Positions 1-64,000 of a DNA stretch of 64,000 bases are shown piece by piece. Position 1 is the stretch's first letter; each line of letters opens with the position of its first letter. The translations under genes and the position numbers were made by a program. This DNA comes from Elsinoe ampelina. Lineage: Eukaryota. The DNA lies in the NCBI GenBank assembly GCA_010093995.1, contig ML992502.1, positions 382,760-446,759 on the forward strand. Reading direction: 5' to 3'. The notes under the pieces are model-generated. The model had not been told where the DNA came from. It ran no database searches and was given only the letters and a program-made list of their open reading frames with translations.

Positions 1-933
1 GTATTTAAGGTAACTTCTATACTCTTATACTAGCTTCTTTACCTTATCGCTCCGGTAGATTAAAGCATTATCTATAACAAAGATTATACTAGCTAGAAGC
101 TCTAGTATTATTATATCTGTTAGCTAGCTAATAAAGATCTTACTAGTAATTAATCTATAGTAGATTAAGGTACTAGAGAGATAGCTATTAATAGTAATAG
201 CTAGTAATACGCTCTACCTCTTACTACGCTACTTTAGCTAGATATCTATATACTTCTTACTAATAGGCGCCTACCTATACCTCCTCTATACTATACGCTT
301 ATTATAAGCTAACTTATTAATATAAACAATTCTATCGACTAGCTAAAGTATACACCTTCGAGTCTAATTTGCCCTAAGTATTATATCTCTTTTAGCTGCT
401 ACTTTCTTAGCTACCTTTCGAGACTACTACTAGCGCTAGATTATATACTAGATTATACTTAAGTATACCTAGTAATTATATACCTCCCTTAAGAAGGCTT
501 AAACTTTGTTAAGATAAGTAGTAGAGATGTTATTTAGGTAGGCTATTACCTCCTTAGATAGGTTAGCATAGAAAGAGCTTAGCTATAAAGGACTTATATC
601 TTCTAAGAAAGAGATAAAAGTATAAGGGCGTAGTATATAAGCTTTAATAGAAGAATAAGAAGTGCTAAAGAACTTAAGGGATAGTTAAATTCGGCGGATT
701 ATAGCTCTAGCTACCTTAGTAGTAGTATAAATAGCATAATCGGTATACTCTTTAGCAAGTAAGAACTACACGTCTACTAGTTTTAATTTAGCTATCTAAT
801 AATTAACTATGATAGTAATAACCTAATTAGAGTAATATAGCGACTATTACACCTTTTTTCAGCTTTAATTTATCGGTATTCTCTATGGACTTCTAGCTAG
901 CTAAATTTGATAACGAGAGGTCGACGCGGAGTA
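1..933 (-). mobile_element. RIP-degenerated IS630/Tc1-like (DDE) DNA transposon, truncated by the window edge
   Basis: AT/TpA-rich. The minus strand reads IVYINKL at about 331-311 (de-RIPed IVYIDES), R*APIS (GWAP-like), and FVIDNALIYRSDKVKKLV*EYRSYLKY at about 81-1 (de-RIPed VMDNASIHRSDEV...). The right boundary is approximate. Confidence 0.75.
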
Positions 934-1821
934 TAACACGCCAAGCCCGGGGTGGCTCGGTTGAACTCAAAACGACTGTAAGCTTTGGACGTGGAAGATG
1001 CGGCTGCGTCGATCTCTCTTCATCATGCGGGACAGATCATCTTGACCTTATCCATCTTTTCCACCTCGCGGCTCCCCACGTCACTCTTGGTCACGACGCC
1101 ATTCCGAGGGTGACAAGGATGAATTTGCTTGCTGGCTCGGGGATGCGACTTGTATGCGGCAGCTTTTGATACGATCGGACTCACTCAATTCAGAAGGATG
1201 ATGTTTACCATTGCGGACGCCCTACTGGCGCCAACAACCATGGCGACAATCTCTTAAAGCGCTGCTTGAGAATACGCATTTGCACCTTTCCCAGACATCC
1301 TCGGCCGTAAGCTGCCGGAACCTTTGGTTATCTGACTAGTGGCGACACTATCAAATGTTCTGCCGTCCGCGACCCACAGGTGGTACAGCAAGGGCCACTT
1401 TCCTTCACTCGCCATCAGCTCTCTTGGTGCAAACTCATGCATGTCCACAATACGAGTGAATACACCTCATCATCCTGTGCCCGCCAAGCTGGATCGACTG
1501 CAGATGTCCCGTCCCGTCGACGTCCGTCCACACATCATCTCGATCCTCCTTGTGGTTCGACAGTGCTTTGGCCAGGATGCTGAATGCGGCACATGTACGT
1601 GCTATTTGTGATCCGTGATATTCGTCACCGGATGGTCATGTACCTGCGTCAACAAATTTTTCGTTCGCTTTTCAGTGGTGCTTCCAAGGAAGATGGGGTC
1701 AATCATGACGAGAGCAGTGCGATGCAAGTGCCCCCCCGATGTGTGATATATACTCTGATCCTGTAAGTAAGCTCTTCCTTTTCTTACCCATCACATTTCA
1801 TCAACCAAGAACTGTGTCAAT

Positions 1822-3372
1822 ATGGTCGCCAAAACAGCAGTATGGGCAGCCGCTCTTGGAGTGGTCTACGCAGCACCCGCACCCCAGGTCCCCGGCTACA
1901 GCAATGCTGATGCCCCTTACGCGTCGGATCCAATCCCGGCCTTGACTGACCTCGCGACTTCTTTCGGTCCAAACTCGGTCATCAACGCTATTGAGACCGA
2001 GGCACCCTCCAACCCAGGTGCATCCCGCATCTCCAGCGATCCTACCGGTACCACCTACCACGGCCCCTTCACTGGTGTGCCGACCACTACCGGCGCCGTC
2101 TCCACCGACTTCATCTCGCAAACCATCCCCAACCTCGGTCCCGCAGAGACCGCCACCTACTACAACACAAACGGCAAGCTTCAAAACACTCAGCCTGTGC
2201 CTTACCAGCCTGCTGGTGGTCTCGGCACTAATGGCACCACGCCGAGGTACATGGTTGAGTCTGACTTTGACTACGAGTCCATCACCCTCGCCCTTTACCA
2301 AGAGTGGATCGAGTTGGACTGCTTCAACAACGGTCTTGCCACCTTCTCTGATGAGGACTTCCTTGCAGCCGGACTGTCCGTCGAGACCACCCACATCATC
2401 CGCTTCATGGCCCAGCAGGAGACTGGTCACGCCACTCTCCTCACCAACATGCTCGGCGAGACCGCACCCAAGCAGTGCACTTACAACTACCCCTACACTA
2501 CCCCCCGCGAGTTCTTCGATTTCAACCAGATCTTGACAAGATTTGGCGAGTCTGGGGTGCTCGGCTTCAACGCCCACCTCGATTCACGCGAGGCGTCGGC
2601 TCTTCTTGAGCAAAGCATCCACACCGAGGCCCGACAACAGATGATTTTTCGTCAATTGCTAGGTCTTGCGCCGATGCCTGTGTGGTTTGAGACTGGTATA
2701 CCCCAATCGTGGGCATGGACTTATCTGGCCCCCCTAATAAGCAGCTGTCCAGAAAACAATGTGAGTTTGTAGAATGACCATGTTCGATACAAGTTTGCTA
2801 ACCTTTTAAAGACGAGGTTGAGTTGGCAAAATTTCCCTGCCCTTCATATCGTCAACCAGGCCAATCCGAACCGATGGTCACCCAACGACACTGCAGCGTA
2901 CGAGAGGGTTGACAACCGCACATCGGCCCCAGCCACCGACAAAATTTCTCAGGATGAGAGCTGTGCCAACCTGAACGTTACTGGCTACGGCTGTGGTCCC
3001 GCCATCTCTCGCAACCGCTCCGAGCCCTTGAGCTTCCCCGGCAAGCAGGTCAACCTTACTTGGGACGAACCTGGTTTGGCCGTTGGCCCCAATAACAGCT
3101 ACATCACGGCCGTCAGTGACCTCGGAAAGGGTGTTCAGCCAAAGTGGGTCATGTGGGCGTCGCAGCTCAACACTACCTACACCGAGCTCCACGTCACCGG
3201 CGACAACGAGGGTTACACGTACCAGCCGGCTGGTGATGTCTATGAGGGTGATCCAATTGTCAACGATACCATGTTCATTGGTTTGACGATTGACAACCCG
3301 TTCGTTACGCCGTTCAACTTGTCGAACGTCAATCCTTACATTTCGGCTCTTGGTATTTACCAGGCTGGATAA
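1822..3372 (+). CDS. rds1: Rds1-like secreted stress protein with ferritin-like domain; exons 1822-2760, 2812-3372
   Basis: Signal peptide and ferritin-like motifs (LYQEWIELD, QQETGHA, TEARQQ). Intron GTGAGT..GCTAAC..AAG joins ENN|TRLSWQNFPAL in frame. Confidence 0.85.
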
Positions 3373-3699
3373 AGGGTGGGCCGATATGACATGTATGGAG
3401 AGAGATGTGGAAGAAATATTTATACCCTTCGACGAGAAAGAAATGATTTGCAATGGAGGATGTAATATAGTGTAACTATAAGTTGAAATGGAAAGTGAGA
3501 TTGAACGTTATCTGATGCTTTGCATCGTTTATTAACGAGTGCTGAGTGTTTGTACGGTATTGTTCTGAGCATTGATGGTTATTGTGGATCCGTCTCTATA
3601 CTCTCTATCCGCTATCATGACCAAGCTTCAAGGAGGGTGACATTACCGCAACCTTCGGCGTCGTCAAGGCTCCTATGTGACCGTCTGATTCACACGTGA

Positions 3700-5512
3700 G
3701 ATTCTACCAGAGCGCCTGCGCGGCGGGTCTCCCCAAAATGGAGTGTGGCAGTGAACCCTTGAGACGGTGCGAATGTCTTCGCCGGGGGATGGGTTCTGGT
3801 AGTAATTCTTGATACCTTAACAGCAGATCGTGGTACCTGATACTCATATAACAGCCTCCTGTGTCCTCGCCCAACATCATTACTTCAAGCTCTCCAATCA
3901 AGGCTGCACCTTCGACAAGGGCACCCGTATCCGCATATCTACAATGCTCAACGATGCTGTACGTCACGGCCAACTCACTAAGCCTAAGTGGCTTGAGAAA
4001 GCTCGCTTCGGCTTCTCCGTCACATCTCTCATCATCCGCCGTTTCCTCGAAAGCGTGCAAGACAAAGGCACATGCTAACCTGACTACGCTCTCTACAAGG
4101 TCATGCCCCTCAACATGCTGTACGCAAGTGGCAATCGACCTGGCGAGCTTGTCAAGAGCGCCCATGTTGAATCTCACCGGTCACTAAGGTACTCGATATC
4201 TCGATCTACTTTCGAGAGCGAGACGGCGAAAATCCAGTCTTGAGGACATAGGTCAAGTCCAAACCCACAAAGCACAGTAAGGAAGAGTCCGAGGAGGCCA
4301 AGATTGCTTACTTCGAGCGTCTACAAAGCACACACCACATGGATCCCATCAATTGGGTTCTCGTCCACACCGTGCGTCACGGCATGCACGAGGCGCCACC
4401 ACGAGGGCAGCGAGCCACTACCATTCACCAGCTCTTACGCGACATCAAGCACTCCAAAGACCTCACTCTTGAGTGGCAGGCTCCGTCGTACCCATTCTTC
4501 TGTTCAATTACACGTGGTACAAAACGCCTTGTGCTAGACACGCCAGCCGGCATGTCCCAGGTCGACAAGGTTGTACGTTCATCGGCACTCAATGCGGCGA
4601 TTGTGGGCCGTGCATACGGGGTTGCTTTCGGCCGTGGTCATGAAAGAGATGCCCTTCATACCAGTAAGGTGGTGAACAACAGCACTCACCTTGCTCGACA
4701 ATCCCTCGGACACTCAACAACAGCACCACGAGTCACTGAACATTACACTGGCCGACTCGAAGGTCTCATTTACAACGATGTTGTTGGGACTTCAGATCGT
4801 GCTGAGCGAGCCGTGGCAAGAGTAAGCATCGGCGAACCGCCTCCAGTTCCGTCAGATCATACGGTCGCCGATGCAACAGTGTACTTCGACAGTCACCGGG
4901 TTGAATTCAGCGAACGCAAGAGTCCCGCGGCTTGTGATATCATGGGCCATCTGGTAGTACATCAAAGCCATCTGGTAGTGTTTCTCAAAGGCTGTCCGGA
5001 GGCTCTCGAAAGCCTTCTGGTAGTCATTGTGGATATACGAATACGGGCGCCATTGTCGAAGGTAAGACCTTGCCTGGAGGGTCAAGATTTCGATGATGGA
5101 CGGGGGCAGTCGAGAGGCTGCGAACGATGTGGCCACACGCAATGCGTCGTGGGAGATATACAGCAGGCTCGAGTTTGCCGTCGGATTGCATGAGTCGCAA
5201 GCTGCCCAACTCTGAGGACACGATCGACAAGGTGGTTGTCTTCGTGCCAAGTCTCATAATGGGACAGTATCTCCCCAATGGCGTTGCATGAAGACCCATG
5301 ATTGTTCTCGTACCTATCTCACCAGGTTTCAGATCGACCACCCGGAGCTTCGCTGTACCTTGGGGCTTACTAAGGCAGTGAATGACAATCTGGATGGCGC
5401 TGACGATGGCGAAGAGCTACTATGCTCTCATGATTTGAGCATCTCGTCCGACAAGGTCATTGCGAAGGAGGCGCCAGAGACAGGAAGTGAGGTTTCGATG
5501 AACTCACGTTGA
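3700..5512 (+). pseudogene. Degenerate tyrosine recombinase (integrase-fold) gene, possibly with a Cys/His-rich C-terminal relic
   Basis: Reading through TAA 4076-4078, a frameshift near 4194 and a TAG near 4249 gives LYASGNRPGEL..LRY.DISI..TKHSK..DPINWVLVHTVRHG..AFGRGHERD..ARQSLGHS..VTEHYTG. This follows the R-K-(HxxR)-H-Y order of tyrosine recombinases. Boundaries are approximate. Confidence 0.65.
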
Positions 5513-6992
5513 TTCAGTATCTGACGTCGCATGTCCTTATCAGCATGTGCTCACACATTTGTTGGCATTTGTATTGTACGGCGAGAGTCCGATCGTGTGA
5601 AGTCCTTGCAACGGACTGGTACAGGATCTCGTCTCAGCTTGAGTCGGAGTGGTCGTCTTAATCGTCGGTCGCAATCTGTAGTATTGATGTGGCATCCCTA
5701 CGTACTGTTCGACACTGATTGACGATCATGTGAGCTTTTTTGCCACATGAGACGGTCGGAAATGAGAAGTGAGAGAGGTTGCACGGACTCCTGCTGTGAC
5801 GACGTTGTGGAGTAGCCTGCTGTCTATTCAGGGTGGTGAGGTTCAGTCTTTGCCTCTTCTTCGAGTGTGACATGGCATTCATGAGCAAGTCTGCTCAGCT
5901 TGTGGCTTATCTGGAGTCTGCTGACCTTCTTTTGGAATTCTCCTCCGAAATGAACCTCTGAGTGGAGCGATCCTTTCGCTCCGATGCCTTTCACGCAAGC
6001 TGTGCCGAGACAAGCCCAACATCAGTAGGTTTGCGTCCATGGTGCTTCACAAGAGCCGCCAGCTGCGCATCGTAACGCTACAGAATGCGGCCACAAACGT
6101 TCTGGGCCTGTTCCGGCGTGGCACAGGCATCCGCCCAAGATTTCCGCAGCCGTTCTCATTCTTCGTCGCTGATGGGTCCTCCGCGGTAAGAGCTTCCAGG
6201 TCTTGATAGGAGAAATTTCTGTGGTGCGGACTGCTTCCCTGGCATGCTCGATGTGGTTCTCTGAACCGCGTCCTGGTACGTAGTGATTTTGTGCTCCGTG
6301 GAAGTCGCTTGCGTCGGCATATTCAGAGGAGCTGAAGCCACGGGCGGTCACTTGATAGGTAATTATCGCTGTCGAAGAATTTAGACGCATCAATGTAGAT
6401 GCCTTCGAGAATTTTGCCGCGCTTGCTAAGTCGTTGACGATTTCTCAAATCGATCATGATGTGGGAGTCAAGGCATTGTTGGATCGAGGCAATGTAAGTA
6501 TTTCTCTCCCCACTGAATGAGAGTCTTTCAACGATAATGTGGGATTAATCAGGAGGGTAATCACATCACAAGTCACTATGTCTGATTAGCATTGTTCAAC
6601 AGAAATAGCTCTTGACTTGGAAATACACCACGAGCTTTACAGATAAGTAGGCATCGGGTAAGGAAGCACGATTCTTCGTTGCAAATAGCTCAAACCACTT
6701 TTCATGTCTCGCATGATGGCTCGGAATTTTCCAATGTAGCACGTTGTACATGTTTGTTCAAGTTCAAGATGCGAGAATTGATCAAGCAGAAAGATGTCAC
6801 GTGAGTGCCAAGACGACCCACTTCGACGGGACGCCCGCGATTGCCGCATTTGGAAACGCGGAAGGGGCGAATTCAGATTTGCGCACGAGCGCCTCACGCT
6901 TTGTTCCACCTCTTCGACAGCCTGCAGGCCAGACCTCACACCGTCGTCTTTCAACTCGCACTATCGGACAATCTTGTCATAGCAAATACAAG

Positions 6993-9900
6993 ATGTCACA
7001 CAATGAGAGGCGACGTCCGCCGTCGCCTCGCCAAGACACGTTCCGCTTTGGTGGCCAGAATAGCCATCAAAATTTCGACTTCGTAGGCCCAAATGGAAAC
7101 GGCCCATCATTCCCATCGACGTCTGGTCAGAATCGTGACCGCTTCAGAGGGCGCGAGCGTTCGAGAGGCAATTTTCGTGGTCGAGGTCGTGGATCATGGA
7201 AGAGATTTAACGCGTCCGACCGTGAGATCTTCCGCGCACGTCGCTCACCAACGCCAGAGAGAATGGCAGGGATGAACGGCAGCGACTCACGCTTCCGTGT
7301 ACTCGAGGATCTTCCAGAGTCAGAGTCGGAATCAGATCCTGATAATGTTGGGCTGTATCAGCTGGATGGCACTGGCGCTTCTCGCGACAACTTACATTCT
7401 GATGACATGGACATGTCTTCTGAAGACGAGCATCCTCGTGCCAAACGCGCAAGGACCACCAATGGCGCCTCTACCGACACCGGAGACGTGAAGCCGAAGT
7501 GGTCGAATCCTGATCCGTACACTGCACTTCCACCGCCAAGTCAGACGGACGGACCAAAGAAAGACGTCGTCGCCATGATTCGCAAGGCCAAGGTTGAGAA
7601 CGCAGGGTCATCTGAGCAGACCTCAAAGGCCGATGACTTCATCTCACTCAACTTCGATGATGCAGGTAACGAAAGAGAAGAAGGCGAGGATTCTTCAGAT
7701 TCAGATCATCAATTGAGCGAAGTTCACGACAGAGCGTCAAATCGTCCCCGTGGCCAGAGAACGGATCACAACGGACCTGCACGATCTACGAATACGGCAA
7801 CAGACCGGTGGCCGGCCCAAGAAGCAACTCACACATATTTCGATCGCCACGAACAAGACATGCAGCGGCGAAGTCGCTCCCCTGCGCGAGATTATGACCG
7901 AGACTACAATGCGCACCAGTCACGTCGTGAGTATCGAGCCGATCGCGCATACGATACCCGTGATATGTACGATGAGTATCCGGTCAGATATAATGCTCAC
8001 GCACCTCCCGCACAATACGACGACGACGACGACTACGCACCACCTCCTGCACGGCCTTACAACAACGGCTACAGTCAGCCACAAGCATCACAACCAGCGG
8101 CAGGAAAACGCAAGCGTAGAGAAGGCGCAAATGATGTCTCAGGAGGCTATTTACCAGCGGCATACAGCGACAATACGCCATGGATGAGCTACTGTCAAGT
8201 CCAATCTTCAAGCATAGGCGAGTGGCTCCATGACGAGATTCGTGCCTTTCACGAGTATGTAAGGCCCCGCACGTATGAAAGGACCATGAGAGAAGAGCTG
8301 ATCAAGCGGGTCAACGATGCATTCAAACTCAAGTATCATCACGTCACTGTACACCCTTTTGGCTCCTTTGCGACAGATCTCTACCTCCCTGTTAGCGACA
8401 TGGACTTGGTAGCCGTGACCACCACGTACATGCAGTCAGGGTATCCAGAGATTGGACAGAGCAAGAAGGATGTCCGTGCCATCAACGGCACAGTCATCGA
8501 GCGAGGTGGACTGAGCCGATCCTCACAGCTGATTCTTGGAGCGAAAGTCCCTATCATCAAGTTCACCGACATTCCAACTGGTATTCATGTCGATGTCTCT
8601 TTCGAGAACGATTCAGGACTTCGCGCGGTCCCTGTTGTCGAGGAGTGGATCCGCAGGTATCCCTCCATTCCGCATCTTGTATATCCGATCAAGCATCTCT
8701 TAGCTTCACATGACCTCAACGATGTCTCTACTGGAGGCCTCGGCGGATTCTCCATCATTTGTCTCGTGGTCTATTCTTTGCACCATCTAGAGGGGCGACA
8801 CTCGAGAGACTTCATCTTCGACAATCTTGAAGTTGCGCTTATGAACTTCCTTGGGTACTTCGGCAACGAATTTGACTATCGCCTTCAAGGCCTCGACATG
8901 GGCAACATGCGCAAGATCCAGAAGGTACACTGTCCCCTCGACCACAGCGAATCATAATCAGACTAACACCTATCACAGATCTCGTTCCGCGGTGACCGTC
9001 GGCCCCAGCCACAGCGCTTGCTTATCGTGGATCCTAATAATCCCGCCAACGACGTGTCAGGGGGAACCGGCAAGATTCCAGCGATATTCCGTTTATTCTC
9101 CGAAACTCACAAGCGTCTACGCAGTCAGATGGAGTTGGCTGGTGCGTTGCATAGGGAGACTGGGCAGCGACCATCTATTTTGAAGAGCATGCTCGACTCT
9201 GGATTCGACAGCTATGAGTACCAACGCGGACGGCTCCGTCAGAGGTATGATCAGTTGTATGGGTAGGTCACTCGCTCCGACTCATTTGGAGCTACAGTAC
9301 GAATAACCTTATTTGCAGTGGGAGAGATGATGACGTTCAGTATGTGAGCTCTCGTTCTCTCGGGACGGGTCGTTCGCAAAACGATGCTATTGATCTCACC
9401 TCTGCAGATGGTCCAAGCGTACGTGGGCCCCAGAAGAGCTTGCGCGGGAGTGATCAGCAATCGAATAAGCAGTCAAGGAAGGCGAGACAGCGGAACCAAG
9501 GACTGACGAAACCGATCGATACTACGAATTCTTTCGCCACAGTGCAGCCCACCCCTCTACCTACCCGTCCGGCCTCCTTGAACACACAACCTCCGCCACA
9601 TGTGTGGCAACTGGACGGCCATGTGTCTCCGAGGCCTGACATACACACGCAGTACAACTTTGTACCACCACCCCACGCTGGCGTGGCTTCACAGATTCAA
9701 CCGAATCAGCCTTCAGTCTTTCCATCGGTCAATGGCCATTCAGCACCCATCAACGCGCAGACCGCACAGACAGTAGCTGGCTCGTCTGGACCCTCCCAGT
9801 CAGGCAAGAAATTGAAGAGGAGGCAGAAGAAGAAGGAAAAGAGTCAACAAGCAGCTGCGACTGTCCCAAAACCGCCTGCAGAGCAGAAGGCGAAGATCTC

Positions 9901-10108
9901 CAGGAAGCAGAAGAAGAAGATGGCGAATGCGTCGAACGAGTCTGCCAAGTCGAAGGATACTAAAGGCAAACCTGCTGAATTCGGCGATGCTGCTCGACAA
10001 CGTGCCGCAAGCTTCAAAAACCGATTTCCCGGCGCAGACTGTCCGACCAAATTGACCAAGAAGCAATACAAGGCTCTTGTCGATCGACAATCCGGCAGTA
10101 AGAAGTGA
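6993..10108 (+). CDS. TRF4: Non-canonical poly(A) RNA polymerase (Trf4/Cid14, TRAMP); exons 6993-8924, 8979-9262, 9319-10108
   Basis: Nucleotidyltransferase motif FGSFATDLYLPVSDMDLV, plus AKVPIIKF, GGLGGFS and the PAP-associated LLIVDPNNPANDVSGG. Both introns restore frame; the third exon is inferred. Confidence 0.9.
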
Positions 10109-11115
10109 GAACGGCTGGCACGTAGGCCTGCCTGGTCGCCATGAACGGTGTATCTTGCAGCCCGGGATCTGGAGCTTTCCTTTTTCTGTAACAATATTGG
10201 CACGGCTACAGCATGGTTATACACCACGTCGCAAGACGGATACTTGCTTTCACGGACGGCGTAATCAACAAGAAGTCACGGGAGCATCGAAATACGACAG
10301 CATGATACCCAAGGAGAGTGTACAAAATGCGGCTTCCGAGCTGTGCATGGTTTGCTGACAGAGAGATTCATGAAAGAAGTTCTGCGTTTTGAAACTCCCC
10401 ATCACTGGTGCACCTGACCCGCAGACTAGAGGACACTAACCTTGAGAACTAACGCAGCAATCAATAGCTTCGAGGCCGCGCTTCAAAGACGAGCTCTACG
10501 ACATCTTGTCCACGCCAGCAAGCCAGCAAAGCAGCTTCCCTGCACCATGCGTGCTGTTTACACAACACTCCGACGGCCGGGCGACCTTTCAATGGTTGCC
10601 TTGCTTAGGAGCAGGCACCAACCTTGTGCCTACCTTCAAGTCAGTCATCTTCGGATGCGGATCGTGACAGTCTCGCGCTGCCTTCGATTTTTGAGAACAC
10701 ACAGTCCATTGTCTTGTTGCTTTGCTTCACTGCAGGCACGAGATGGGACACTTTCTCACCAAGTTCGCAAGCCCTTAGCATGCGATTGGAGAGGAAACAA
10801 ACAGACATGCTATAGGATGGCCCGTGGAAACATAGAATTAGATACCGTTGCCTCGAATTTCATGGCCTTCCAGATATTTTTGACTGATGCAGCGAACCTG
10901 AACCCCCACTCCACCACCACCAAATTCCGCCCCACCTGCTCTGACCCAACCAGTCCTAGCACCTCATTCATGGCTCTCCCAAGATCTTGAATCCACCACC
11001 AAATCACATTCTGCACCTCGCACCTCACCTCTGCATCATCTGCTCGATATCTCCCAGACCGAACCCCACACGAGCGAAGAACCAAAAGCGCGTCACAAAT
11101 TTCATACAAGGCACA

Positions 11116-11871
11116 ATGTCCTGGCAAGGTAAGTGGGCACACCGCTGTGGCATCTTCAAGGCGGCGAGTGCACACAATAGCAGAGCAATGAGCTAATTTG
11201 GGAGTAGCATACGTCGATCAGAGGTGAGACTCAGTCTTGTCCATTTTACCGAAACAGTTCTACGTCTGCTTGGGCTGCTGCGACACTGCTGCCTCTGCCT
11301 CCTTGTTTCTATCACGAACGCTCTCAGAACTGGCTTGTACTAACTTCTTTCAACAGCCTCGTTGGCACTGGCAATGTCGACAAAGCAGCCATTTTCAACG
11401 CAGAGGGAAACTCAGTATGGGCAACGTCAGCGGGCTTCACCGTATCGCCATCAGAGATGAAAGAGATTGTCACGGCGTACAAGGACAAGGGCGATGCGAA
11501 CGGGGTCAAGCAGGTCCAGTCGTCGGGACTGCATGTTGCTGGGGAGAGGTTCATCGTGATCAAGGCAGATGAGAGGAGTCTATACGGGAAGAAGGTAAGA
11601 GCTTTGTAATTCCCTTGTAGCAGAGCGGGCTGCACATGGTAGTCGGGAGAACCTTCAGCCCAGCTATTGTGCTTGCACTATGCTCTCTTGAGCTGCAACA
11701 TGCGTTACTCGATAGCATATGCTGATATTGTGGCAGGGCAAGGAGGGCATCGTCATTGTTAAGACCACTCAGGCGATACTCGTCACTCACTATCCCGAGA
11801 CTGTCCAACCAGGAAGCGCGGCCAACACTGTCGAGCAGCTCGGCGACTACTTGATTAGCGTGGGCTACTAG
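11116..11871 (+). CDS. PFY1: Profilin; exons 11116-11128, 11208-11223, 11357-11594, 11737-11871 (missed by the ORF track)
   Basis: The spliced product reads MSWQAYVDQSLVGTGNVDKAAIF...ADERSLYGKKGKEGIVIVKTTQAILV...VEQLGDYLISVGY*, with canonical splice sites. Confidence 0.95.
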
Positions 11872-12567
11872 ACGACTTGCCTGCCCGCATCTTCCTTCAA
11901 GACATAGCTTGGCGACCAAGGTATAACATTGATGGCCAGCAAATACGCTTGGAAACAACACGATAAACACAGTACCCACGAAACCCAACTTCAGCACTTT
12001 ACCTTTCTCACCGACATAGCACCCATTGCACATTTCCAAGACTCAGACGATGGAGGGCGCTGGAAGTCCCAATGAGACCCATGGCAAAAGAGATAGCCCT
12101 TGATAAATTCATGAATCATCTACCTTGATCTGTGCTTGATGGCTGCCTGACCGGGTTGCCGGTTTGATGTAACTACTTAACACACACGCATGCCCACGTG
12201 AGCATGCTGTGTTGCATGTCTCAAGTAATTGCAAAGATGCAAATTTCTGTCTGTCGCAATCTGATAACACCAAACGCTCGTGCATGTTGAAGGTCAAGCG
12301 TCCATGATCACATGCGGCCGCAAAGGCGCGGGCAGGTGACGCGCCTTGGCACACGGCGATACATTCACAACCTCCGAAGCTGCACCTTTCGCAAACAATC
12401 ACACTTACGCGATACCACAAACAACGACCCAAGCTCCTCGTATTCCCATAAGCATCCCCTTCACTCTATCCCATCGGCCATAATCTCCAGCACCCTCAAC
12501 ACCGCCGTCACCATTGAGTTCAACCCATCCACCCACACGAGACCAAGACTATGCCCCCCCACCCCAA

Positions 12568-15500
12568 ATGTCCCTAACCCTCCACCACGCCCACACAGGG
12601 CACTCCTACCCTCTCGACCCCTCGCGCCTCCCTAACCTCGACGCCCTACGCTCCCACCTCGTCTCCCTCCTCGCCATCACACCGAAACACCAGGTGCTGC
12701 TCACGGCGAAAGGGAAGAGCGTACGGCCACAGTCTCTCCTCACAGAGCCGGAGCTGTTCCTCTTCGATGCCGCGCTGTTGGATCCCGGGATCGGGGGGAG
12801 CACGGGGAGTTTGAGGGGTAGTTCCGTGGCGGCGCAAGGACAAGGGCAGGGACAGGGAGAGGTGTTTCTCCCGGATGCGGAGGAGGTGGATGCCGGACAC
12901 GTGCCGGATGTGATTACGCGGCAGGACAGTTTGGTTGCGTGGAGGGGGTTGTTCGGGGAGAGGTTGGCGTGGGCGAAGGAGGTGGCGGGGAGGTGTGGAG
13001 AGGTGGCGAGGTTGGCGGAACGGGCGGAGGGGGAGAGGGGGGTGATTGCGCGTGGGCTGGGGGTGGCGTTGGAGAGTTTGAAGATACACATCAGGGGGGC
13101 GGAGACGAAGGTTGAGGGGGCGGGGAGGTGGGTGGAGGAGATTGTGAGGGATCAGGAAGGGAAGTTGAGGGGGTGGGAGGGGCATTGGGGCGTGTTGAAG
13201 GGGGTGAGGGGGAGGGGAGATTTTGCTGGGTTTGTGCAGGGTGTGGGCACAGGGAAGAAAGAGGAGGTGACACTCGCGGATATCTTGACGAGGCAGAAGG
13301 TGGAGGGAGCGGCGAGGCAGGCGGAGGGTGTTCTCCTTGGCCTGCAGAAGAAGGTGGGTGACATCAAAGCTACACTGGGTCAACTGCAGAAGCGGGGCGA
13401 TGAGCTCTGGGCCGCTGCGGAACAGATGCAACTATCTTCGATGGAGGCCACGGAGCCGGGCAAGCTGATGGAGGAGATTGACATCATTCTTCGCAAGATC
13501 ACGAGCGACGACAATCACGTTTCGACGCTCCCGAAGACGGCGCAGAGTGTCAGTCAAGCGAGCAAGATGGCGCTGCTCCACACCAGGAACTATCTGCCCA
13601 ACATGCAGGAGTATGCTGCGGAGATGAACGATCTGGTGCGCAAGGCTGTACAAAGCAGGAACAACACCGCGGAGACGTGTTTGCAGCACATGCAAGCTCT
13701 TTCTCGTATAGAAAGCGGCTTGAGCCGAGTGCTCATGGATATAAAAGCTCTGGACATGCCGGCCGATGATCAAGCAGCTTTCGCAACGCTGAACGTGGTG
13801 TCCCGCCTTCCATTCGTCTATGGTTCTCTGCTCGTCGAGGCGGTTCGACGAAAGGAATGGATTGACAAGATGAAGCGCGACTCCGGGACTCTCGCCGAAG
13901 AAATGGCGACCTACCAAGAAGAGGAATCGCGCAGACGTCAACGCTGGTTGAACAGCATAGACGATGTCATCCGGCCGGAACTGGCAAAGAGCAAAGCGCT
14001 CGGCATAGAAGTCAACCTGCAGACAGAGACGGAGCAATGGCCGATCGTGTCCAGACAGGAGATCCAGGAGTACATCGACCAGCTGGTTCGCATCAGGTAT
14101 CCAGAAGAGGTTACCCAGGAATTGACGAATGCGCTTCGCACGTTAGACCATCCTACCAAGAAGCAGATTAAGCACGCCAAAGCTTTCCGGAATGGCAGCA
14201 TGCACGAAGCTGCATTTGGGACGACCTCACTTGCGCTTCGCGGAGAGGACGACTTCAAAGTTATCCGTGATGCCAACGCCAAGCTTGAAGAAGAGCTGCG
14301 AGGACAGAAATCACGTGTTCGCAAGCTAGAAGATCTCCTCCACCGCCAGACTACCGTCTCACGCGCTGCGAGCGGCGACGTCTTCATTCCACAGATGGAG
14401 CTGGTCAGCCGGCCTGACAGCCCGAATATCGGCGGTCGACGGATCAGCGAAGATCTCAGACCTGGTTCCAGCAGAAGCCGACGCACGAGCAGCACCCAAG
14501 CTGGAGAGGAGAAGCGACTCGCAAGACGAATTGTGATGCTCGAAGCTGAAGTGCAAAGTCAGAGAGAACTTCGAGAGGGGATCGAGCGTGAAGCCAGGGA
14601 CCGAGCCGAGGCCCATGCGAGAGGTAAAGAGGAGATCATGGAGGCTGAGAGTGTCAAGAAAGACATTATGCAGAACATGGAAGCTCAACAGAGAGAGTTT
14701 GTAGCCGAGCGAAGAGGCCTGGAGCAGGAATTGACGAATGTCAGAGGAAGGTGCGAAGAGTTGGAGGATGAGCTCGACAGGATTCTCGGCAGCAGAGACG
14801 CCGAGAAGAGTGGCGTCGAAGGGAGAGTGAAGCAGCTTGAAGAAGAGCTGAAGAAGAGAGAGGTAGAGAAGACCAAGAATGTCGAAGAGATGAGGGGTAA
14901 TTGGCTCGCTGAGCAGGAGCGCAGCAGAATGCTGGAAGACCAGCTCAGAGACGCCATGGCAGCCAAGGAAGAGGCAGACGTCAAGATCAAGAGGCTACAG
15001 GCATTGGCTGAGCAGCAGAAGCAGGCCGAGCAGGAGAACTTGGCCGCACTTTCAGCTGTGCATATGCACCTTTCGCCTGGGACAGAGACGCCAGAGAAGT
15101 ATACCTCACTGGTTGTAGCACTGGAAGATCTAGCCCGACGCTCGGCGGCTCATGTCAAGGATCTTGCTGAAGCAGTCGCTTTAGCCAAGTCCGAGAATGA
15201 GTCTCTGCTATTGCAGCACCAGGTACAGACTACAGAGTTGTCGGAGACACGCAAGAAGCAGTCTGATGCCGAGGATGAATTGGCACGCATGCAAGAGCAG
15301 GTCTCTTCGGGGAATGCAAAGGCAGAGTCTCTCTCTTCGCAACTGGACGCCGAGCGTGAGCAACTCAAGTCGCTACGGAGCAAGTTTGCAGAAGGAGAGA
15401 CTGGAGCAGACTCACTGCGTCAACGAGTCGAAGAGCAAGAGCGGGAAGTCGGTCGACTCAGTGAACAGCTGGCAGAAAGCAAATCGCATGTCAACTCGCT

Positions 15501-16866
15501 GGATGTCGAGCTCATGCGAGTACAGAACAAGCTCAATGCTGCGACTGCCACTGCCGAGTCCGCACAAAATCGCCTCGACGTCCGGTCAGCTCGCGCAAAG
15601 GACCTCTCCCAACGTCTCTTCGCCCAGAACGCGCGTCTGTTGCGCCTGCTGGAGAGTCTCGGATTCGCCGTGTCCCACAACAATGGTAACATGGTCATCG
15701 AACGTGCCAGCAAGGTCGGCGCCTCTACCACCCTCACCGAACCAAGCATGTTCCTCCAACGCACCGTCTCCCTCACCTCCCCACCAACAACCCGCAAGAC
15801 CTCAAGCGCCCTCCCTCAAACCCTCTCCTCCCCGCCATCCCCTACCTCCCTCTCCTTCCTCCACTGGCCCGACGCCTCCTCCCCCGCATCCGAAGAAACC
15901 CTCTACACAGCCTTACAATCCCACCTCTCCCTCTTCAACACCGACACCTTCTCCGACGCCCTCGCCAAACGCCTCCGCGACTTCGAATACACGGCCCGCA
16001 AATTCCGCCTCGAAGCCCGCACCGCCTCGACAAAAGCCGCCCGCTTCGCCACAGAAGCACACACCAAGCTCGCCGTGCGCGATTTCAAAGAAGGCGACCT
16101 CGCCCTCTTCCTCCCCACCAAAGGCAAGGCAGTCGGCGCCTGGGCCGCGTTCAACATCAACTCGCCCCACCATTTCCTGCGCGAAAGGGAAGGCATGGCG
16201 CTCGGTCGTCGCGAGTGGCTCGTTGCTCGCATCCAGAAAGTCGAGGAGCGGGTGGTGGATCTCGGCCGCAGTCTCCGCGTCGAAGACGGGGGGAGCGTGC
16301 GTAGCGTCAAGACCGGCGGACAAGGTCAGGCTGAAGGAGACAAGGACAGGGAGGAGTGGCTTGACAGCGAGAATCCCTTTGACCTCTCCGACGGATTGAC
16401 GTGGTACCTTGTTCATGCTACTGAGGAGCGCACGGGTGCACCTATCATGCCTGGCGCGGGCAAGGTGACTGTGCAGGGGAGTCTGGAGAGCGCGAGGGCG
16501 GAGAAGGCGGGACGGACGACGGGAGGGGAAGGCGAGGGGAGGGGGGTGAAGGATCTCAAGGAGAAGTTGGGGAAGAGTCTGGAGAGTAGGAGGAGTAGTT
16601 CGACGAGTAAACGCAGTGGGAGCGCGAGTGTCAAGGGGTTGCCGATTGCCGGTGCCGCAGGGCAGGCACAGGGGGTGGGGTCAGGGAGTCCGAGGGTGGA
16701 GCAGTCCGGGCTAGGTGCGGTGGGGGTGAGTGTGTCCCCTGCGAGGGAGAGTGAGGTCGGGAGTCCTGGGGCAGGGGTGGGGCAGGGATTGGGCGTGCGA
16801 AGTGCCTCGTCGACGGCGGAGGAGGAGCAGGATAAGGTCCGTACCGATCTGCTTTTTGGGCCGTGA
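12568..16866 (+). CDS. ATG11: Autophagy-related protein 11 (selective autophagy scaffold)
   Basis: N-terminal MSL..HAHTG, long coiled coils, and a C-terminal Atg11 domain (KLAVRDFKEGDLALFLPT..WAAFN..NPFDLSDGLTWY). Confidence 0.92.
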   Translation: MSLTLHHAHTGHSYPLDPSRLPNLDALRSHLVSLLAITPKHQVLLTAKGKSVRPQSLLTEPELFLFDAALLDPGIGGSTGSLRGSSVAAQGQGQGQGEVFLPDAEEVDAGHVPDVITRQDSLVAWRGLFGERLAWAKEVAGRCGEVARLAERAEGERGVIARGLGVALESLKIHIRGAETKVEGAGRWVEEIVRDQEGKLRGWEGHWGVLKGVRGRGDFAGFVQGVGTGKKEEVTLADILTRQKVEGAARQAEGVLLGLQKKVGDIKATLGQLQKRGDELWAAAEQMQLSSMEATEPGKLMEEIDIILRKITSDDNHVSTLPKTAQSVSQASKMALLHTRNYLPNMQEYAAEMNDLVRKAVQSRNNTAETCLQHMQALSRIESGLSRVLMDIKALDMPADDQAAFATLNVVSRLPFVYGSLLVEAVRRKEWIDKMKRDSGTLAEEMATYQEEESRRRQRWLNSIDDVIRPELAKSKALGIEVNLQTETEQWPIVSRQEIQEYIDQLVRIRYPEEVTQELTNALRTLDHPTKKQIKHAKAFRNGSMHEAAFGTTSLALRGEDDFKVIRDANAKLEEELRGQKSRVRKLEDLLHRQTTVSRAASGDVFIPQMELVSRPDSPNIGGRRISEDLRPGSSRSRRTSSTQAGEEKRLARRIVMLEAEVQSQRELREGIEREARDRAEAHARGKEEIMEAESVKKDIMQNMEAQQREFVAERRGLEQELTNVRGRCEELEDELDRILGSRDAEKSGVEGRVKQLEEELKKREVEKTKNVEEMRGNWLAEQERSRMLEDQLRDAMAAKEEADVKIKRLQALAEQQKQAEQENLAALSAVHMHLSPGTETPEKYTSLVVALEDLARRSAAHVKDLAEAVALAKSENESLLLQHQVQTTELSETRKKQSDAEDELARMQEQVSSGNAKAESLSSQLDAEREQLKSLRSKFAEGETGADSLRQRVEEQEREVGRLSEQLAESKSHVNSLDVELMRVQNKLNAATATAESAQNRLDVRSARAKDLSQRLFAQNARLLRLLESLGFAVSHNNGNMVIERASKVGASTTLTEPSMFLQRTVSLTSPPTTRKTSSALPQTLSSPPSPTSLSFLHWPDASSPASEETLYTALQSHLSLFNTDTFSDALAKRLRDFEYTARKFRLEARTASTKAARFATEAHTKLAVRDFKEGDLALFLPTKGKAVGAWAAFNINSPHHFLREREGMALGRREWLVARIQKVEERVVDLGRSLRVEDGGSVRSVKTGGQGQAEGDKDREEWLDSENPFDLSDGLTWYLVHATEERTGAPIMPGAGKVTVQGSLESARAEKAGRTTGGEGEGRGVKDLKEKLGKSLESRRSSSTSKRSGSASVKGLPIAGAAGQAQGVGSGSPRVEQSGLGAVGVSVSPARESEVGSPGAGVGQGLGVRSASSTAEEEQDKVRTDLLFGP

Positions 16867-17055
16867 GGGATGTCTGTCGAATTTATCCGCGGGGAATGTA
16901 GGATCGGGATAGGGTCACATTTCATTCTTCATACACGACGAGTGGAATCGATCCTTTCTCGTCCTCTACCCCTCGCTTCGCCAGACAGTCGTCGCCCCAC
17001 CCTGTTCAATGCTTTTGCTTTCGTCTGTTCCATGCACCCCTTCACACCCCCTCCA

Positions 17056-17084
17056 TCCCTCCCTCCCTCCCTCCCTCCCTCCCT
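17056..17084 (+). repeat. (CCCT)n microsatellite
   Basis: Tandem tccc/ccct run directly visible. Confidence 0.85.
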
Positions 17085-17128
17085 GCTTCCGTCCTCTATT
17101 CGGGTCCACCCCACTAACACCCTCCCAG

Positions 17129-17719
17129 CTCCTGCCCCCAACACCCTTCCCCCCCACCACCACAGGCCTCTCCCCCGCCACCCTCATCTCCCCCATCAAA
17201 CCCCCGACCTCCCGCCCCGGCTCTTCCAGCGGGGTCGCAAACCTGCACGTCCCTTCCCCTGCACTCCCCTTGCCGCGCCAGAGCCCCGAGCTAGGCCCTG
17301 ACGTCGACCCGGTAGACGACGCGGTGGCGAGCGCGATGAATACTAGTTTGAGACTGAGGACGCCGAAGAAGCAGACACCTATTACTCAGAGAGGGGAGGG
17401 GGGTGGGGAGGGGGTGGAGGGAGGAGGAGGGGGGGCGGATACAGGGGCAGGGCCTGGCTTGGGCCTGAGGGAGAGTAGATCCGTGCGGGCGCTGAGGGGG
17501 AATTTGTTAGCCGGGGCGAGTCCTGTCAAGGGGACGGGGGGTTCGGGGAAGAGTGTGAGGGGGTCGTCTGCGCACGGGACGGGAGGGGAGAAGGGGGTGG
17601 GGGAGGAGGGGAGTCCGGTGAAGGCGCCGGGGCAGGGGCATAAGAAGAAGAATAGTCTGCCTGGGTGGAGGAGTTTGTGGAGTGTGGATTATGGGATTGA
17701 GGGGGGCGGGGAGGGTTGA
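17129..17719 (+). CDS. ATG11: Probable alternative terminal exon of ATG11 (intron 16837-17128)
   Basis: Phase-0 donor AAG|GTCCGT, branch CACTAAC at 17112-17118 and acceptor CCTCCCAG at 17128 are in frame with an open frame ending ..GWRSLWSVDYGIEGGGEG*. Confidence 0.6.
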   Translation, partial: LLPPTPFPPTTTGLSPATLISPIKPPTSRPGSSSGVANLHVPSPALPLPRQSPELGPDVDPVDDAVASAMNTSLRLRTPKKQTPITQRGEGGGEGVEGGGGGADTGAGPGLGLRESRSVRALRGNLLAGASPVKGTGGSGKSVRGSSAHGTGGEKGVGEEGSPVKAPGQGHKKKNSLPGWRSLWSVDYGIEGGGEG

Positions 17720-18460
17720 GCTGCGGGGGGGGAATGGGATGGTCGAGTTTTTTTGGTTTGGGGTGGCATTTTTAGCGAAGGGTGATAGGGACGTGGCCGG
17801 CACGGTTTTGGGTGGGGGCATGCTCGGATGCAGTAATGCTAATGACTATTCTTGAATACCTTCACGGCTGGGAAAAGCTTGTGATGTCTCGGCTGCATTA
17901 CGAGTGCGCTATTGTCCTCTAGCTCTAACGCCATCCATGCGTGCCAAAGGGCAGGAGACGATTCCCTCCCTACGCAATGCAATAGGCTTGCAGAAACAAA
18001 GCCTTCCTCGCCAGGCTTCCTATCCAGCCAGCCGGCGTGCCTCGACGGGATCGATTCCACCGCCAGTGCCATGTACCTGTCATGTCTGTGTGGTGCCGTG
18101 GCCCCAGTCTACAACTCCCGGCTGAAGTGAAGTGGTCGATTAAATTTAACAAAAGAAACTCGTTGCAGTGATCGCTTGCTTGCTTCCCTGCGACCTGCAT
18201 GATCGTGTCGAGAACAAATGGAGAGAGGAAGCAGTGCCGCTCGTTGGCTGCCACCAAAGTACCGTGGAGACTGCCTCAGATACGATGGCGAAGCTAAAGA
18301 CATGCCGCACGCCCAGTCTTGCAGGTCTGGGGACATTGCTGGTTCAGATGTCGAGGCATAACATCGCTCCTGATACACTTCCGACGGGTGCATTCCGCTG
18401 CAGCCGGCATTTGACCTCCTTCAGCTTTGTTCTCGCGATTCATCGGATTTCCGTCACGCT

Positions 18461-20328
18461 CTACAGCTCCTCGTCTTCGTCGGGAAGTGGTGTGCTTGCT
18501 GCTGCCGTGCTCGCAGCTGTCGCACTTGTTGTAGTAGAGGCAGCAGGCGGATTGGACGACATTGTAGGATGACTGGTGGGTGCTTCGGTCTTGTGTTCGA
18601 GCGGTGGGAAGACATTATTCTCTAGCCCTTCGATGCTTGCCCTGTGCTTCTTGAAGGGACTAGCAAAGGCGCTCATGTTGAGAGATGTAGGATCGGTCGA
18701 TGAGATATCTGGTGGACTGCCTGCATTCGCAATGGCTGACAGACCGGACAGCGGCGTGCCAAGGGGAGGTGAATCTGCCGATGCTAGGTGTGGTGACTTG
18801 CGTGTTTCGTTGACGGGATCAGATGAATGAGCACGCTTGAGCTGTTGGGTCTGTCAGCGATGGTTCTGGACACAAGTCGGAATTTTCCCACCTTGATCTT
18901 GCGTACACCGTCTGCCAACTCGCCCTGCTTACGAGCATCGAGGGGAGACAGGTGGCCACCATTTCTGTTGGTCGACTCGGGCTCTTCATCATCGTCCTGC
19001 TTGCGCTTTGCAAGTTGGTCATCGTCATCAGCGTCGCTATCCATGGCATCATCATCGTCATCGCCCTTGGAGTCCTTCTTCTTACCACCGCCCCGCTCGC
19101 GATCGCGATAACTCGTGAAGCCCACCGTTCCGAAGCGATTGAGGGGTCCCAGTTTTGAGAAGTCGGTCGACTTGCGCTTTGGTGCTACATTTGTCTCGAC
19201 AGTCTTCTGCGTTTCGAGGATACCCATCTTGCGGAGTTGTTCTGTTTGATGTTAGTACCTCATAAATTATTGATCTGGATGTGACTTACTATCGCTGCGG
19301 TAGAAGAAGGTGAAAGTCGCATATGGTGAATCAGGTGGGTCGAGTCCGGTGACAGTCTGAGTGCTGATGGTCTTTGGGTCCAGTGTCTTGGGTTGAGCGA
19401 AAGAGGTGGTGTGCTCTATGTCTGCGTCTCCGCCATCGTTCTGCTCTCCCTCATCGTCGTGTGCGTCGAACTGTGGTTGGTATTCTCCCCTCTTGATCTC
19501 TCCGCTGGCGAGGACCCTGAAAAGAGAGACTTTGATTTGACCAGCCGCTTCGGCGTCTGGAGGCTCGTCATCTGAGTCGTCCGAGGACTGTGCCTCCTCC
19601 ATGACGCTCTCGACGGGCGACGATTGATCTCCTCCGTAGCGCAACACTCCATTCCTATCGTTTGTGGGCTTCTGGTCCTGCTCATCGTCGCTATCAATGG
19701 CTTCGCGTTTCACCCTGCTTCTCTTTTCGAGCTTCTTGTGCCTTTTCTCAATCTTGGCCGCCTTGTCCTTTTCCTTGCCTATCAGGTCGAGTCCATTGAG
19801 CCATCTCTCCAGGCCGACCTCACGGAAGAGGAATTCCCTTTCGGCCAGACCACCACCCTCGGCGTCCGGCACGCTGACCCACCTGCTATTGACCCATGTC
19901 TCTTCACCGCGGCGTAATAATGTGGCCACTTCCTCTTTTGGTCTTCCGTCGAAATAAATGTAGGCGGCCAACGTCTCATTCGGCGAGGTGGTGCGGGGAA
20001 TGTAAGGTCCGATTACGGGTCCATATCTTCCACGGTCGTTGAGCGTACCTGGGAAGGAGCCGACAACTTTGCCCTGAGGGTATGGATCTTCGGCTGTGGG
20101 TTTCGGTGCAGAGTAAGGCACTCGCTGACCAGGTACGAGTAATGTGATCGAGACAGCGAAGTTACTCTGCTCGGGTACACCCGTGGTGGAATCGGAGGGG
20201 ACCTTTGGCGCGGGAACTGGGATGTAGGAAGATATGCGCGACTGCCTGCTCTGTCTTTGTATCGAGTGTTCTGGTAGAGGTCCCTCGGGAGTGTGGATGC
20301 TGACCGCAAGGCCTTTGAAGCAAGGCAT
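18461..20328 (-). CDS. Uncharacterised fungal protein; exons 20328-19290, 19241-18892, 18841-18461
   Basis: Three ORFs are joined in frame by GT-AG introns with branch sites (FFYRSD-KQLRKMG; VRKIK-LKRAHS). Confidence 0.8.
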
Positions 20329-20942
20329 AATGGCCGGCGGTGACCAGCGCTCACTGAGCGCGGGCCGAGTTCACTGAGCTAGATTTCGCTCGTGACAAAA
20401 GTTCTGAGATCAGGTCGCTCGTCCAAAGTGTTTTGTGGGAAGGGAAGAGGGGTAGCAGAGTATTTGAGGCCGACGAATTGTTCGTGGTCCGTGAATCGGA
20501 TCGAGATTAGGGTGGAGCTTGTGTGACAACCGTGGGTGTGAATTCAGATGTACCGTAGGCTCTGCACACCGAATGGATTGCGAGCTGCAGCCCGGATTAA
20601 TGTCTAGGTGTTGCGATTCGTGTTGCATGCACAGACCTGACCTGTAGCCAGGGAGAGGTGTTAAGGAGCACAAGTTCCAGAGGTATAAGTTTACACAGGT
20701 GAAGATGAAGCTCCTCGCGTTGGCCGCCATATGCGGCTCTGAAATTACGGTTGCCGCCTTGTGATTGGTCGGCAACAACTGAGGTGTTCGGCCTCGCACC
20801 TCGAACCCAAACGAGTAGGGAGTGCTCCTTTCCTCTTCGTTTCATATTGAATCTAGAAACTACTACATTGATTCTTTTGTGTTCGTGGTCTTGTATCTTG
20901 TCGTCCATACACATACGATTGAACCGATCATTTACAGATCTG

Positions 20943-22004
20943 ATGAAGAAGAACCTTTTGTTGTGCTTCGATGCATTTGGTACGCTATTTCGACCTCGCC
21001 AATCAGTCTACAAGCAATATGGAGAGGTAGCCAGGAAGTACGGCATCAATGGCTTTACAGATGAAGAATTGGCGACGTCGTTCAAGAATGGTGAGTGTCA
21101 GAAGCTGCTACACGAATGGCATCATGCAGCTTCAGTGCTATGGTTGTGCTGCTGAAACGAACTCATGCTCACACAACACAGCATTCAAGGAGGAATCCAA
21201 GCTAAACCCAAACTACGGGCGAGCCACAGATCTTGGATCTACCAGATGGTGGACGAACGCAAGTGTCACGTGCTTAGCCTTGACTAACTTCTGACGAGGC
21301 AACAGGTGATTGAGAGGACATTCAGTCCATTCATAAAGGGTGAAGAGAAGAAATTACCGCCAGTGCTGGCTCCTGCTCTGCTTCATCGCTTCGGTAGTAA
21401 AGAAGGCTACGAATTATGTGGCGACGCTCAGCGACTATTCAAGAAGTTCTCCGACACTCGTCCCGGCCAGGTGTTCCGTAGAGTAGACCACCAGGAAGAG
21501 AGCATGGCCGACAGACGCTTGGTGGTCGGAGTCATCACCAACTCCGACGATCGAGTCCCAGACATACTCACTTCGTTCGGACTGAAAGTGAAGCCGCTGA
21601 GGCACGGCGAAGACCCACGACCTTACCATCCGACAAACGAAGCTGCAGATATTGATTTCGCCATCATGAGTTACGATGTCGGACATGAGAAACCAGATGC
21701 CAGTATCTTTGATGCAGCGACGACTATGCTGCAGGAGCTTCTCAAAGCGGAAGGCCACAAGGAAGCCGACATATCCGACTGGAGACAGCTCTACGTCGGA
21801 GACGAGATGGAAAAGGATGCTGGAGGCGCTCTCACTGCTGGATGGGATGCTGTCTTGATCGATCGGAGGGATGAGACCATCTTCGAGGATGACGGGACCG
21901 GGGTCCCGCTACCGGCTGCACGTCAGGAGACGAGAGACCTTGGAGATGGCCGGTCTGTTGTGGCGATCAACGATCTGACACTCCTGTCAAAGCTCATCGA
22001 ATGA
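20943..22004 (+). CDS. HAD-like hydrolase (HDHD3-like); exons 20943-21090, 21182-21258, 21306-22004
   Basis: Motifs CFDAFGTL, VITNSDDR, EKPDASIF and YVGDEMEKD. The second intron is GC-AG. Confidence 0.85.
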
Positions 22005-22014
22005 GCTGACCGCC

Positions 22015-23154
22015 TCAAGGCGTGCGTCGCAAATCCAGGATATCCTTGAGCTTCACCGGACCCTTTTGGCCCCAGCCAGGCACTCCGTGCTCGACATCTG
22101 GACGCACGTGGACATACCAGGACCACGATCTTTTATCGAGTTCCTCGCTACTCAGCGTGCTCGCCCAAGACTCAAAGAGCAGATCCAACGCTTTCAAAAG
22201 ACAAGCGACATTGGCGGCTCGCTCCGCAGCCGCCACTGCGGCCGGCTTCTTCTTCCCAGGCTTCTGCTCTGTATCTTCGCCTAACTTGGGGACCGAATCA
22301 AATGACCTGAGGACGTAGCCTTTTGCAGATTGTGGAGAGTATACAGGTAGACCTGCGGTCTCGGCGGTGGAACTTGAAGGGAAAGTCAAGGGTCCGTTGA
22401 GATGCTTGAGCTGTTCAAGATCGATAGCCCAAAGTGCTGGCAGCTCGGATCTCTGGTCATCTGGCTTGACCTTGATATCTTCAGGTGACGTCGTCACGCT
22501 ATCTTCGCCAGTGGGGGCCGACTGTCTCCATTCGTAGCCCCATCTTTTAAGGACACTGATTTCTCGGTTCATCACTTTGACGGTTGGCTGTCCTTGGCTC
22601 CATCCTTCGTCTTCGGCGGTTGGTGTCTTCTGCAAACCGATGGCTTTAGCTTTACTTTGCGATCCGAGACTCACAACCGCCTGTGCCAGACTCAGCTGGC
22701 TCGAAGGTGGTTGTTCCGGCATGGTGAACTTGACGACAGTCGCGGCGAAAGCAAGCACTAGTGGTGCACGATTGGTGATAAACACCATATCTTCCAGATC
22801 TTCAGCCGGGAGATTCGATACGGCCAGTTCCAATTCTCTCTCGACCTCGGAAGCAGGTCTCGATCCAGCGACTTCGAACGGGTCCTTCTTGACCTTTTTG
22901 ATGGGAGAAGTGGTAGTATCTTCACCTGCAGCCCGCTTCTTGTTGATCCTCTTTGCGGCATTGTGGACTGACTTTGCGATTTTCTCGTCTGGAAATATAC
23001 CCTTGATCGGATCCAGTTTTGCTTTGGACATTGCTTCTACAGATCCTAGTTGCGCTTCCTGTAGTTCCTTTACTTTGGACATCCCCATCGCCAACGGCAC
23101 TTTTGCATCTTTGGTCAAGAAGCGCAGGAGCGCCTGAACATCTGTGGTACTCAT
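22015..23154 (-). CDS. Uncharacterised fungal protein (379 aa)
   Basis: Long intronless ORF with protein-like composition (NRAPLVLAF; WSWYVHVRPDVEHGVPGWGQKG). No function recognised. Confidence 0.8.
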   Translation of the reverse strand: MSTTDVQALLRFLTKDAKVPLAMGMSKVKELQEAQLGSVEAMSKAKLDPIKGIFPDEKIAKSVHNAAKRINKKRAAGEDTTTSPIKKVKKDPFEVAGSRPASEVERELELAVSNLPAEDLEDMVFITNRAPLVLAFAATVVKFTMPEQPPSSQLSLAQAVVSLGSQSKAKAIGLQKTPTAEDEGWSQGQPTVKVMNREISVLKRWGYEWRQSAPTGEDSVTTSPEDIKVKPDDQRSELPALWAIDLEQLKHLNGPLTFPSSSTAETAGLPVYSPQSAKGYVLRSFDSVPKLGEDTEQKPGKKKPAAVAAAERAANVACLLKALDLLFESWASTLSSEELDKRSWSWYVHVRPDVEHGVPGWGQKGPVKLKDILDLRRTP

Positions 23155-23563
23155 GTTGATATCTAAGAGTGCGCTGCCATTCCTGTATGATTCAGCATAC
23201 CATCCGAATTGACATCAAAGAAAGAAAGTGATTGGCGACAAGCGGGATGATGTCGACATACAAGAGTCATGACAGATTAGCGGGGTCGAAGCTCACGATA
23301 AATGAAACTACTAGGATCTTCAGACGTGGCGCATTAATCATGCAAGGAAGACTGGGGAGCTAGATAGTACTCTGCAAAGCACCTGTAGTGACAGAGCGCT
23401 TCCTTCAGATATTAACACATGTATAAATACTTTGCTGGTAGTAAAATCCGTTGATACACATGCTGAGCCGTGAGAGGACTCGATCGGGCCGACCAACCGA
23501 TCATCAAAACGACCGACCTTCCTCTGCTGTCTTCACTATCAGTGTAGGTCACCACGAGTGGCC

Positions 23564-26122
23564 ATGGATGGTGTAGAGGACACAAAGTCCAACGACAAAT
23601 TCGCTGGAGTGGCCGACAAGCTCAACGCGCCCAAAAAGCTCAGTCAATTCGAAAAAGCAAGACAAGAGGCAGAGCAGAAGCGTCAACGTGAAGCTGCAGA
23701 AGCTGCCGAGGCACTGCGTGAATTCGAGGACTCATTCGCTGCCGACGATGACGAGAAAAGACGATCGAGCTTCGGGCGACCGCCTGCTGGCCCTGGGGGG
23801 AGAGTGCACCAGAAGGCAGACTATGAGGATGAATCGGAAGATGACCTGGCTGGGATAGTTGCACGAGGTCAGGGAGGATATAGGCAAGCGGCCCGCGACT
23901 CTGCTCATTCGTCGAGATGGTCAAGGGATGGACCGCCACGCGGTCAGTCAGCCAGAGACCTGAGCGACCCATCTGCGCCTCCGAGTCTGAAGAGGAAGAG
24001 AGAACTAGAAGAGATGGCGGCTAGACGCAAGGGAGGTGACGACAGAGGATACTCGGATTCGCACCGGTATGCGCATGGTCAGCGGCACATCACAAGCCAG
24101 CTTGGTGACAGTGACGGATGGTCAAGCAGGAACAGGACTGAGAGAGATCGATCACCCGAGGACGATCCGGCTGTTCGGCGACCTACGATGCTTTTACAAT
24201 CGCTCCCTCGAAGCACAACAGACGAAGACATTCGAAAGATCCTGCCCAACTCTTTGAAGGTCGAGGATATCAAATTTCTTTCGCAGTCAGCCGACCACTC
24301 CCTGGCGGCCTTGGTGATTACTCACACATCCACTCCTGTCAGCGAGATTAATGCTATTGTTTCCTCGCTTCAGAACCACTATCTCGGTTTCGGTCACTAT
24401 CTCAACATTACTCGACATGTATCTACCACGTCCGCGGCGCCAGTCCTAGATCCTTCGTTATCCCTACACTCCAAGAACCCTTTCGGTGCAACTGCACTGC
24501 AATCTGCCGATCCACTCTCTTTCGACTCCCGATCGTCACTCTCGCGAGCACCTCCGCCGGATTCGTTCAATCTTTCTAGTGGATCTCGTCCTGGTGTCAG
24601 GCCGAACAATCTCCTGCAAGTGACAGTCACGCCTCCATCCGACATTAAGCTTCTCAAGCTCATCCACTCAACAGCAGAGAAGCTGGTCTTATACGGTTCT
24701 ACATTCGAAGCTGTGCTAATGTCCCGTCCCTCGGTCCAGCACGACGAAAAGTGGGCATGGCTGTTTGATTCATCGTCCAAGGCAGGAGTCTACTACCGTT
24801 GGCTTGTCTGGAGGTGGGCATCTTCCAATTCTCCGAATGTCAAGCGTGACCTAGGCGCGTTAGGCGAAGAGAAAATCTTCTCGTCAGGACCCCTCTGGAT
24901 GCCACCCGAGCAGCAGCCCAAATATCAGGATGTGGTTGAAATTGAAGACTTGACGGTACATGCGGATTATGTTTCTTCATCCGAAGATGAGGGAGAAGAA
25001 GATCATGGGACCAAGAACGCCGCTGGAGGAAAGATGTTGACTCTTGAGGAGGCAGGAGGGGATAACACCTTTGATGGATCCGCGAAATATCTGAATCCTT
25101 ATCGACGAGCAAAGCTGGTTTGGTTGTTGAAGAGGCTGCCAGATAACATGGCTGTCTTGCGGGCTGGAGATATTGCGAGGGTTACCAATTTCGTGGTGGC
25201 TAATGCTGGCAATGGTGCAGAAGAGGTTGTGGATCTGTTACTGTGTAACGTGGAGAAGCCGTTCTACTACATTGTCAAGTACGAAGATGACAAGGATGAT
25301 GAAGAAGACGGAAAGACGGACATGAGTGGCGGTCAACTCATCGGTCTGTACGTAATCTCCGACGTCCTGCTGGCTTCAGCTACAAGTGGCGTCCGGGATG
25401 CTTGGAAATACAGAGCACTCTTCGAAGCAGCATTGAAAGACAGGAAAATCTTTGAACATCTCGGCAGGCTTGAGCGAGAAAATGGTTGGGGCAAGATGAA
25501 GGGGGAGCAATGGAAGAGGAAGATCAGTGTCATTCTCGAACTGTGGTACAGTGCGAACGTCTTCACTAGCGATTCACAGAAGCTATTGAAGCAGCGATTC
25601 CTTGAGCCGCCACTGTCGAAGGAGGAACAGGACCAGAAGGAAGCGGAGGACAGGAAGGAGCGCGAGGATAGAGAGCGCGAACGATGGAGGACTGCAGGGC
25701 AGGACAGTACTACCAACGATGTCGAGGGCTCCGCGACGACCGCCGGGGGTGACAAAGCGGCCGAGGCTATGAAGAAGATAGCAGCCATGAAAGCGAGGCT
25801 AGCTGCAGGGAAATCAGCAGACGGCGATATGGAGATGCAAGACAGGTCAATGACGCCGCAGGGCGAGACCACGGCCGCTCCTGGACGACGAGTCAGACCG
25901 ACTGCAGCCGATCTGATTGACGCCCCTGCTGAGCCAGAGCCTGCTCCGCCGAAGCCTGCAGGCTTTGGTGGATTCTCCCTATCGTTGGGTCAAGCGCAGT
26001 CGACTCAGAGTAATCCAGCAGCGCCTTCTGGTGGCATGAGCTTCTCCATGAGCGCCGCACCCAAGTCAGCCAGCAAAGCCAGCAAGGGTGGGAACATGTT
26101 TGCTGATTCTGATGAGGAGTGA
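23564..26122 (+). CDS. U2 snRNP-associated SURP-motif protein-like (RRM-like, SURP and CID regions)
   Basis: KKLSQFEK N-terminus, SURP-like LIHSTAEKLV..GSTFEAVLM..WAWLFD..GVYYRW, and CID-like LIGLYVISDVL..AWKYR. Confidence 0.75.
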   Translation: MDGVEDTKSNDKFAGVADKLNAPKKLSQFEKARQEAEQKRQREAAEAAEALREFEDSFAADDDEKRRSSFGRPPAGPGGRVHQKADYEDESEDDLAGIVARGQGGYRQAARDSAHSSRWSRDGPPRGQSARDLSDPSAPPSLKRKRELEEMAARRKGGDDRGYSDSHRYAHGQRHITSQLGDSDGWSSRNRTERDRSPEDDPAVRRPTMLLQSLPRSTTDEDIRKILPNSLKVEDIKFLSQSADHSLAALVITHTSTPVSEINAIVSSLQNHYLGFGHYLNITRHVSTTSAAPVLDPSLSLHSKNPFGATALQSADPLSFDSRSSLSRAPPPDSFNLSSGSRPGVRPNNLLQVTVTPPSDIKLLKLIHSTAEKLVLYGSTFEAVLMSRPSVQHDEKWAWLFDSSSKAGVYYRWLVWRWASSNSPNVKRDLGALGEEKIFSSGPLWMPPEQQPKYQDVVEIEDLTVHADYVSSSEDEGEEDHGTKNAAGGKMLTLEEAGGDNTFDGSAKYLNPYRRAKLVWLLKRLPDNMAVLRAGDIARVTNFVVANAGNGAEEVVDLLLCNVEKPFYYIVKYEDDKDDEEDGKTDMSGGQLIGLYVISDVLLASATSGVRDAWKYRALFEAALKDRKIFEHLGRLERENGWGKMKGEQWKRKISVILELWYSANVFTSDSQKLLKQRFLEPPLSKEEQDQKEAEDRKEREDRERERWRTAGQDSTTNDVEGSATTAGGDKAAEAMKKIAAMKARLAAGKSADGDMEMQDRSMTPQGETTAAPGRRVRPTAADLIDAPAEPEPAPPKPAGFGGFSLSLGQAQSTQSNPAAPSGGMSFSMSAAPKSASKASKGGNMFADSDEE

Positions 26123-26208
26123 TACCGAGCCTGTCGCATTGAATATAGAAATTGATACCCCTGATGCGTAATGGATCCATCAAGACGTGATGACAATGCT
26201 CTCTCTTT

Positions 26209-27652
26209 TCAAAGCTTGAAGTCTGCTCCTGCTCTCTCCCACCCACCATTTTCGGGACCTCTCGATGCTACTCGATCAACAAGTTTGGCCTTCCTCTCCA
26301 CTGCCTTCTCCGTTACCAGCTCGTACATGGTCGCCAGGTTGAACAAAGTGGCAGAAGTAGGTATGGTTTCATCCACGAGCCTCTCCAGTACCTCCGCTGC
26401 TTCCTCCATGTGACCAGTATAGAGTAGGGCGATAGCATAATTGTTCGCCACCAAAACATCCTTGTCGTCCTTTGCGTGAAGCTCCTTGAACAACGCAGCA
26501 GCACCCTCATAGTCCCCTTCAGCAAACCTAATCAGCCCTCCCAACACCTCCCTACCCTTCCCTCCTTGCATCGACCCCAACAGCCCTTCCGCCCTCCTCA
26601 CATCCCCAATCCTCACATACAACAACCCCAACCTCGCCCTCATCTCATCCCCTGCCTCCCCATCCCCCACCTCCAACTCCTCCAAATGCCTGACCGCAGC
26701 CTCGACCTCCCCCATCCCGATCAACTCCCCCGCCACCCTCACCCCCAAATCGCCCAACCTCGCCCTCCGCACCTCCCTCTCCTCCTCCGTCCCCGCCCCC
26801 GCGAACCTTGCCCTACACTCCCCCGCCAACAAGAACCACCCCATCACCGCCCTCCTCCCACCGTCCTGCGCCCCCACCCCCGCCAATCTCTGCACCAACA
26901 CCCTCAATCCCCACGGCACAACCCCGACCCCCGCCCCCACCTGCCCCGCGCTCGACCCAGGCCTACTCCCCGCTCCCGCCCCTCCCCTCCCTGACCCCGC
27001 GTTGAGCCGAGAGAGGTACTCCCCCAACGGCCGCGCCTCGCCCGCCGCGACGTCCAGGTAGCCACAGACGAGCAAACACGCGAGGCGCACGTGGAACGCG
27101 TGCAGCACGGCTTTGGCGTCCGACGAGGGGACGACGCCCGTGCAGAGGTCCGACGCGGCTTTGATTGCGGCGTGGCGGTAGAAGCCCTTTGCCGTGAGGT
27201 CGGAGAGGGTGGCGTCCTTGGGGGGTTGTTGGTGGGTTGGGTTTAGGAAGGGGGGGAGGAGGGTGGTGGTGGGGAGCGGGGAGTAGAGGTGGGGGCGGAG
27301 GAGGAAGGTGAGGTCTAGTTTCGGCGAGGGGGAGGAGGGGCGGATGGAGGGGGGACGGGAGAGGGAGAGAGGGGGCAGGCGTTGGGAGGAGCCGGTTAGG
27401 GCGCTGAGAGGGGGGGAGAGGAGGGAGGTCGGGGAGAGGGTGGAGGTTGGTGGGGTTGAAGGGGTGGGAGAGGGTGGTGAGGAGGTTGTGGGTGTGGGAG
27501 CGAGAGGGCTGGGGTGGTTAGTGGGGAGGGGTTGAGGGAATGGGGGGAGGGGAGAGGTACTCTTCGTCGTCGAGGGGGCCGCGGGTGGAGCGGCGGACGG
27601 CGGATTGGCGGGCGCTTCGGGTGCGGGTTGGAAGGTCGGACTGGGATGACAT
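26209..27652 (-). CDS. TPR protein, TRAPPC12-like; exons 27652-27561, 27508-26209
   Basis: C-terminal TPRs (VANNYAIALLYTG, LFNLATMYEL, ..DFKL*). The intron joins RRSTRGPLDDE-DPL in frame. Confidence 0.7.
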
Positions 27653-27692
27653 GTTGATCGCGGATGTAGCCTTTGATTACCGATTGGATCGT

Positions 27693-27938
27693 TGAGTCAA
27701 TGAGAGGGTCATTTCTGATGTTGAGTTGTGGTAGGAAGATGGGTGTGACTGGTGGGCTGCTTGGCGGGTGGTTATATAACTTGGTTGCTGCTTTTGGACA
27801 CCTTCATCTCACTAATCCAAAACATCAATTGCTTCTGGTAGTAAATCCGCGGAATCGAATTTCGGACACCGCACCAGAGCGGATCTTCTTGTGAGTAGAC
27901 CCAAGATGACCGATGGCTGCTACGCCGCACTTGACTCA
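27693..27938. promoter_or_regulatory. Two perfect Gcn4/CpcA (CPC-1) elements upstream of GlyRS
   Basis: TGAGTCA at 27693-27699 and TGACTCA at 27932-27938. Confidence 0.55.
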
Positions 27939-28013
27939 TCAAGCGCCGGTCACATCTTGTCAAGATAAGTACATCTTCGTCGCAACTTGGTTTCGTACCT
28001 ACAACTATTATCA

Positions 28014-29958
28014 ATGGGATCCATCACTGATAGAAGTGGCCGACAGTTCGACCGCAAAGCATTCGAATCGCTACTCAAACGACGATTCTTCTTCACAGAG
28101 TCATACCAGATCTACCGCACTGCACCTGGCTGGACAGGTGACAATGGTGGTCTCTTCGACTATGGTCCGCCAGGTACAGCATTACAGAACAATATCGTCC
28201 ACATTTGGAGGAAACATTTTGTGCTCCAGGAAGACATGCTCGAATTGGACTGCAGCATTCTGACGCCCGAGGATGTCCTGAAAACGAGCGGTCACGTTGA
28301 ACGCTTCTCGGACTGGATGTGCAAGGATCCCGTTCGTGGTCAGTATCTTCGAGCTGATCATCTGGTCGAACAGGTCTTCTCGTCACGGCTAAGCAGAGAC
28401 GGCTTGGACGAACCGACCAGGAGAGACTACGAGAACGTACTTGCCCAGATTGACAACTACAGTGGCGACGAGCTCGGGGAATTGATAGAAAAGCATGATA
28501 TACGCAATCCAGCTGGCGACGGTTCGGTCGAACCGCCCATCCCATTCAATCTCATGTTCAAGTCGAGCATAGGTCCTAGCTCAGCAGCACCCATCTACCT
28601 GCGGCCGGAGACTGCACAGTCTCAGTTTCTAAACTTCCGAAAACTACTAGAGTACAACAACAATACGATGCCATTCGCGTCCGCCTCGGTGGGCAAGTCG
28701 TATCGGAATGAGATCTCACCCCGATCAGGCCTGTTGAGAACCCGTGAGTTCCTCATGGCTGAGATTGAGCATTTTGTAGATCCATCTGGTTCGAAGAAGC
28801 ATGAACGGTTCTCCGAGATTGAAGGTATCGAGCTCGTCCTACTTGACCGGGAAAGTCAGATGACACCTACCAGAACCAGAACTGGTCGGCCTATGTCTGT
28901 CCGCGAGGCTGTTCACTCTCGCATCATCGACAATGAAACCTTGGGCTACTTCCTGGCTCGGACATACTTATTCTTGACAAAGATCGGCGTTGACCCAAAG
29001 AAGCTGAGATTCCGACAGCATCTTGCGAATGAGATGGCACACTATGCCAGCGATTGCTGGGATGCAGAGCTTTTGACGACTCATGGCTGGATCGAGTGTG
29101 TTGGTTGCGCGGACAGGAGTGCCTACGACTTGGAGGTGCATTCAAAGAGGACTGGAGAGAAGCTGGTAGTGCAGGAGAGACTGACCGAGCCCATCGAAGT
29201 CGTCCAGTGGGTGGTGAGCCTGAACAAGAAGCTTCTGGGCCAACGTTTCCGCCACCATACCCGTGCAGTCGAGCAAGCTGTCGCTGCGTTGTCTCAAGCC
29301 GAGCTGGAAGCGTCGAGTACAGGCCTAATTGCAGATGACAGGCTCGAGTTGCGCATACAAATCAACGATGTTGAAGAGATGGTGGTTCTATCGTCTGACA
29401 TTCTCACCATCTACAAGGAGACTCGCACCGAATACATGCGAGAATATACGCCCAACGTCATCGAACCATCATTCGGCATCAGTCGAATATTGTACTCGCT
29501 GTTGGAGCACTCGTTCTGGTCCCGGGCAGAAGACTCTGCTCGTTCAGTGAGTGCCGCTAGTGTACTGAAGGCTGAGTGCTGACCCGATGCAGGTACTCTC
29601 CTTGCCCGTCGCCGTCGCACCTATCAAGGTTGCTTTATTGCCGCTGTCGAACCATGATTCGTTCAATCCCTTCGTCAAGCAGGTTGCCCAAGCGTTACGG
29701 AAGCTGAGCATCACGAGTCGCGTGGACGGCTCTAACACCTCGATTGGCAAGCGATATGCTCGGAGCGACGAAGTAGGCACTCCTTACGCAGTCACGGTCG
29801 ATTTTGATACTGTTGAGGACAGCAGCGTCACACTTAGAGAACGGGATAGCACGGAGCAGGTCCGAGGTCCGATCAAAGACATCCTCAAAGTGATTGATGA
29901 CCTGGTGGCCGAGAAGTGCACTTGGGATAGTGTGCGTAGGCGCCTGCTGCCTCTCTAG
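28014..29958 (+). CDS. Glycyl-tRNA synthetase (class II, eukaryotic type), motif-divergent; exons 28014-29546, 29593-29958
   Basis: GLFDYGPPG, LKTSGHV, LRPETAQ, SYRNEISPR, EMAHYA.DCWD, WIECVGCADRS, VIEPSFG and an anticodon-binding domain (SIGKRYARSDE). Confidence 0.93.
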
Positions 29959-30226
29959 ATACCCAGATCTTCAGGTTGTCAGTCACACCTCAGAAAGGCA
30001 AGAATCGTCCAACGGCGCCAGCATCTGGTAGGAATATTAGTATTAATACTACCAGGTTTGACTAGCAAATCTACAAATTTGTTGGTCGTGTTTAAGCAAC
30101 ACGAAGGCCTAGTAGTAATTGTACTGTAAATCCTACCACTAGGCCGAGGCCAATCAAGACCTTTCTGATTTGCCGCTTCATACCCCGCATTTCGTCAAGG
30201 TCCGTTCCAGAGTCTTGGCACTTCCT

Positions 30227-30238
30227 GCCGATCTCGGC
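30227..30238. promoter_or_regulatory. Leu3/LeuB-type site (CCG-N4-CGG) upstream of ILV2
   Basis: GCCGATCTCGGC about 120 bp upstream of the ATG at 30356. Confidence 0.5.
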
Positions 30239-30355
30239 TGGTTTTATTGCGAGTTTCGACTCATTCTTCACCCTCTCCGAGTACCATTGACACATAACCC
30301 TCGACACCTTGCTGGTAGTCGAACACTAGACGCAAACTACTGTCTCAATCACAAC

Positions 30356-32512
30356 ATGTTACACTGTCAGGCCCCTCGCAGGGCGCTGCAATCTCTGCCT
30401 TCACGAACACGACAATTCTCCTCCACCTCAAATCTCGCTGCCGTCTCTCCCTACCGAAATACCACCAAAACTCAATCCTCAAAATCAACGACGAAAGATG
30501 TGTCAAAACGAGATCAAAGCACAGCGGCTGCCACGCAAACAGCTACTCGAGCAGTACCGAGTCCAGCCTTCAATCGCCAGGATACCTCATTCAAGGATGT
30601 CCAACCTCTCACGCCTTTTCGGCAACCAGAAATGGACCATTCGTTCGTGGGGATGAAGGGTGGCGAGATCTTTCACGAGATGATGCTACGGCAGGGTGTC
30701 AAGCACGTGTTTGGTTACCCTGGTGGTGCCATTCTTCCTGTCTTTGACGCCATCTACAACTCCTCACACTTCGACTTCATCCTGCCGCGGCACGAGCAAG
30801 GAGCTGGACACATGGCGGAAGGCTACGCTCGCGCTTCTGGCAAGCCTGGTGTGGTCCTTGTGACGTCCGGACCCGGCGCAACAAACGTTGTGACGCCAAT
30901 GCAAGATGCTCTGATGGACGGCACTCCTATGGTCGTATTCTGCGGACAGGTACCTACCACAGCCATCGGCTCGGATGCTTTCCAAGAGGCGGACATTGTC
31001 GGAATTTCAAGAGCATGCACAAAGTGGAACGTCATGGTGAAGAACATTGCAGAGCTACCTCGACGCATTAATGAGGCGTTCGAGATTGCCATGTCTGGAC
31101 GACCAGGGCCCGTTCTTGTAGATCTTCCCAAGGATGTCACTGGTGGCACTCTCACACGACCGATTCCAATGACCAGCACTCTTCCGACACATCCTTCTGC
31201 TGCGACAATGGCCGCTCGCGAGCTGAGCCGGAAACAGCTGGAGGGCGTAATTGCGCGATCTGCTAGACTGGTGAACATGGCGAAGAAGCCAGTAATCTAT
31301 GCCGGACAAGGTGTTTTGGGACATCCCGATGGCCCGAAGCTCCTCCGCGAGCTTTCTGAGAAGGCCCAGATTCCCGTAACGACCACTCTGCAGGGTCTTG
31401 GAGCGTACGACGAGCTGGATCCGAAGTCTCTGCATATGCTCGGCATGCACGGTTCCGCATTTGCCAATATGGCCATGCAAGAAGCCGATCTCATCCTTGC
31501 CCTTGGTGCACGCTTTGACGATCGTATCACTGGACACGTACCACGCTTTGCCCCACAAGCTCGCATTGCAGCGCAAGAAGGCCGCGGTGGTATCGTCCAC
31601 TTCGATATCCTGCCCAAGAATATCAACAAGGTCGTTCAAGCCACCGAGGCCGTCGAAGGCGATGTAGCCGCCAATCTCTCCCTCCTCCTCCCACAGCTCA
31701 AGACCGTCTCCGAATCATCAAGGAAAGAATGGTTCGACCAGATCGCCGCCTGGAAAGAGCGCTTCCCCTGGGCCTACGAGAAAGAATCCGCCGAACGCCC
31801 CCTTATCAAGCCTCAGACCGTCATCTCTCGCCTCTCCGACCTCACCGCCCCGCGCAAACAAGACACCATTATCTGCACTGGTGTCGGCCAACATCAAATG
31901 TGGGCCGCCCAACACTTCCGCTGGCGCGCACCTCGCTCCATGATCACCTCGGGCGGTCTCGGCACAATGGGATACGGCCTCCCCGCCGCAATCGGCGCCA
32001 AAGTCGCCCAACCCAACAAGTTGGTCGTGGACATTGACGGCGACGCCTCCTTCTCCATGACTCTCACCGAGCTCAGCACGGCCGCAGAGTTCAACATCGG
32101 CGTCAAGATCATCATCCTCAACAACGAGGAGCAAGGTATGGTCACGCAATGGCAGAGTCTGTTCTACAATGATCGTTTCGCGCATACTCATCAACGCAAC
32201 GCGGATTTCGTGAAGCTGGGCGACGCGATGGGCGTGCAAGCCAGACGGTGCGTGAAGCTGGAGGAGCTAGACGAGAGTCTGGAGTGGTTGGTGAATGGGA
32301 GTGGAGAGGGGCCGGCGCTGTTGGAGGTCGTGACGGATCAGAAAGTGCCGGTGCTGCCCATGGTGCCTGGGTGAGTTCACACTGTCTAGTAGTCACGATG
32401 GGGATTTTGTACTGACGTTTGTAGTGGCGCGGCTCTGCACGAGTTTTTGGTGTATGATGAGAAGAAGGAGCAGGCGAGACGGGCGAAGATGAAGGAGAGA
32501 TCGGGCCGGTGA
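30356..32512 (+). CDS. ILV2: Acetolactate synthase catalytic subunit, mitochondrial; exons 30356-32370, 32425-32512
   Basis: FGYPGGAILP, RHEQGAGHMAEGYARA, GVGQHQMWAAQ, the ThDP motif GDASF..NNEEQGMV, and a presequence-like N-terminus. Confidence 0.96.
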
Positions 32513-32868
32513 TTGGGGTTCATCGGTCGGATTTGTTCTTTGTTTGGGAGTGTTGGATCTGTGGGTAATGTTGGGGGATATCAGATTGATTTGTGGCGTT
32601 GGTCGGGCCAAAAGTACTGCGGCAGTGCGATGACATTGAGGCAGACGATGGAAATGTCGGTCGAGGGGAGGTCATTCAACGGTGCCGTACTTCACTGTCA
32701 TTGCGGCGATCTGAAGACGGGCGGTATCCCCAAAATGTACAACGGTAGCAACCGCAACACAATGCTGGAAAGGCAAATGCAATGTCCCAAACAGCAAGTT
32801 GACGGCTCAGCATCATGAAATATTTACGTTGATTCTTCGTACTACCTTGACCTCCCACTACCGATCCC

Positions 32869-33932
32869 CTACCTTCCCTTCTCGGCCTCCAACTCCCTCT
32901 CCGCATTCTGGTAATACTTTGCCGTATCAACACCATGCTGTCATTCGTTAGCGCTGATCCCATGATCCAAATCCCTGCCCAGTCCCTCTCCTTGCCTTCC
33001 CTTCCCTCTCCTCGCCTCCCTGCCTTCTCCATCCCCTCGACCATGATTCGCTGGATAGGACACTCACATAAGGATGATTCACGAAATTGAACCACGGCAA
33101 GATGGCCAGGTTCACCCCGGTGTATCGCGTCTGTCGCGACGCCACGCCCTGCATGTACTCTGACAGACTCGATGTGCCGTACAGCGGCTCGCCCTTTTTG
33201 ACTTTGTCCGTCATTTCGCGCATGTCCAGCTCTACCTCGCGGCGGTTTTCGGTGAAGCCGTAGAAGCGGTCTGAATCATCATTAGTACAAATTTCTTGAT
33301 GGCCGTGTTGTATCCGTCGTTGAGGGGCGCAGGTCTAGTTGCCCCCTGGTTCCTCCTCTTCTGATCCGCCGCCCGTCGTGCGTGTCCAACGGTGCAAACT
33401 CTTCGGCACCATCTTGAGATGGTCATGTGGGAGTGGAAGACGTACTTATACTCCTCGAGTAGAAATAGAGAAACCCCGCTGTCGCGCCGAGGAAGTAGTT
33501 GAGCCTGAGCGGCCCGCGGTGCAGGTTCTTGGGCAGACCGGGGAAGGGCGAGACTCGGTCCATGACGATGAAGGCGGCGGGGACGGCGGCTGCTACGCCG
33601 GCGCCCCAGGCGTAGTCGGAGGGGCGGGCGTAGCGGACCACGCGCTTGAAGTGGCTTTTCGAGGGTTAGCTTGTGTCTGTTTGGGCTTTGCAGATCGAGT
33701 TTGAGAGTCTTCGGGAGTCGGTAAGGAGTCGATGGGTGCGTGCCAAAGAGGGTGGTTGAGAGGATAGCAACATACGGATCATTGTCGATGAGCTGGAGGA
33801 CGTTAGTGGTGGTTCTTTGGCTGTCTGCTGGTGCCGGGTGTGGGAGCTTACAGGGTAGTCTGATGGGAGTTGTTTCGACGGCAGCACTGGCCGCGTCTGC
33901 TGTGGTGTTTCTAAGGGTGGTGCTTCGGACAT
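32869..33932 (-). CDS. NADH:ubiquinone oxidoreductase 21 kDa accessory subunit (NUXM-like); exons 33932-33852, 33792-33776, 33654-33446, 33270-33068, 32937-32869
   Basis: The spliced product contains DYPLIDNDPHFKRVVRYARPSDY..RFYGFTENRREVELDMREM..PLYG.S..PWFNFVNHPYHGVDTAKYY. Confidence 0.9.
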
Positions 33933-34557
33933 GGCTGCAACTGATGTGTGCTCAATCGCTGCACGAGTGCTTCAATCTGTATGCAATTCGGGATGCGAAG
34001 TCAACGAGCTGTTCTTGGCACCGCATGAATCTTGCGGCTCCGGATTAAATCCGCGCGGCGTAATTGGCTCCCGCTTCGTGCGACCGGGTCAGTTGCCACA
34101 CACACTCTCTCTCCTCCTCCATTTCTCACGATCATGCCTCGACCAAAATCTACTCGAGTCATCATGTGAATACTACAAGATTGCTCCGCACTGAACGTCA
34201 TGACCTGCGGCGTCCGGCATTTTCGAAAGTTGCGAGCTGAGGTGAGACGTGTTCGTCCGCTGGACTTTCACCCGCGGGCGGAGGGGAACCCTTTACGCCC
34301 GTAGGATCTGCAACGAGACCGCACCAAGGTTGGTGATGTCTATTCATGCCGTTCTCAATCTCTCCGTTTGGTACGGCCTTTACACGTTTGTCAAATGACT
34401 ATATGAGTACCCTTTTCCACCCTTCTCTAATTGCTCATCCACAACATTTCTATTCGCATCGAGTCAACTGAGTCGACAGAGACATACACAATCAAGAACG
34501 AAATACAACATTATCCAACCACCACTCAACAAGCTGAAAACCACTACAAGATCCGCC

Positions 34558-35510
34558 ATGGCAGAATTCACCCCCCTCTTCAAGCCTACAGACAAACCAC
34601 GATGGCAAAAGCCCAGTGTGCACGCTGTATGTCCCTCATCTCCCCACCACTGATCGCCACTAACAACCCCCAGCTCATGCGCGCCCAATTCAACATCGAA
34701 ACCTTCCTCCTAGTCGGCGCCGTCCTCCAATCCCTCCTCACCCTCGTCCTCCCCCTGCGCCTCGCCTTCCTCCCCGCGGCCCTCTTCCTCCTCGCCAAAA
34801 TCGCCTCGGCCTACGCGGCCAACTACGACCTCCTCCCCAACCCCCACATGCTCGACCAAAACATCACCACCAAATTCTCCGCCCAACTCCCGTCCCCCGA
34901 CGGCTCCTTCGGCTCCACCCCCGCCCGCTCCCCCCTCGCCGTCTTCCTCATCGGCGCCCGCAACAACTCCCCCCTCGGCATCGCAAACCCCAACTTCAAA
35001 GCCATGGGCGACCTCATGGACGGCATGATCAAGGACCTCGAAGCCAACCCCACCGAAACCGGCTTCATGGGCGCAACCAACTGGATGGGCACGGAGCGCA
35101 CGTCCAACGCGACCAACATGAGCGTCATGTACTTCCGCTCCGCGGCCGACGTGCACGCCTTCGCCCACGGACCACTCCATCGCCAGGCCTGGGACTGGTG
35201 GTACAAAAACCTGAAAGCGAATGAGCACTTGAGTATTTTCCACGAACTGTACGAGGTTCCGAGTGGGAATTACGAGAGTGTGTATGCGCAGATGCCGCCG
35301 ACGTTGTTGGCGGCGACGCAGCATCGGGTTGTGGTGGAGGAGGGCGGGAGGAAGAAGGAGGGGTGGGTTTTGCCTGTTGTGGATGCGAGGAAGGGGCAGT
35401 TGAAGAGTTCGAAGGGGAGGATGGCGAGGAGTGAGGGCCGGGAGATGGATGGGTATGGGATTGAGGATATTCATGAGGATGTGAAGGTGGAGACTAGGGA
35501 GGTGGTTTAG
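34558..35510 (+). CDS. DUF4188-family putative monooxygenase; exons 34558-34626, 34674-35510
   Basis: N-terminal TM segment and family-like motifs GARNNSPLG, MYFRS..DVHAFAHGPLHRQAWDWW, IFHELYEVP..YESVY. Confidence 0.78.
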
Positions 35511-35639
35511 GATTCATGGGGAGGATGGAGTGGGTGGGAATCGGTGGTGATTAGCATAGCGTTGTGGGTTTGGGTCGTCACCTTTAGCGTCTGTTGTGAG
35601 ATTGGGGATGGAATTGAATCATACTGTTCTTTTTATCAT

Positions 35640-36278
35640 CTAGCCGTATTGCATGGCGCATTGTTGAGCTGAAGTACATGAACCTGGCGCGATAGGAGCC
35701 GGGGTTCCGGCTGGATCCCAGTATATTGCATCCCAAACCAATTGCTCCGTTGTCGAACCAAGCCGTGTTGTGACCTCTGCCGGAGGTCCCAAGTCAACTT
35801 TGCCACCGCCCGAGACGCTCATCGGGACGGTCACTGTGGTGTGATAGGCCGCAAAGTAGTCCTTGCCATTTTCTCGATAGGCAAGTCTTATGTCCAGAAT
35901 GAATTGATTCGAATTTGAGGCTGCCTCGTTGAATGTCATGGCAAAGGCGTGGTTGCTCGTGGTGCATTGTCCCAATATGATGCGGTCTTCAGAAGGGTAT
36001 CCCTGTGAGGTACCAGTGCACATAGATGTTGATTTGAACGTGATTGAAAGTTCCGCCTTGCCGGCAGTGATCGGCATTCCGATGGTGGAGAATCTGAGTC
36101 CTGATATACTCATCGACAGGGGCCCCTTTGGACTGTCAGGTTGGGGGCCGGTGACCTTTATTTGTGGGATTGGCTGTGCCATGGGTTCGGAGGAAGCAGT
36201 ATTTGGTTTGCTTTGGACTGGGTTGGCTTGCGAAAGAGCAGCGAGCGACGCAAGGATGGGGAGTGAATATGGCAGCAT
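35640..36278 (-). CDS. Small secreted protein (212 aa, 4 Cys), candidate effector
   Basis: Signal peptide MLPYSLPILASLAALSQA; no recognised domain. Confidence 0.65.
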   Translation of the reverse strand: MLPYSLPILASLAALSQANPVQSKPNTASSEPMAQPIPQIKVTGPQPDSPKGPLSMSISGLRFSTIGMPITAGKAELSITFKSTSMCTGTSQGYPSEDRIILGQCTTSNHAFAMTFNEAASNSNQFILDIRLAYRENGKDYFAAYHTTVTVPMSVSGGGKVDLGPPAEVTTRLGSTTEQLVWDAIYWDPAGTPAPIAPGSCTSAQQCAMQYG

Positions 36279-37135
36279 CGTACGCGTACGAGCAGTGAGC
36301 GTCTGTGGAATATGCGGAAGCCCAATCAGTGCGCACCAGGGCCATATAGAGGCAACACAAACTTACTGAACGTGTCCTTGGCTGCCACGATGCACACAGG
36401 AAGGTTTGTGAGGCCAGCTTCAACGCTGGCGAAAGTATGAGATGTCGCTCATACTTGACCTCGTATCTATGGTACGCACGAGTCGAATCAAGTTGGCATG
36501 TGCGGATTTACAGTGATACATGGCATACTGCTGGACTGTTGGTCATTGTGGCCTGAGTTTCGGTTGGTGACTGGGGACATGTCTATGTTGGTACTCTTCG
36601 AGTTCAGTGTATCGGTGTTCGGATTGAACGTACCCATACTCGTGCCCTCTGGTCATCCATTTAGACTGCACGCGTTTCGAGGCAGAAAGCGTAGCTTTCA
36701 TCCGAGCTTCTCGACTCGTGAACAACAAATCCAAGCTTGAGGATATAGGTTCCAAAAGTGAGCACGTGGCCATAGCGGCCCTTCCATGAAGGACAGCATT
36801 GGCTGTACATTGTGTTGACTTGTGCGATTCTATGATAACGGTGTCATCTATTGTGATAGGATCAGCCCGTGATGTTTGTCAAGGTGGGAGAATGGCCGGT
36901 CCTGCAAGATGACGGGAATCACACGTCACGCTCAAAAACAGTGGGTTCACTATTATCCTTAATGAATCTTCGCTCGAAGCACTTTTCAGGAATCTCCATC
37001 ACAAACAAACCACATCTCAAGTAAGCCAGCAATTCCCCGTCCGTGACTCCAGCATCGGTCTATATCCACGTGGTCTAACACATCCCAGTACAACCACCCT
37101 CTCTACCAACTCAAACCAAACCAAACACAACCAAC

Positions 37136-37351
37136 ATGTCTGCACCCAACCAAGGCCGCCAGTCCCCAGAGCCCGAGAGGCAAAGCGATGCTCAGATCAA
37201 CCCCCATGGTTCGAAGCCCAACGAGCAGGGCGGAGCACCATCCCTAGAGCACGGCAAGGAGCAGTCGGACAAGCAGAAGTCAGACACTCTGCCGTCGAAC
37301 CCAAAGGGACCCCTTGAGGATGCGGCAAAGGAGAAGACCAGCAAGTCCTAG
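37136..37351 (+). CDS. Small hydrophilic protein (71 aa) with a 5'UTR intron (37021-37088)
   Basis: Good start context (CAACATG), sequence MSAPNQGRQSPEPERQ..LPSNPKGPLED, and an upstream GTAAGC..CTAAC..CAG intron. Confidence 0.75.
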   Translation: MSAPNQGRQSPEPERQSDAQINPHGSKPNEQGGAPSLEHGKEQSDKQKSDTLPSNPKGPLEDAAKEKTSKS

Positions 37352-37760
37352 ATTGGTCGAGATGTTTAACAAAGAATTAAGAACGCAGATGAGGCTTTGA
37401 CTGTACCGGCGATGAAGCAACATAGGCCATGAATGAAGAGGGGAGGGAATCAGCCGCACATGGCAAGAAGTCTGCAAGGAAGTTGACGGCTACAAGCAGC
37501 ATCATATGAAATGGAACTTCAATGTCACTGAACGATCTCGAGTATCTGCACCGTCCATTGTCCAGTATCGAAGCTATCCTGATGTTCCTGTTTTCCATGG
37601 AGGGGCACTCTCTGGCTGACGCCATCCCCCCACTTTCCTTTTTGAGGCATCACACATCACCTGCACATGTCCCATACACCAATTCGACTCTAACAATCGA
37701 TGATGTGTTACAACTCTTCGCCATCTTTATCCTAATTATTGAATGCGATCTGGCACTCCA

Positions 37761-39001
37761 ATGGCCTCTACCACCGGCTCTGTCCCCTCAGGAGCCACCT
37801 ACACCATCGTCCCAACAAAAGATGCACAAGTAGCACAAGAACTATGGTGGAGCCACATGCTCGAACTCGGCTGGGTATGCTGCATTTGATCCTATATCTA
37901 CATATCGTACAACGCAAAACCAAAATCCCCCGTCATATCCCGACCTACACATTTCCACTTCTTCAGCCCTTCCACAAGTCCGACCTGACCCCTCCAGAAT
38001 CGCTCTTACTACGACCTCGCCTCGTACATCTCCGCCACCAACTCGCGGGGCTTTCTCCTCCTCTATCCAGATGAGTCGGATAGGCCACAAGGTCACGTCA
38101 TGGCGACTGTGTTTGACAACCAGACTGCGTGGGTGAGTCCCTCCTTCCTCTTTCTCTCCAGCTCCCGTACCACAAGCAATCCAGATCCCAGGCGGGGTTC
38201 TCAGGCTGACGGGAGAAGATAGCAATGTTCATCACCGCCCCCTCGGTGAGACGGCACGGTTTCGGAAAACCTTTATTCCAAGCCGCGATGGATGATCTGG
38301 TGACGCGTGACGTGAAGTACTGCGGCCTGGACGCGGTGGCGGAGCAAGTGCCTACTTATGCGCGGAGGGGGTTTGTGGAGTCCGAGAAAGGGAGGGTGAG
38401 GTGTATGCTTCGGCCTTTTGGGGAGAATGTGCCGGAGGTGGATGTGCCTAGTGGGTGGAGGGTCAGGGGTGTTGAAGAAGGAGATCTTGCTGGGTTGGTA
38501 AGGAGTGAGAGACGGGTGATTGGATTCGAGAGGAAGGGGTTGTGGTCGAGAGATTACCTTCGCCGGCCGGATGTGGAAGGGTTGATTGTCCTGGACGAGT
38601 CGAGAGGGGGAGATGATGCATTGCTGGCTTGGGTGTTTGTGAGGAGATCTCCGGGAGGGGCGCGGCTAGGGCCTGTGTATGCTCGAGATGCAGCAGCAGC
38701 AAAACTGGCTATTGCGAAGGGGCTGCAACTCGCCACTCCAGAGTTCGTCAAGACTCGTCCGCTCCCAGGTGTGGAGATGAGCAACCAACCCGCAGACGAG
38801 ATCCGAAGAGCGGCAACGACCATAGTCGAGGTATCATTGGCAAATCCCCAGGCGCTCGAGCTCTTCGAAAGTCTTGGATTTGCCAACGCCGGAGTCGACT
38901 ACCATCGAATGTGGTTGAACGGATCCATACCACCTGAGCAAGCAGAAGGTGGTGTTTCAGAGAAAGAGATGTTTGCCATCTATGACGCCGCGATAGGATA
39001 G
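37761..39001 (+). CDS. GNAT-family N-acetyltransferase; exons 37761-37874, 37998-38132, 38219-39001
   Basis: Spliced ELGW|NR..TAW|IAMFI, acetyl-CoA motif RRHGFGKPLF, LDAV.EQV..Y.RRGF, and a YitH-like RLGPVYA. Confidence 0.82.
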
Positions 39002-40470
39002 TCCTCGACCACTGGCTTCCCTTCTAACACCGTCTCCGTCCTCCTCGGTCCCAAATGCTGCAGCGTAGCAATTGCCCCTTCCGGGTTATCCTTGTTATCC
39101 AAAAACACCATCTGCAACATCGCCGTGCTCACATTCTCCATCAACCCCAACTCCCTCGCCGTCTGCACAAACTCCCCCTTCATCCTCTCCCCCAACTCCA
39201 TCTCCCCATAAAACCGATCCCACATCTGCTCAACCTGCCACTCGGACGCATTCCCAAGATGCACCATCATATCAATCCTCCCCGGCCTGACCAACGCCTC
39301 ATCCAACTTCTCGATATAATTCGTCGTCATAAACACAATCCTCTCCTCGGCACTCGCCACCCCATCCAACGCATTCAACAGCCCCGAAAACGTCACACTC
39401 CCCCCACTATACCCATCCTCGTCCCTCTGCCTCCGATTCGCAAACGCCGCATCCGCGTCCTCGAGCAACACAATCGTCCTCGGCGGCACATTCAACAACA
39501 ACCGATTCAACAAATCATCATGCAGACCCCTCTGGCTCAAACTCAACATGGCGATGTTATAATCCAACTCGCCCGCCAACGCCTGCACGAAACTCGTCTT
39601 GCCCGTCCCCGGCGGCCCGTGCAGCATGTACCCCCTCCGGTACGGGATGCCCCGGTCGAGGTACCACGTCCTCGCGTCGAGAAACTCCCTCACGTCCGCG
39701 AGGATGCGGCCGCTGAGACCCTCGGCCAGCACGACGGAGGTGAAGGGGCGTTTGCGTCGGGGTTCGCCCAGGGGTAGCCATTGCATGTTGGAGAGGGTGT
39801 AGATGACTGTTTTTCCCTCGACGTTTTCGACGGATAGGGCGTGGGCTTCGGCGAAGATGGTCTCGAAGATGTGCCGGTGGGTGTATAGGGTGGTGAATTT
39901 GAGGGTTTCGAAGGGTTGGCCGGCGGAGTCGAAGGATTTGCCGATGCGTTCGCGGTGCACGGAGAGGAAGGCGCGGTGGTATCGGAGGATGTGGCGCCCG
40001 TGGCCTGGGACGAGGTGGAAGGAGGTTTGTGATTGGCCTGAGGGGAGGCGGGTGCTGCCGGTTTCCATTTGGAGGTGGTGCAGACCCGGGGTGAGGCGGC
40101 GGAGGAGTCGCTCGGTGGGGGGGAGGGAGGCGGTGGGGATGGAGAGTTGGGATTGGTATTGGCGGGTCATCCATTGGAGGATCCAGGGGTAAGACTTATC
40201 GTGGCGGGTGATTTCGAGGTCGACGAGCATACGGTGGCGGATGAGGTCGAGGGTGCGGCGGAGTCCTTGTTGGCCATAGCGAAGGGCGGCGCCGAGGCCA
40301 GCTAGACCGAGACCGCCGGTGAAAAGTGGGTTGGAGACGAGCTGCTGCCATAGAGAGTCGGATGGGTTGGTAGATGATGTGAGTTGCTTAATTATGGTGG
40401 CCCTGTCGGCTGGCGGAGGTGGTTGTGCTACATCTTGTAAAGCCTGAGTTGGAGACACCCCATCGGCCAT
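38980..40470 (-). CDS. BCS1: Mitochondrial AAA chaperone Bcs1
   Basis: NPLFTGGLGL TM, WYLDRGIPYRRGY, Walker A GPPGTGKTS, LLEDAD, VTFSGLLNALDGV and LVRPGRID. Confidence 0.95.
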   Translation of the reverse strand: MADGVSPTQALQDVAQPPPPADRATIIKQLTSSTNPSDSLWQQLVSNPLFTGGLGLAGLGAALRYGQQGLRRTLDLIRHRMLVDLEITRHDKSYPWILQWMTRQYQSQLSIPTASLPPTERLLRRLTPGLHHLQMETGSTRLPSGQSQTSFHLVPGHGRHILRYHRAFLSVHRERIGKSFDSAGQPFETLKFTTLYTHRHIFETIFAEAHALSVENVEGKTVIYTLSNMQWLPLGEPRRKRPFTSVVLAEGLSGRILADVREFLDARTWYLDRGIPYRRGYMLHGPPGTGKTSFVQALAGELDYNIAMLSLSQRGLHDDLLNRLLLNVPPRTIVLLEDADAAFANRRQRDEDGYSGGSVTFSGLLNALDGVASAEERIVFMTTNYIEKLDEALVRPGRIDMMVHLGNASEWQVEQMWDRFYGEMELGERMKGEFVQTARELGLMENVSTAMLQMVFLDNKDNPEGAIATLQHLGPRRTETVLEGKPVVEDYPIAAS

Positions 40471-40793
40471 AGACGTCTAAGATATCTATTACCTATAAGC
40501 CAAAGGTTTCGAAAGGTGCTATATGAGTTCCGATATATTTCGAGATCAGAGATTTGCCGGATACTCTTGTGTAGCTCATAAGTGTGTGGAAGAAAATTGA
40601 ATGCTACAATTCTTTACAGGCCATCGAAGCATGAGCTTGGCATCATAAGAACCTATCACTGTAACGATCGAGGTATACGGGATCATCTAGTATCGTAACC
40701 ATATCGGTATCGCGCTGGTCACTTTCACTCCATGTCGATTCACCAATGCAAAATGTAGTGTCTCTCATAACTCGTCTACATCTATGCTACATC

Positions 40794-42308
40794 TCAACCT
40801 TCTTCCGCGTCCATATTATCCCTCCCAGCACCACGCGCACCACCTCTGTGCCTCAAACCACCCTTTCCACGGGCCTTTTTCTTCTCATCAAAGTCTTTAA
40901 TCTCTCTAATAGCAACTCTTTGAGCCTCGCTGACTTTGTCTGCATACACCATGACTTCATCCGCAATCATCTTCTTCTCATCTAGTTTTCGTCCCAATGC
41001 CTTTTCGATCCTGAGATACACCTCGACATCGTATTGTGTGACTAGCGAGATCGCCATGCCGCTTTTACCCGCTCGAGCTGTTCGTCCAACACGGTGTACG
41101 TATGTCTTGCTGTCTGTGGGTAGGTCATAGTTTACCACCAAGTCGACTGAAGGTATATCAAGACCTCTCGCGGCGACATCTGTAGCGACAAGAATGTCTC
41201 GACTGTGAGCTTTGAACTTGTTTAGAGCTCCAAGACGCTTGTCCTGGGAGAGTTGACCGTGGAGAGGAATCGCCCCAAAGCCTAGAGCTCGCAGAAGGAA
41301 AGCCAGGCGTTGTGTTTCGTGCACTGTTCTGGTGAAGAGGATGGTCGACTGACCCATGTGGTCGGACAAGAGTGAGACAAGGTAGATGTCCTTGTGCTTG
41401 TGTGGGATGAACGAATATGACTGCAGTAGTGTCGCCACCGTCTGATATGATGACGACGAAATGCTGATTCTGAGTGGGTTGGAAAGGGAGGCTCGCTGCA
41501 ACGACTCGACCTTGGATGACATGGTAGCAGAGAACAAGTATGTCCTTCGATCGCGCGGTAACACGCGAAGGATCTTGTCGAGAATAGGACCGAAATCCAG
41601 GTCGAGAAGACGATCTGCCTCATCCATGACGAGATACTTTAGTGTCCGCAAAGAGAAGCCCTTCGTGTTCTGCAAATGGTCCAGCAGTCGTCCCGGTGTG
41701 GCGACAATGATATGAGGCTTCTTTGCCAGGGCAATCGCTTGGGTGACCATGTCCATGCCACCGACCAAGACTGCACACTTGACCGCGATTAGGGATCCAA
41801 GTGCCTCAAATTGCTTCCCAATCTGATCCGCCAGTTCTCTGGTGGGCGCAAGAACCAACCCAAACAGCGCCTGGGGCTTGTCCATGAGCGCCTGAAGGAT
41901 GGGCAACGCAAATGCAGCCGTCTTGCCAGACCCAGTCTCCGCGAGTCCGATCAGATCTCTGCCTTGGAGAGCTGGCGGGATGGACTCTGCCTGGATTGGC
42001 GTTGGAGCTTTGTATCCCAGGCTCTCGCATGCTTCGCACAGCGAGTCGATGATACCGAGATCCTCGAAAGTACATGGAGCGACAGCAGCATCTTTCGCAA
42101 CATCGCTACCACCATCCGTGCTTGGTATTGTGGGTTGCTCTTCCTCTTCCGCTCCGCTGTCTACTCCGGAGAAGTCGCTTTCCTCATTCGAGTCTGGGAC
42201 AGGCGGCGGTGACGGCTCCACCTCTGGTGACCGCTTCTTCCTCTTGATGACAGCGTCTCCGTTTTTGGACAGATTCGAGTCCAGCTTTCTCTTCTTCAGT
42301 CCAGCCAT
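40794..42308 (-). CDS. RRP3: DEAD-box rRNA helicase Rrp3
   Basis: Q motif, [21 protein letters not shown] and [10 protein letters not shown], plus Rrp3-type [10 protein letters not shown] and LQRASLSNP. Confidence 0.93.
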
Positions 42309-42474
42309 TGCGTTGCAAGATTGTTTGTCGTGTCGTAGTTTTGGAGGTGTGAAGTCATCGTCTTCGCATGCCGGAAAAAAAACGAAACTTTGGCGGGGAA
42401 ATTTTGAAAACCCATCAGCAGTTCAATTGTCTTCCAATCTTCTGATTCACTAAAATACCACCGGAAATCATACA

Positions 42475-43833
42475 ATGGCAAAGAGAAGGGTCAAGAAGCG
42501 CACACAGGCTCCGCAGGATCCCAATGGAGGACCCAAAGTGCCCAAGAGCATGGTCATCAGGATCGGAGCTGGCGATGTTGGTCCCGCTGTCACGCAGCTG
42601 GTGCAAGACGTCCGCGAAGTCATGGAGCCACATACAGCGAGCAAATTGCGGGAGAGGAAGGGGAACAGGCTGAAGGACTATGTAACAATGGCAGGACCTC
42701 TGGGGGTCTCCCATCTGTTCCTCTTCTCAAGATCGGAGAATGGCAACACAAATCTACGACTAGCGATTGCACCGAGAGGACCGACCTTGCACTTCCGGGT
42801 GAACAACTACTCATTATGCAGAGACATTGCCAGAAGCTTGAAGAGAGCCAAGGCAGGTTACAAGGAGCATCTCACATCACCACTCCTGGTCATGAACAAC
42901 TTCAACTCTGGAGACAACCCTCACCCCGCCGTGCCAAAGCACTTGGAGTCTTTGACCACATCGGTTTTCCAGTCGCTCTTTGCTCCTATCAACCCACAGG
43001 CTACTCCGCTGGACTCAATCAAGAGGATACTGCTCCTAGACCGCATACAACCGAAGCCGGACAGCGAGGATGCACCGTTCTTGCTCAGCTTCAGGCACTA
43101 CGCCATCTCGACGCCTCCAGCAAAGTCATCCCTACCACGGGCACTCCGAAGATTGAACACAGCCACACATGCATCTCAGCCTTCGAAGAAACGACTACCA
43201 AATCTGGGAAAGCTGGGTGACATGTCCGACTTCCTACTGGACCCGACCGCCGCGGGTTTTACATCGGCAAGCGAATCCGAGCTGGACTCTGACGCGGAGG
43301 TAGAAGTACTTGCGCCTAACGTCCGAAGAGCCATGACAAAGGACGAGAGATCTCGCATGCGGGAAGAGCAACGAGCACGGATTGAACAGAATGGTGACGG
43401 TGAAGGTGAGGAAGGGACACCCCGACCGACCAGACCAGCTTTCAAGGAGAGGGTGGAGAAGAAAGCCATCAAGTTGACCGAGCTTGGACCCCGCATGACA
43501 TTGCGTCTGACAAAGGTCGAGGAGGGATTGTGCGGTGGGAAGGTAATGTGGCACGAATACATCCACAAATCAAAAGCCGAAGTGTCGGAGATGGAACGAG
43601 TCTGGGCGAAGCGCAAGAAGGAGAAGGAGGAGCGCCGCAAGATCCAAAAGGAGAACGTGGAGAGGAAACGGAAGGAAAGAGGCGCCAATGGCCAGACTGG
43701 TGAGGACGAGGACGAGGATATCTCGGACATGGGCGACGAGGATGATGACTTTTGGGACGACGAGGAAGGGGAAGACCTGAATGGGGAACAAGAGCTCGAT
43801 CAGGAGGAAGTGATGGAGGTTGAGGAAGAGTGA
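42475..43833 (+). CDS. SSF1: Brix-domain ribosome biogenesis protein Ssf1/Peter Pan
   Basis: PKSMVIRIG, VMEPHTA.KLRERK.N.LKD, PRGPTLHF and KLTELGPRMTLRL.KVEEGLC, with an acidic tail. Confidence 0.93.
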   Translation: MAKRRVKKRTQAPQDPNGGPKVPKSMVIRIGAGDVGPAVTQLVQDVREVMEPHTASKLRERKGNRLKDYVTMAGPLGVSHLFLFSRSENGNTNLRLAIAPRGPTLHFRVNNYSLCRDIARSLKRAKAGYKEHLTSPLLVMNNFNSGDNPHPAVPKHLESLTTSVFQSLFAPINPQATPLDSIKRILLLDRIQPKPDSEDAPFLLSFRHYAISTPPAKSSLPRALRRLNTATHASQPSKKRLPNLGKLGDMSDFLLDPTAAGFTSASESELDSDAEVEVLAPNVRRAMTKDERSRMREEQRARIEQNGDGEGEEGTPRPTRPAFKERVEKKAIKLTELGPRMTLRLTKVEEGLCGGKVMWHEYIHKSKAEVSEMERVWAKRKKEKEERRKIQKENVERKRKERGANGQTGEDEDEDISDMGDEDDDFWDDEEGEDLNGEQELDQEEVMEVEEE

Positions 43834-45478
43834 GGCGCTCCTACTATTCCAGCCGTTTCAACGAAGGGGTCTTTCCGTGAAGGATGGGGCATCTTTGCCG
43901 ACCACATCAGCGACCTGATGGATGAGTACGAGGACTCATTTCTTCATGCTGGGTCTTACAGATGGCCCCCTACCACTGCTCAATGGGATGATGAGCGCCC
44001 ATTGCGATGGCTCCAGCTCTTGGTGGATGATACCCTCACGAGACGACATGAAGCAGATTCAGGCAAGCTAGCATCTAGGCCTGCAGATCATGCCTTCTAG
44101 GTCCGCAACACGCGATCAATCCTCGTGCTACGGGATATTCCTGATCAGCGCTGTCAAAGTAACGTGGTCAAGAAGACAGCATGCTAGCCGTTGCATTAAT
44201 GCCCGTCCTGTTCACTACAAGGGTGGGTAGAACCCGGACAACATGGACGATGCGTAAGGCTCCGCGGGATGGCCATGTGCCGTAAAAGACATGGTCAGTG
44301 GCGTACAGTACATTTGCCGCTAGAAATACAGGACAGTAGCCAAGGAGAATAGACAAAACGTCCTTCATTGATTCGCAATCAGCACCGCAGCAGCCACAGT
44401 GGTCACGACTGGTGGGCGAAACCCCGGAACAATTCCTCCGAGCTCAACGCTGTACTGGTATAGGACTACTTGGTCGTGATTCAGAGAGCAGGACGTTATA
44501 GCCAAAGTGGTAGGAAACATCTCTGCCATCGATAGGCCCTGATCTCGAACTCAATCTGAACCAGAGATGCGGGAAATGTCAAGCATGCGCAACGGCAACG
44601 GCAATTGCGACAGCAAGGCGTGATTGGCCGCGGAGTCTGGCAGGGTGGGATGAGGTTGGAGACAGTTGAAGCCATGTCTTGACAGGGAGCGGTTCCTGGC
44701 TGCTTACTGTAAGAATGAATGGTTGTTGAAGACGTTGACAGTCAGCTGTGGAGACGGAACCACAAACGTTTCCCTACCTCAATTCAACCACGCTTGCTCT
44801 TTCATCGCAATCCATCAACAATACATTCATTGTCAACATCAGTGTCTGAACGATTCGATTGAATTACCACTGGACATCATGGAATGCGAAAGACAGCAGC
44901 CCCACTTCACTATAGCGAGAGCAAAAGTCGCTCGATCTACAGCTACAGATATGCCCTTTCGATGAAGGTCGAATCAAGGTTGTGGCTCAATCTTCTAGCA
45001 AATAAGCAGCTAACCGTCAACGACTCAAATGACCTTTAACAAGTTCACCGGACTGCCAACACAGGGTGAACAGTAGCTTAATGGCCAAATCTAGGTTGGT
45101 AACTATCACCGTTTCACCGTCCCATTACCTTGTCTTCCTACCGTTGGACCTTATTCAGACTTGCATCTCCTCTGTCCCGTGTTTTCCATGCGTGTATAGG
45201 CTCTCGATCTCGAAAGACCGTCGTTACAATGGTCGTCGCTCTGCCGGGTTAATAGGCTTCACCGTACAACTGTAATGTCGAGACCGGAGACTGCCGTCCA
45301 ACCTCATCCAGCATCCAAAGCAGACTTACGACCACGTACATACCAGCCAGTCCAGATATATAAGCCGACATGGCTGCTCATCATCCAGTTTCTGAATCAG
45401 TGCCGGACACTGGAAGCTATCTAGACGAATACCTTTCAGCCCTCCACCCAACTAATCATCAGCAACACACTCTCAGCA

Positions 45479-48433
45479 ATGGCAGATCGTTTCTCCAAGT
45501 CGGCGGCCCTCATGGGTCTGCTGGTCCCATTTGTCCACGCAGCTCCTGTGGACCAAGTCGCTGCTCCCGCGACTTGCTCTGCTGCTGCCACCTCGATCGC
45601 CTCTGCCCTCAAGGCCAACCCGACAGCCGATGCACTGTGTGCTAAGCTTCTCAACCTTGACAACCGTGTTGTCACTACCACTGTCACCCCTGACACTGGT
45701 TTCACCTCCACCACTGTGGTACCACTTGTGACAGACACCCTCACTGTCACTGCACCGACCTCTCTGGTCACGGTTACCGCCACCGTCGAGACCTGTACCG
45801 AGTTGCAGAAGCGCGCCGCTCCCACCAACATCCGCAAGGCCATCAAGAGCAAGGCCATCAAGAGCAAGGCCAAAAGCAAGCTTGCCAGCAAGGTCAAGAG
45901 CGCCAAGGGCTCAAAGATCACCAAGCTGCCCAAGGTCACCGGCAAGAAGTCCAAGAAGGCCGGCATCAAGACTGCGAAGAACAACCTTGCCACCAAGGTC
46001 AAGAGCGTCAAGGGTACCAAGAAGGTTCTCCCAACCACTTCAGCCGGTCACAAGAAGAAGGTCGTCAGCAAGGTCAAGTCGGCAGCTTCCAAGATCGCCT
46101 CCAAGGTCAAGAGCGTCAACGGTGCTTCCATCACCTTCGGTGCTGGCTCTGGTATTGCTCAGGGTACCAAGGTCTCTGCTGGTGTCCCCGGTGTGATCAC
46201 TGCCTCTGCTGAGATCGGTGTCACTCAGACCATCTCCATCTCCGGCAAGGTCTACGTTACTGTCATCACACCATCGGTCCGCCCTACCATCTCTTCGGTC
46301 TTCAACGGTATTCGCACCATTCAGCCTCCTGCTGTCACCACCCCGGCTCCCAACTTCGACCTGCTCTCCTGCAAGTCCGCCCCTGCTGAGCTTCAGGCCA
46401 ACCCTTGTGAACTGATCGGACAGGCCTGCGGTTGTGCCAGCCTTCCTGCTAGCCAGGCTATCACTGTCACAGCTTTCCCCGCCAGTGTCCCTACCATCAC
46501 TCGCTACAACAGCATCGCCATCACCTACACCTCCGTTCCTCTTGCCTCCACTACCGTCACCATCACCGCTACTGGCTGCCCTTCGGTCCCTCAGCCGACC
46601 GCTGGCTCTGGTGATTCCAACCCACCCCAGCCAGGTGATGACGACCCGGCCGACCCTGAGGACGATGGTGATGACAACGATGGCGATGACAACGATGGCG
46701 ATGACAACGATGGCGATGACAACGATGGTGATGAGGACGAAGACACCGAGGAAGAGAACGCCCCCACTACCCGCCAGGCCGTTGTTGCTCCCACTCCAGC
46801 TGTCTCCACCTCTGCCCTGACCACTCCTGCCCCTGCCGTCCCCACCGCCTGCGACAACTGGGGTGTTGAGTGGGCTGTCTACAGCATTGCCAACTCCATC
46901 ATGGGTAACCAGAAGCGTCAACTCCCCATCGGCATCGACACTGGTGTCGGCAGCTCCGGCAACGGTGTCGCCAATGGTGGCGTTTCCATCTACACTAGCG
47001 AGATCAAGGCTACTGCTTCCGCCGCAGCCGCTGGTGCTCGCAGCTCCGCCGTCGCCATTGTCACCACTGTCTCCGGCAAGGTCGTCACTCTTACCAGCTA
47101 TGTCGCCGTCCAGGCTACCAATGCTGTCAGCTCTGCCAACTCTCTCGGTGGCTTCCTGACGTCTGTCGCTGGCGCTGCTCAGGCTTCTGCTGCTGCTGGT
47201 GTCTCTTCTCTCCGCGCGGATGTCAATGGCCAGGTCTCTTCCGGTATCTCCAATGCTGGTGCGATCCGCGCTTCTGCCACCTCGATCGTCGGTGATGTTC
47301 GCGCCTCTGCTACATCCATCGTCGGTGCTGCTCAGGCTTCCGCTGCTGCTGGTGTCTCGTCTCTTCGTGGTGATATAAACGGCCAGGTCTCTTCCGGCAT
47401 CTCCAACGCTGGCGCCATCAGAGCCTCAGCCACCTCGATCGTCGGTGATATTCGCGCCTCGGCTACCTCAATTGTTGGTGACATCCGCTCCTCGGCCATT
47501 TCCATCGTTGGTGATGCTCAGGCTTCTGCCAATGGCCTCCGCAGCTCTGTCATCGCTGGTGCCGGTGCTGCCACCTCCGCCATCCGCGCCTCTGTCACCT
47601 CAATCGTCAACGATGTCCAGCAGTCTGCTGGCGCCATCCGCTCATCTGCCATCTCGATCATCGGTGATGCTCAGGCCTCAGCCGGTGGTCTCCGCAGCTC
47701 TGGTATCTCCACCGCCGGTGCCATCACCTCCGCTGCCCGAGGCACCGCCACCTCCATCGTGAACGATGCTCAAGCTACCGTCTCTGGCGTCCGCGGCTCT
47801 GCCAACGCCGGTGTTGCCGGCGCCCAGAGCACCATCTCCTCCATCCAAGCCGCCGCCACCTCCCTCCGCGGCGAGATACCCGCTCAAATCGCCTCCGCCC
47901 GCGCCGCCGTCCAGACCACCATCCTCGGCGTCCAATCCGACGCTCTCGCCCGCCTCACCCCCGTCGTCTCCGGCATCTCCGGCGGCGCCGACAACGCCAA
48001 AGACACCGCCACATCCGCCCCCAGCGTCGTCGACGCCCTCAAGACCAACGGCACCGCCCTCGTCCAACGTGCCTACCTCCTCGCCCCCGAAACCGGCACG
48101 TACACCTTCCTCCTCAAGTCCGCGGCCGACCAGGCCCTCCTCTGGGTCGGCGCCGCCGCCACCCGCGCTTTCTCCGACGCCAACGTCGTCTGCGTCGCCA
48201 ACCTCCTGACTCAGGGAACGTGCTCGTACGTCGTCGATCTCCAGCAGGGCGATTACCTGCCCTACAAGGTCCTTCTTGAGCACGGTACCGGCAAGTTGAA
48301 CGACTTTGACTTTACTGTCTCGGGTCCTGGGGGGAACATCATTCAGAACAACGTCAATGTCATGCCGCAGAATGTGGTCCGCTTCGGGTGCAGTGAAGAT
48401 GCGGTTATGGCGCCGGTTTTGGCGAGGCTGTAG
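45479..48433 (+). CDS. Secreted repeat-rich adhesin/flocculin-like protein with a C-terminal PA14/GLEYA-like domain
   Basis: Signal peptide, Thr/Val-rich stalks, KR sites, internal repeats, and C-terminal RAYLLAPETGTYTF..ADQALLWVG..GDYLPYKV..V.FGC. Confidence 0.75.
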   Translation: MADRFSKSAALMGLLVPFVHAAPVDQVAAPATCSAAATSIASALKANPTADALCAKLLNLDNRVVTTTVTPDTGFTSTTVVPLVTDTLTVTAPTSLVTVTATVETCTELQKRAAPTNIRKAIKSKAIKSKAKSKLASKVKSAKGSKITKLPKVTGKKSKKAGIKTAKNNLATKVKSVKGTKKVLPTTSAGHKKKVVSKVKSAASKIASKVKSVNGASITFGAGSGIAQGTKVSAGVPGVITASAEIGVTQTISISGKVYVTVITPSVRPTISSVFNGIRTIQPPAVTTPAPNFDLLSCKSAPAELQANPCELIGQACGCASLPASQAITVTAFPASVPTITRYNSIAITYTSVPLASTTVTITATGCPSVPQPTAGSGDSNPPQPGDDDPADPEDDGDDNDGDDNDGDDNDGDDNDGDEDEDTEEENAPTTRQAVVAPTPAVSTSALTTPAPAVPTACDNWGVEWAVYSIANSIMGNQKRQLPIGIDTGVGSSGNGVANGGVSIYTSEIKATASAAAAGARSSAVAIVTTVSGKVVTLTSYVAVQATNAVSSANSLGGFLTSVAGAAQASAAAGVSSLRADVNGQVSSGISNAGAIRASATSIVGDVRASATSIVGAAQASAAAGVSSLRGDINGQVSSGISNAGAIRASATSIVGDIRASATSIVGDIRSSAISIVGDAQASANGLRSSVIAGAGAATSAIRASVTSIVNDVQQSAGAIRSSAISIIGDAQASAGGLRSSGISTAGAITSAARGTATSIVNDAQATVSGVRGSANAGVAGAQSTISSIQAAATSLRGEIPAQIASARAAVQTTILGVQSDALARLTPVVSGISGGADNAKDTATSAPSVVDALKTNGTALVQRAYLLAPETGTYTFLLKSAADQALLWVGAAATRAFSDANVVCVANLLTQGTCSYVVDLQQGDYLPYKVLLEHGTGKLNDFDFTVSGPGGNIIQNNVNVMPQNVVRFGCSEDAVMAPVLARL
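46670..46729 (+). repeat. Four 15-bp tandem repeats (GATGACAACGATGGC) encoding (DDNDG)4
   Basis: Directly visible. Confidence 0.9.
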
Positions 48434-48915
48434 ATTGGGAAAGAAGGGGATGATTGGGATTTGTGGGAGGGATAATTGATAATGCCCATTGATTGGGATA
48501 GTATATAGTACATAGTAGTAATAGTAATACAATAATTTACCTCCTCGGATACACTTTGGGTGCCATTTGCTTTGACTTTATACTCATGGCCAAATCGGCG
48601 TGACACTCTCCAGTCTAAATGAGTGATTTCATGGCCTTGTCAATACCACTTGGTACTATCAAGACCAGCCTGGCGGTCCGGCAGGTTCTGCACTCTGTAG
48701 AATACCGTGCAGCATGGTGTCGATTTCTACTAGAACTTCTATCAAAGAGGCTACACATGCTTCGTCGTTGACTTATTAGCCAGCATCCGGCAACGCTCAC
48801 TCCATGCATGATCATCACTCGATCTCTCACACCCCTGAACCAACCTACCCACCATCCCGATAGACCCCTCATCCACTCCCCTGTCCCTTCCAATCGATAG
48901 TCCCCCCTAATCCGA

Positions 48916-51630
48916 TCAAAGCTTCGTACAAACCCACGTACTCGCGTACATATTCACCCTAACCAAGTCAGCACACTCCCTCCCATCCCCTCCCATCCCC
49001 AAGGGATATAACCGTCTACTCACCGATCCACAACCGTCCCGGGAGGGCACCTCCCCCCTACCCTCTTACACCCAAACCCCCCCTCCTCAAACACCGATAT
49101 ATACCACGGCCTCAACCCCGCACTCCTGAGCAGCACCCTCCCGCCCCTCTTCAACGCCCTCCTGACCACCCCCACCTGCCTCCCCGCCTCCTCCCCCCCG
49201 GGGTCGAACCAGTCCATACTATCCATCAAAACAGCAATCGTCAGCGTCTCGTCCTGCATGCGGCCGAAAACCTCGGCCAGTTCGTCAGTGTGTATCCTCA
49301 GCCCGTCGAAAGCACGGGGGCAAGACAGGCGGAGGTGGGACTTGGGGGAGAGGTAGGTTGGGTGGCATCGTGGGGTGTAATGGCCGAGTAGGCAGAGGAG
49401 GTAGTAGTGGTTGTCCTCCGAGAGGAGGGATTGGTGCGCGATGGGGTCGAGGGTTTGTACGCCGTATTCCCAGATTGCTTGGCCTGATTTAATCCCGGCT
49501 GCGGGAGAGGGCAAGGTGGGGGGTGTAGGGGAGGGGGAGGGGGAGAGGGAGGGGATGGAGGCTGGGGAGCGGACGGGGGAGGAGGGCGGGGAGGAGGAGG
49601 GGGAGGAAGAGGGGGAGGAAGAGGCGCCACACGATGAGCCGGGAATTGTTGGGAGAATAGCGGTGGTGGACACGGCATCCTGCGTCGCGAGAAAGTCGGA
49701 CTCGATCATGTCCCTTTGCGCCTGCGGGACGCCGAGGGCTTTCCAGAGAAACTTCTCCGTGCCGACGACGGTGTAGGCGAGGAGGCGCGAGAGGAGGACG
49801 CGGCGGACGCGTTTGGTCCAGATTTCGCGCTGCTCGGCGAGGGTAGGGGCTGAGGCGAGAGCGTGGAGGTCGGCGGTGATGCCGAGGAGGCGGCCGAGGT
49901 AGCGCACGAGGTTGAGGGCGTGGCGGGAGCCGCCGGTGAAGTAGAGACCCGGGGAGGTGGAGGAGAAGATGGTGGGCCCTTTGTGGAGCCAGTAGTCGAA
50001 GGCTTGGGTGGAGAGGTGGGGGGAGAGGTGGTTGATGAGGAGGGAGGTGAAGTCCGGGTGCTTGCCTTCGCCGAAGAGTTTCCAGACGTCTTGGTAGGGG
50101 AGGGCCGTGAAGGCGGCGACTTTGAGTTCGAGGAGGTGGTTTTGATTAGGGTTGAGGTCGACGGCGTGGATTCGTTTCGGCTTTTCGAGGGCGTAGGAGA
50201 GGATGTTGTCGCCGGCGGAGGTGATGGCGAGGACCACGTCTTCTGAGGTGATCTTAAGCAGTCGGGCGTCGGCGCGGGCGTCTTCCCAGGTGAAGGCATA
50301 GATATATTCGTCGCCGAACTGCTTGTGCTTTTGTAGAGACTCATCATAGTACACACGCCAGTGATGTTGTTGGTACCAGGCCGAAGGAAGTGGTAGAGAT
50401 GCTGCAAGGTTGACAATGGCGGACTCGTAAGCCTTGGAGTGGCGCTCGAGAGAAGACGACCTGCGGGACTTTTGTGTCTTCTTACGCTGGACATCGAGAG
50501 CTGAGATGAATGGTGACTCTGTCACAGCAGCATCAATAGCTGCCAGGTTCGACAGAGAAGACTTTGTCTGCTTTGCGCAACCAATCCAGATGTAGTATGG
50601 AATGCGGAAGCCGAAGAAATGGTTGCGGGCGTTTGTGCTGAGAATGGTGCCGAACTTGTATTCGAGGTAGTCCTGTGGTATATTAGTGAGACTCTTTCCC
50701 TGTGTCAAAGTGCCTACTCACCCTTCGTGCAGCCTCCAGATTGACCCTGTCAGCCTCGAACCATGTCCGCCAGAACACTCTGCTGATCCACATACAGTGC
50801 CTATCAATGATGCCACCGGCATAGTTTCGACTCTGGAACTCCACTTGGCTCTGGACATAAAAGTCCACAACACCCATGACTCCGTTCGGCGCCACAAGAT
50901 TTGCCAAAGAGTCGATGACTGGATGAAACTCTGGTATCATGGACAAGCTGTAGCTCATAGTGAGCACATCGGCGTAGACCTTCTTGCCCGCCTCGGCGTC
51001 ATCGTATCCACTTCCACCAAGACTGAAGACCGCCTTGTCTTCGTCCACGCCAGCCTCGTACTCTGCGAGCCTGAATGTCCTTGCGTCCTGGCAGACGACT
51101 CTGACGTTCTTCCAGCCTAGTCTCTCGAATCGTGCCTTGGCTACTTCGCACAAGGAAGGGGAGAGGTCCACCAGATATACGGCGTGGAAGAACTTGTCGA
51201 CGGGTAGGAAAGCCCCCATCTGCTCGATGTTCCACCCTGTACCGCCTCCGACGTCGACCCAGATGGGCTTCTTCGGGAGTGCGCCGCTAGCTGCTTGGTA
51301 TTTCACTTGAGCCGCGACCAAGCCCAGCATGGTCTCACGACCATCGAGGAGTCTGGATCGTGTAGCGTCATAGATACCAGCCTGGCTCTTGTAGAAGCTC
51401 TCCAGGGCGTCCTGCTGGCTGCCCGTGTCGTCACCAGTGTGCGGCTTGAAGAAGCAGTTCCACGCAAAGCGCGAGTAGGTGCGGAAACCAGCGTACACCT
51501 TCTGGATCGTTTCGAGCTCAGTGAACGAGAGGGTGAAGTAAGTGAGGACAACGAGCACAAGAAGGATAGTAGCGAGAGAGATCTGAGGGATCGCAGGCAG
51601 CGACACCCGTGGAAGGGTGAAGAGATCCAT
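48916..51630 (-). CDS. BTA1: Betaine lipid (DGTS) synthase, fused methyltransferase and DUF3419 domains; exons 51630-50722, 50672-49024, 48958-48916
   Basis: QQDALESFY..QA..YDATR, WVDVGGGTG, YIYAFTWED, ITSAGDN, DLNPNQNHLLELK, MDSMDWF and DR|VNMYASTW. Confidence 0.92.
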
Positions 51631-52328
51631 GGTTGCGTTGAAGCAAGCGAGGAGAAGCGACAAGACGAAGACTGTATGTACAGAGAGAAACTTACAAAAG
51701 AGAACGACGGAGGGGCAGCCGGGCAGGGTCACAGGTATATCTTCTCCGCCTCACGCCCACGACAGCGAGACACGCCTCAACACAGACCAGTAGCTGATCA
51801 CAAGTCCGGAATTGAGTTGAGAGTCATCAACTGCCCGGGTGACCTTTCATGTCAATCCATAGCGGGGTTCTTTGTTGACTGGCGGCTTGCCCCTCCTGTC
51901 TCAATGGGAATTCAACGGATGCCCCTCCAAGATCTGCTAGAAAGCAACGACGAAGATCAGTACGAGGGGTCCATGCGAGTCGTGAAAGGGACAGACGTCG
52001 TTGTTAAGGTTGGCCTATAGGAGATCAGAATCTGCTGGCATGTCAGGTCCTTGCGGTCCCTGAGGGGTGGTTGCAGGTCTGGAAGCGCCGATAAGTTTGG
52101 AGCGAGATGCAAGTCATTACGACCTATTTGGGTAGGCTGTGGACGTCTACCGGACAAGAGAAACGCGTGGGTGATGACGAGAGCCTATAGGATGATGAAT
52201 ATGTCGAGCGTGGATGGCATCAGTGGTGCAAGGGCAAAAAGAGATTCGTGGGATGAAGTTGAGGACAGACAGGTTGGAGGTCGACCAATCAGAATGTTGC
52301 ACTCCAACACATGGCATCACCATCTTCG

Positions 52329-52334
52329 CACGTG
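52329..52334. promoter_or_regulatory. Candidate Pho4/NUC-1 E-box upstream of BTA1
   Basis: CACGTG about 700 bp upstream of the BTA1 ATG. It is a single 6-mer, so the evidence is weak. Confidence 0.3.
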
Positions 52335-52816
52335 GAGATGCGGACTGATGAAACAGTGCAGAGCTTGTGCTCGTGCCCTGCCGGTAGAGTTGCATTTCGT
52401 GGGGGCAAGGAAGGGATAGGAAGCTCAAGAAGCATTGCTTCAATACTGGACCGTTGTATGGGCATGATGGAACGCCACGTTCAATTCTCATGTCCTGTTG
52501 AAGCGCCTACACAGGCATCTCATGTTGAATCTATTTCCCCTCATCTACTTGTAGTTGCAGCCCCATACATTCCACTATTCGTAGATCTGCTATATCCAAA
52601 CGCCTGTACTGGCCATACCTCTACTGATAACGAAACGCTCAAAGAACGGTTGAAGTTCCCTCCCAAATGGCTCCAGGATAATGTCCGTGTTGAAAGTCAA
52701 GCCTTGAACGCCTTCGCATATGCCATGTGTTCATCTGTTGCTTTGCAGCGAGATGACCCAAGCTCCATCATATGGTTGTTGAAATTCGTAAGCGGCGTGT
52801 TGAGCGTCTTTCGAGC

Positions 52817-55800
52817 TCAAGTGGGCATTGGCGCGGCGACTCCAGTCATGCCATCGATGGTCTCGACCGGTGCGCATGTGCAGAAGAGGTTCATGTCACC
52901 GTAGGCTGTCGCATGTTAGTAACAAGGTCGACCACATTCATTGTATCGCACTCACCATCATCCAGCCTAGTGACACTGGGCCAGAACTTCTTCTCCTTCA
53001 GCCACGGCAACGGGTATGCTGCCTTCTCGCGGCTGTATGCCCTGTCCCAGTCGCCCACGATGAGATCCTTAGCACTGTGCGGGGCCATCTTCAGAACATT
53101 ACCCTGCTTGGGCTGCTTCCCTGCCTCGACCTCTGCAATTTCCTGTCTAATGCTGATGAGTGCGTCGCAGAATCTGTCCAACTCCTCCTTGCTTTCGGAT
53201 TCGGTAGGCTCGATCATCAGAGTGTTGGCGACTGGCCAGCTCATAGTCGGAGCGTGGAAGCCGTAGTCTTGTAGACGCTTAGCAACGTCAATGGCCTCAA
53301 CGCCACAGGTCTCCTTAAATTTCCGGACGTCCAAGATGAACTCGTGAGCGCAGCGGCCTTCGTCATTGGTGTATAAGATGGGGTAATGTGGCTTCAGACG
53401 AGCCAGGATGTAGTTAGCGTTGAGGAGAGTAATTTTTGTCGCGTGTGTGATGCCACGAGCACCCATCATCTTGATGTACGACCAGCTGATGGGAAGAATG
53501 CTTGCGCTACCCCACGGAGCACCACTCACTGGCGCAGAGGCCTTCTCGCCGCCAGTCTTGACTAGGGGATGGCCGGGCAGGAATGGTGCGAGGTGCTTAG
53601 CAACACCAATGGGACCAACACCTGGACCGCCACCTCCGTGAGGAATACAGAATGTCTTGTGAAGGTTGAGATGGCAAACGTCCGCGCCAATTTCACCTGG
53701 TGAGCAAAGACCAATCTGAGCGTTCATGTTCGCACCATCCATGTAAACTTGTCCGCCATGTTGATGTACAAGATCGCACGCCTCCTTGACTTTTGGCTCG
53801 AAGACACCAAAGGTGGAAGGATATGTGATCATAATTGCGCCGAGCTCCTCACTATACTTCTCGCACTTCGCCTTGAGATCTGCCATGTCGAGGTTACCGG
53901 TCTCGGTGTCGCATTTGATAGTGACGACTCGCATGCCAGCCATGGCTGCACTCGCGGGGTTGGTACCATGAGCAGAGACCGGGATTAGGCAGATGTCCCG
54001 CTTCTTGCCCGGCTGCTGCTCTTGATACTTTCGGATCACGCGAAGACCGGTAAATTCACCTTGTGCTCCGGAGTTGGGCTGAAGCGACACAGCAGCGAAG
54101 CCAGTGATTTCGGCCAGGTCGTCTTCGAGCTCTTTGATCATGGTTCTATACCCGACAGTCTGATCTTCGGGAGCAAATGGATGAATAAGGGCGAATTCTG
54201 GCCAGGTGACTGGCACCATCTCCGTAGTGGCGTTGAGTTTCATGGTGCACGACCCTAGCGGAATCATCGAATGGACGAGAGAGAGATCCTTGGACTGCAG
54301 GTGGTGCATGTAACGGAGGATCTCCGTCTCAGAGTGATGTGATCGGAAGACAGGATGGGTGAGGTAGTCAGACTGCCGCTGTAATTCACTCGGGATATTT
54401 GCGAGCGCATCTTCGGTCGACACACCAATGTCAGCGGCGATCTTGGTGACAGCCAGCTCGGATGCCTTCTGCTGCGACGGTGCTTCCTTGGCAAGGACTG
54501 CAATGATATCTGCAATGTCTTTCTCGTCCACGGTTTCATCAAGCGTCAGACCGATAGTCTCTTCGTCTATCCGGCGGACATTGATTGCGGACTGATTTTG
54601 TAGTAGTGGGCCCTCCTTGCGAATGATCACAGTGTCGAAGAAGGTTTTGCCGATGTACTCATCTCTGCTGGTGCTGTATCCGAGTCTTTTCGCAGCTTCC
54701 TCCACCACTCTGGCGCTGTTCATGACTTTATGGGCAATTCTTCGGAGTCCATCAGGCCCGTGGTAGACGGCGTACATGGCGCTCATATTAGCCAGCAGAG
54801 CTTGAGCTGTGCAGATATTGCTGGTGGCCTTTTCTCTGCGAATGTGCTGCTCACGTGTCTGGAGAGCCAAACGGGCGGCATTATCCCCTAGGCGATCCTT
54901 GGACAGACCGATCAAGCGACCGGGGATCTTACGCTTGTGCTTGTCGTTGCAGGCGAAGAAAGCGGCGTGTGGTCCTCCGAAGCCAAATGGAACACCAAAG
55001 CGTTGGGCATTTCCGAAAGCGATGTCTGCTCCGAACTCGCCAGGAGGTGTAAGGACAGTCAATGCTAGCAGATCTGTGGCGACGCTCAGAGTGCTCTTGT
55101 GTTGATGAACCTTATCTGCCAGTTGCTTGAAGTTCATGACACCGCCATATGTGTCCGGGTATTGAACAAGGACACCTAGAAGATCCTCCCCAAGCTCATC
55201 CACCCTCTTACTGCTTCCCTCAAGCACATCCCCGACCTCGATCTTGATACCGAAACCTTGAGCACGCGACTCCAGCACTGCAATAGTCTGCGGGTGGCAC
55301 AGATGTGAGACCAAGAATGTCTTGTTTGGCCGCTTCTGGCGGGCTGCTGAGAGTGCGTTCATGGACATGGTCATGGCTTCTGCTGCGGCAGTAGGCTCGT
55401 CCAGTACCGATGCGTTGGAGATTGCCAACCCCGTCAAGTCGGAGACCATGGTCTGGAAGTTCAGGAGAGACTCCAGCCGACCTTGACTGATTTCAGGCTG
55501 GTATGGGGTGTAGCTGGTGTACCATGCAGGGTTCTCCAGGATATTCCTCTTGATTACCTCGGGCACCATAGTCCCCGCGTATCCAGTACCGATATAGCTC
55601 TTGACAACCTTGTTCTGCTGGGCAATCTCCTTGAGTCGCGTGAGGAGTTGACTCTCTGAGAATCCATCTTGCAAATCCCCCTCAGGACCTTCAATCTTGA
55701 GATTCTTGCTTGAGAGAATGTCTGCTGGCAGAACTTGCTTGACGAACTCGTCCAGGGATCTGGCGGGGGGATCCAGAGCCTCGAGCATAAGTTCGGCATC

Positions 55801-56088
55801 GCTGGTAGAGGGACCAATATGGCGGCGGGGGAATGTGTCTAGCGGTGCGAATGCATTCTTCGGGTTTTCGAGCTTTGCGACTGCAGGATCTACAGCCTGT
55901 TCGTCTGCTGCCGATGTCTGGTAGAAGCTCTGTGGCTTGGTCGAGGTTGCAAGGAGTCGAACGCGTCGGCATGTTGGGGTCGTCCGAGGGTGGAGGTGAG
56001 TTGTTCTGCTCAACGACGCGCGGGACGATGACGATGTCCTGCTGTACAATAGAGGCAGCCGCCTCAAGATTGTTGTCGCCGCCGCCAT
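52817..56088 (-). CDS. GCV2: Glycine dehydrogenase (glycine cleavage P protein), mitochondrial; exons 56088-52956, 52905-52817
   Basis: FPRRHIGP, YTPYQPEISQGRLE, REKATSNICTAQ, MIPLGSCTMKLN, the PLP lysine motif LNLHKTF, and DD|AYGDMNLFCTC. Confidence 0.97.
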
Positions 56089-56813
56089 TCTGCTTGTCGT
56101 TCAAGGAAGCGAGCGAAAAGGACTGGGGTTCCGAGATCAAAAGAATGGCATCGGAGTTTTACTTGGCGATTGAGTAAATAGGGTATTCTTTGGAGGGGCA
56201 AAGAGGATGCTCCGACTCGGCTTACCACGGGGTATAATAGAAAGAGCTTGACGAGGATTGTAGAATTGTACAAGAAGTTATAATGTACTTGTCACGTCGA
56301 AGTACTACCAGACTTGTTCACAGTCCTGGACAAGGCGCGTGGCCATGGCTTATTTTGTCCAGATAACGAAATTGAGTCCCATCCATGGTGACCGAAACCC
56401 TCGGAACTTGTCAAGCTCACAGATTTGGTGGTAGTTAAACTAATTGCTTGATCGGTTTGCATCGGCTCAGATCCGTCAACAATTATTCTTCATATCTCGG
56501 TGGGCAGGCATGACCTTTGTCATATTGGATTTGGATGCGTTGCAGGTTTGTTCTGTTCGCCTAAGCTACAGGACTCCTATCCCTCGCGCTCAAGCTATTC
56601 GTTTCTCAGGCAAAGTTGGTCTTTACCTCGTTTTCTTATCACGAAATTGGACCGGCAAGCTCTCCGTACCTTTCTAAACTCACCTCAGGTACTCCAAAAG
56701 CCGGGTCGGGGTTTTGATCGCCCGGATTGCGTTTCCTGACTAGGTAAAATCCCTCGGCGTTGGAGTCCGTCCTTCTGGAGCTCGCCCTTAGGGCTTGTTA
56801 GGATATCGTTGTA

Positions 56814-58803
56814 CAGTAGGACCTCTATATACCGTTAGCTGCGTGAATCGGCCGATTAACGGTATAGCCAAGATATCGGTGTGTTAAATAAGGTGGTGTA
56901 ACTGCTTTAAACCCTCTTAATTCTGTAGTCTATTACCTTATAAAGAACTTATAAATAGCTAGCTGCTTTATAGAGGCTCTTAAGCGTACTTAAATAATCT
57001 TACGATACTCCTCTACCGCCTTTAGTAGCTTAAAGTTATACTCCTCTAACTACTCCTTATATAGCTAAAGCTATACTAGTATAGTTAAAGCCTCTAAGTG
57101 CTTTATATACTAGAGTACTTCTACTGCCTTATTCTCTTCTTTATACTCTAGTATAGGTGTATATTACTTAGCGATAGAGAGAAGAAAGGCCTCTCTAATC
57201 TCTTTATAGGTATCCTTAACCTCCTCTTCCTCTAGCTATAGTAGGCTAGCGATAGTTATTACTAGATAGATAGCATTTCTAAGCTATAGAGTATATAGCT
57301 ACTATTATACTTCCGCCTCTACCTTCTAATTAATAGGCTTTAGTAGAGGAGCTTAGTTCTACTAGTAGAGTTACTCTCTTTACTACGCTTTAAAGGTAAG
57401 AGAGTCTTTAACCTTACTAAGAAGAGTTAAATAAAGCTAGTAATTAGTAATAGAAGTTACTAATACTTTATCCTAAGCCTAGAGAGTGTTATAGATAGCC
57501 TTTAGTATATTAATTATCTTTATAGAATCGCGTAAGAGTTTAATCTCCTCTAGTATATAAGTAAGCTAGCGCTTCTAATAGTAGGCCTTAAAGTAGCAAA
57601 TAACCCCTTAATCTAGAGGCTAGTACTTACTTATAGAGTTTGCTAGTAGCTAGATAATCTTAATATTAGTAACTTTATATTAAATTACTATAACTACGCA
57701 CTTATATACTAAGAAGTTATTAAGAAGAAGAGTAATCTAGAGAAGTAAATTTAGTATATATAGCTTATATAATGTAAAATTACTACTTACCTTTCTACTA
57801 CCTACTTCCTTATTTAACTACCTTAAGTACTCTTTAAAGATTAGACTAGTTATCTAAGATGTCTTATTTGCTTACTAGAATATGTTCTAGCGCTTAATAT
57901 TAACTCTAGTAGCTTTAAAACACTATAGTACTTTAGCATTGCTAATAATCTAAGGCTTTAGCTTATAGTTACTAGAGGCATTATAAGTGAAAAGTACTAA
58001 GAGCCTCTTCTTGCTACGCTTAGTACTAGGTAGTAGTTATAAGGCTAGAGAGTAATTAGGTATTATTATATAATAGAGGCTAGTCTTATTAGCGTTATAC
58101 TAATTATCTAGATAGTAGTATAATAAGTGCTCTTTTACCTTTATAAGCTCTTTAGTATACTTCTCTTTATCAATATTACTAGCCTTACTATAATAGATCC
58201 TCTACTTAATATTATATCTACTCTTAAAGCTAGTAAGCTAGCTATTAGAGAACTTTAGCATCTCTTAGTCTTTATACTAAGGTATTACTTTAAATAACCT
58301 CTTAGCTTACTTCTTTAAGAGAGCGCTAGTTACTAGTATTAGCTACTTAATTTTTAGCTACTACTAGAAGAGTATAGCCTCTAGCTCCGGAAGGTGCTCT
58401 ATCCTTCTTCTTTTACTATTAGGCTTAGCCTTATCTCTAGCCTTATAGTACTTCTAGTAGATAATATTAGAGATAGTAGATTAATAGATAGTATAACTCT
58501 AGAGGTAGCTAAAGTAATTAGCTAGCTACTACTAGCTATAGTAAGGATACTCTTTATAGCGCTAGATAACTACTACCTTCTAGCTAGCAGTAATAGTATT
58601 CCTTAGAGGCATAACAACTAACGATTAAATAGGCTATTAGCACTAAAATTAGCACTTTATATACCGATAAAGAGCTTAGTTAATAAACGGAACAGTATAA
58701 CGAGAGAGTAGCTTATTTGGCAGTAAAAAAACAGTGAATTGCAACTCCAACGGAATAACCAAGATAACGGTATATAAACTAACGGTATATGCAGGTCCTA
58801 CTG
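56814..58803 (-). mobile_element. Full-length RIP-inactivated pogo/Tigger-like DNA transposon (1990 bp) with about 25-bp TIRs and TA target duplication
   Basis: TA|CAGTAGGACCTctATATACCGTTAG ... CTAACGGTATATgcAGGTCCTACTG|TA. The minus-strand transposase relic starts at ATG 58612 and contains YNANKTSL (YNADETGL), LLLNNF (LLLDNF) and *PLD*GVI (QPLDQGVI). Confidence 0.92.
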
Positions 58804-58863
58804 TATTCGCGACTAGGGGTATCAATGATCCGGTGCCTGTATGCCTCTCTGTAGTGCTGTTTG

Positions 58864-59760
58864 CTACATCCAGCGGCCAATTATCGGGATGCTTTTGTAC
58901 AGCTCCTCATACTCCCTACCAACCCATCCCCCTACTTGCCCACCTCTCCCCACTACTCCGAGTCCTCCTGCCATCCAAAGCCCTGCAATTGCTGCCGCGA
59001 CACCGTTCACGATCCACCACCGCCGCTTCTTCTCCAGCCGTCCCTCCTGTCCCCAGACCACGATCTGTGTAGGAGCCACGCCTAACCACTTGCTCATGCC
59101 CCAAGTCATGTGTGCGACACCAACACTGATGAGAGCCACGAATCCAGCGAAGCTTACTGCAGGGTGCTGCGCAAAGGCATGACTGACATAGCTCAAGTTG
59201 ATAGTGCTGCTCCCTCCGTGAACTTTGAGCGGTAAGATTCGATTGATGAAGATGTGTCCGGCCAACAACCAGGTCATGGCATATCCCAGCTGACTCGTCC
59301 CACTCATCTTCGGCCAAGCTATCTTCCTCCTGTCTCCTCGCTCCTCCGCGCCATACATCTTGAGGTCTTCTCTTCGTCGATATATCTGTAGCGCGACACC
59401 AGAAGCGATATGGACTGCCAGAGGAGCGATCACTACCAGCGGCTCCGCTATGGGAGATTGGTAGTACGGTCTCGTGAGAAGGAGATATGGCTCCGACGCG
59501 TGCACCGATTGTGTAATGAGCGGTATTATCGATGTATTTGTGATGTGCATGCCGAGAAAGGCCGTGAACGCGTAGGACGAGTACTTTTGGGCTTTGATGA
59601 GATACCAGGAAGCCGAGCGCTGGAAGCGCATGCCCAAGAAGGTGGTGCCATTCGACTGCTCTTCAGGAGGAGCAAAGTAGCTGTCCTTTTGCTCTCGTGG
59701 TGTATCTTCGACTGGCGACGGCTCCAGCTCGATCAAGCTGCGTTGATCGTCTGCACCCAT
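58864..59760 (-). CDS. MCP1: Mcp1-like (DUF1691) mitochondrial outer membrane protein
   Basis: Multi-TM protein with QKYSSY.F..F..MH..NTS..P, LLL.R.YYQ, HIASG and H.F.NR..P. The start codon choice is inferred. Confidence 0.75.
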   Translation of the reverse strand: MGADDQRSLIELEPSPVEDTPREQKDSYFAPPEEQSNGTTFLGMRFQRSASWYLIKAQKYSSYAFTAFLGMHITNTSIIPLITQSVHASEPYLLLTRPYYQSPIAEPLVVIAPLAVHIASGVALQIYRRREDLKMYGAEERGDRRKIAWPKMSGTSQLGYAMTWLLAGHIFINRILPLKVHGGSSTINLSYVSHAFAQHPAVSFAGFVALISVGVAHMTWGMSKWLGVAPTQIVVWGQEGRLEKKRRWWIVNGVAAAIAGLWMAGGLGVVGRGGQVGGWVGREYEELYKSIPIIGRWM

Positions 59761-59974
59761 CGCGGTGATGCTGGGCAAGTCAACGACATATAACAGGATC
59801 TTTTGTTGAGGTGTAGGAATAACAAGGATGTGGCAGGCTTTGGGCGAAGCATGACTCGTGCGTGTCAGCAGAGGTTGCGGGGAAACGCGTGCCGCGTGAC
59901 TCATTTTTGGCTGCCTACAGCTTCCAAGGCTCGGTGGATTAGGAGGTTGCCGGGGTAAATTGCTTGGATTTGTA

Positions 59975-61400
59975 TACAACTCCACCTCACTACTTCTTCA
60001 TAAATTAATAACTTCACTAACACCGCATTAAATGGGACGTGTTAGTGCTCGAAATAATCGTATTACTATGTGCTTTTTATTACTACAAAGAGCTACTTAA
60101 AAAAAGCAGTTAAAAAGGCGTAATAAGGACTAAGAACTTAAATATAAATAGGACACGCTAACTCGCGTACGCGTTAAAACCCTCTTTAACACTGGCACCT
60201 TATAACATAAGATATTTAACCTTATAAAAGTGCCTATCTAGACGTAGCAAATGTAGGAATTATAGCTAGACTAAAGGATTAGTAAAGAACATACTAGACT
60301 AGCTATAATCCTTACGTTAAGAACTCTCTACTAGATAATTTACTATATATTAAAGTCCTTCGAAGACTAGTAAACTATATAGGCTAAACTTGCTAGATTA
60401 TATATAGACGGCCTTATAGTATAGACAGTAAAGAGAGCTATAAATAACACTAGCTATTTTAAGTATAAGGCTTGTTAGAAGAGCTAGTTAAGGCCTAAGA
60501 ATGTCGCCCTTAGGAAGGCCTTTTATAAGAAGTACTACGCTAAGATATAGAGGTTCTAGAGAGTAGTATATTTCACTAATAAAGTACACTTCTCGCTAGA
60601 GTTATAGAGGGCTATAGTTGTTATCTACAACGAGAAGGAGCGCTATTATAAGACTTATATTTAGTTTAAGAAGAGGGCATAAGGAAGTTAGCTATACTAC
60701 TAAGTAATAGTTAGTTATAGCTATAAGTTAGAGATAGTGTTCTTCGACTCTAACGATAAGTCTAAGAGTATGGCCTTTATCTATAACTATATTAACACCG
60801 AAGAGATATTACTAGAACCTACAGTTAAGACAGAGAAGAAGGAGCGCTAGTTACTTAGTAATATAAGGCCTTTAACATATAAGCACCGCTACTACAATAA
60901 GGAGGCTTATAAGCACGCTTGTTGTAAGCCTAATTATCGCCCTTTAAAGGCCGCTAGTAACCTTATATAAGTATAGTACCTTACTAAGATCCTCTACTCT
61001 TATATTAAACTAGTATAGCTTAATACTAAAGTAAAGCACTAGCTCTTTATGCTCCTCGAGGATAATAATAGTAGCTACGGCACTAGATCTAAGAACAACG
61101 TTGTTAGGAGATATAAGGCTTATCTAGAAAGGTAAGGTAGCTTTTACTAGTACGCTAACTGCCCTTAGTTACCTAACTTTAACATTATTAAGAACGTGTA
61201 GAGGATCCTTAAATAACGTGTTAAGAACTACTACTACACTATAGTTGACGAACTAAAGGCAGCTATCGAGTACGAATAGGAGAGGATTAACTAGAAGGAG
61301 ATTAACAAGCTAGTAGAGACTATACTAGAGTATATAAGGGAGGGCATAAGGCGTGACAGCCTTTACACGCCGTAGTGAAGAGCCTTTGCAGAGTTTAAAC
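59975..61400 (+). mobile_element. RIP-inactivated Tc1-like DDE transposon
   Basis: One frame carries VYFTNKVHF (FTDE), LLEDNNSSYG (EDND..HG) and P*LPNFNIIKNV*RILK*R (PQSPDFNIIENVWRILKQR). No convincing TIR pair was seen, so ends are approximate. Confidence 0.85.
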
Positions 61401-61851
61401 AACACCTTTTTTCAGCTTCATGTTTTTAAATAGATCAGATTACTCAATTGCTCATGAATCCCGAGAAATACACCAAAAAGTGCCTGTGAATTCGGGCTGC
61501 AGAAGCGCCAAGAAACGACCCCGGCAATCTCCCAATCCACCGAGCCTTGTTCGCTCAGTGGCAGCTTCCATCAAGAGAAATATCGAACGCAACTTCCTCT
61601 CAACTTGTTGGTCTCAGCTATAAATGATTTCGCTTGTTTGCATGACATTCTTTCTTCCTCCACCAACCTCCATCGTTCACATTGATCCACCATCCCGCTC
61701 AGACTCTTGTCACATTTGTCACACCTCGCTTCATCAGCACGAATTGATTTTCAATCATACGGCACATACCACGCTCGCCAACTTACCACTCTGCATCCAC
61801 TTGCAATTCAACGATCCAGCTTCGTCCCATTCAACTTCACACACATCAACC

Positions 61852-62238
61852 ATGGAGATCATCAACCCCATTATCAAGCTCGTCACTGCATTCGCGACAT
61901 GGAACATTCTCCTCGGTCTGGCCTAGCTCGCCTACTTCGTCTACGTCGTATGTGAACAACACTCCCTCCTCCACTCCCACTTCCGCGCCTATCAACCACT
62001 GACAGATGGCAGGTCAAGCTCACGTCGTTCCTCCTCTTGACCCTTGGGACACTCCTCCTCATGTGTGCGTTTCCAAATCGCTGTAAGAATCATCTGCCAT
62101 GTCTTTCAACCATGCCATACCATGACGCTAACATCGCACCCAGACCGTCTCAAACCCAACCAGCCAGCACATGCGCGTCCGGGACAGCTTTTGCACGAAA
62201 TACCACAAGTCAGGCAGTTTAAGGATGGCACAGATTAG
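61852..62238 (+). pseudogene. Small three-exon membrane-protein gene with an in-frame TAG; exons 61852-61947, 62013-62082, 62144-62238
   Basis: CAACCATGG start and two canonical introns with branch sites. The hydrophobic frame is interrupted by TAG at 61924-61926. Confidence 0.5.
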
Positions 62239-62393
62239 CTTTTGAGAAATTGATTTTTTCCCATCACACTTCTTTTGCCAATCGAGGGTTCTTAATCCCG
62301 AGCTTGTTAACTTTGTGGTCATGACTCCTCTCCCTGAGATGTCGCATTATCAGAAATCCCATCTGATGTCTTGGTCAACACTCCTCCTCCATC

Positions 62394-62756
62394 ATGGCAG
62401 ACGCAGCACGCATGGCAGACCCAACACGAGATACCGAAGTGGAGTGGGCCGAAGAACTCTACCAGGCCATGCTACCGGTTCCGAACATTCTTCGGCTTCT
62501 CGACGATCCATTCGAATTCGTCCGATGGTATGTCTTACGTGCGGCGCCGTGGATCAGACACGTCGGCGTGGTGAGGAGGGTCAGCCTGTTCGTGGTCTAC
62601 GATTCAATACTGGCGCTATGTCTGGCTTGGTTGTTCAACAATTTCTTCTTGATGGCGCCGCAACATCTGAAGCCCACCTGGACAGTCAACACGTGGGAGC
62701 CAACCATGGTGCAAAGTAGCTGCCAGACGCTGCAGGCCACAGTGCGGCTATGTTGA
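62394..62756 (+). CDS. Possible small membrane protein (120 aa)
   Basis: ATG-initiated ORF with one hydrophobic segment. No homology recognised. Confidence 0.3.
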   Translation: MADAARMADPTRDTEVEWAEELYQAMLPVPNILRLLDDPFEFVRWYVLRAAPWIRHVGVVRRVSLFVVYDSILALCLAWLFNNFFLMAPQHLKPTWTVNTWEPTMVQSSCQTLQATVRLC

Positions 62757-62989
62757 GATCGGTGGAAGATTAGGGGGCCGATGTGGAGAAAGAGAAGGAG
62801 GAAAGAGGTGATCGCATGAGAAGGAGGAGGTGGTGGTCGTAATGAATCACAAAGGCGGGCTGCAGTCGCCGGGGAGGGCTATGGAGAGAATGGCGAGCAG
62901 GAGGGAACTAAGGCGTGGTTAAGGAGGTTAATGGCGGTGAAGGGGCGTCACTTGCCAGTACACTGACGATGTGGCTCGACTTACTGGTG

Positions 62990-64000
62990 GTACTATAGAG
63001 GGCTGGCAGATTATTAAGATCACGTTGAGCACTACGAATGTACTTAGCGATAGTTAAGACGTGATCGAGAAAGGCGTCGGACTATTATAACTAGCAAATC
63101 GGATCGAGAGACGTATAATTCATTTAGTGAGTTATAATAATCGATTATCTACTATACGTATACTAACTTATTAGTACTAATTCTTTAGTACTAGAAAAGC
63201 TATACTAGTCTTTTATTATAATACTCTCTCTCTAGTATAGATTATTAAATCTAAAGAACTACTCTATTATATATAAGTAAAGTAATTAGGTATTATAAAC
63301 TATCTAAATATAGTCTACGCTATTAGTCTAAGCTAAGCTAAGAATAAGGTAGTTCTACTTCTATAGTAGTATAGTACTAAGGTAAGAGTTTATAAGAGTA
63401 TAATATTAGAGTAGTACTTAGTAGTAGCTAGTCCTACTTATATAATATACTAGAATATCCTATATAGCACTTATACTATAGACTTAATAGTAATTAGTTC
63501 TACTACTAATAGACTATTTAGTTAAATAGGTATTCTCTATATTATAATATATATAGCTTTAATATAAGGCTTTAATAGTTCTAATTACTCTCCTATAATT
63601 ATAATCTATTAGACTCTATAGATAACTAGAACTCTATTAGTAAGGCACTAGTGCCTTATATTATTAATGTTACTAAGATAGACTCTATTAAGTAGACTTC
63701 TTAGAAGAAAGAAAAGACTCTTAAGAAGTAGCTACTATACCTATATACTAAGCGTAAGTACTTAGAGCTAGAACTTAAGGCCTAGAGCCTTAAGGAAGAG
63801 ATTAAGTAAATATATTATATATATAATATAGAATATACTCTAGTAGGTTTTAATTATAGCTTATATACCTCTATAGAGTATATAGTAAGTAACACTAGTA
63901 TATAGAGTATATATAGTAGTAGTAGACTATTTATAAGGCTATCCTCTAGATAGCTATAACTAAGAGAACTATACCTCTATTAGAGTAAGACCTTAAAGGA
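62990..64000. mobile_element. Heavily RIP-mutated AT-rich repeat, family not identified, truncated by the window edge
   Basis: Abrupt switch to TpA-rich, CpA/TpG-depleted sequence with no ORFs. Confidence 0.7.

Follow-up and report, generated by a model that had tools for sequence, protein, structure and literature searches.

Transcription units with an extreme, patchy 5'-C/3'-G strand skew in Elsinoe ampelina

Our analysis of a 64-kb stretch of Elsinoe ampelina DNA (hereafter the window) shows that its recurrent flips in strand skew are anchored to transcription units and not to free-standing sites, and that the pattern is an extreme, patchy form of the gene polarity described for fungi. We consider transcription-linked, strand-asymmetric mutation or repair the most likely mechanism and would give this reading a probability of roughly 55%. 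Elsinoe species are plant-pathogenic fungi of the grapevine and sweet-potato scab group, and no literature linking the genus with GC skew was found.

Extent of the skew

In the whole window, 14 blocks are rich in C and 15 in G; they measure 250-675 bp, with an absolute GC skew of 0.4-0.66 and a GC content of 0.51-0.68, and the extremes of GC skew in 400-bp windows are -0.64 and +0.78 (Table 1). The blocks make up ~28% of a 38-kb stretch (10,550 of 37,901 bp), and GC content is higher inside them. Chance is excluded as the source of the skew: absolute values above 0.4 were reached in 57 windows (400 bp, step 100, positions 801-56800) but in none after shuffling, the highest value being 0.27 when single nucleotides were shuffled and 0.39 when 30-bp blocks were (20 shuffles each). 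All 11 C-to-G switch points of a preliminary description of this DNA were recovered at 100-bp resolution, at 12.75, 16.2, 17.3, 27.05, 32.15, 33.3, 35.15, 38.2, 39.65, 48.3 and 49.25 kb, those at 33.3 and 48.3 kb being weak, and two more weak ones were found at 37.2 and 41.05 kb. That C always precedes G, as had been stated, goes too far, since sharp G-to-C steps occur at 16.92, 17.83, 27.79, 32.74 and 48.72 kb, among others, at the boundaries of genes.

Apart from the odd look of the sequence, nothing favours a sequencing or assembly artefact, for example from G-rich read ends, and we give this explanation practically no credence. It is contradicted by the RNA contigs of three other studies (runs X3, X4 and X7), which are correctly spliced and show 0 differences over the skewed blocks (for example, X3 record 12 covers 38218-40580 and X4 record 16 covers 34674-35377), by reading frames that are open and homologous to orthologues, and by the same protein shift in related species. 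Strain differences between the RNA contigs and the window amount to 9 in 15 kb.

Table 1. Skew units and the genes that carry them (window coordinates; blocks given for the + strand)
Feature	Position	Gene strand	C-rich block	G-rich block	Remarks
Skew unit 1, ATG11 5' end	12400-13400	+	12400-12750	12776-13400	Flip ~12.77 kb; C block takes in the 5' UTR and, from the ATG at 12568, 183 nt of the ATG11 CDS
Skew unit 2, within ATG11, end of long exon	15676-16900	+	15676-16150	16200-16900
Skew unit 3, ATG11	16926-17900	+	16926-17290	17301-17900	C block: most of the intron and start of the last exon; G block: remainder of the last exon (to 17719) and 3' UTR
ATG11	12568-17719	+			Exon 12568-16836, intron 16837-17128, last exon 17129-17719
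ATG11 intron	16837-17128	+			GTCCGT...CACTAAC...CAG
Skew unit 4, TPR-protein gene	26500-27790	-	26500-27020	27120-27790
TPR-protein gene	26209 to about 27652	-			Intron 27509-27560
Weaker unit, 3' end of ILV2 (acetolactate synthase)	31500-32700	+		32200-32700
Moderate unit, unnamed spliced gene	32800-33950	-	32800-33100	33400-33950
Skew unit, af470-like monooxygenase gene	34400-35650	+	34400-35050	35200-35650
Weak short unit, small spliced gene	36900-37500	+	36900-37200	37300-37500
Skew unit, GNAT acetyltransferase gene	37600-38700	+	37600-38150	38280-38700	Stop at 39001
Skew unit spanning almost all of BCS1	39000-40400	-	39000-39650	39700-40400
BCS1	38983-40470	-
Weak unit, 3' end of RRP3-like DEAD-box gene	40700-41600	-
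GLEYA-domain adhesin-like gene	45425-48500	+			Moderately C-rich throughout
Skew unit, BTA1 3' half and 3' UTR	48800-50300	-	48800-49250	49290-50300
BTA1	49020-51750 (CDS)	-			Pfam DUF3419 and methyltransferase domain

Silent-site signature

The skew is not lost at fourfold-degenerate sites but is strongest there. C occupies 0.76 of these sites in the pooled C blocks (503 of 666) and G 0.70 in the pooled G blocks (357 of 512), the composition of unskewed genes being A.25, C.29, G.22 and T.24 (n = 2185). On the sense strand, C followed by G reaches 0.54 and 0.69 in unit 1 of ATG11, 0.91 and 0.76 in the af470-like gene, and, in mRNA sense, 0.72 and 0.72 in the TPR gene, 0.81 and 0.82 in BCS1, and 0.74 and 0.68 in BTA1, of which the first 1.4 kb are almost without skew. 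In unit 2 of ATG11, C is at 0.78 and G at 0.03 up to the flip at ~16.1-16.2 kb, after which G is at 0.56. The GLEYA-domain gene has fourfold skews of -0.69 and -0.77 and a G-rich patch of 100-200 bp after its stop codon.

At twofold sites, unskewed genes have a C/(C+T) of 0.61 and a G/(A+G) of 0.64, as compared with 0.94 and 0.33 for C blocks and 0.27 and 0.94 for G blocks; by these ratios, C and G blocks are reverse-complement mirror images of each other, the G-rich strand having an excess of A>G-type and C>T-type differences. The low values, G/(A+G) of 0.33 in C blocks and C/(C+T) of 0.27 in G blocks, contradict pure gBGC. In Zymoseptoria, GC-biased conversion is reported to be absent or extremely weak (PMC5844332). 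The ratio of A to T at fourfold sites changes from 66:36 in C blocks to 41:62 in G blocks (p = 4.6e-4), G being accompanied by T. Purines make up 0.47 of these sites in unskewed genes, 0.78 in G blocks and 0.19 in C blocks, a shift beyond the reach of transitions alone. CpG observed/expected is 0.99-1.00 and the neighbours of the rare base track block composition; this lends no support to RIP or 5mC deamination, from which a CpA or CpG context and AT enrichment would be expected, and GC content is raised, not lowered.

As had been described, the skew also enters introns and UTRs. On its transcript strand the TPR intron (27509-27560) has a C content of 0.65 and a G content of 0.00, the first C block of ATG11 begins 168 nt upstream of the ATG, the BTA1 block extends 220 nt beyond the stop codon, and the G block of ILV2 reaches into the 3' UTR. 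The proteins are altered as well: C blocks encode 14.8/11.6/11.6/8.9% L/S/P/T and G blocks 16.7/9.4/9.3/9.3/8.7% G/V/A/E/R. Selection at the protein level for P/S/T-rich and G/E/R-rich low-complexity segments would produce such shifts, and some affected segments are poorly conserved tails, for example the last exon of ATG11. However, the skew peaks at fourfold sites, is common to introns and UTRs and crosses conserved domains, namely BCS1_N and AAA in BCS1 and ATG17_like in ATG11. The silent-site and intron data contradict this explanation, which we regard as very improbable; the cause lies at the nucleotide level, as originally proposed, and amino-acid composition is carried along by that pressure.

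Position relative to genes and transcript ends

All 13 C-to-G flips lie inside genes, and 11 of the 15 G-to-C steps fall at gene boundaries, the other four being intragenic (Fisher p = 6.7e-5, threshold 0.5; boundaries of five unnamed genes are approximate, being derived from ORFs and RNA contigs). With a threshold of 0.7, 7/7 flips are in genes and 4/5 reverse steps at boundaries. Between 31.4 and 41.4 kb, eight of eight consecutive genes run from C to G irrespective of their strand. In BCS1, the af470-like gene and the last-exon ORF of ATG11, the sense-strand fourfold skew lies between -0.72 and -0.88 over the first half and between +0.43 and +0.80 over the second; in the TPR gene it goes from -0.27 to +0.66. 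The C-then-G order on the + strand is fixed for both gene orientations because the sense strand follows a 5'-C/3'-G rule; the self-symmetry and the occurrence in + and - strand genes noted in the preliminary description thus follow from the rule of McLean and Tirosh (2011).

Block edges coincide with transcript ends. The G-to-C step at 32740 lies next to the ILV2 poly(A) site at 32797 (a poly(A) loose end in run X7), the G block stopping ~100 nt short of this site. RNA contigs end at 34386 for the af470-like gene (C-block onset 34400), at 37517 for the small spliced gene (G-block end 37500) and at 26539 for the convergent Surp gene (left edge of the TPR block 26500). RNA contigs also give the CT..AC introns of the unnamed gene (32938-33067, 33271-33445 and 33655-33851) and the introns of the GNAT gene (37874-37996 and 38132-38217); the small gene has a GT..AG intron at 36941-37088. 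The last 300 nt of the GNAT gene, where it overlaps with the convergent BCS1 transcript, are neutral.

A different reading would make each flip centre a fixed bidirectional site, such as a point of replication initiation, a recombination hotspot within a gene or a divergent promoter inside it, and strand-asymmetric damage or conversion would spread ~0.5 kb each way from there. The C-left/G-right order matches that of origins, and would match that of divergent transcription if the non-template strand were exposed. C and G blocks are tightly coupled in pairs of 1.0-1.5 kb regardless of gene length, skew strength belongs to the block pair and not to the intergenic region, and the three pairs in ATG11 keep their positions across Elsinoe. 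Of the recombination hotspots reported for the Dothideomycete Zymoseptoria tritici, 1435 of 2578 are in exons (PMC5844332). All 13 flips are located within genes, and the reverse steps coincide with the ends of transcripts and the boundaries of genes. This argues against such sites, which we consider quite improbable; the free-standing origins or hotspots first suggested as anchors are not supported. Replication origins fit poorly, as 13 flips in ~38 kb are far too dense and the units span 1.0-1.5 kb, not a replicon. Resection from a break centred on the flip would predict a G-rich followed by a C-rich block, with loss of C to the left, the opposite of what is observed, the + strand left of every flip being C-rich. 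The flip centres have no motif in common above chance level, the best 6-mer being present in 7 of 12 where controls averaged 6.3 and reached at most 8, and no long inverted repeat was found between the block arms (best local scores 23-63). R-loops or G4 structures, which formed part of the earlier interpretation, may still be involved.

Skewed and unskewed neighbours

Strong skew marks about eight genes within the 64 kb; a flat composition at fourfold sites is seen in GlyRS, GCV2, TRF4, Surp, HAD and others. GlyRS, GCV2, TRF4 and Surp have a GC4 of 0.48-0.53 and a fourfold skew near 0; the reported absence of skew from neighbouring genes thus applies to GlyRS, GCV2 and TRF4 but not to RRP3, which has a weak version. 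GlyRS is unskewed (A.24, C.29, G.23, T.24 at fourfold sites) despite a divergent promoter in common with the strongly skewed TPR gene. The blocks are square-edged, skew is no smooth function of distance from gene ends, and distance from the TSS or poly(A) site does not fully explain it in all genes. ATG11, identified by the Pfam ATG17_like and ATG11 domains and by its orthologues, contains three complete C-to-G units around an unskewed 2.3-kb middle (13400-15650; fourfold A.21, C.33, G.24, T.22). The neighbours without skew and the three units of ATG11 therefore leave a component that is specific to the locus.

Conservation in Elsinoe

Judging from protein sequences, block positions are kept within the genus. 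The skew implied by amino acids is present at the same positions of ATG11 in six of six Elsinoe/Sphaceloma proteins (+0.30 to +0.39 in the first G block) and absent in Myriangium and 10 other Dothideomycetes (-0.21 to +0.13). The homologous region to the last exon lies at the C-terminus of Atg11 proteins annotated in Elsinoe. Comparison of BCS1 proteins from related species gave the same genus pattern. Similar gene-sized units, one of them in BCS1, are also found on L001, an unrelated fungal contig from a metagenome (GC 0.43).

Selection on a property of the nucleic acid, instead of a mutation bias, might maintain blocks at such conserved positions. A low G content of the 5' parts could prevent structure in the mRNA or in the non-template DNA, and a high one of the 3' parts could promote pausing, R-loops or G-quadruplexes that aid termination in a compact genome; alternatively, C might be avoided late in transcripts, in line with the CTP-economy idea of McLean and Tirosh. 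An adaptive hypothesis was put forward in their study (PMC3315797), and Ginno et al. (2013; PMC3787257) link the G-skewed 3' ends of human genes to R-loops and termination. In the blocks, 29 canonical G4 motifs occur on the G-rich strand in 9.2 kb, with 0 on both strands in 26 kb of unskewed genes; on the sense strand, the G-rich 3' halves carry 49 G runs per kb as against 6.5-8.1 per kb. The 5' halves alone are predicted to fold weakly, at -0.11 to -0.23 kcal/nt compared with -0.28 to -0.34 kcal/nt for four control genes. However, weak folding and G4 density are an automatic outcome of composition. Predicted folds of whole units consist mostly of pairing between the halves (216-366 of 327-445 pairs; controls 79-87 of 396-448), the opposite of structure avoidance, which counts against selection. 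Moreover, neighbours of similar structure and housekeeping role lack the skew, the affected genes have no common function (autophagy, mitochondrial chaperone, lipid synthase, acetyltransferase), and almost all silent sites are shifted, well above the need of a structural signal. We therefore consider selection rather unlikely.

Relation to known skews

In most fungi, coding strands favour C towards the 5' end and G towards the 3' end, a bias that reaches promoters and UTRs, is seen at fourfold sites and alters amino-acid use (McLean and Tirosh, 2011, BMC Genomics 12:638; PMC3315797). The Elsinoe units share these features. The published profiles are averages across genes, with only a third of Candida albicans genes individually significant, and follow a gradual three-part course of 5' ramp, flat middle and 3' ramp. 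In contrast, within these 64 kb the amplitude is ~0.76 C and 0.70 G at fourfold sites, the skew is on or off between neighbours, edges are square-wave, several units can occur in one gene, and GC content is raised inside the blocks. In that study, AT skew did not vary along genes and showed a positive correlation with GC skew, which served as an argument against deamination, whereas it flips together with GC skew at silent sites in Elsinoe. Given this flip, the process may differ from theirs.

Plants and fungi have an excess of C over G where transcription and translation begin (Fujimori et al., 2005; PMC555766), as does the Dothideomycete Leptosphaeria maculans near its gene starts (Bourras et al., 2012; PMC3411245), and the authors tie it to transcription. 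The sense-strand C excess at gene starts is similar here, but the peaks they describe measure ~100 bp near the start site, whereas the Elsinoe blocks span 350-1000 bp, lie within the CDS and are each paired with a G block. As in Ginno et al. (2013), the sense strand is G-rich at 3' ends and skew changes sign at defined points of the transcription unit.

The polarity of the flips, C-rich to G-rich along the + strand, is indeed that of bacterial replication origins, to which it had been likened, but the scale is ~1 kb instead of a replicon, with one flip per gene and reverse steps at gene boundaries. The 5' ends of human genes are reportedly G-skewed on the sense strand, whereas those of the Elsinoe units are C-skewed. 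Mitochondrial DNA displays an asymmetry linked to the exposure of single-stranded DNA; similarly, the G+T-rich and C+A-rich strands of the units suggest deamination of exposed A and C.

Possible mechanism

The sense strand of a unit is rich in C and poor in G towards the promoter, and the reverse towards the terminator. With transcription-linked, strand-asymmetric mutation or repair, the strand left exposed or unrepaired would accumulate G by A>G and T by C>T changes, along with some pyrimidine-to-purine changes, and would be the template strand in the first part of the unit and the coding strand in the last. R-loops might strengthen the asymmetry, as a hybrid of G-rich RNA and C-rich DNA would be favoured on precisely those strands, and this reinforcement would account for the on/off, square-wave look. 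We infer a mutational rather than a selective cause, the identity of the exposed strand and a possible role of R-loops or antisense transcripts; composition at equilibrium would look alike under a mutation bias and under selection for some property of the DNA or RNA.

It is possible, though doubtful, that a bistable, self-reinforcing strand-asymmetric process is fully 'on' in particular units of ~1-1.5 kb, in Elsinoe and independently in the L001 lineage. One candidate would be R-loops that expose the G-rich strand to deamination and thereby deepen the skew. Silent sites in 'on' units would then be near fixation of a single nucleotide, with neighbouring genes 'off'. The anchors, stable over the divergence of the genus, may be places where internal or antisense transcripts start and end; they would not be merely gene ends, because ATG11 has three units. 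Such a process would make the species a natural high-gain model for fungal gene-polarity skew.

The cause of this polarity was left unexplained by McLean and Tirosh (2011; PMC3315797). The effect in Elsinoe is an order of magnitude more visible and alters the amino-acid make-up of conserved proteins. As it is on or off between neighbours and arose in a single lineage of genus rank, comparing Elsinoe and Myriangium could help to identify the process. The blocks also distort codon-usage and selection statistics and may mislead gene finders. On the opposite strand, they produce long spurious ORFs.

Results

The window is gene-dense filamentous ascomycete DNA, and protein matches place it in Elsinoe (Dothideomycetes, Myriangiales): its BCS1 shares 96% identity with a protein named Elsinoe batatas, and the aligned part of the ATG11 product shows 0.99 identity to a protein named E. 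ampelina. Genes named by Pfam include ATG11, a Surp protein, a TPR protein, GlyRS, ILV2, an af470-like monooxygenase, GNAT, BCS1, an RRP3-like helicase, a Brix protein, a GLEYA adhesin-like protein, BTA1, GCV2, and others. AT-rich islands (GC 0.24-0.36) are present at either end; they lie between genes of normal GC, look like RIP-type isochores and have no adjoining skew blocks.

Between 12.4 and 50.3 kb, the + strand carries blocks of 250-675 bp nearly without G that are followed by blocks nearly without C. Such a pair is called a unit here, the C-to-G switch a flip and the G-to-C switch a step. Using 150-bp windows, blocks of 250 bp or more were called across the whole window, 14 of them C-rich and 15 G-rich. 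In 400-bp windows the skew reaches -0.64 and +0.78, with a GC content of 0.60-0.70 compared to a background near 0.53, and 57 such windows exceed an absolute skew of 0.4, a level that no window attained after shuffling of single nucleotides or of 30-bp blocks (20 shuffles of each kind). Each of the 11 switch points in the preliminary description was recovered at 100-bp resolution, together with two additional weak ones.

The skew blocks are real DNA. Public runs were compared with the window over 26000-41000, and the matching contigs of three runs from three other studies (X3, X4, and X7) are RNA-like, with GT..AG or CT..AC joints and a poly(A) tail; these contigs are unstranded, and their RNA identity was read from splicing and poly(A), not from the run records. 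RNA contigs that cross skewed blocks showed zero differences from the window. Only 9 strain differences were present over 15 kb, not enough to derive a substitution spectrum. Four of these nine differences between the window and the X4/X7 RNA contigs are clustered exactly where the TPR skew block has its outer limit and the convergent Surp transcript contig ends. At another position, X3 and X4 RNA contigs display loose ends and a back-joint running into other C-rich sequence, which suggests that similar C-rich low-complexity stretches occur elsewhere in the genome.

Flips were called without reference to genes, as extremes of the skew difference between adjoining 300-bp arms, and were compared with a gene map built from ORFs, Pfam matches and RNA contigs, in which five unnamed genes have approximate boundaries. 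With about 66% of positions scored as inside genes, all 13 C-to-G flips at a threshold of 0.5 were located inside genes, and 11 of the 15 G-to-C steps were at gene boundaries or intergenic (Fisher p = 6.7e-5). At a threshold of 0.7, the corresponding numbers were 7 of 7 flips inside genes and 4 of 5 steps at boundaries. Eight consecutive genes at 31.4-41.4 kb, four on each strand, all run from C to G on the + strand. Ends of RNA contigs and the block edges beside them are listed in the table. Overlaps of convergent transcripts are neutral in skew, as the final 300 nt of both the TPR and the GNAT gene show. The frames of GNAT (+) and BCS1 (-) overlap at their stop codons, and therefore their transcripts must overlap.

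The preliminary description had inferred a process anchored to particular sites, such as origins or hotspots. Origins at the flip centers would produce the correct polarity, but their density and the anchoring of the pattern to genes do not fit, and no shared motif beyond chance was found at 12 flip centers. The proposal of site-anchored origins or hotspots is thus unsupported.

Positions of features referred to in the text (window coordinates unless stated otherwise)
Feature	Position	Observation
X3 record 12	38218-40580	spans BCS1 flip; zero differences
X4 record 16	34674-35377	spans af470 flip; zero differences
X4/X7 difference cluster	26462-26544	83 bp
X3/X4 loose ends and back-joint	34718-34752	
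ILV2 poly(A) site (RNA contig)	32797	step at 32740
af470 RNA contig end	34386	C-block onset at 34400
Small gene, RNA contig end	37517	its G block ends at 37500
TPR gene, its one intragenic step	26500	convergent Surp RNA contig ends at 26539
GNAT/BCS1 frame overlap	38980-39001	22 nt
Intron	27509-27560	C 0.65, G 0.00
Intron	34627-34673	C 0.51, G 0.06
ATG11 intron	16837-17128	292 nt; stop at 16864-16866 if retained
ATG11 last exon	17129-17719	196 residues
GLEYA-domain gene	45425-48433	C-rich sense strand
AT-rich islands	1-800, 56800-58800, 60000-61200, 63200-64000	
Stop-free ORFs in skew blocks	12606-13431, 15913-16680, 26428-27061, others	130-260 aa
L001 units (contig positions)	4800-6000, 10200-11500, 18800-19800, others	second unit is BCS1

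The skew did not vanish at fourfold sites. Pooled sense-strand C blocks had C 0.76, G 0.09, A 0.10 and T 0.05 (n = 666), and pooled G blocks had G 0.70, C 0.10, T 0.12 and A 0.08 (n = 512); unskewed genes were flat (A.25, C.29, G.22, T.24; n = 2185). Introns defined by RNA joints carry the local skew as well. A nucleotide-level cause therefore stands, and the earlier view that protein-level selection is not responsible was borne out. Amino acids follow the skew, with mostly L, S, P, and T in C blocks and mostly G, V, A, E, and R in G blocks. Sixfold codon families also flip, Arg being encoded by CGN 56 times and by AGR twice in C blocks, compared to 19 and 73 times in G blocks. A comparison of BCS1 with non-Elsinoe orthologues is a weak test of replacement direction, the effect on this conserved protein being small: the net change at codon positions 1 and 2 was in the expected direction in the C-rich block (28 replacements; G -7.0, C +4.4) and not in the G-rich block (35 replacements; G -5.7, C -2.3).

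At twofold sites, G is actively avoided where C is favored, and vice versa. The fraction C/(C+T) was 0.94 in C blocks, 0.27 in G blocks and 0.61 in unskewed genes, while G/(A+G) was 0.33, 0.94, and 0.64, respectively. GC-biased gene conversion cannot cause such avoidance of G in C-favored blocks or of C in G-favored blocks. C and G blocks mirror each other as reverse complements, which also shows in their overall composition. AT skew at silent sites flips together with GC skew (A:T 66:36 in C blocks and 41:62 in G blocks, p = 4.6e-4). No dinucleotide context of the RIP, 5mC or TpC types was found, which excludes RIP and 5mC deamination.

From the proteins and loci compared, the extreme skew appears to be lineage-specific. 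Amino-acid-implied skew was present at the same ATG11 blocks in all six Elsinoe/Sphaceloma proteins (+0.30 to +0.39 in the G block of the first unit), and it was absent in Myriangium and 10 other Dothideomycetes (-0.21 to +0.13). The difference between the C-terminal and N-terminal parts of BCS1 was 0.34 for the window, 0.32 for E. batatas, and 0.30 for E. fawcettii, compared to a mean of 0.09 (sd 0.07) for 103 others. For BCS1 DNA, the half-difference was +0.89 in the window and -0.10 to +0.12 in the 22 other loci measured of the 53 fetched. Two further BCS1 proteins reached 0.38-0.40, one of them encoded on L001, a metagenome contig (GC 0.43) with gene-sized C-to-G units in its DNA, including BCS1 (5'-half skew -0.32, 3'-half +0.32). 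L001 (positions 1-21500) is an unrelated, AT-richer fungal contig; each of its units matches a long ORF, and its ATG11 homologue is P0218.

Among neighboring genes the skew is on/off in character. GlyRS and the strongly skewed TPR gene share a divergent promoter, yet GlyRS is flat at fourfold sites, and GCV2, TRF4, Surp and the 2.3-kb middle of ATG11 are likewise flat. Units are square-edged and 1.0-1.5 kb long, independent of gene length. BTA1 and ILV2 have one unit each, at the 3' end, while ATG11 has three, the third of which covers an intron and the last exon, both assigned by homology to annotated Elsinoe proteins and by a conserved C-terminal motif. This region seems to encode two alternative C-termini, both conserved: with the intron retained the protein ends in '...VRTDLLFGP', and after splicing it gains a last exon ending in '...GWRSLWSVDYGIEGGGEG'. 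Annotated orthologues across Dothideomycetes have either C-terminus, and two Zymoseptoria tritici models have one each. In the GLEYA-domain adhesin-like gene, the sense strand stays C-rich for the full 3 kb (fourfold skew about -0.7, GC up to 0.74) without an internal flip, and the only G-rich sequence is a stretch of 100-200 bp that follows the stop.

Discussion

Coding strands of most fungi favor C at the 5' end and G at the 3' end; this bias enters promoters and UTRs, touches fourfold sites and alters amino-acid use, and its cause was left undecided between mutational and CTP-avoidance hypotheses (McLean and Tirosh, 2011; PMC3315797). An excess of C at gene starts had been described earlier for fungi (Fujimori, 2005; PMC555766), and is also on record for the Dothideomycete Leptosphaeria maculans (Bourras, 2012; PMC3411245). 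The window shares the C-to-G polarity of the sense strand, and under a sense-strand rule genes on both strands read C then G along the + strand. This explains the self-symmetric, always equally ordered appearance that lay behind the idea of origins. By its defining polarity, the pattern belongs with the fungal gene-polarity skew. However, its amplitude is larger, with silent sites near one nucleotide, it is on or off between genes, it comes in square-edged units of 1.0-1.5 kb, three of them in ATG11, and AT skew flips with GC skew, whereas AT skew was uniform in the study of McLean and Tirosh (2011). It is thus an extreme, patchy, and lineage-specific variant with different AT-skew behavior and unexplained restarts inside a long gene. 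A literature search found no paper connecting Elsinoe with GC skew.

On the G-rich strand, the shifts match what increased A>G and C>T would produce. An excess of these two changes is the classical signature of a more exposed or less repaired strand. The fourfold purine excess of 0.78 means that transversions, or selection, contribute too. On this reading, a unit would begin with the template strand exposed and end with the coding strand exposed. Resection from 5' to 3' at a break in the flip center exposes the opposite strands, so its polarity is wrong. Breaks in intergenic regions or gene ends with inward resection would have the right polarity, but were rejected as the main cause since the skew is one-sided at shared intergenic regions (TPR versus GlyRS at 27.8 kb; also at 17.9 and 35.7 kb). 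Inverted repeats or cruciforms were rejected as well: when every C arm was locally aligned to the reverse-complemented G arm of the same unit, scores were 23-63 with at most about 30 matched bases, and no long palindrome joining the arms was found. Z-scores of up to 8.9 against mononucleotide shuffles most likely stem from low-complexity runs of the CCT/AGG type.

What remains after these models is a transcription-linked asymmetry, which we infer to be the most likely explanation. Sense transcription would act on the terminator-proximal part of a unit and an opposite-sense process on the promoter-proximal part, candidates for the latter being a repair regime of the initiation phase or antisense transcripts that terminate there. 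Positive feedback may come from R-loops, as the favored hybrid (G-rich RNA on C-rich DNA) would displace the G-rich strand in both halves; such feedback would account for the on/off, square-wave appearance. Selection on RNA or DNA properties instead of mutation is a possible alternative to a transcription-linked process, and composition alone fits either.

G-run density in the blocks is very high, and 29 G4 motifs occur in 9.2 kb of blocks versus 0 in 26 kb, because of block composition. RNA folding of the units is descriptive only, its result likewise being due to composition. On the opposite strand and in other frames, the skew blocks give stop-free ORFs, which could be misread as genes.
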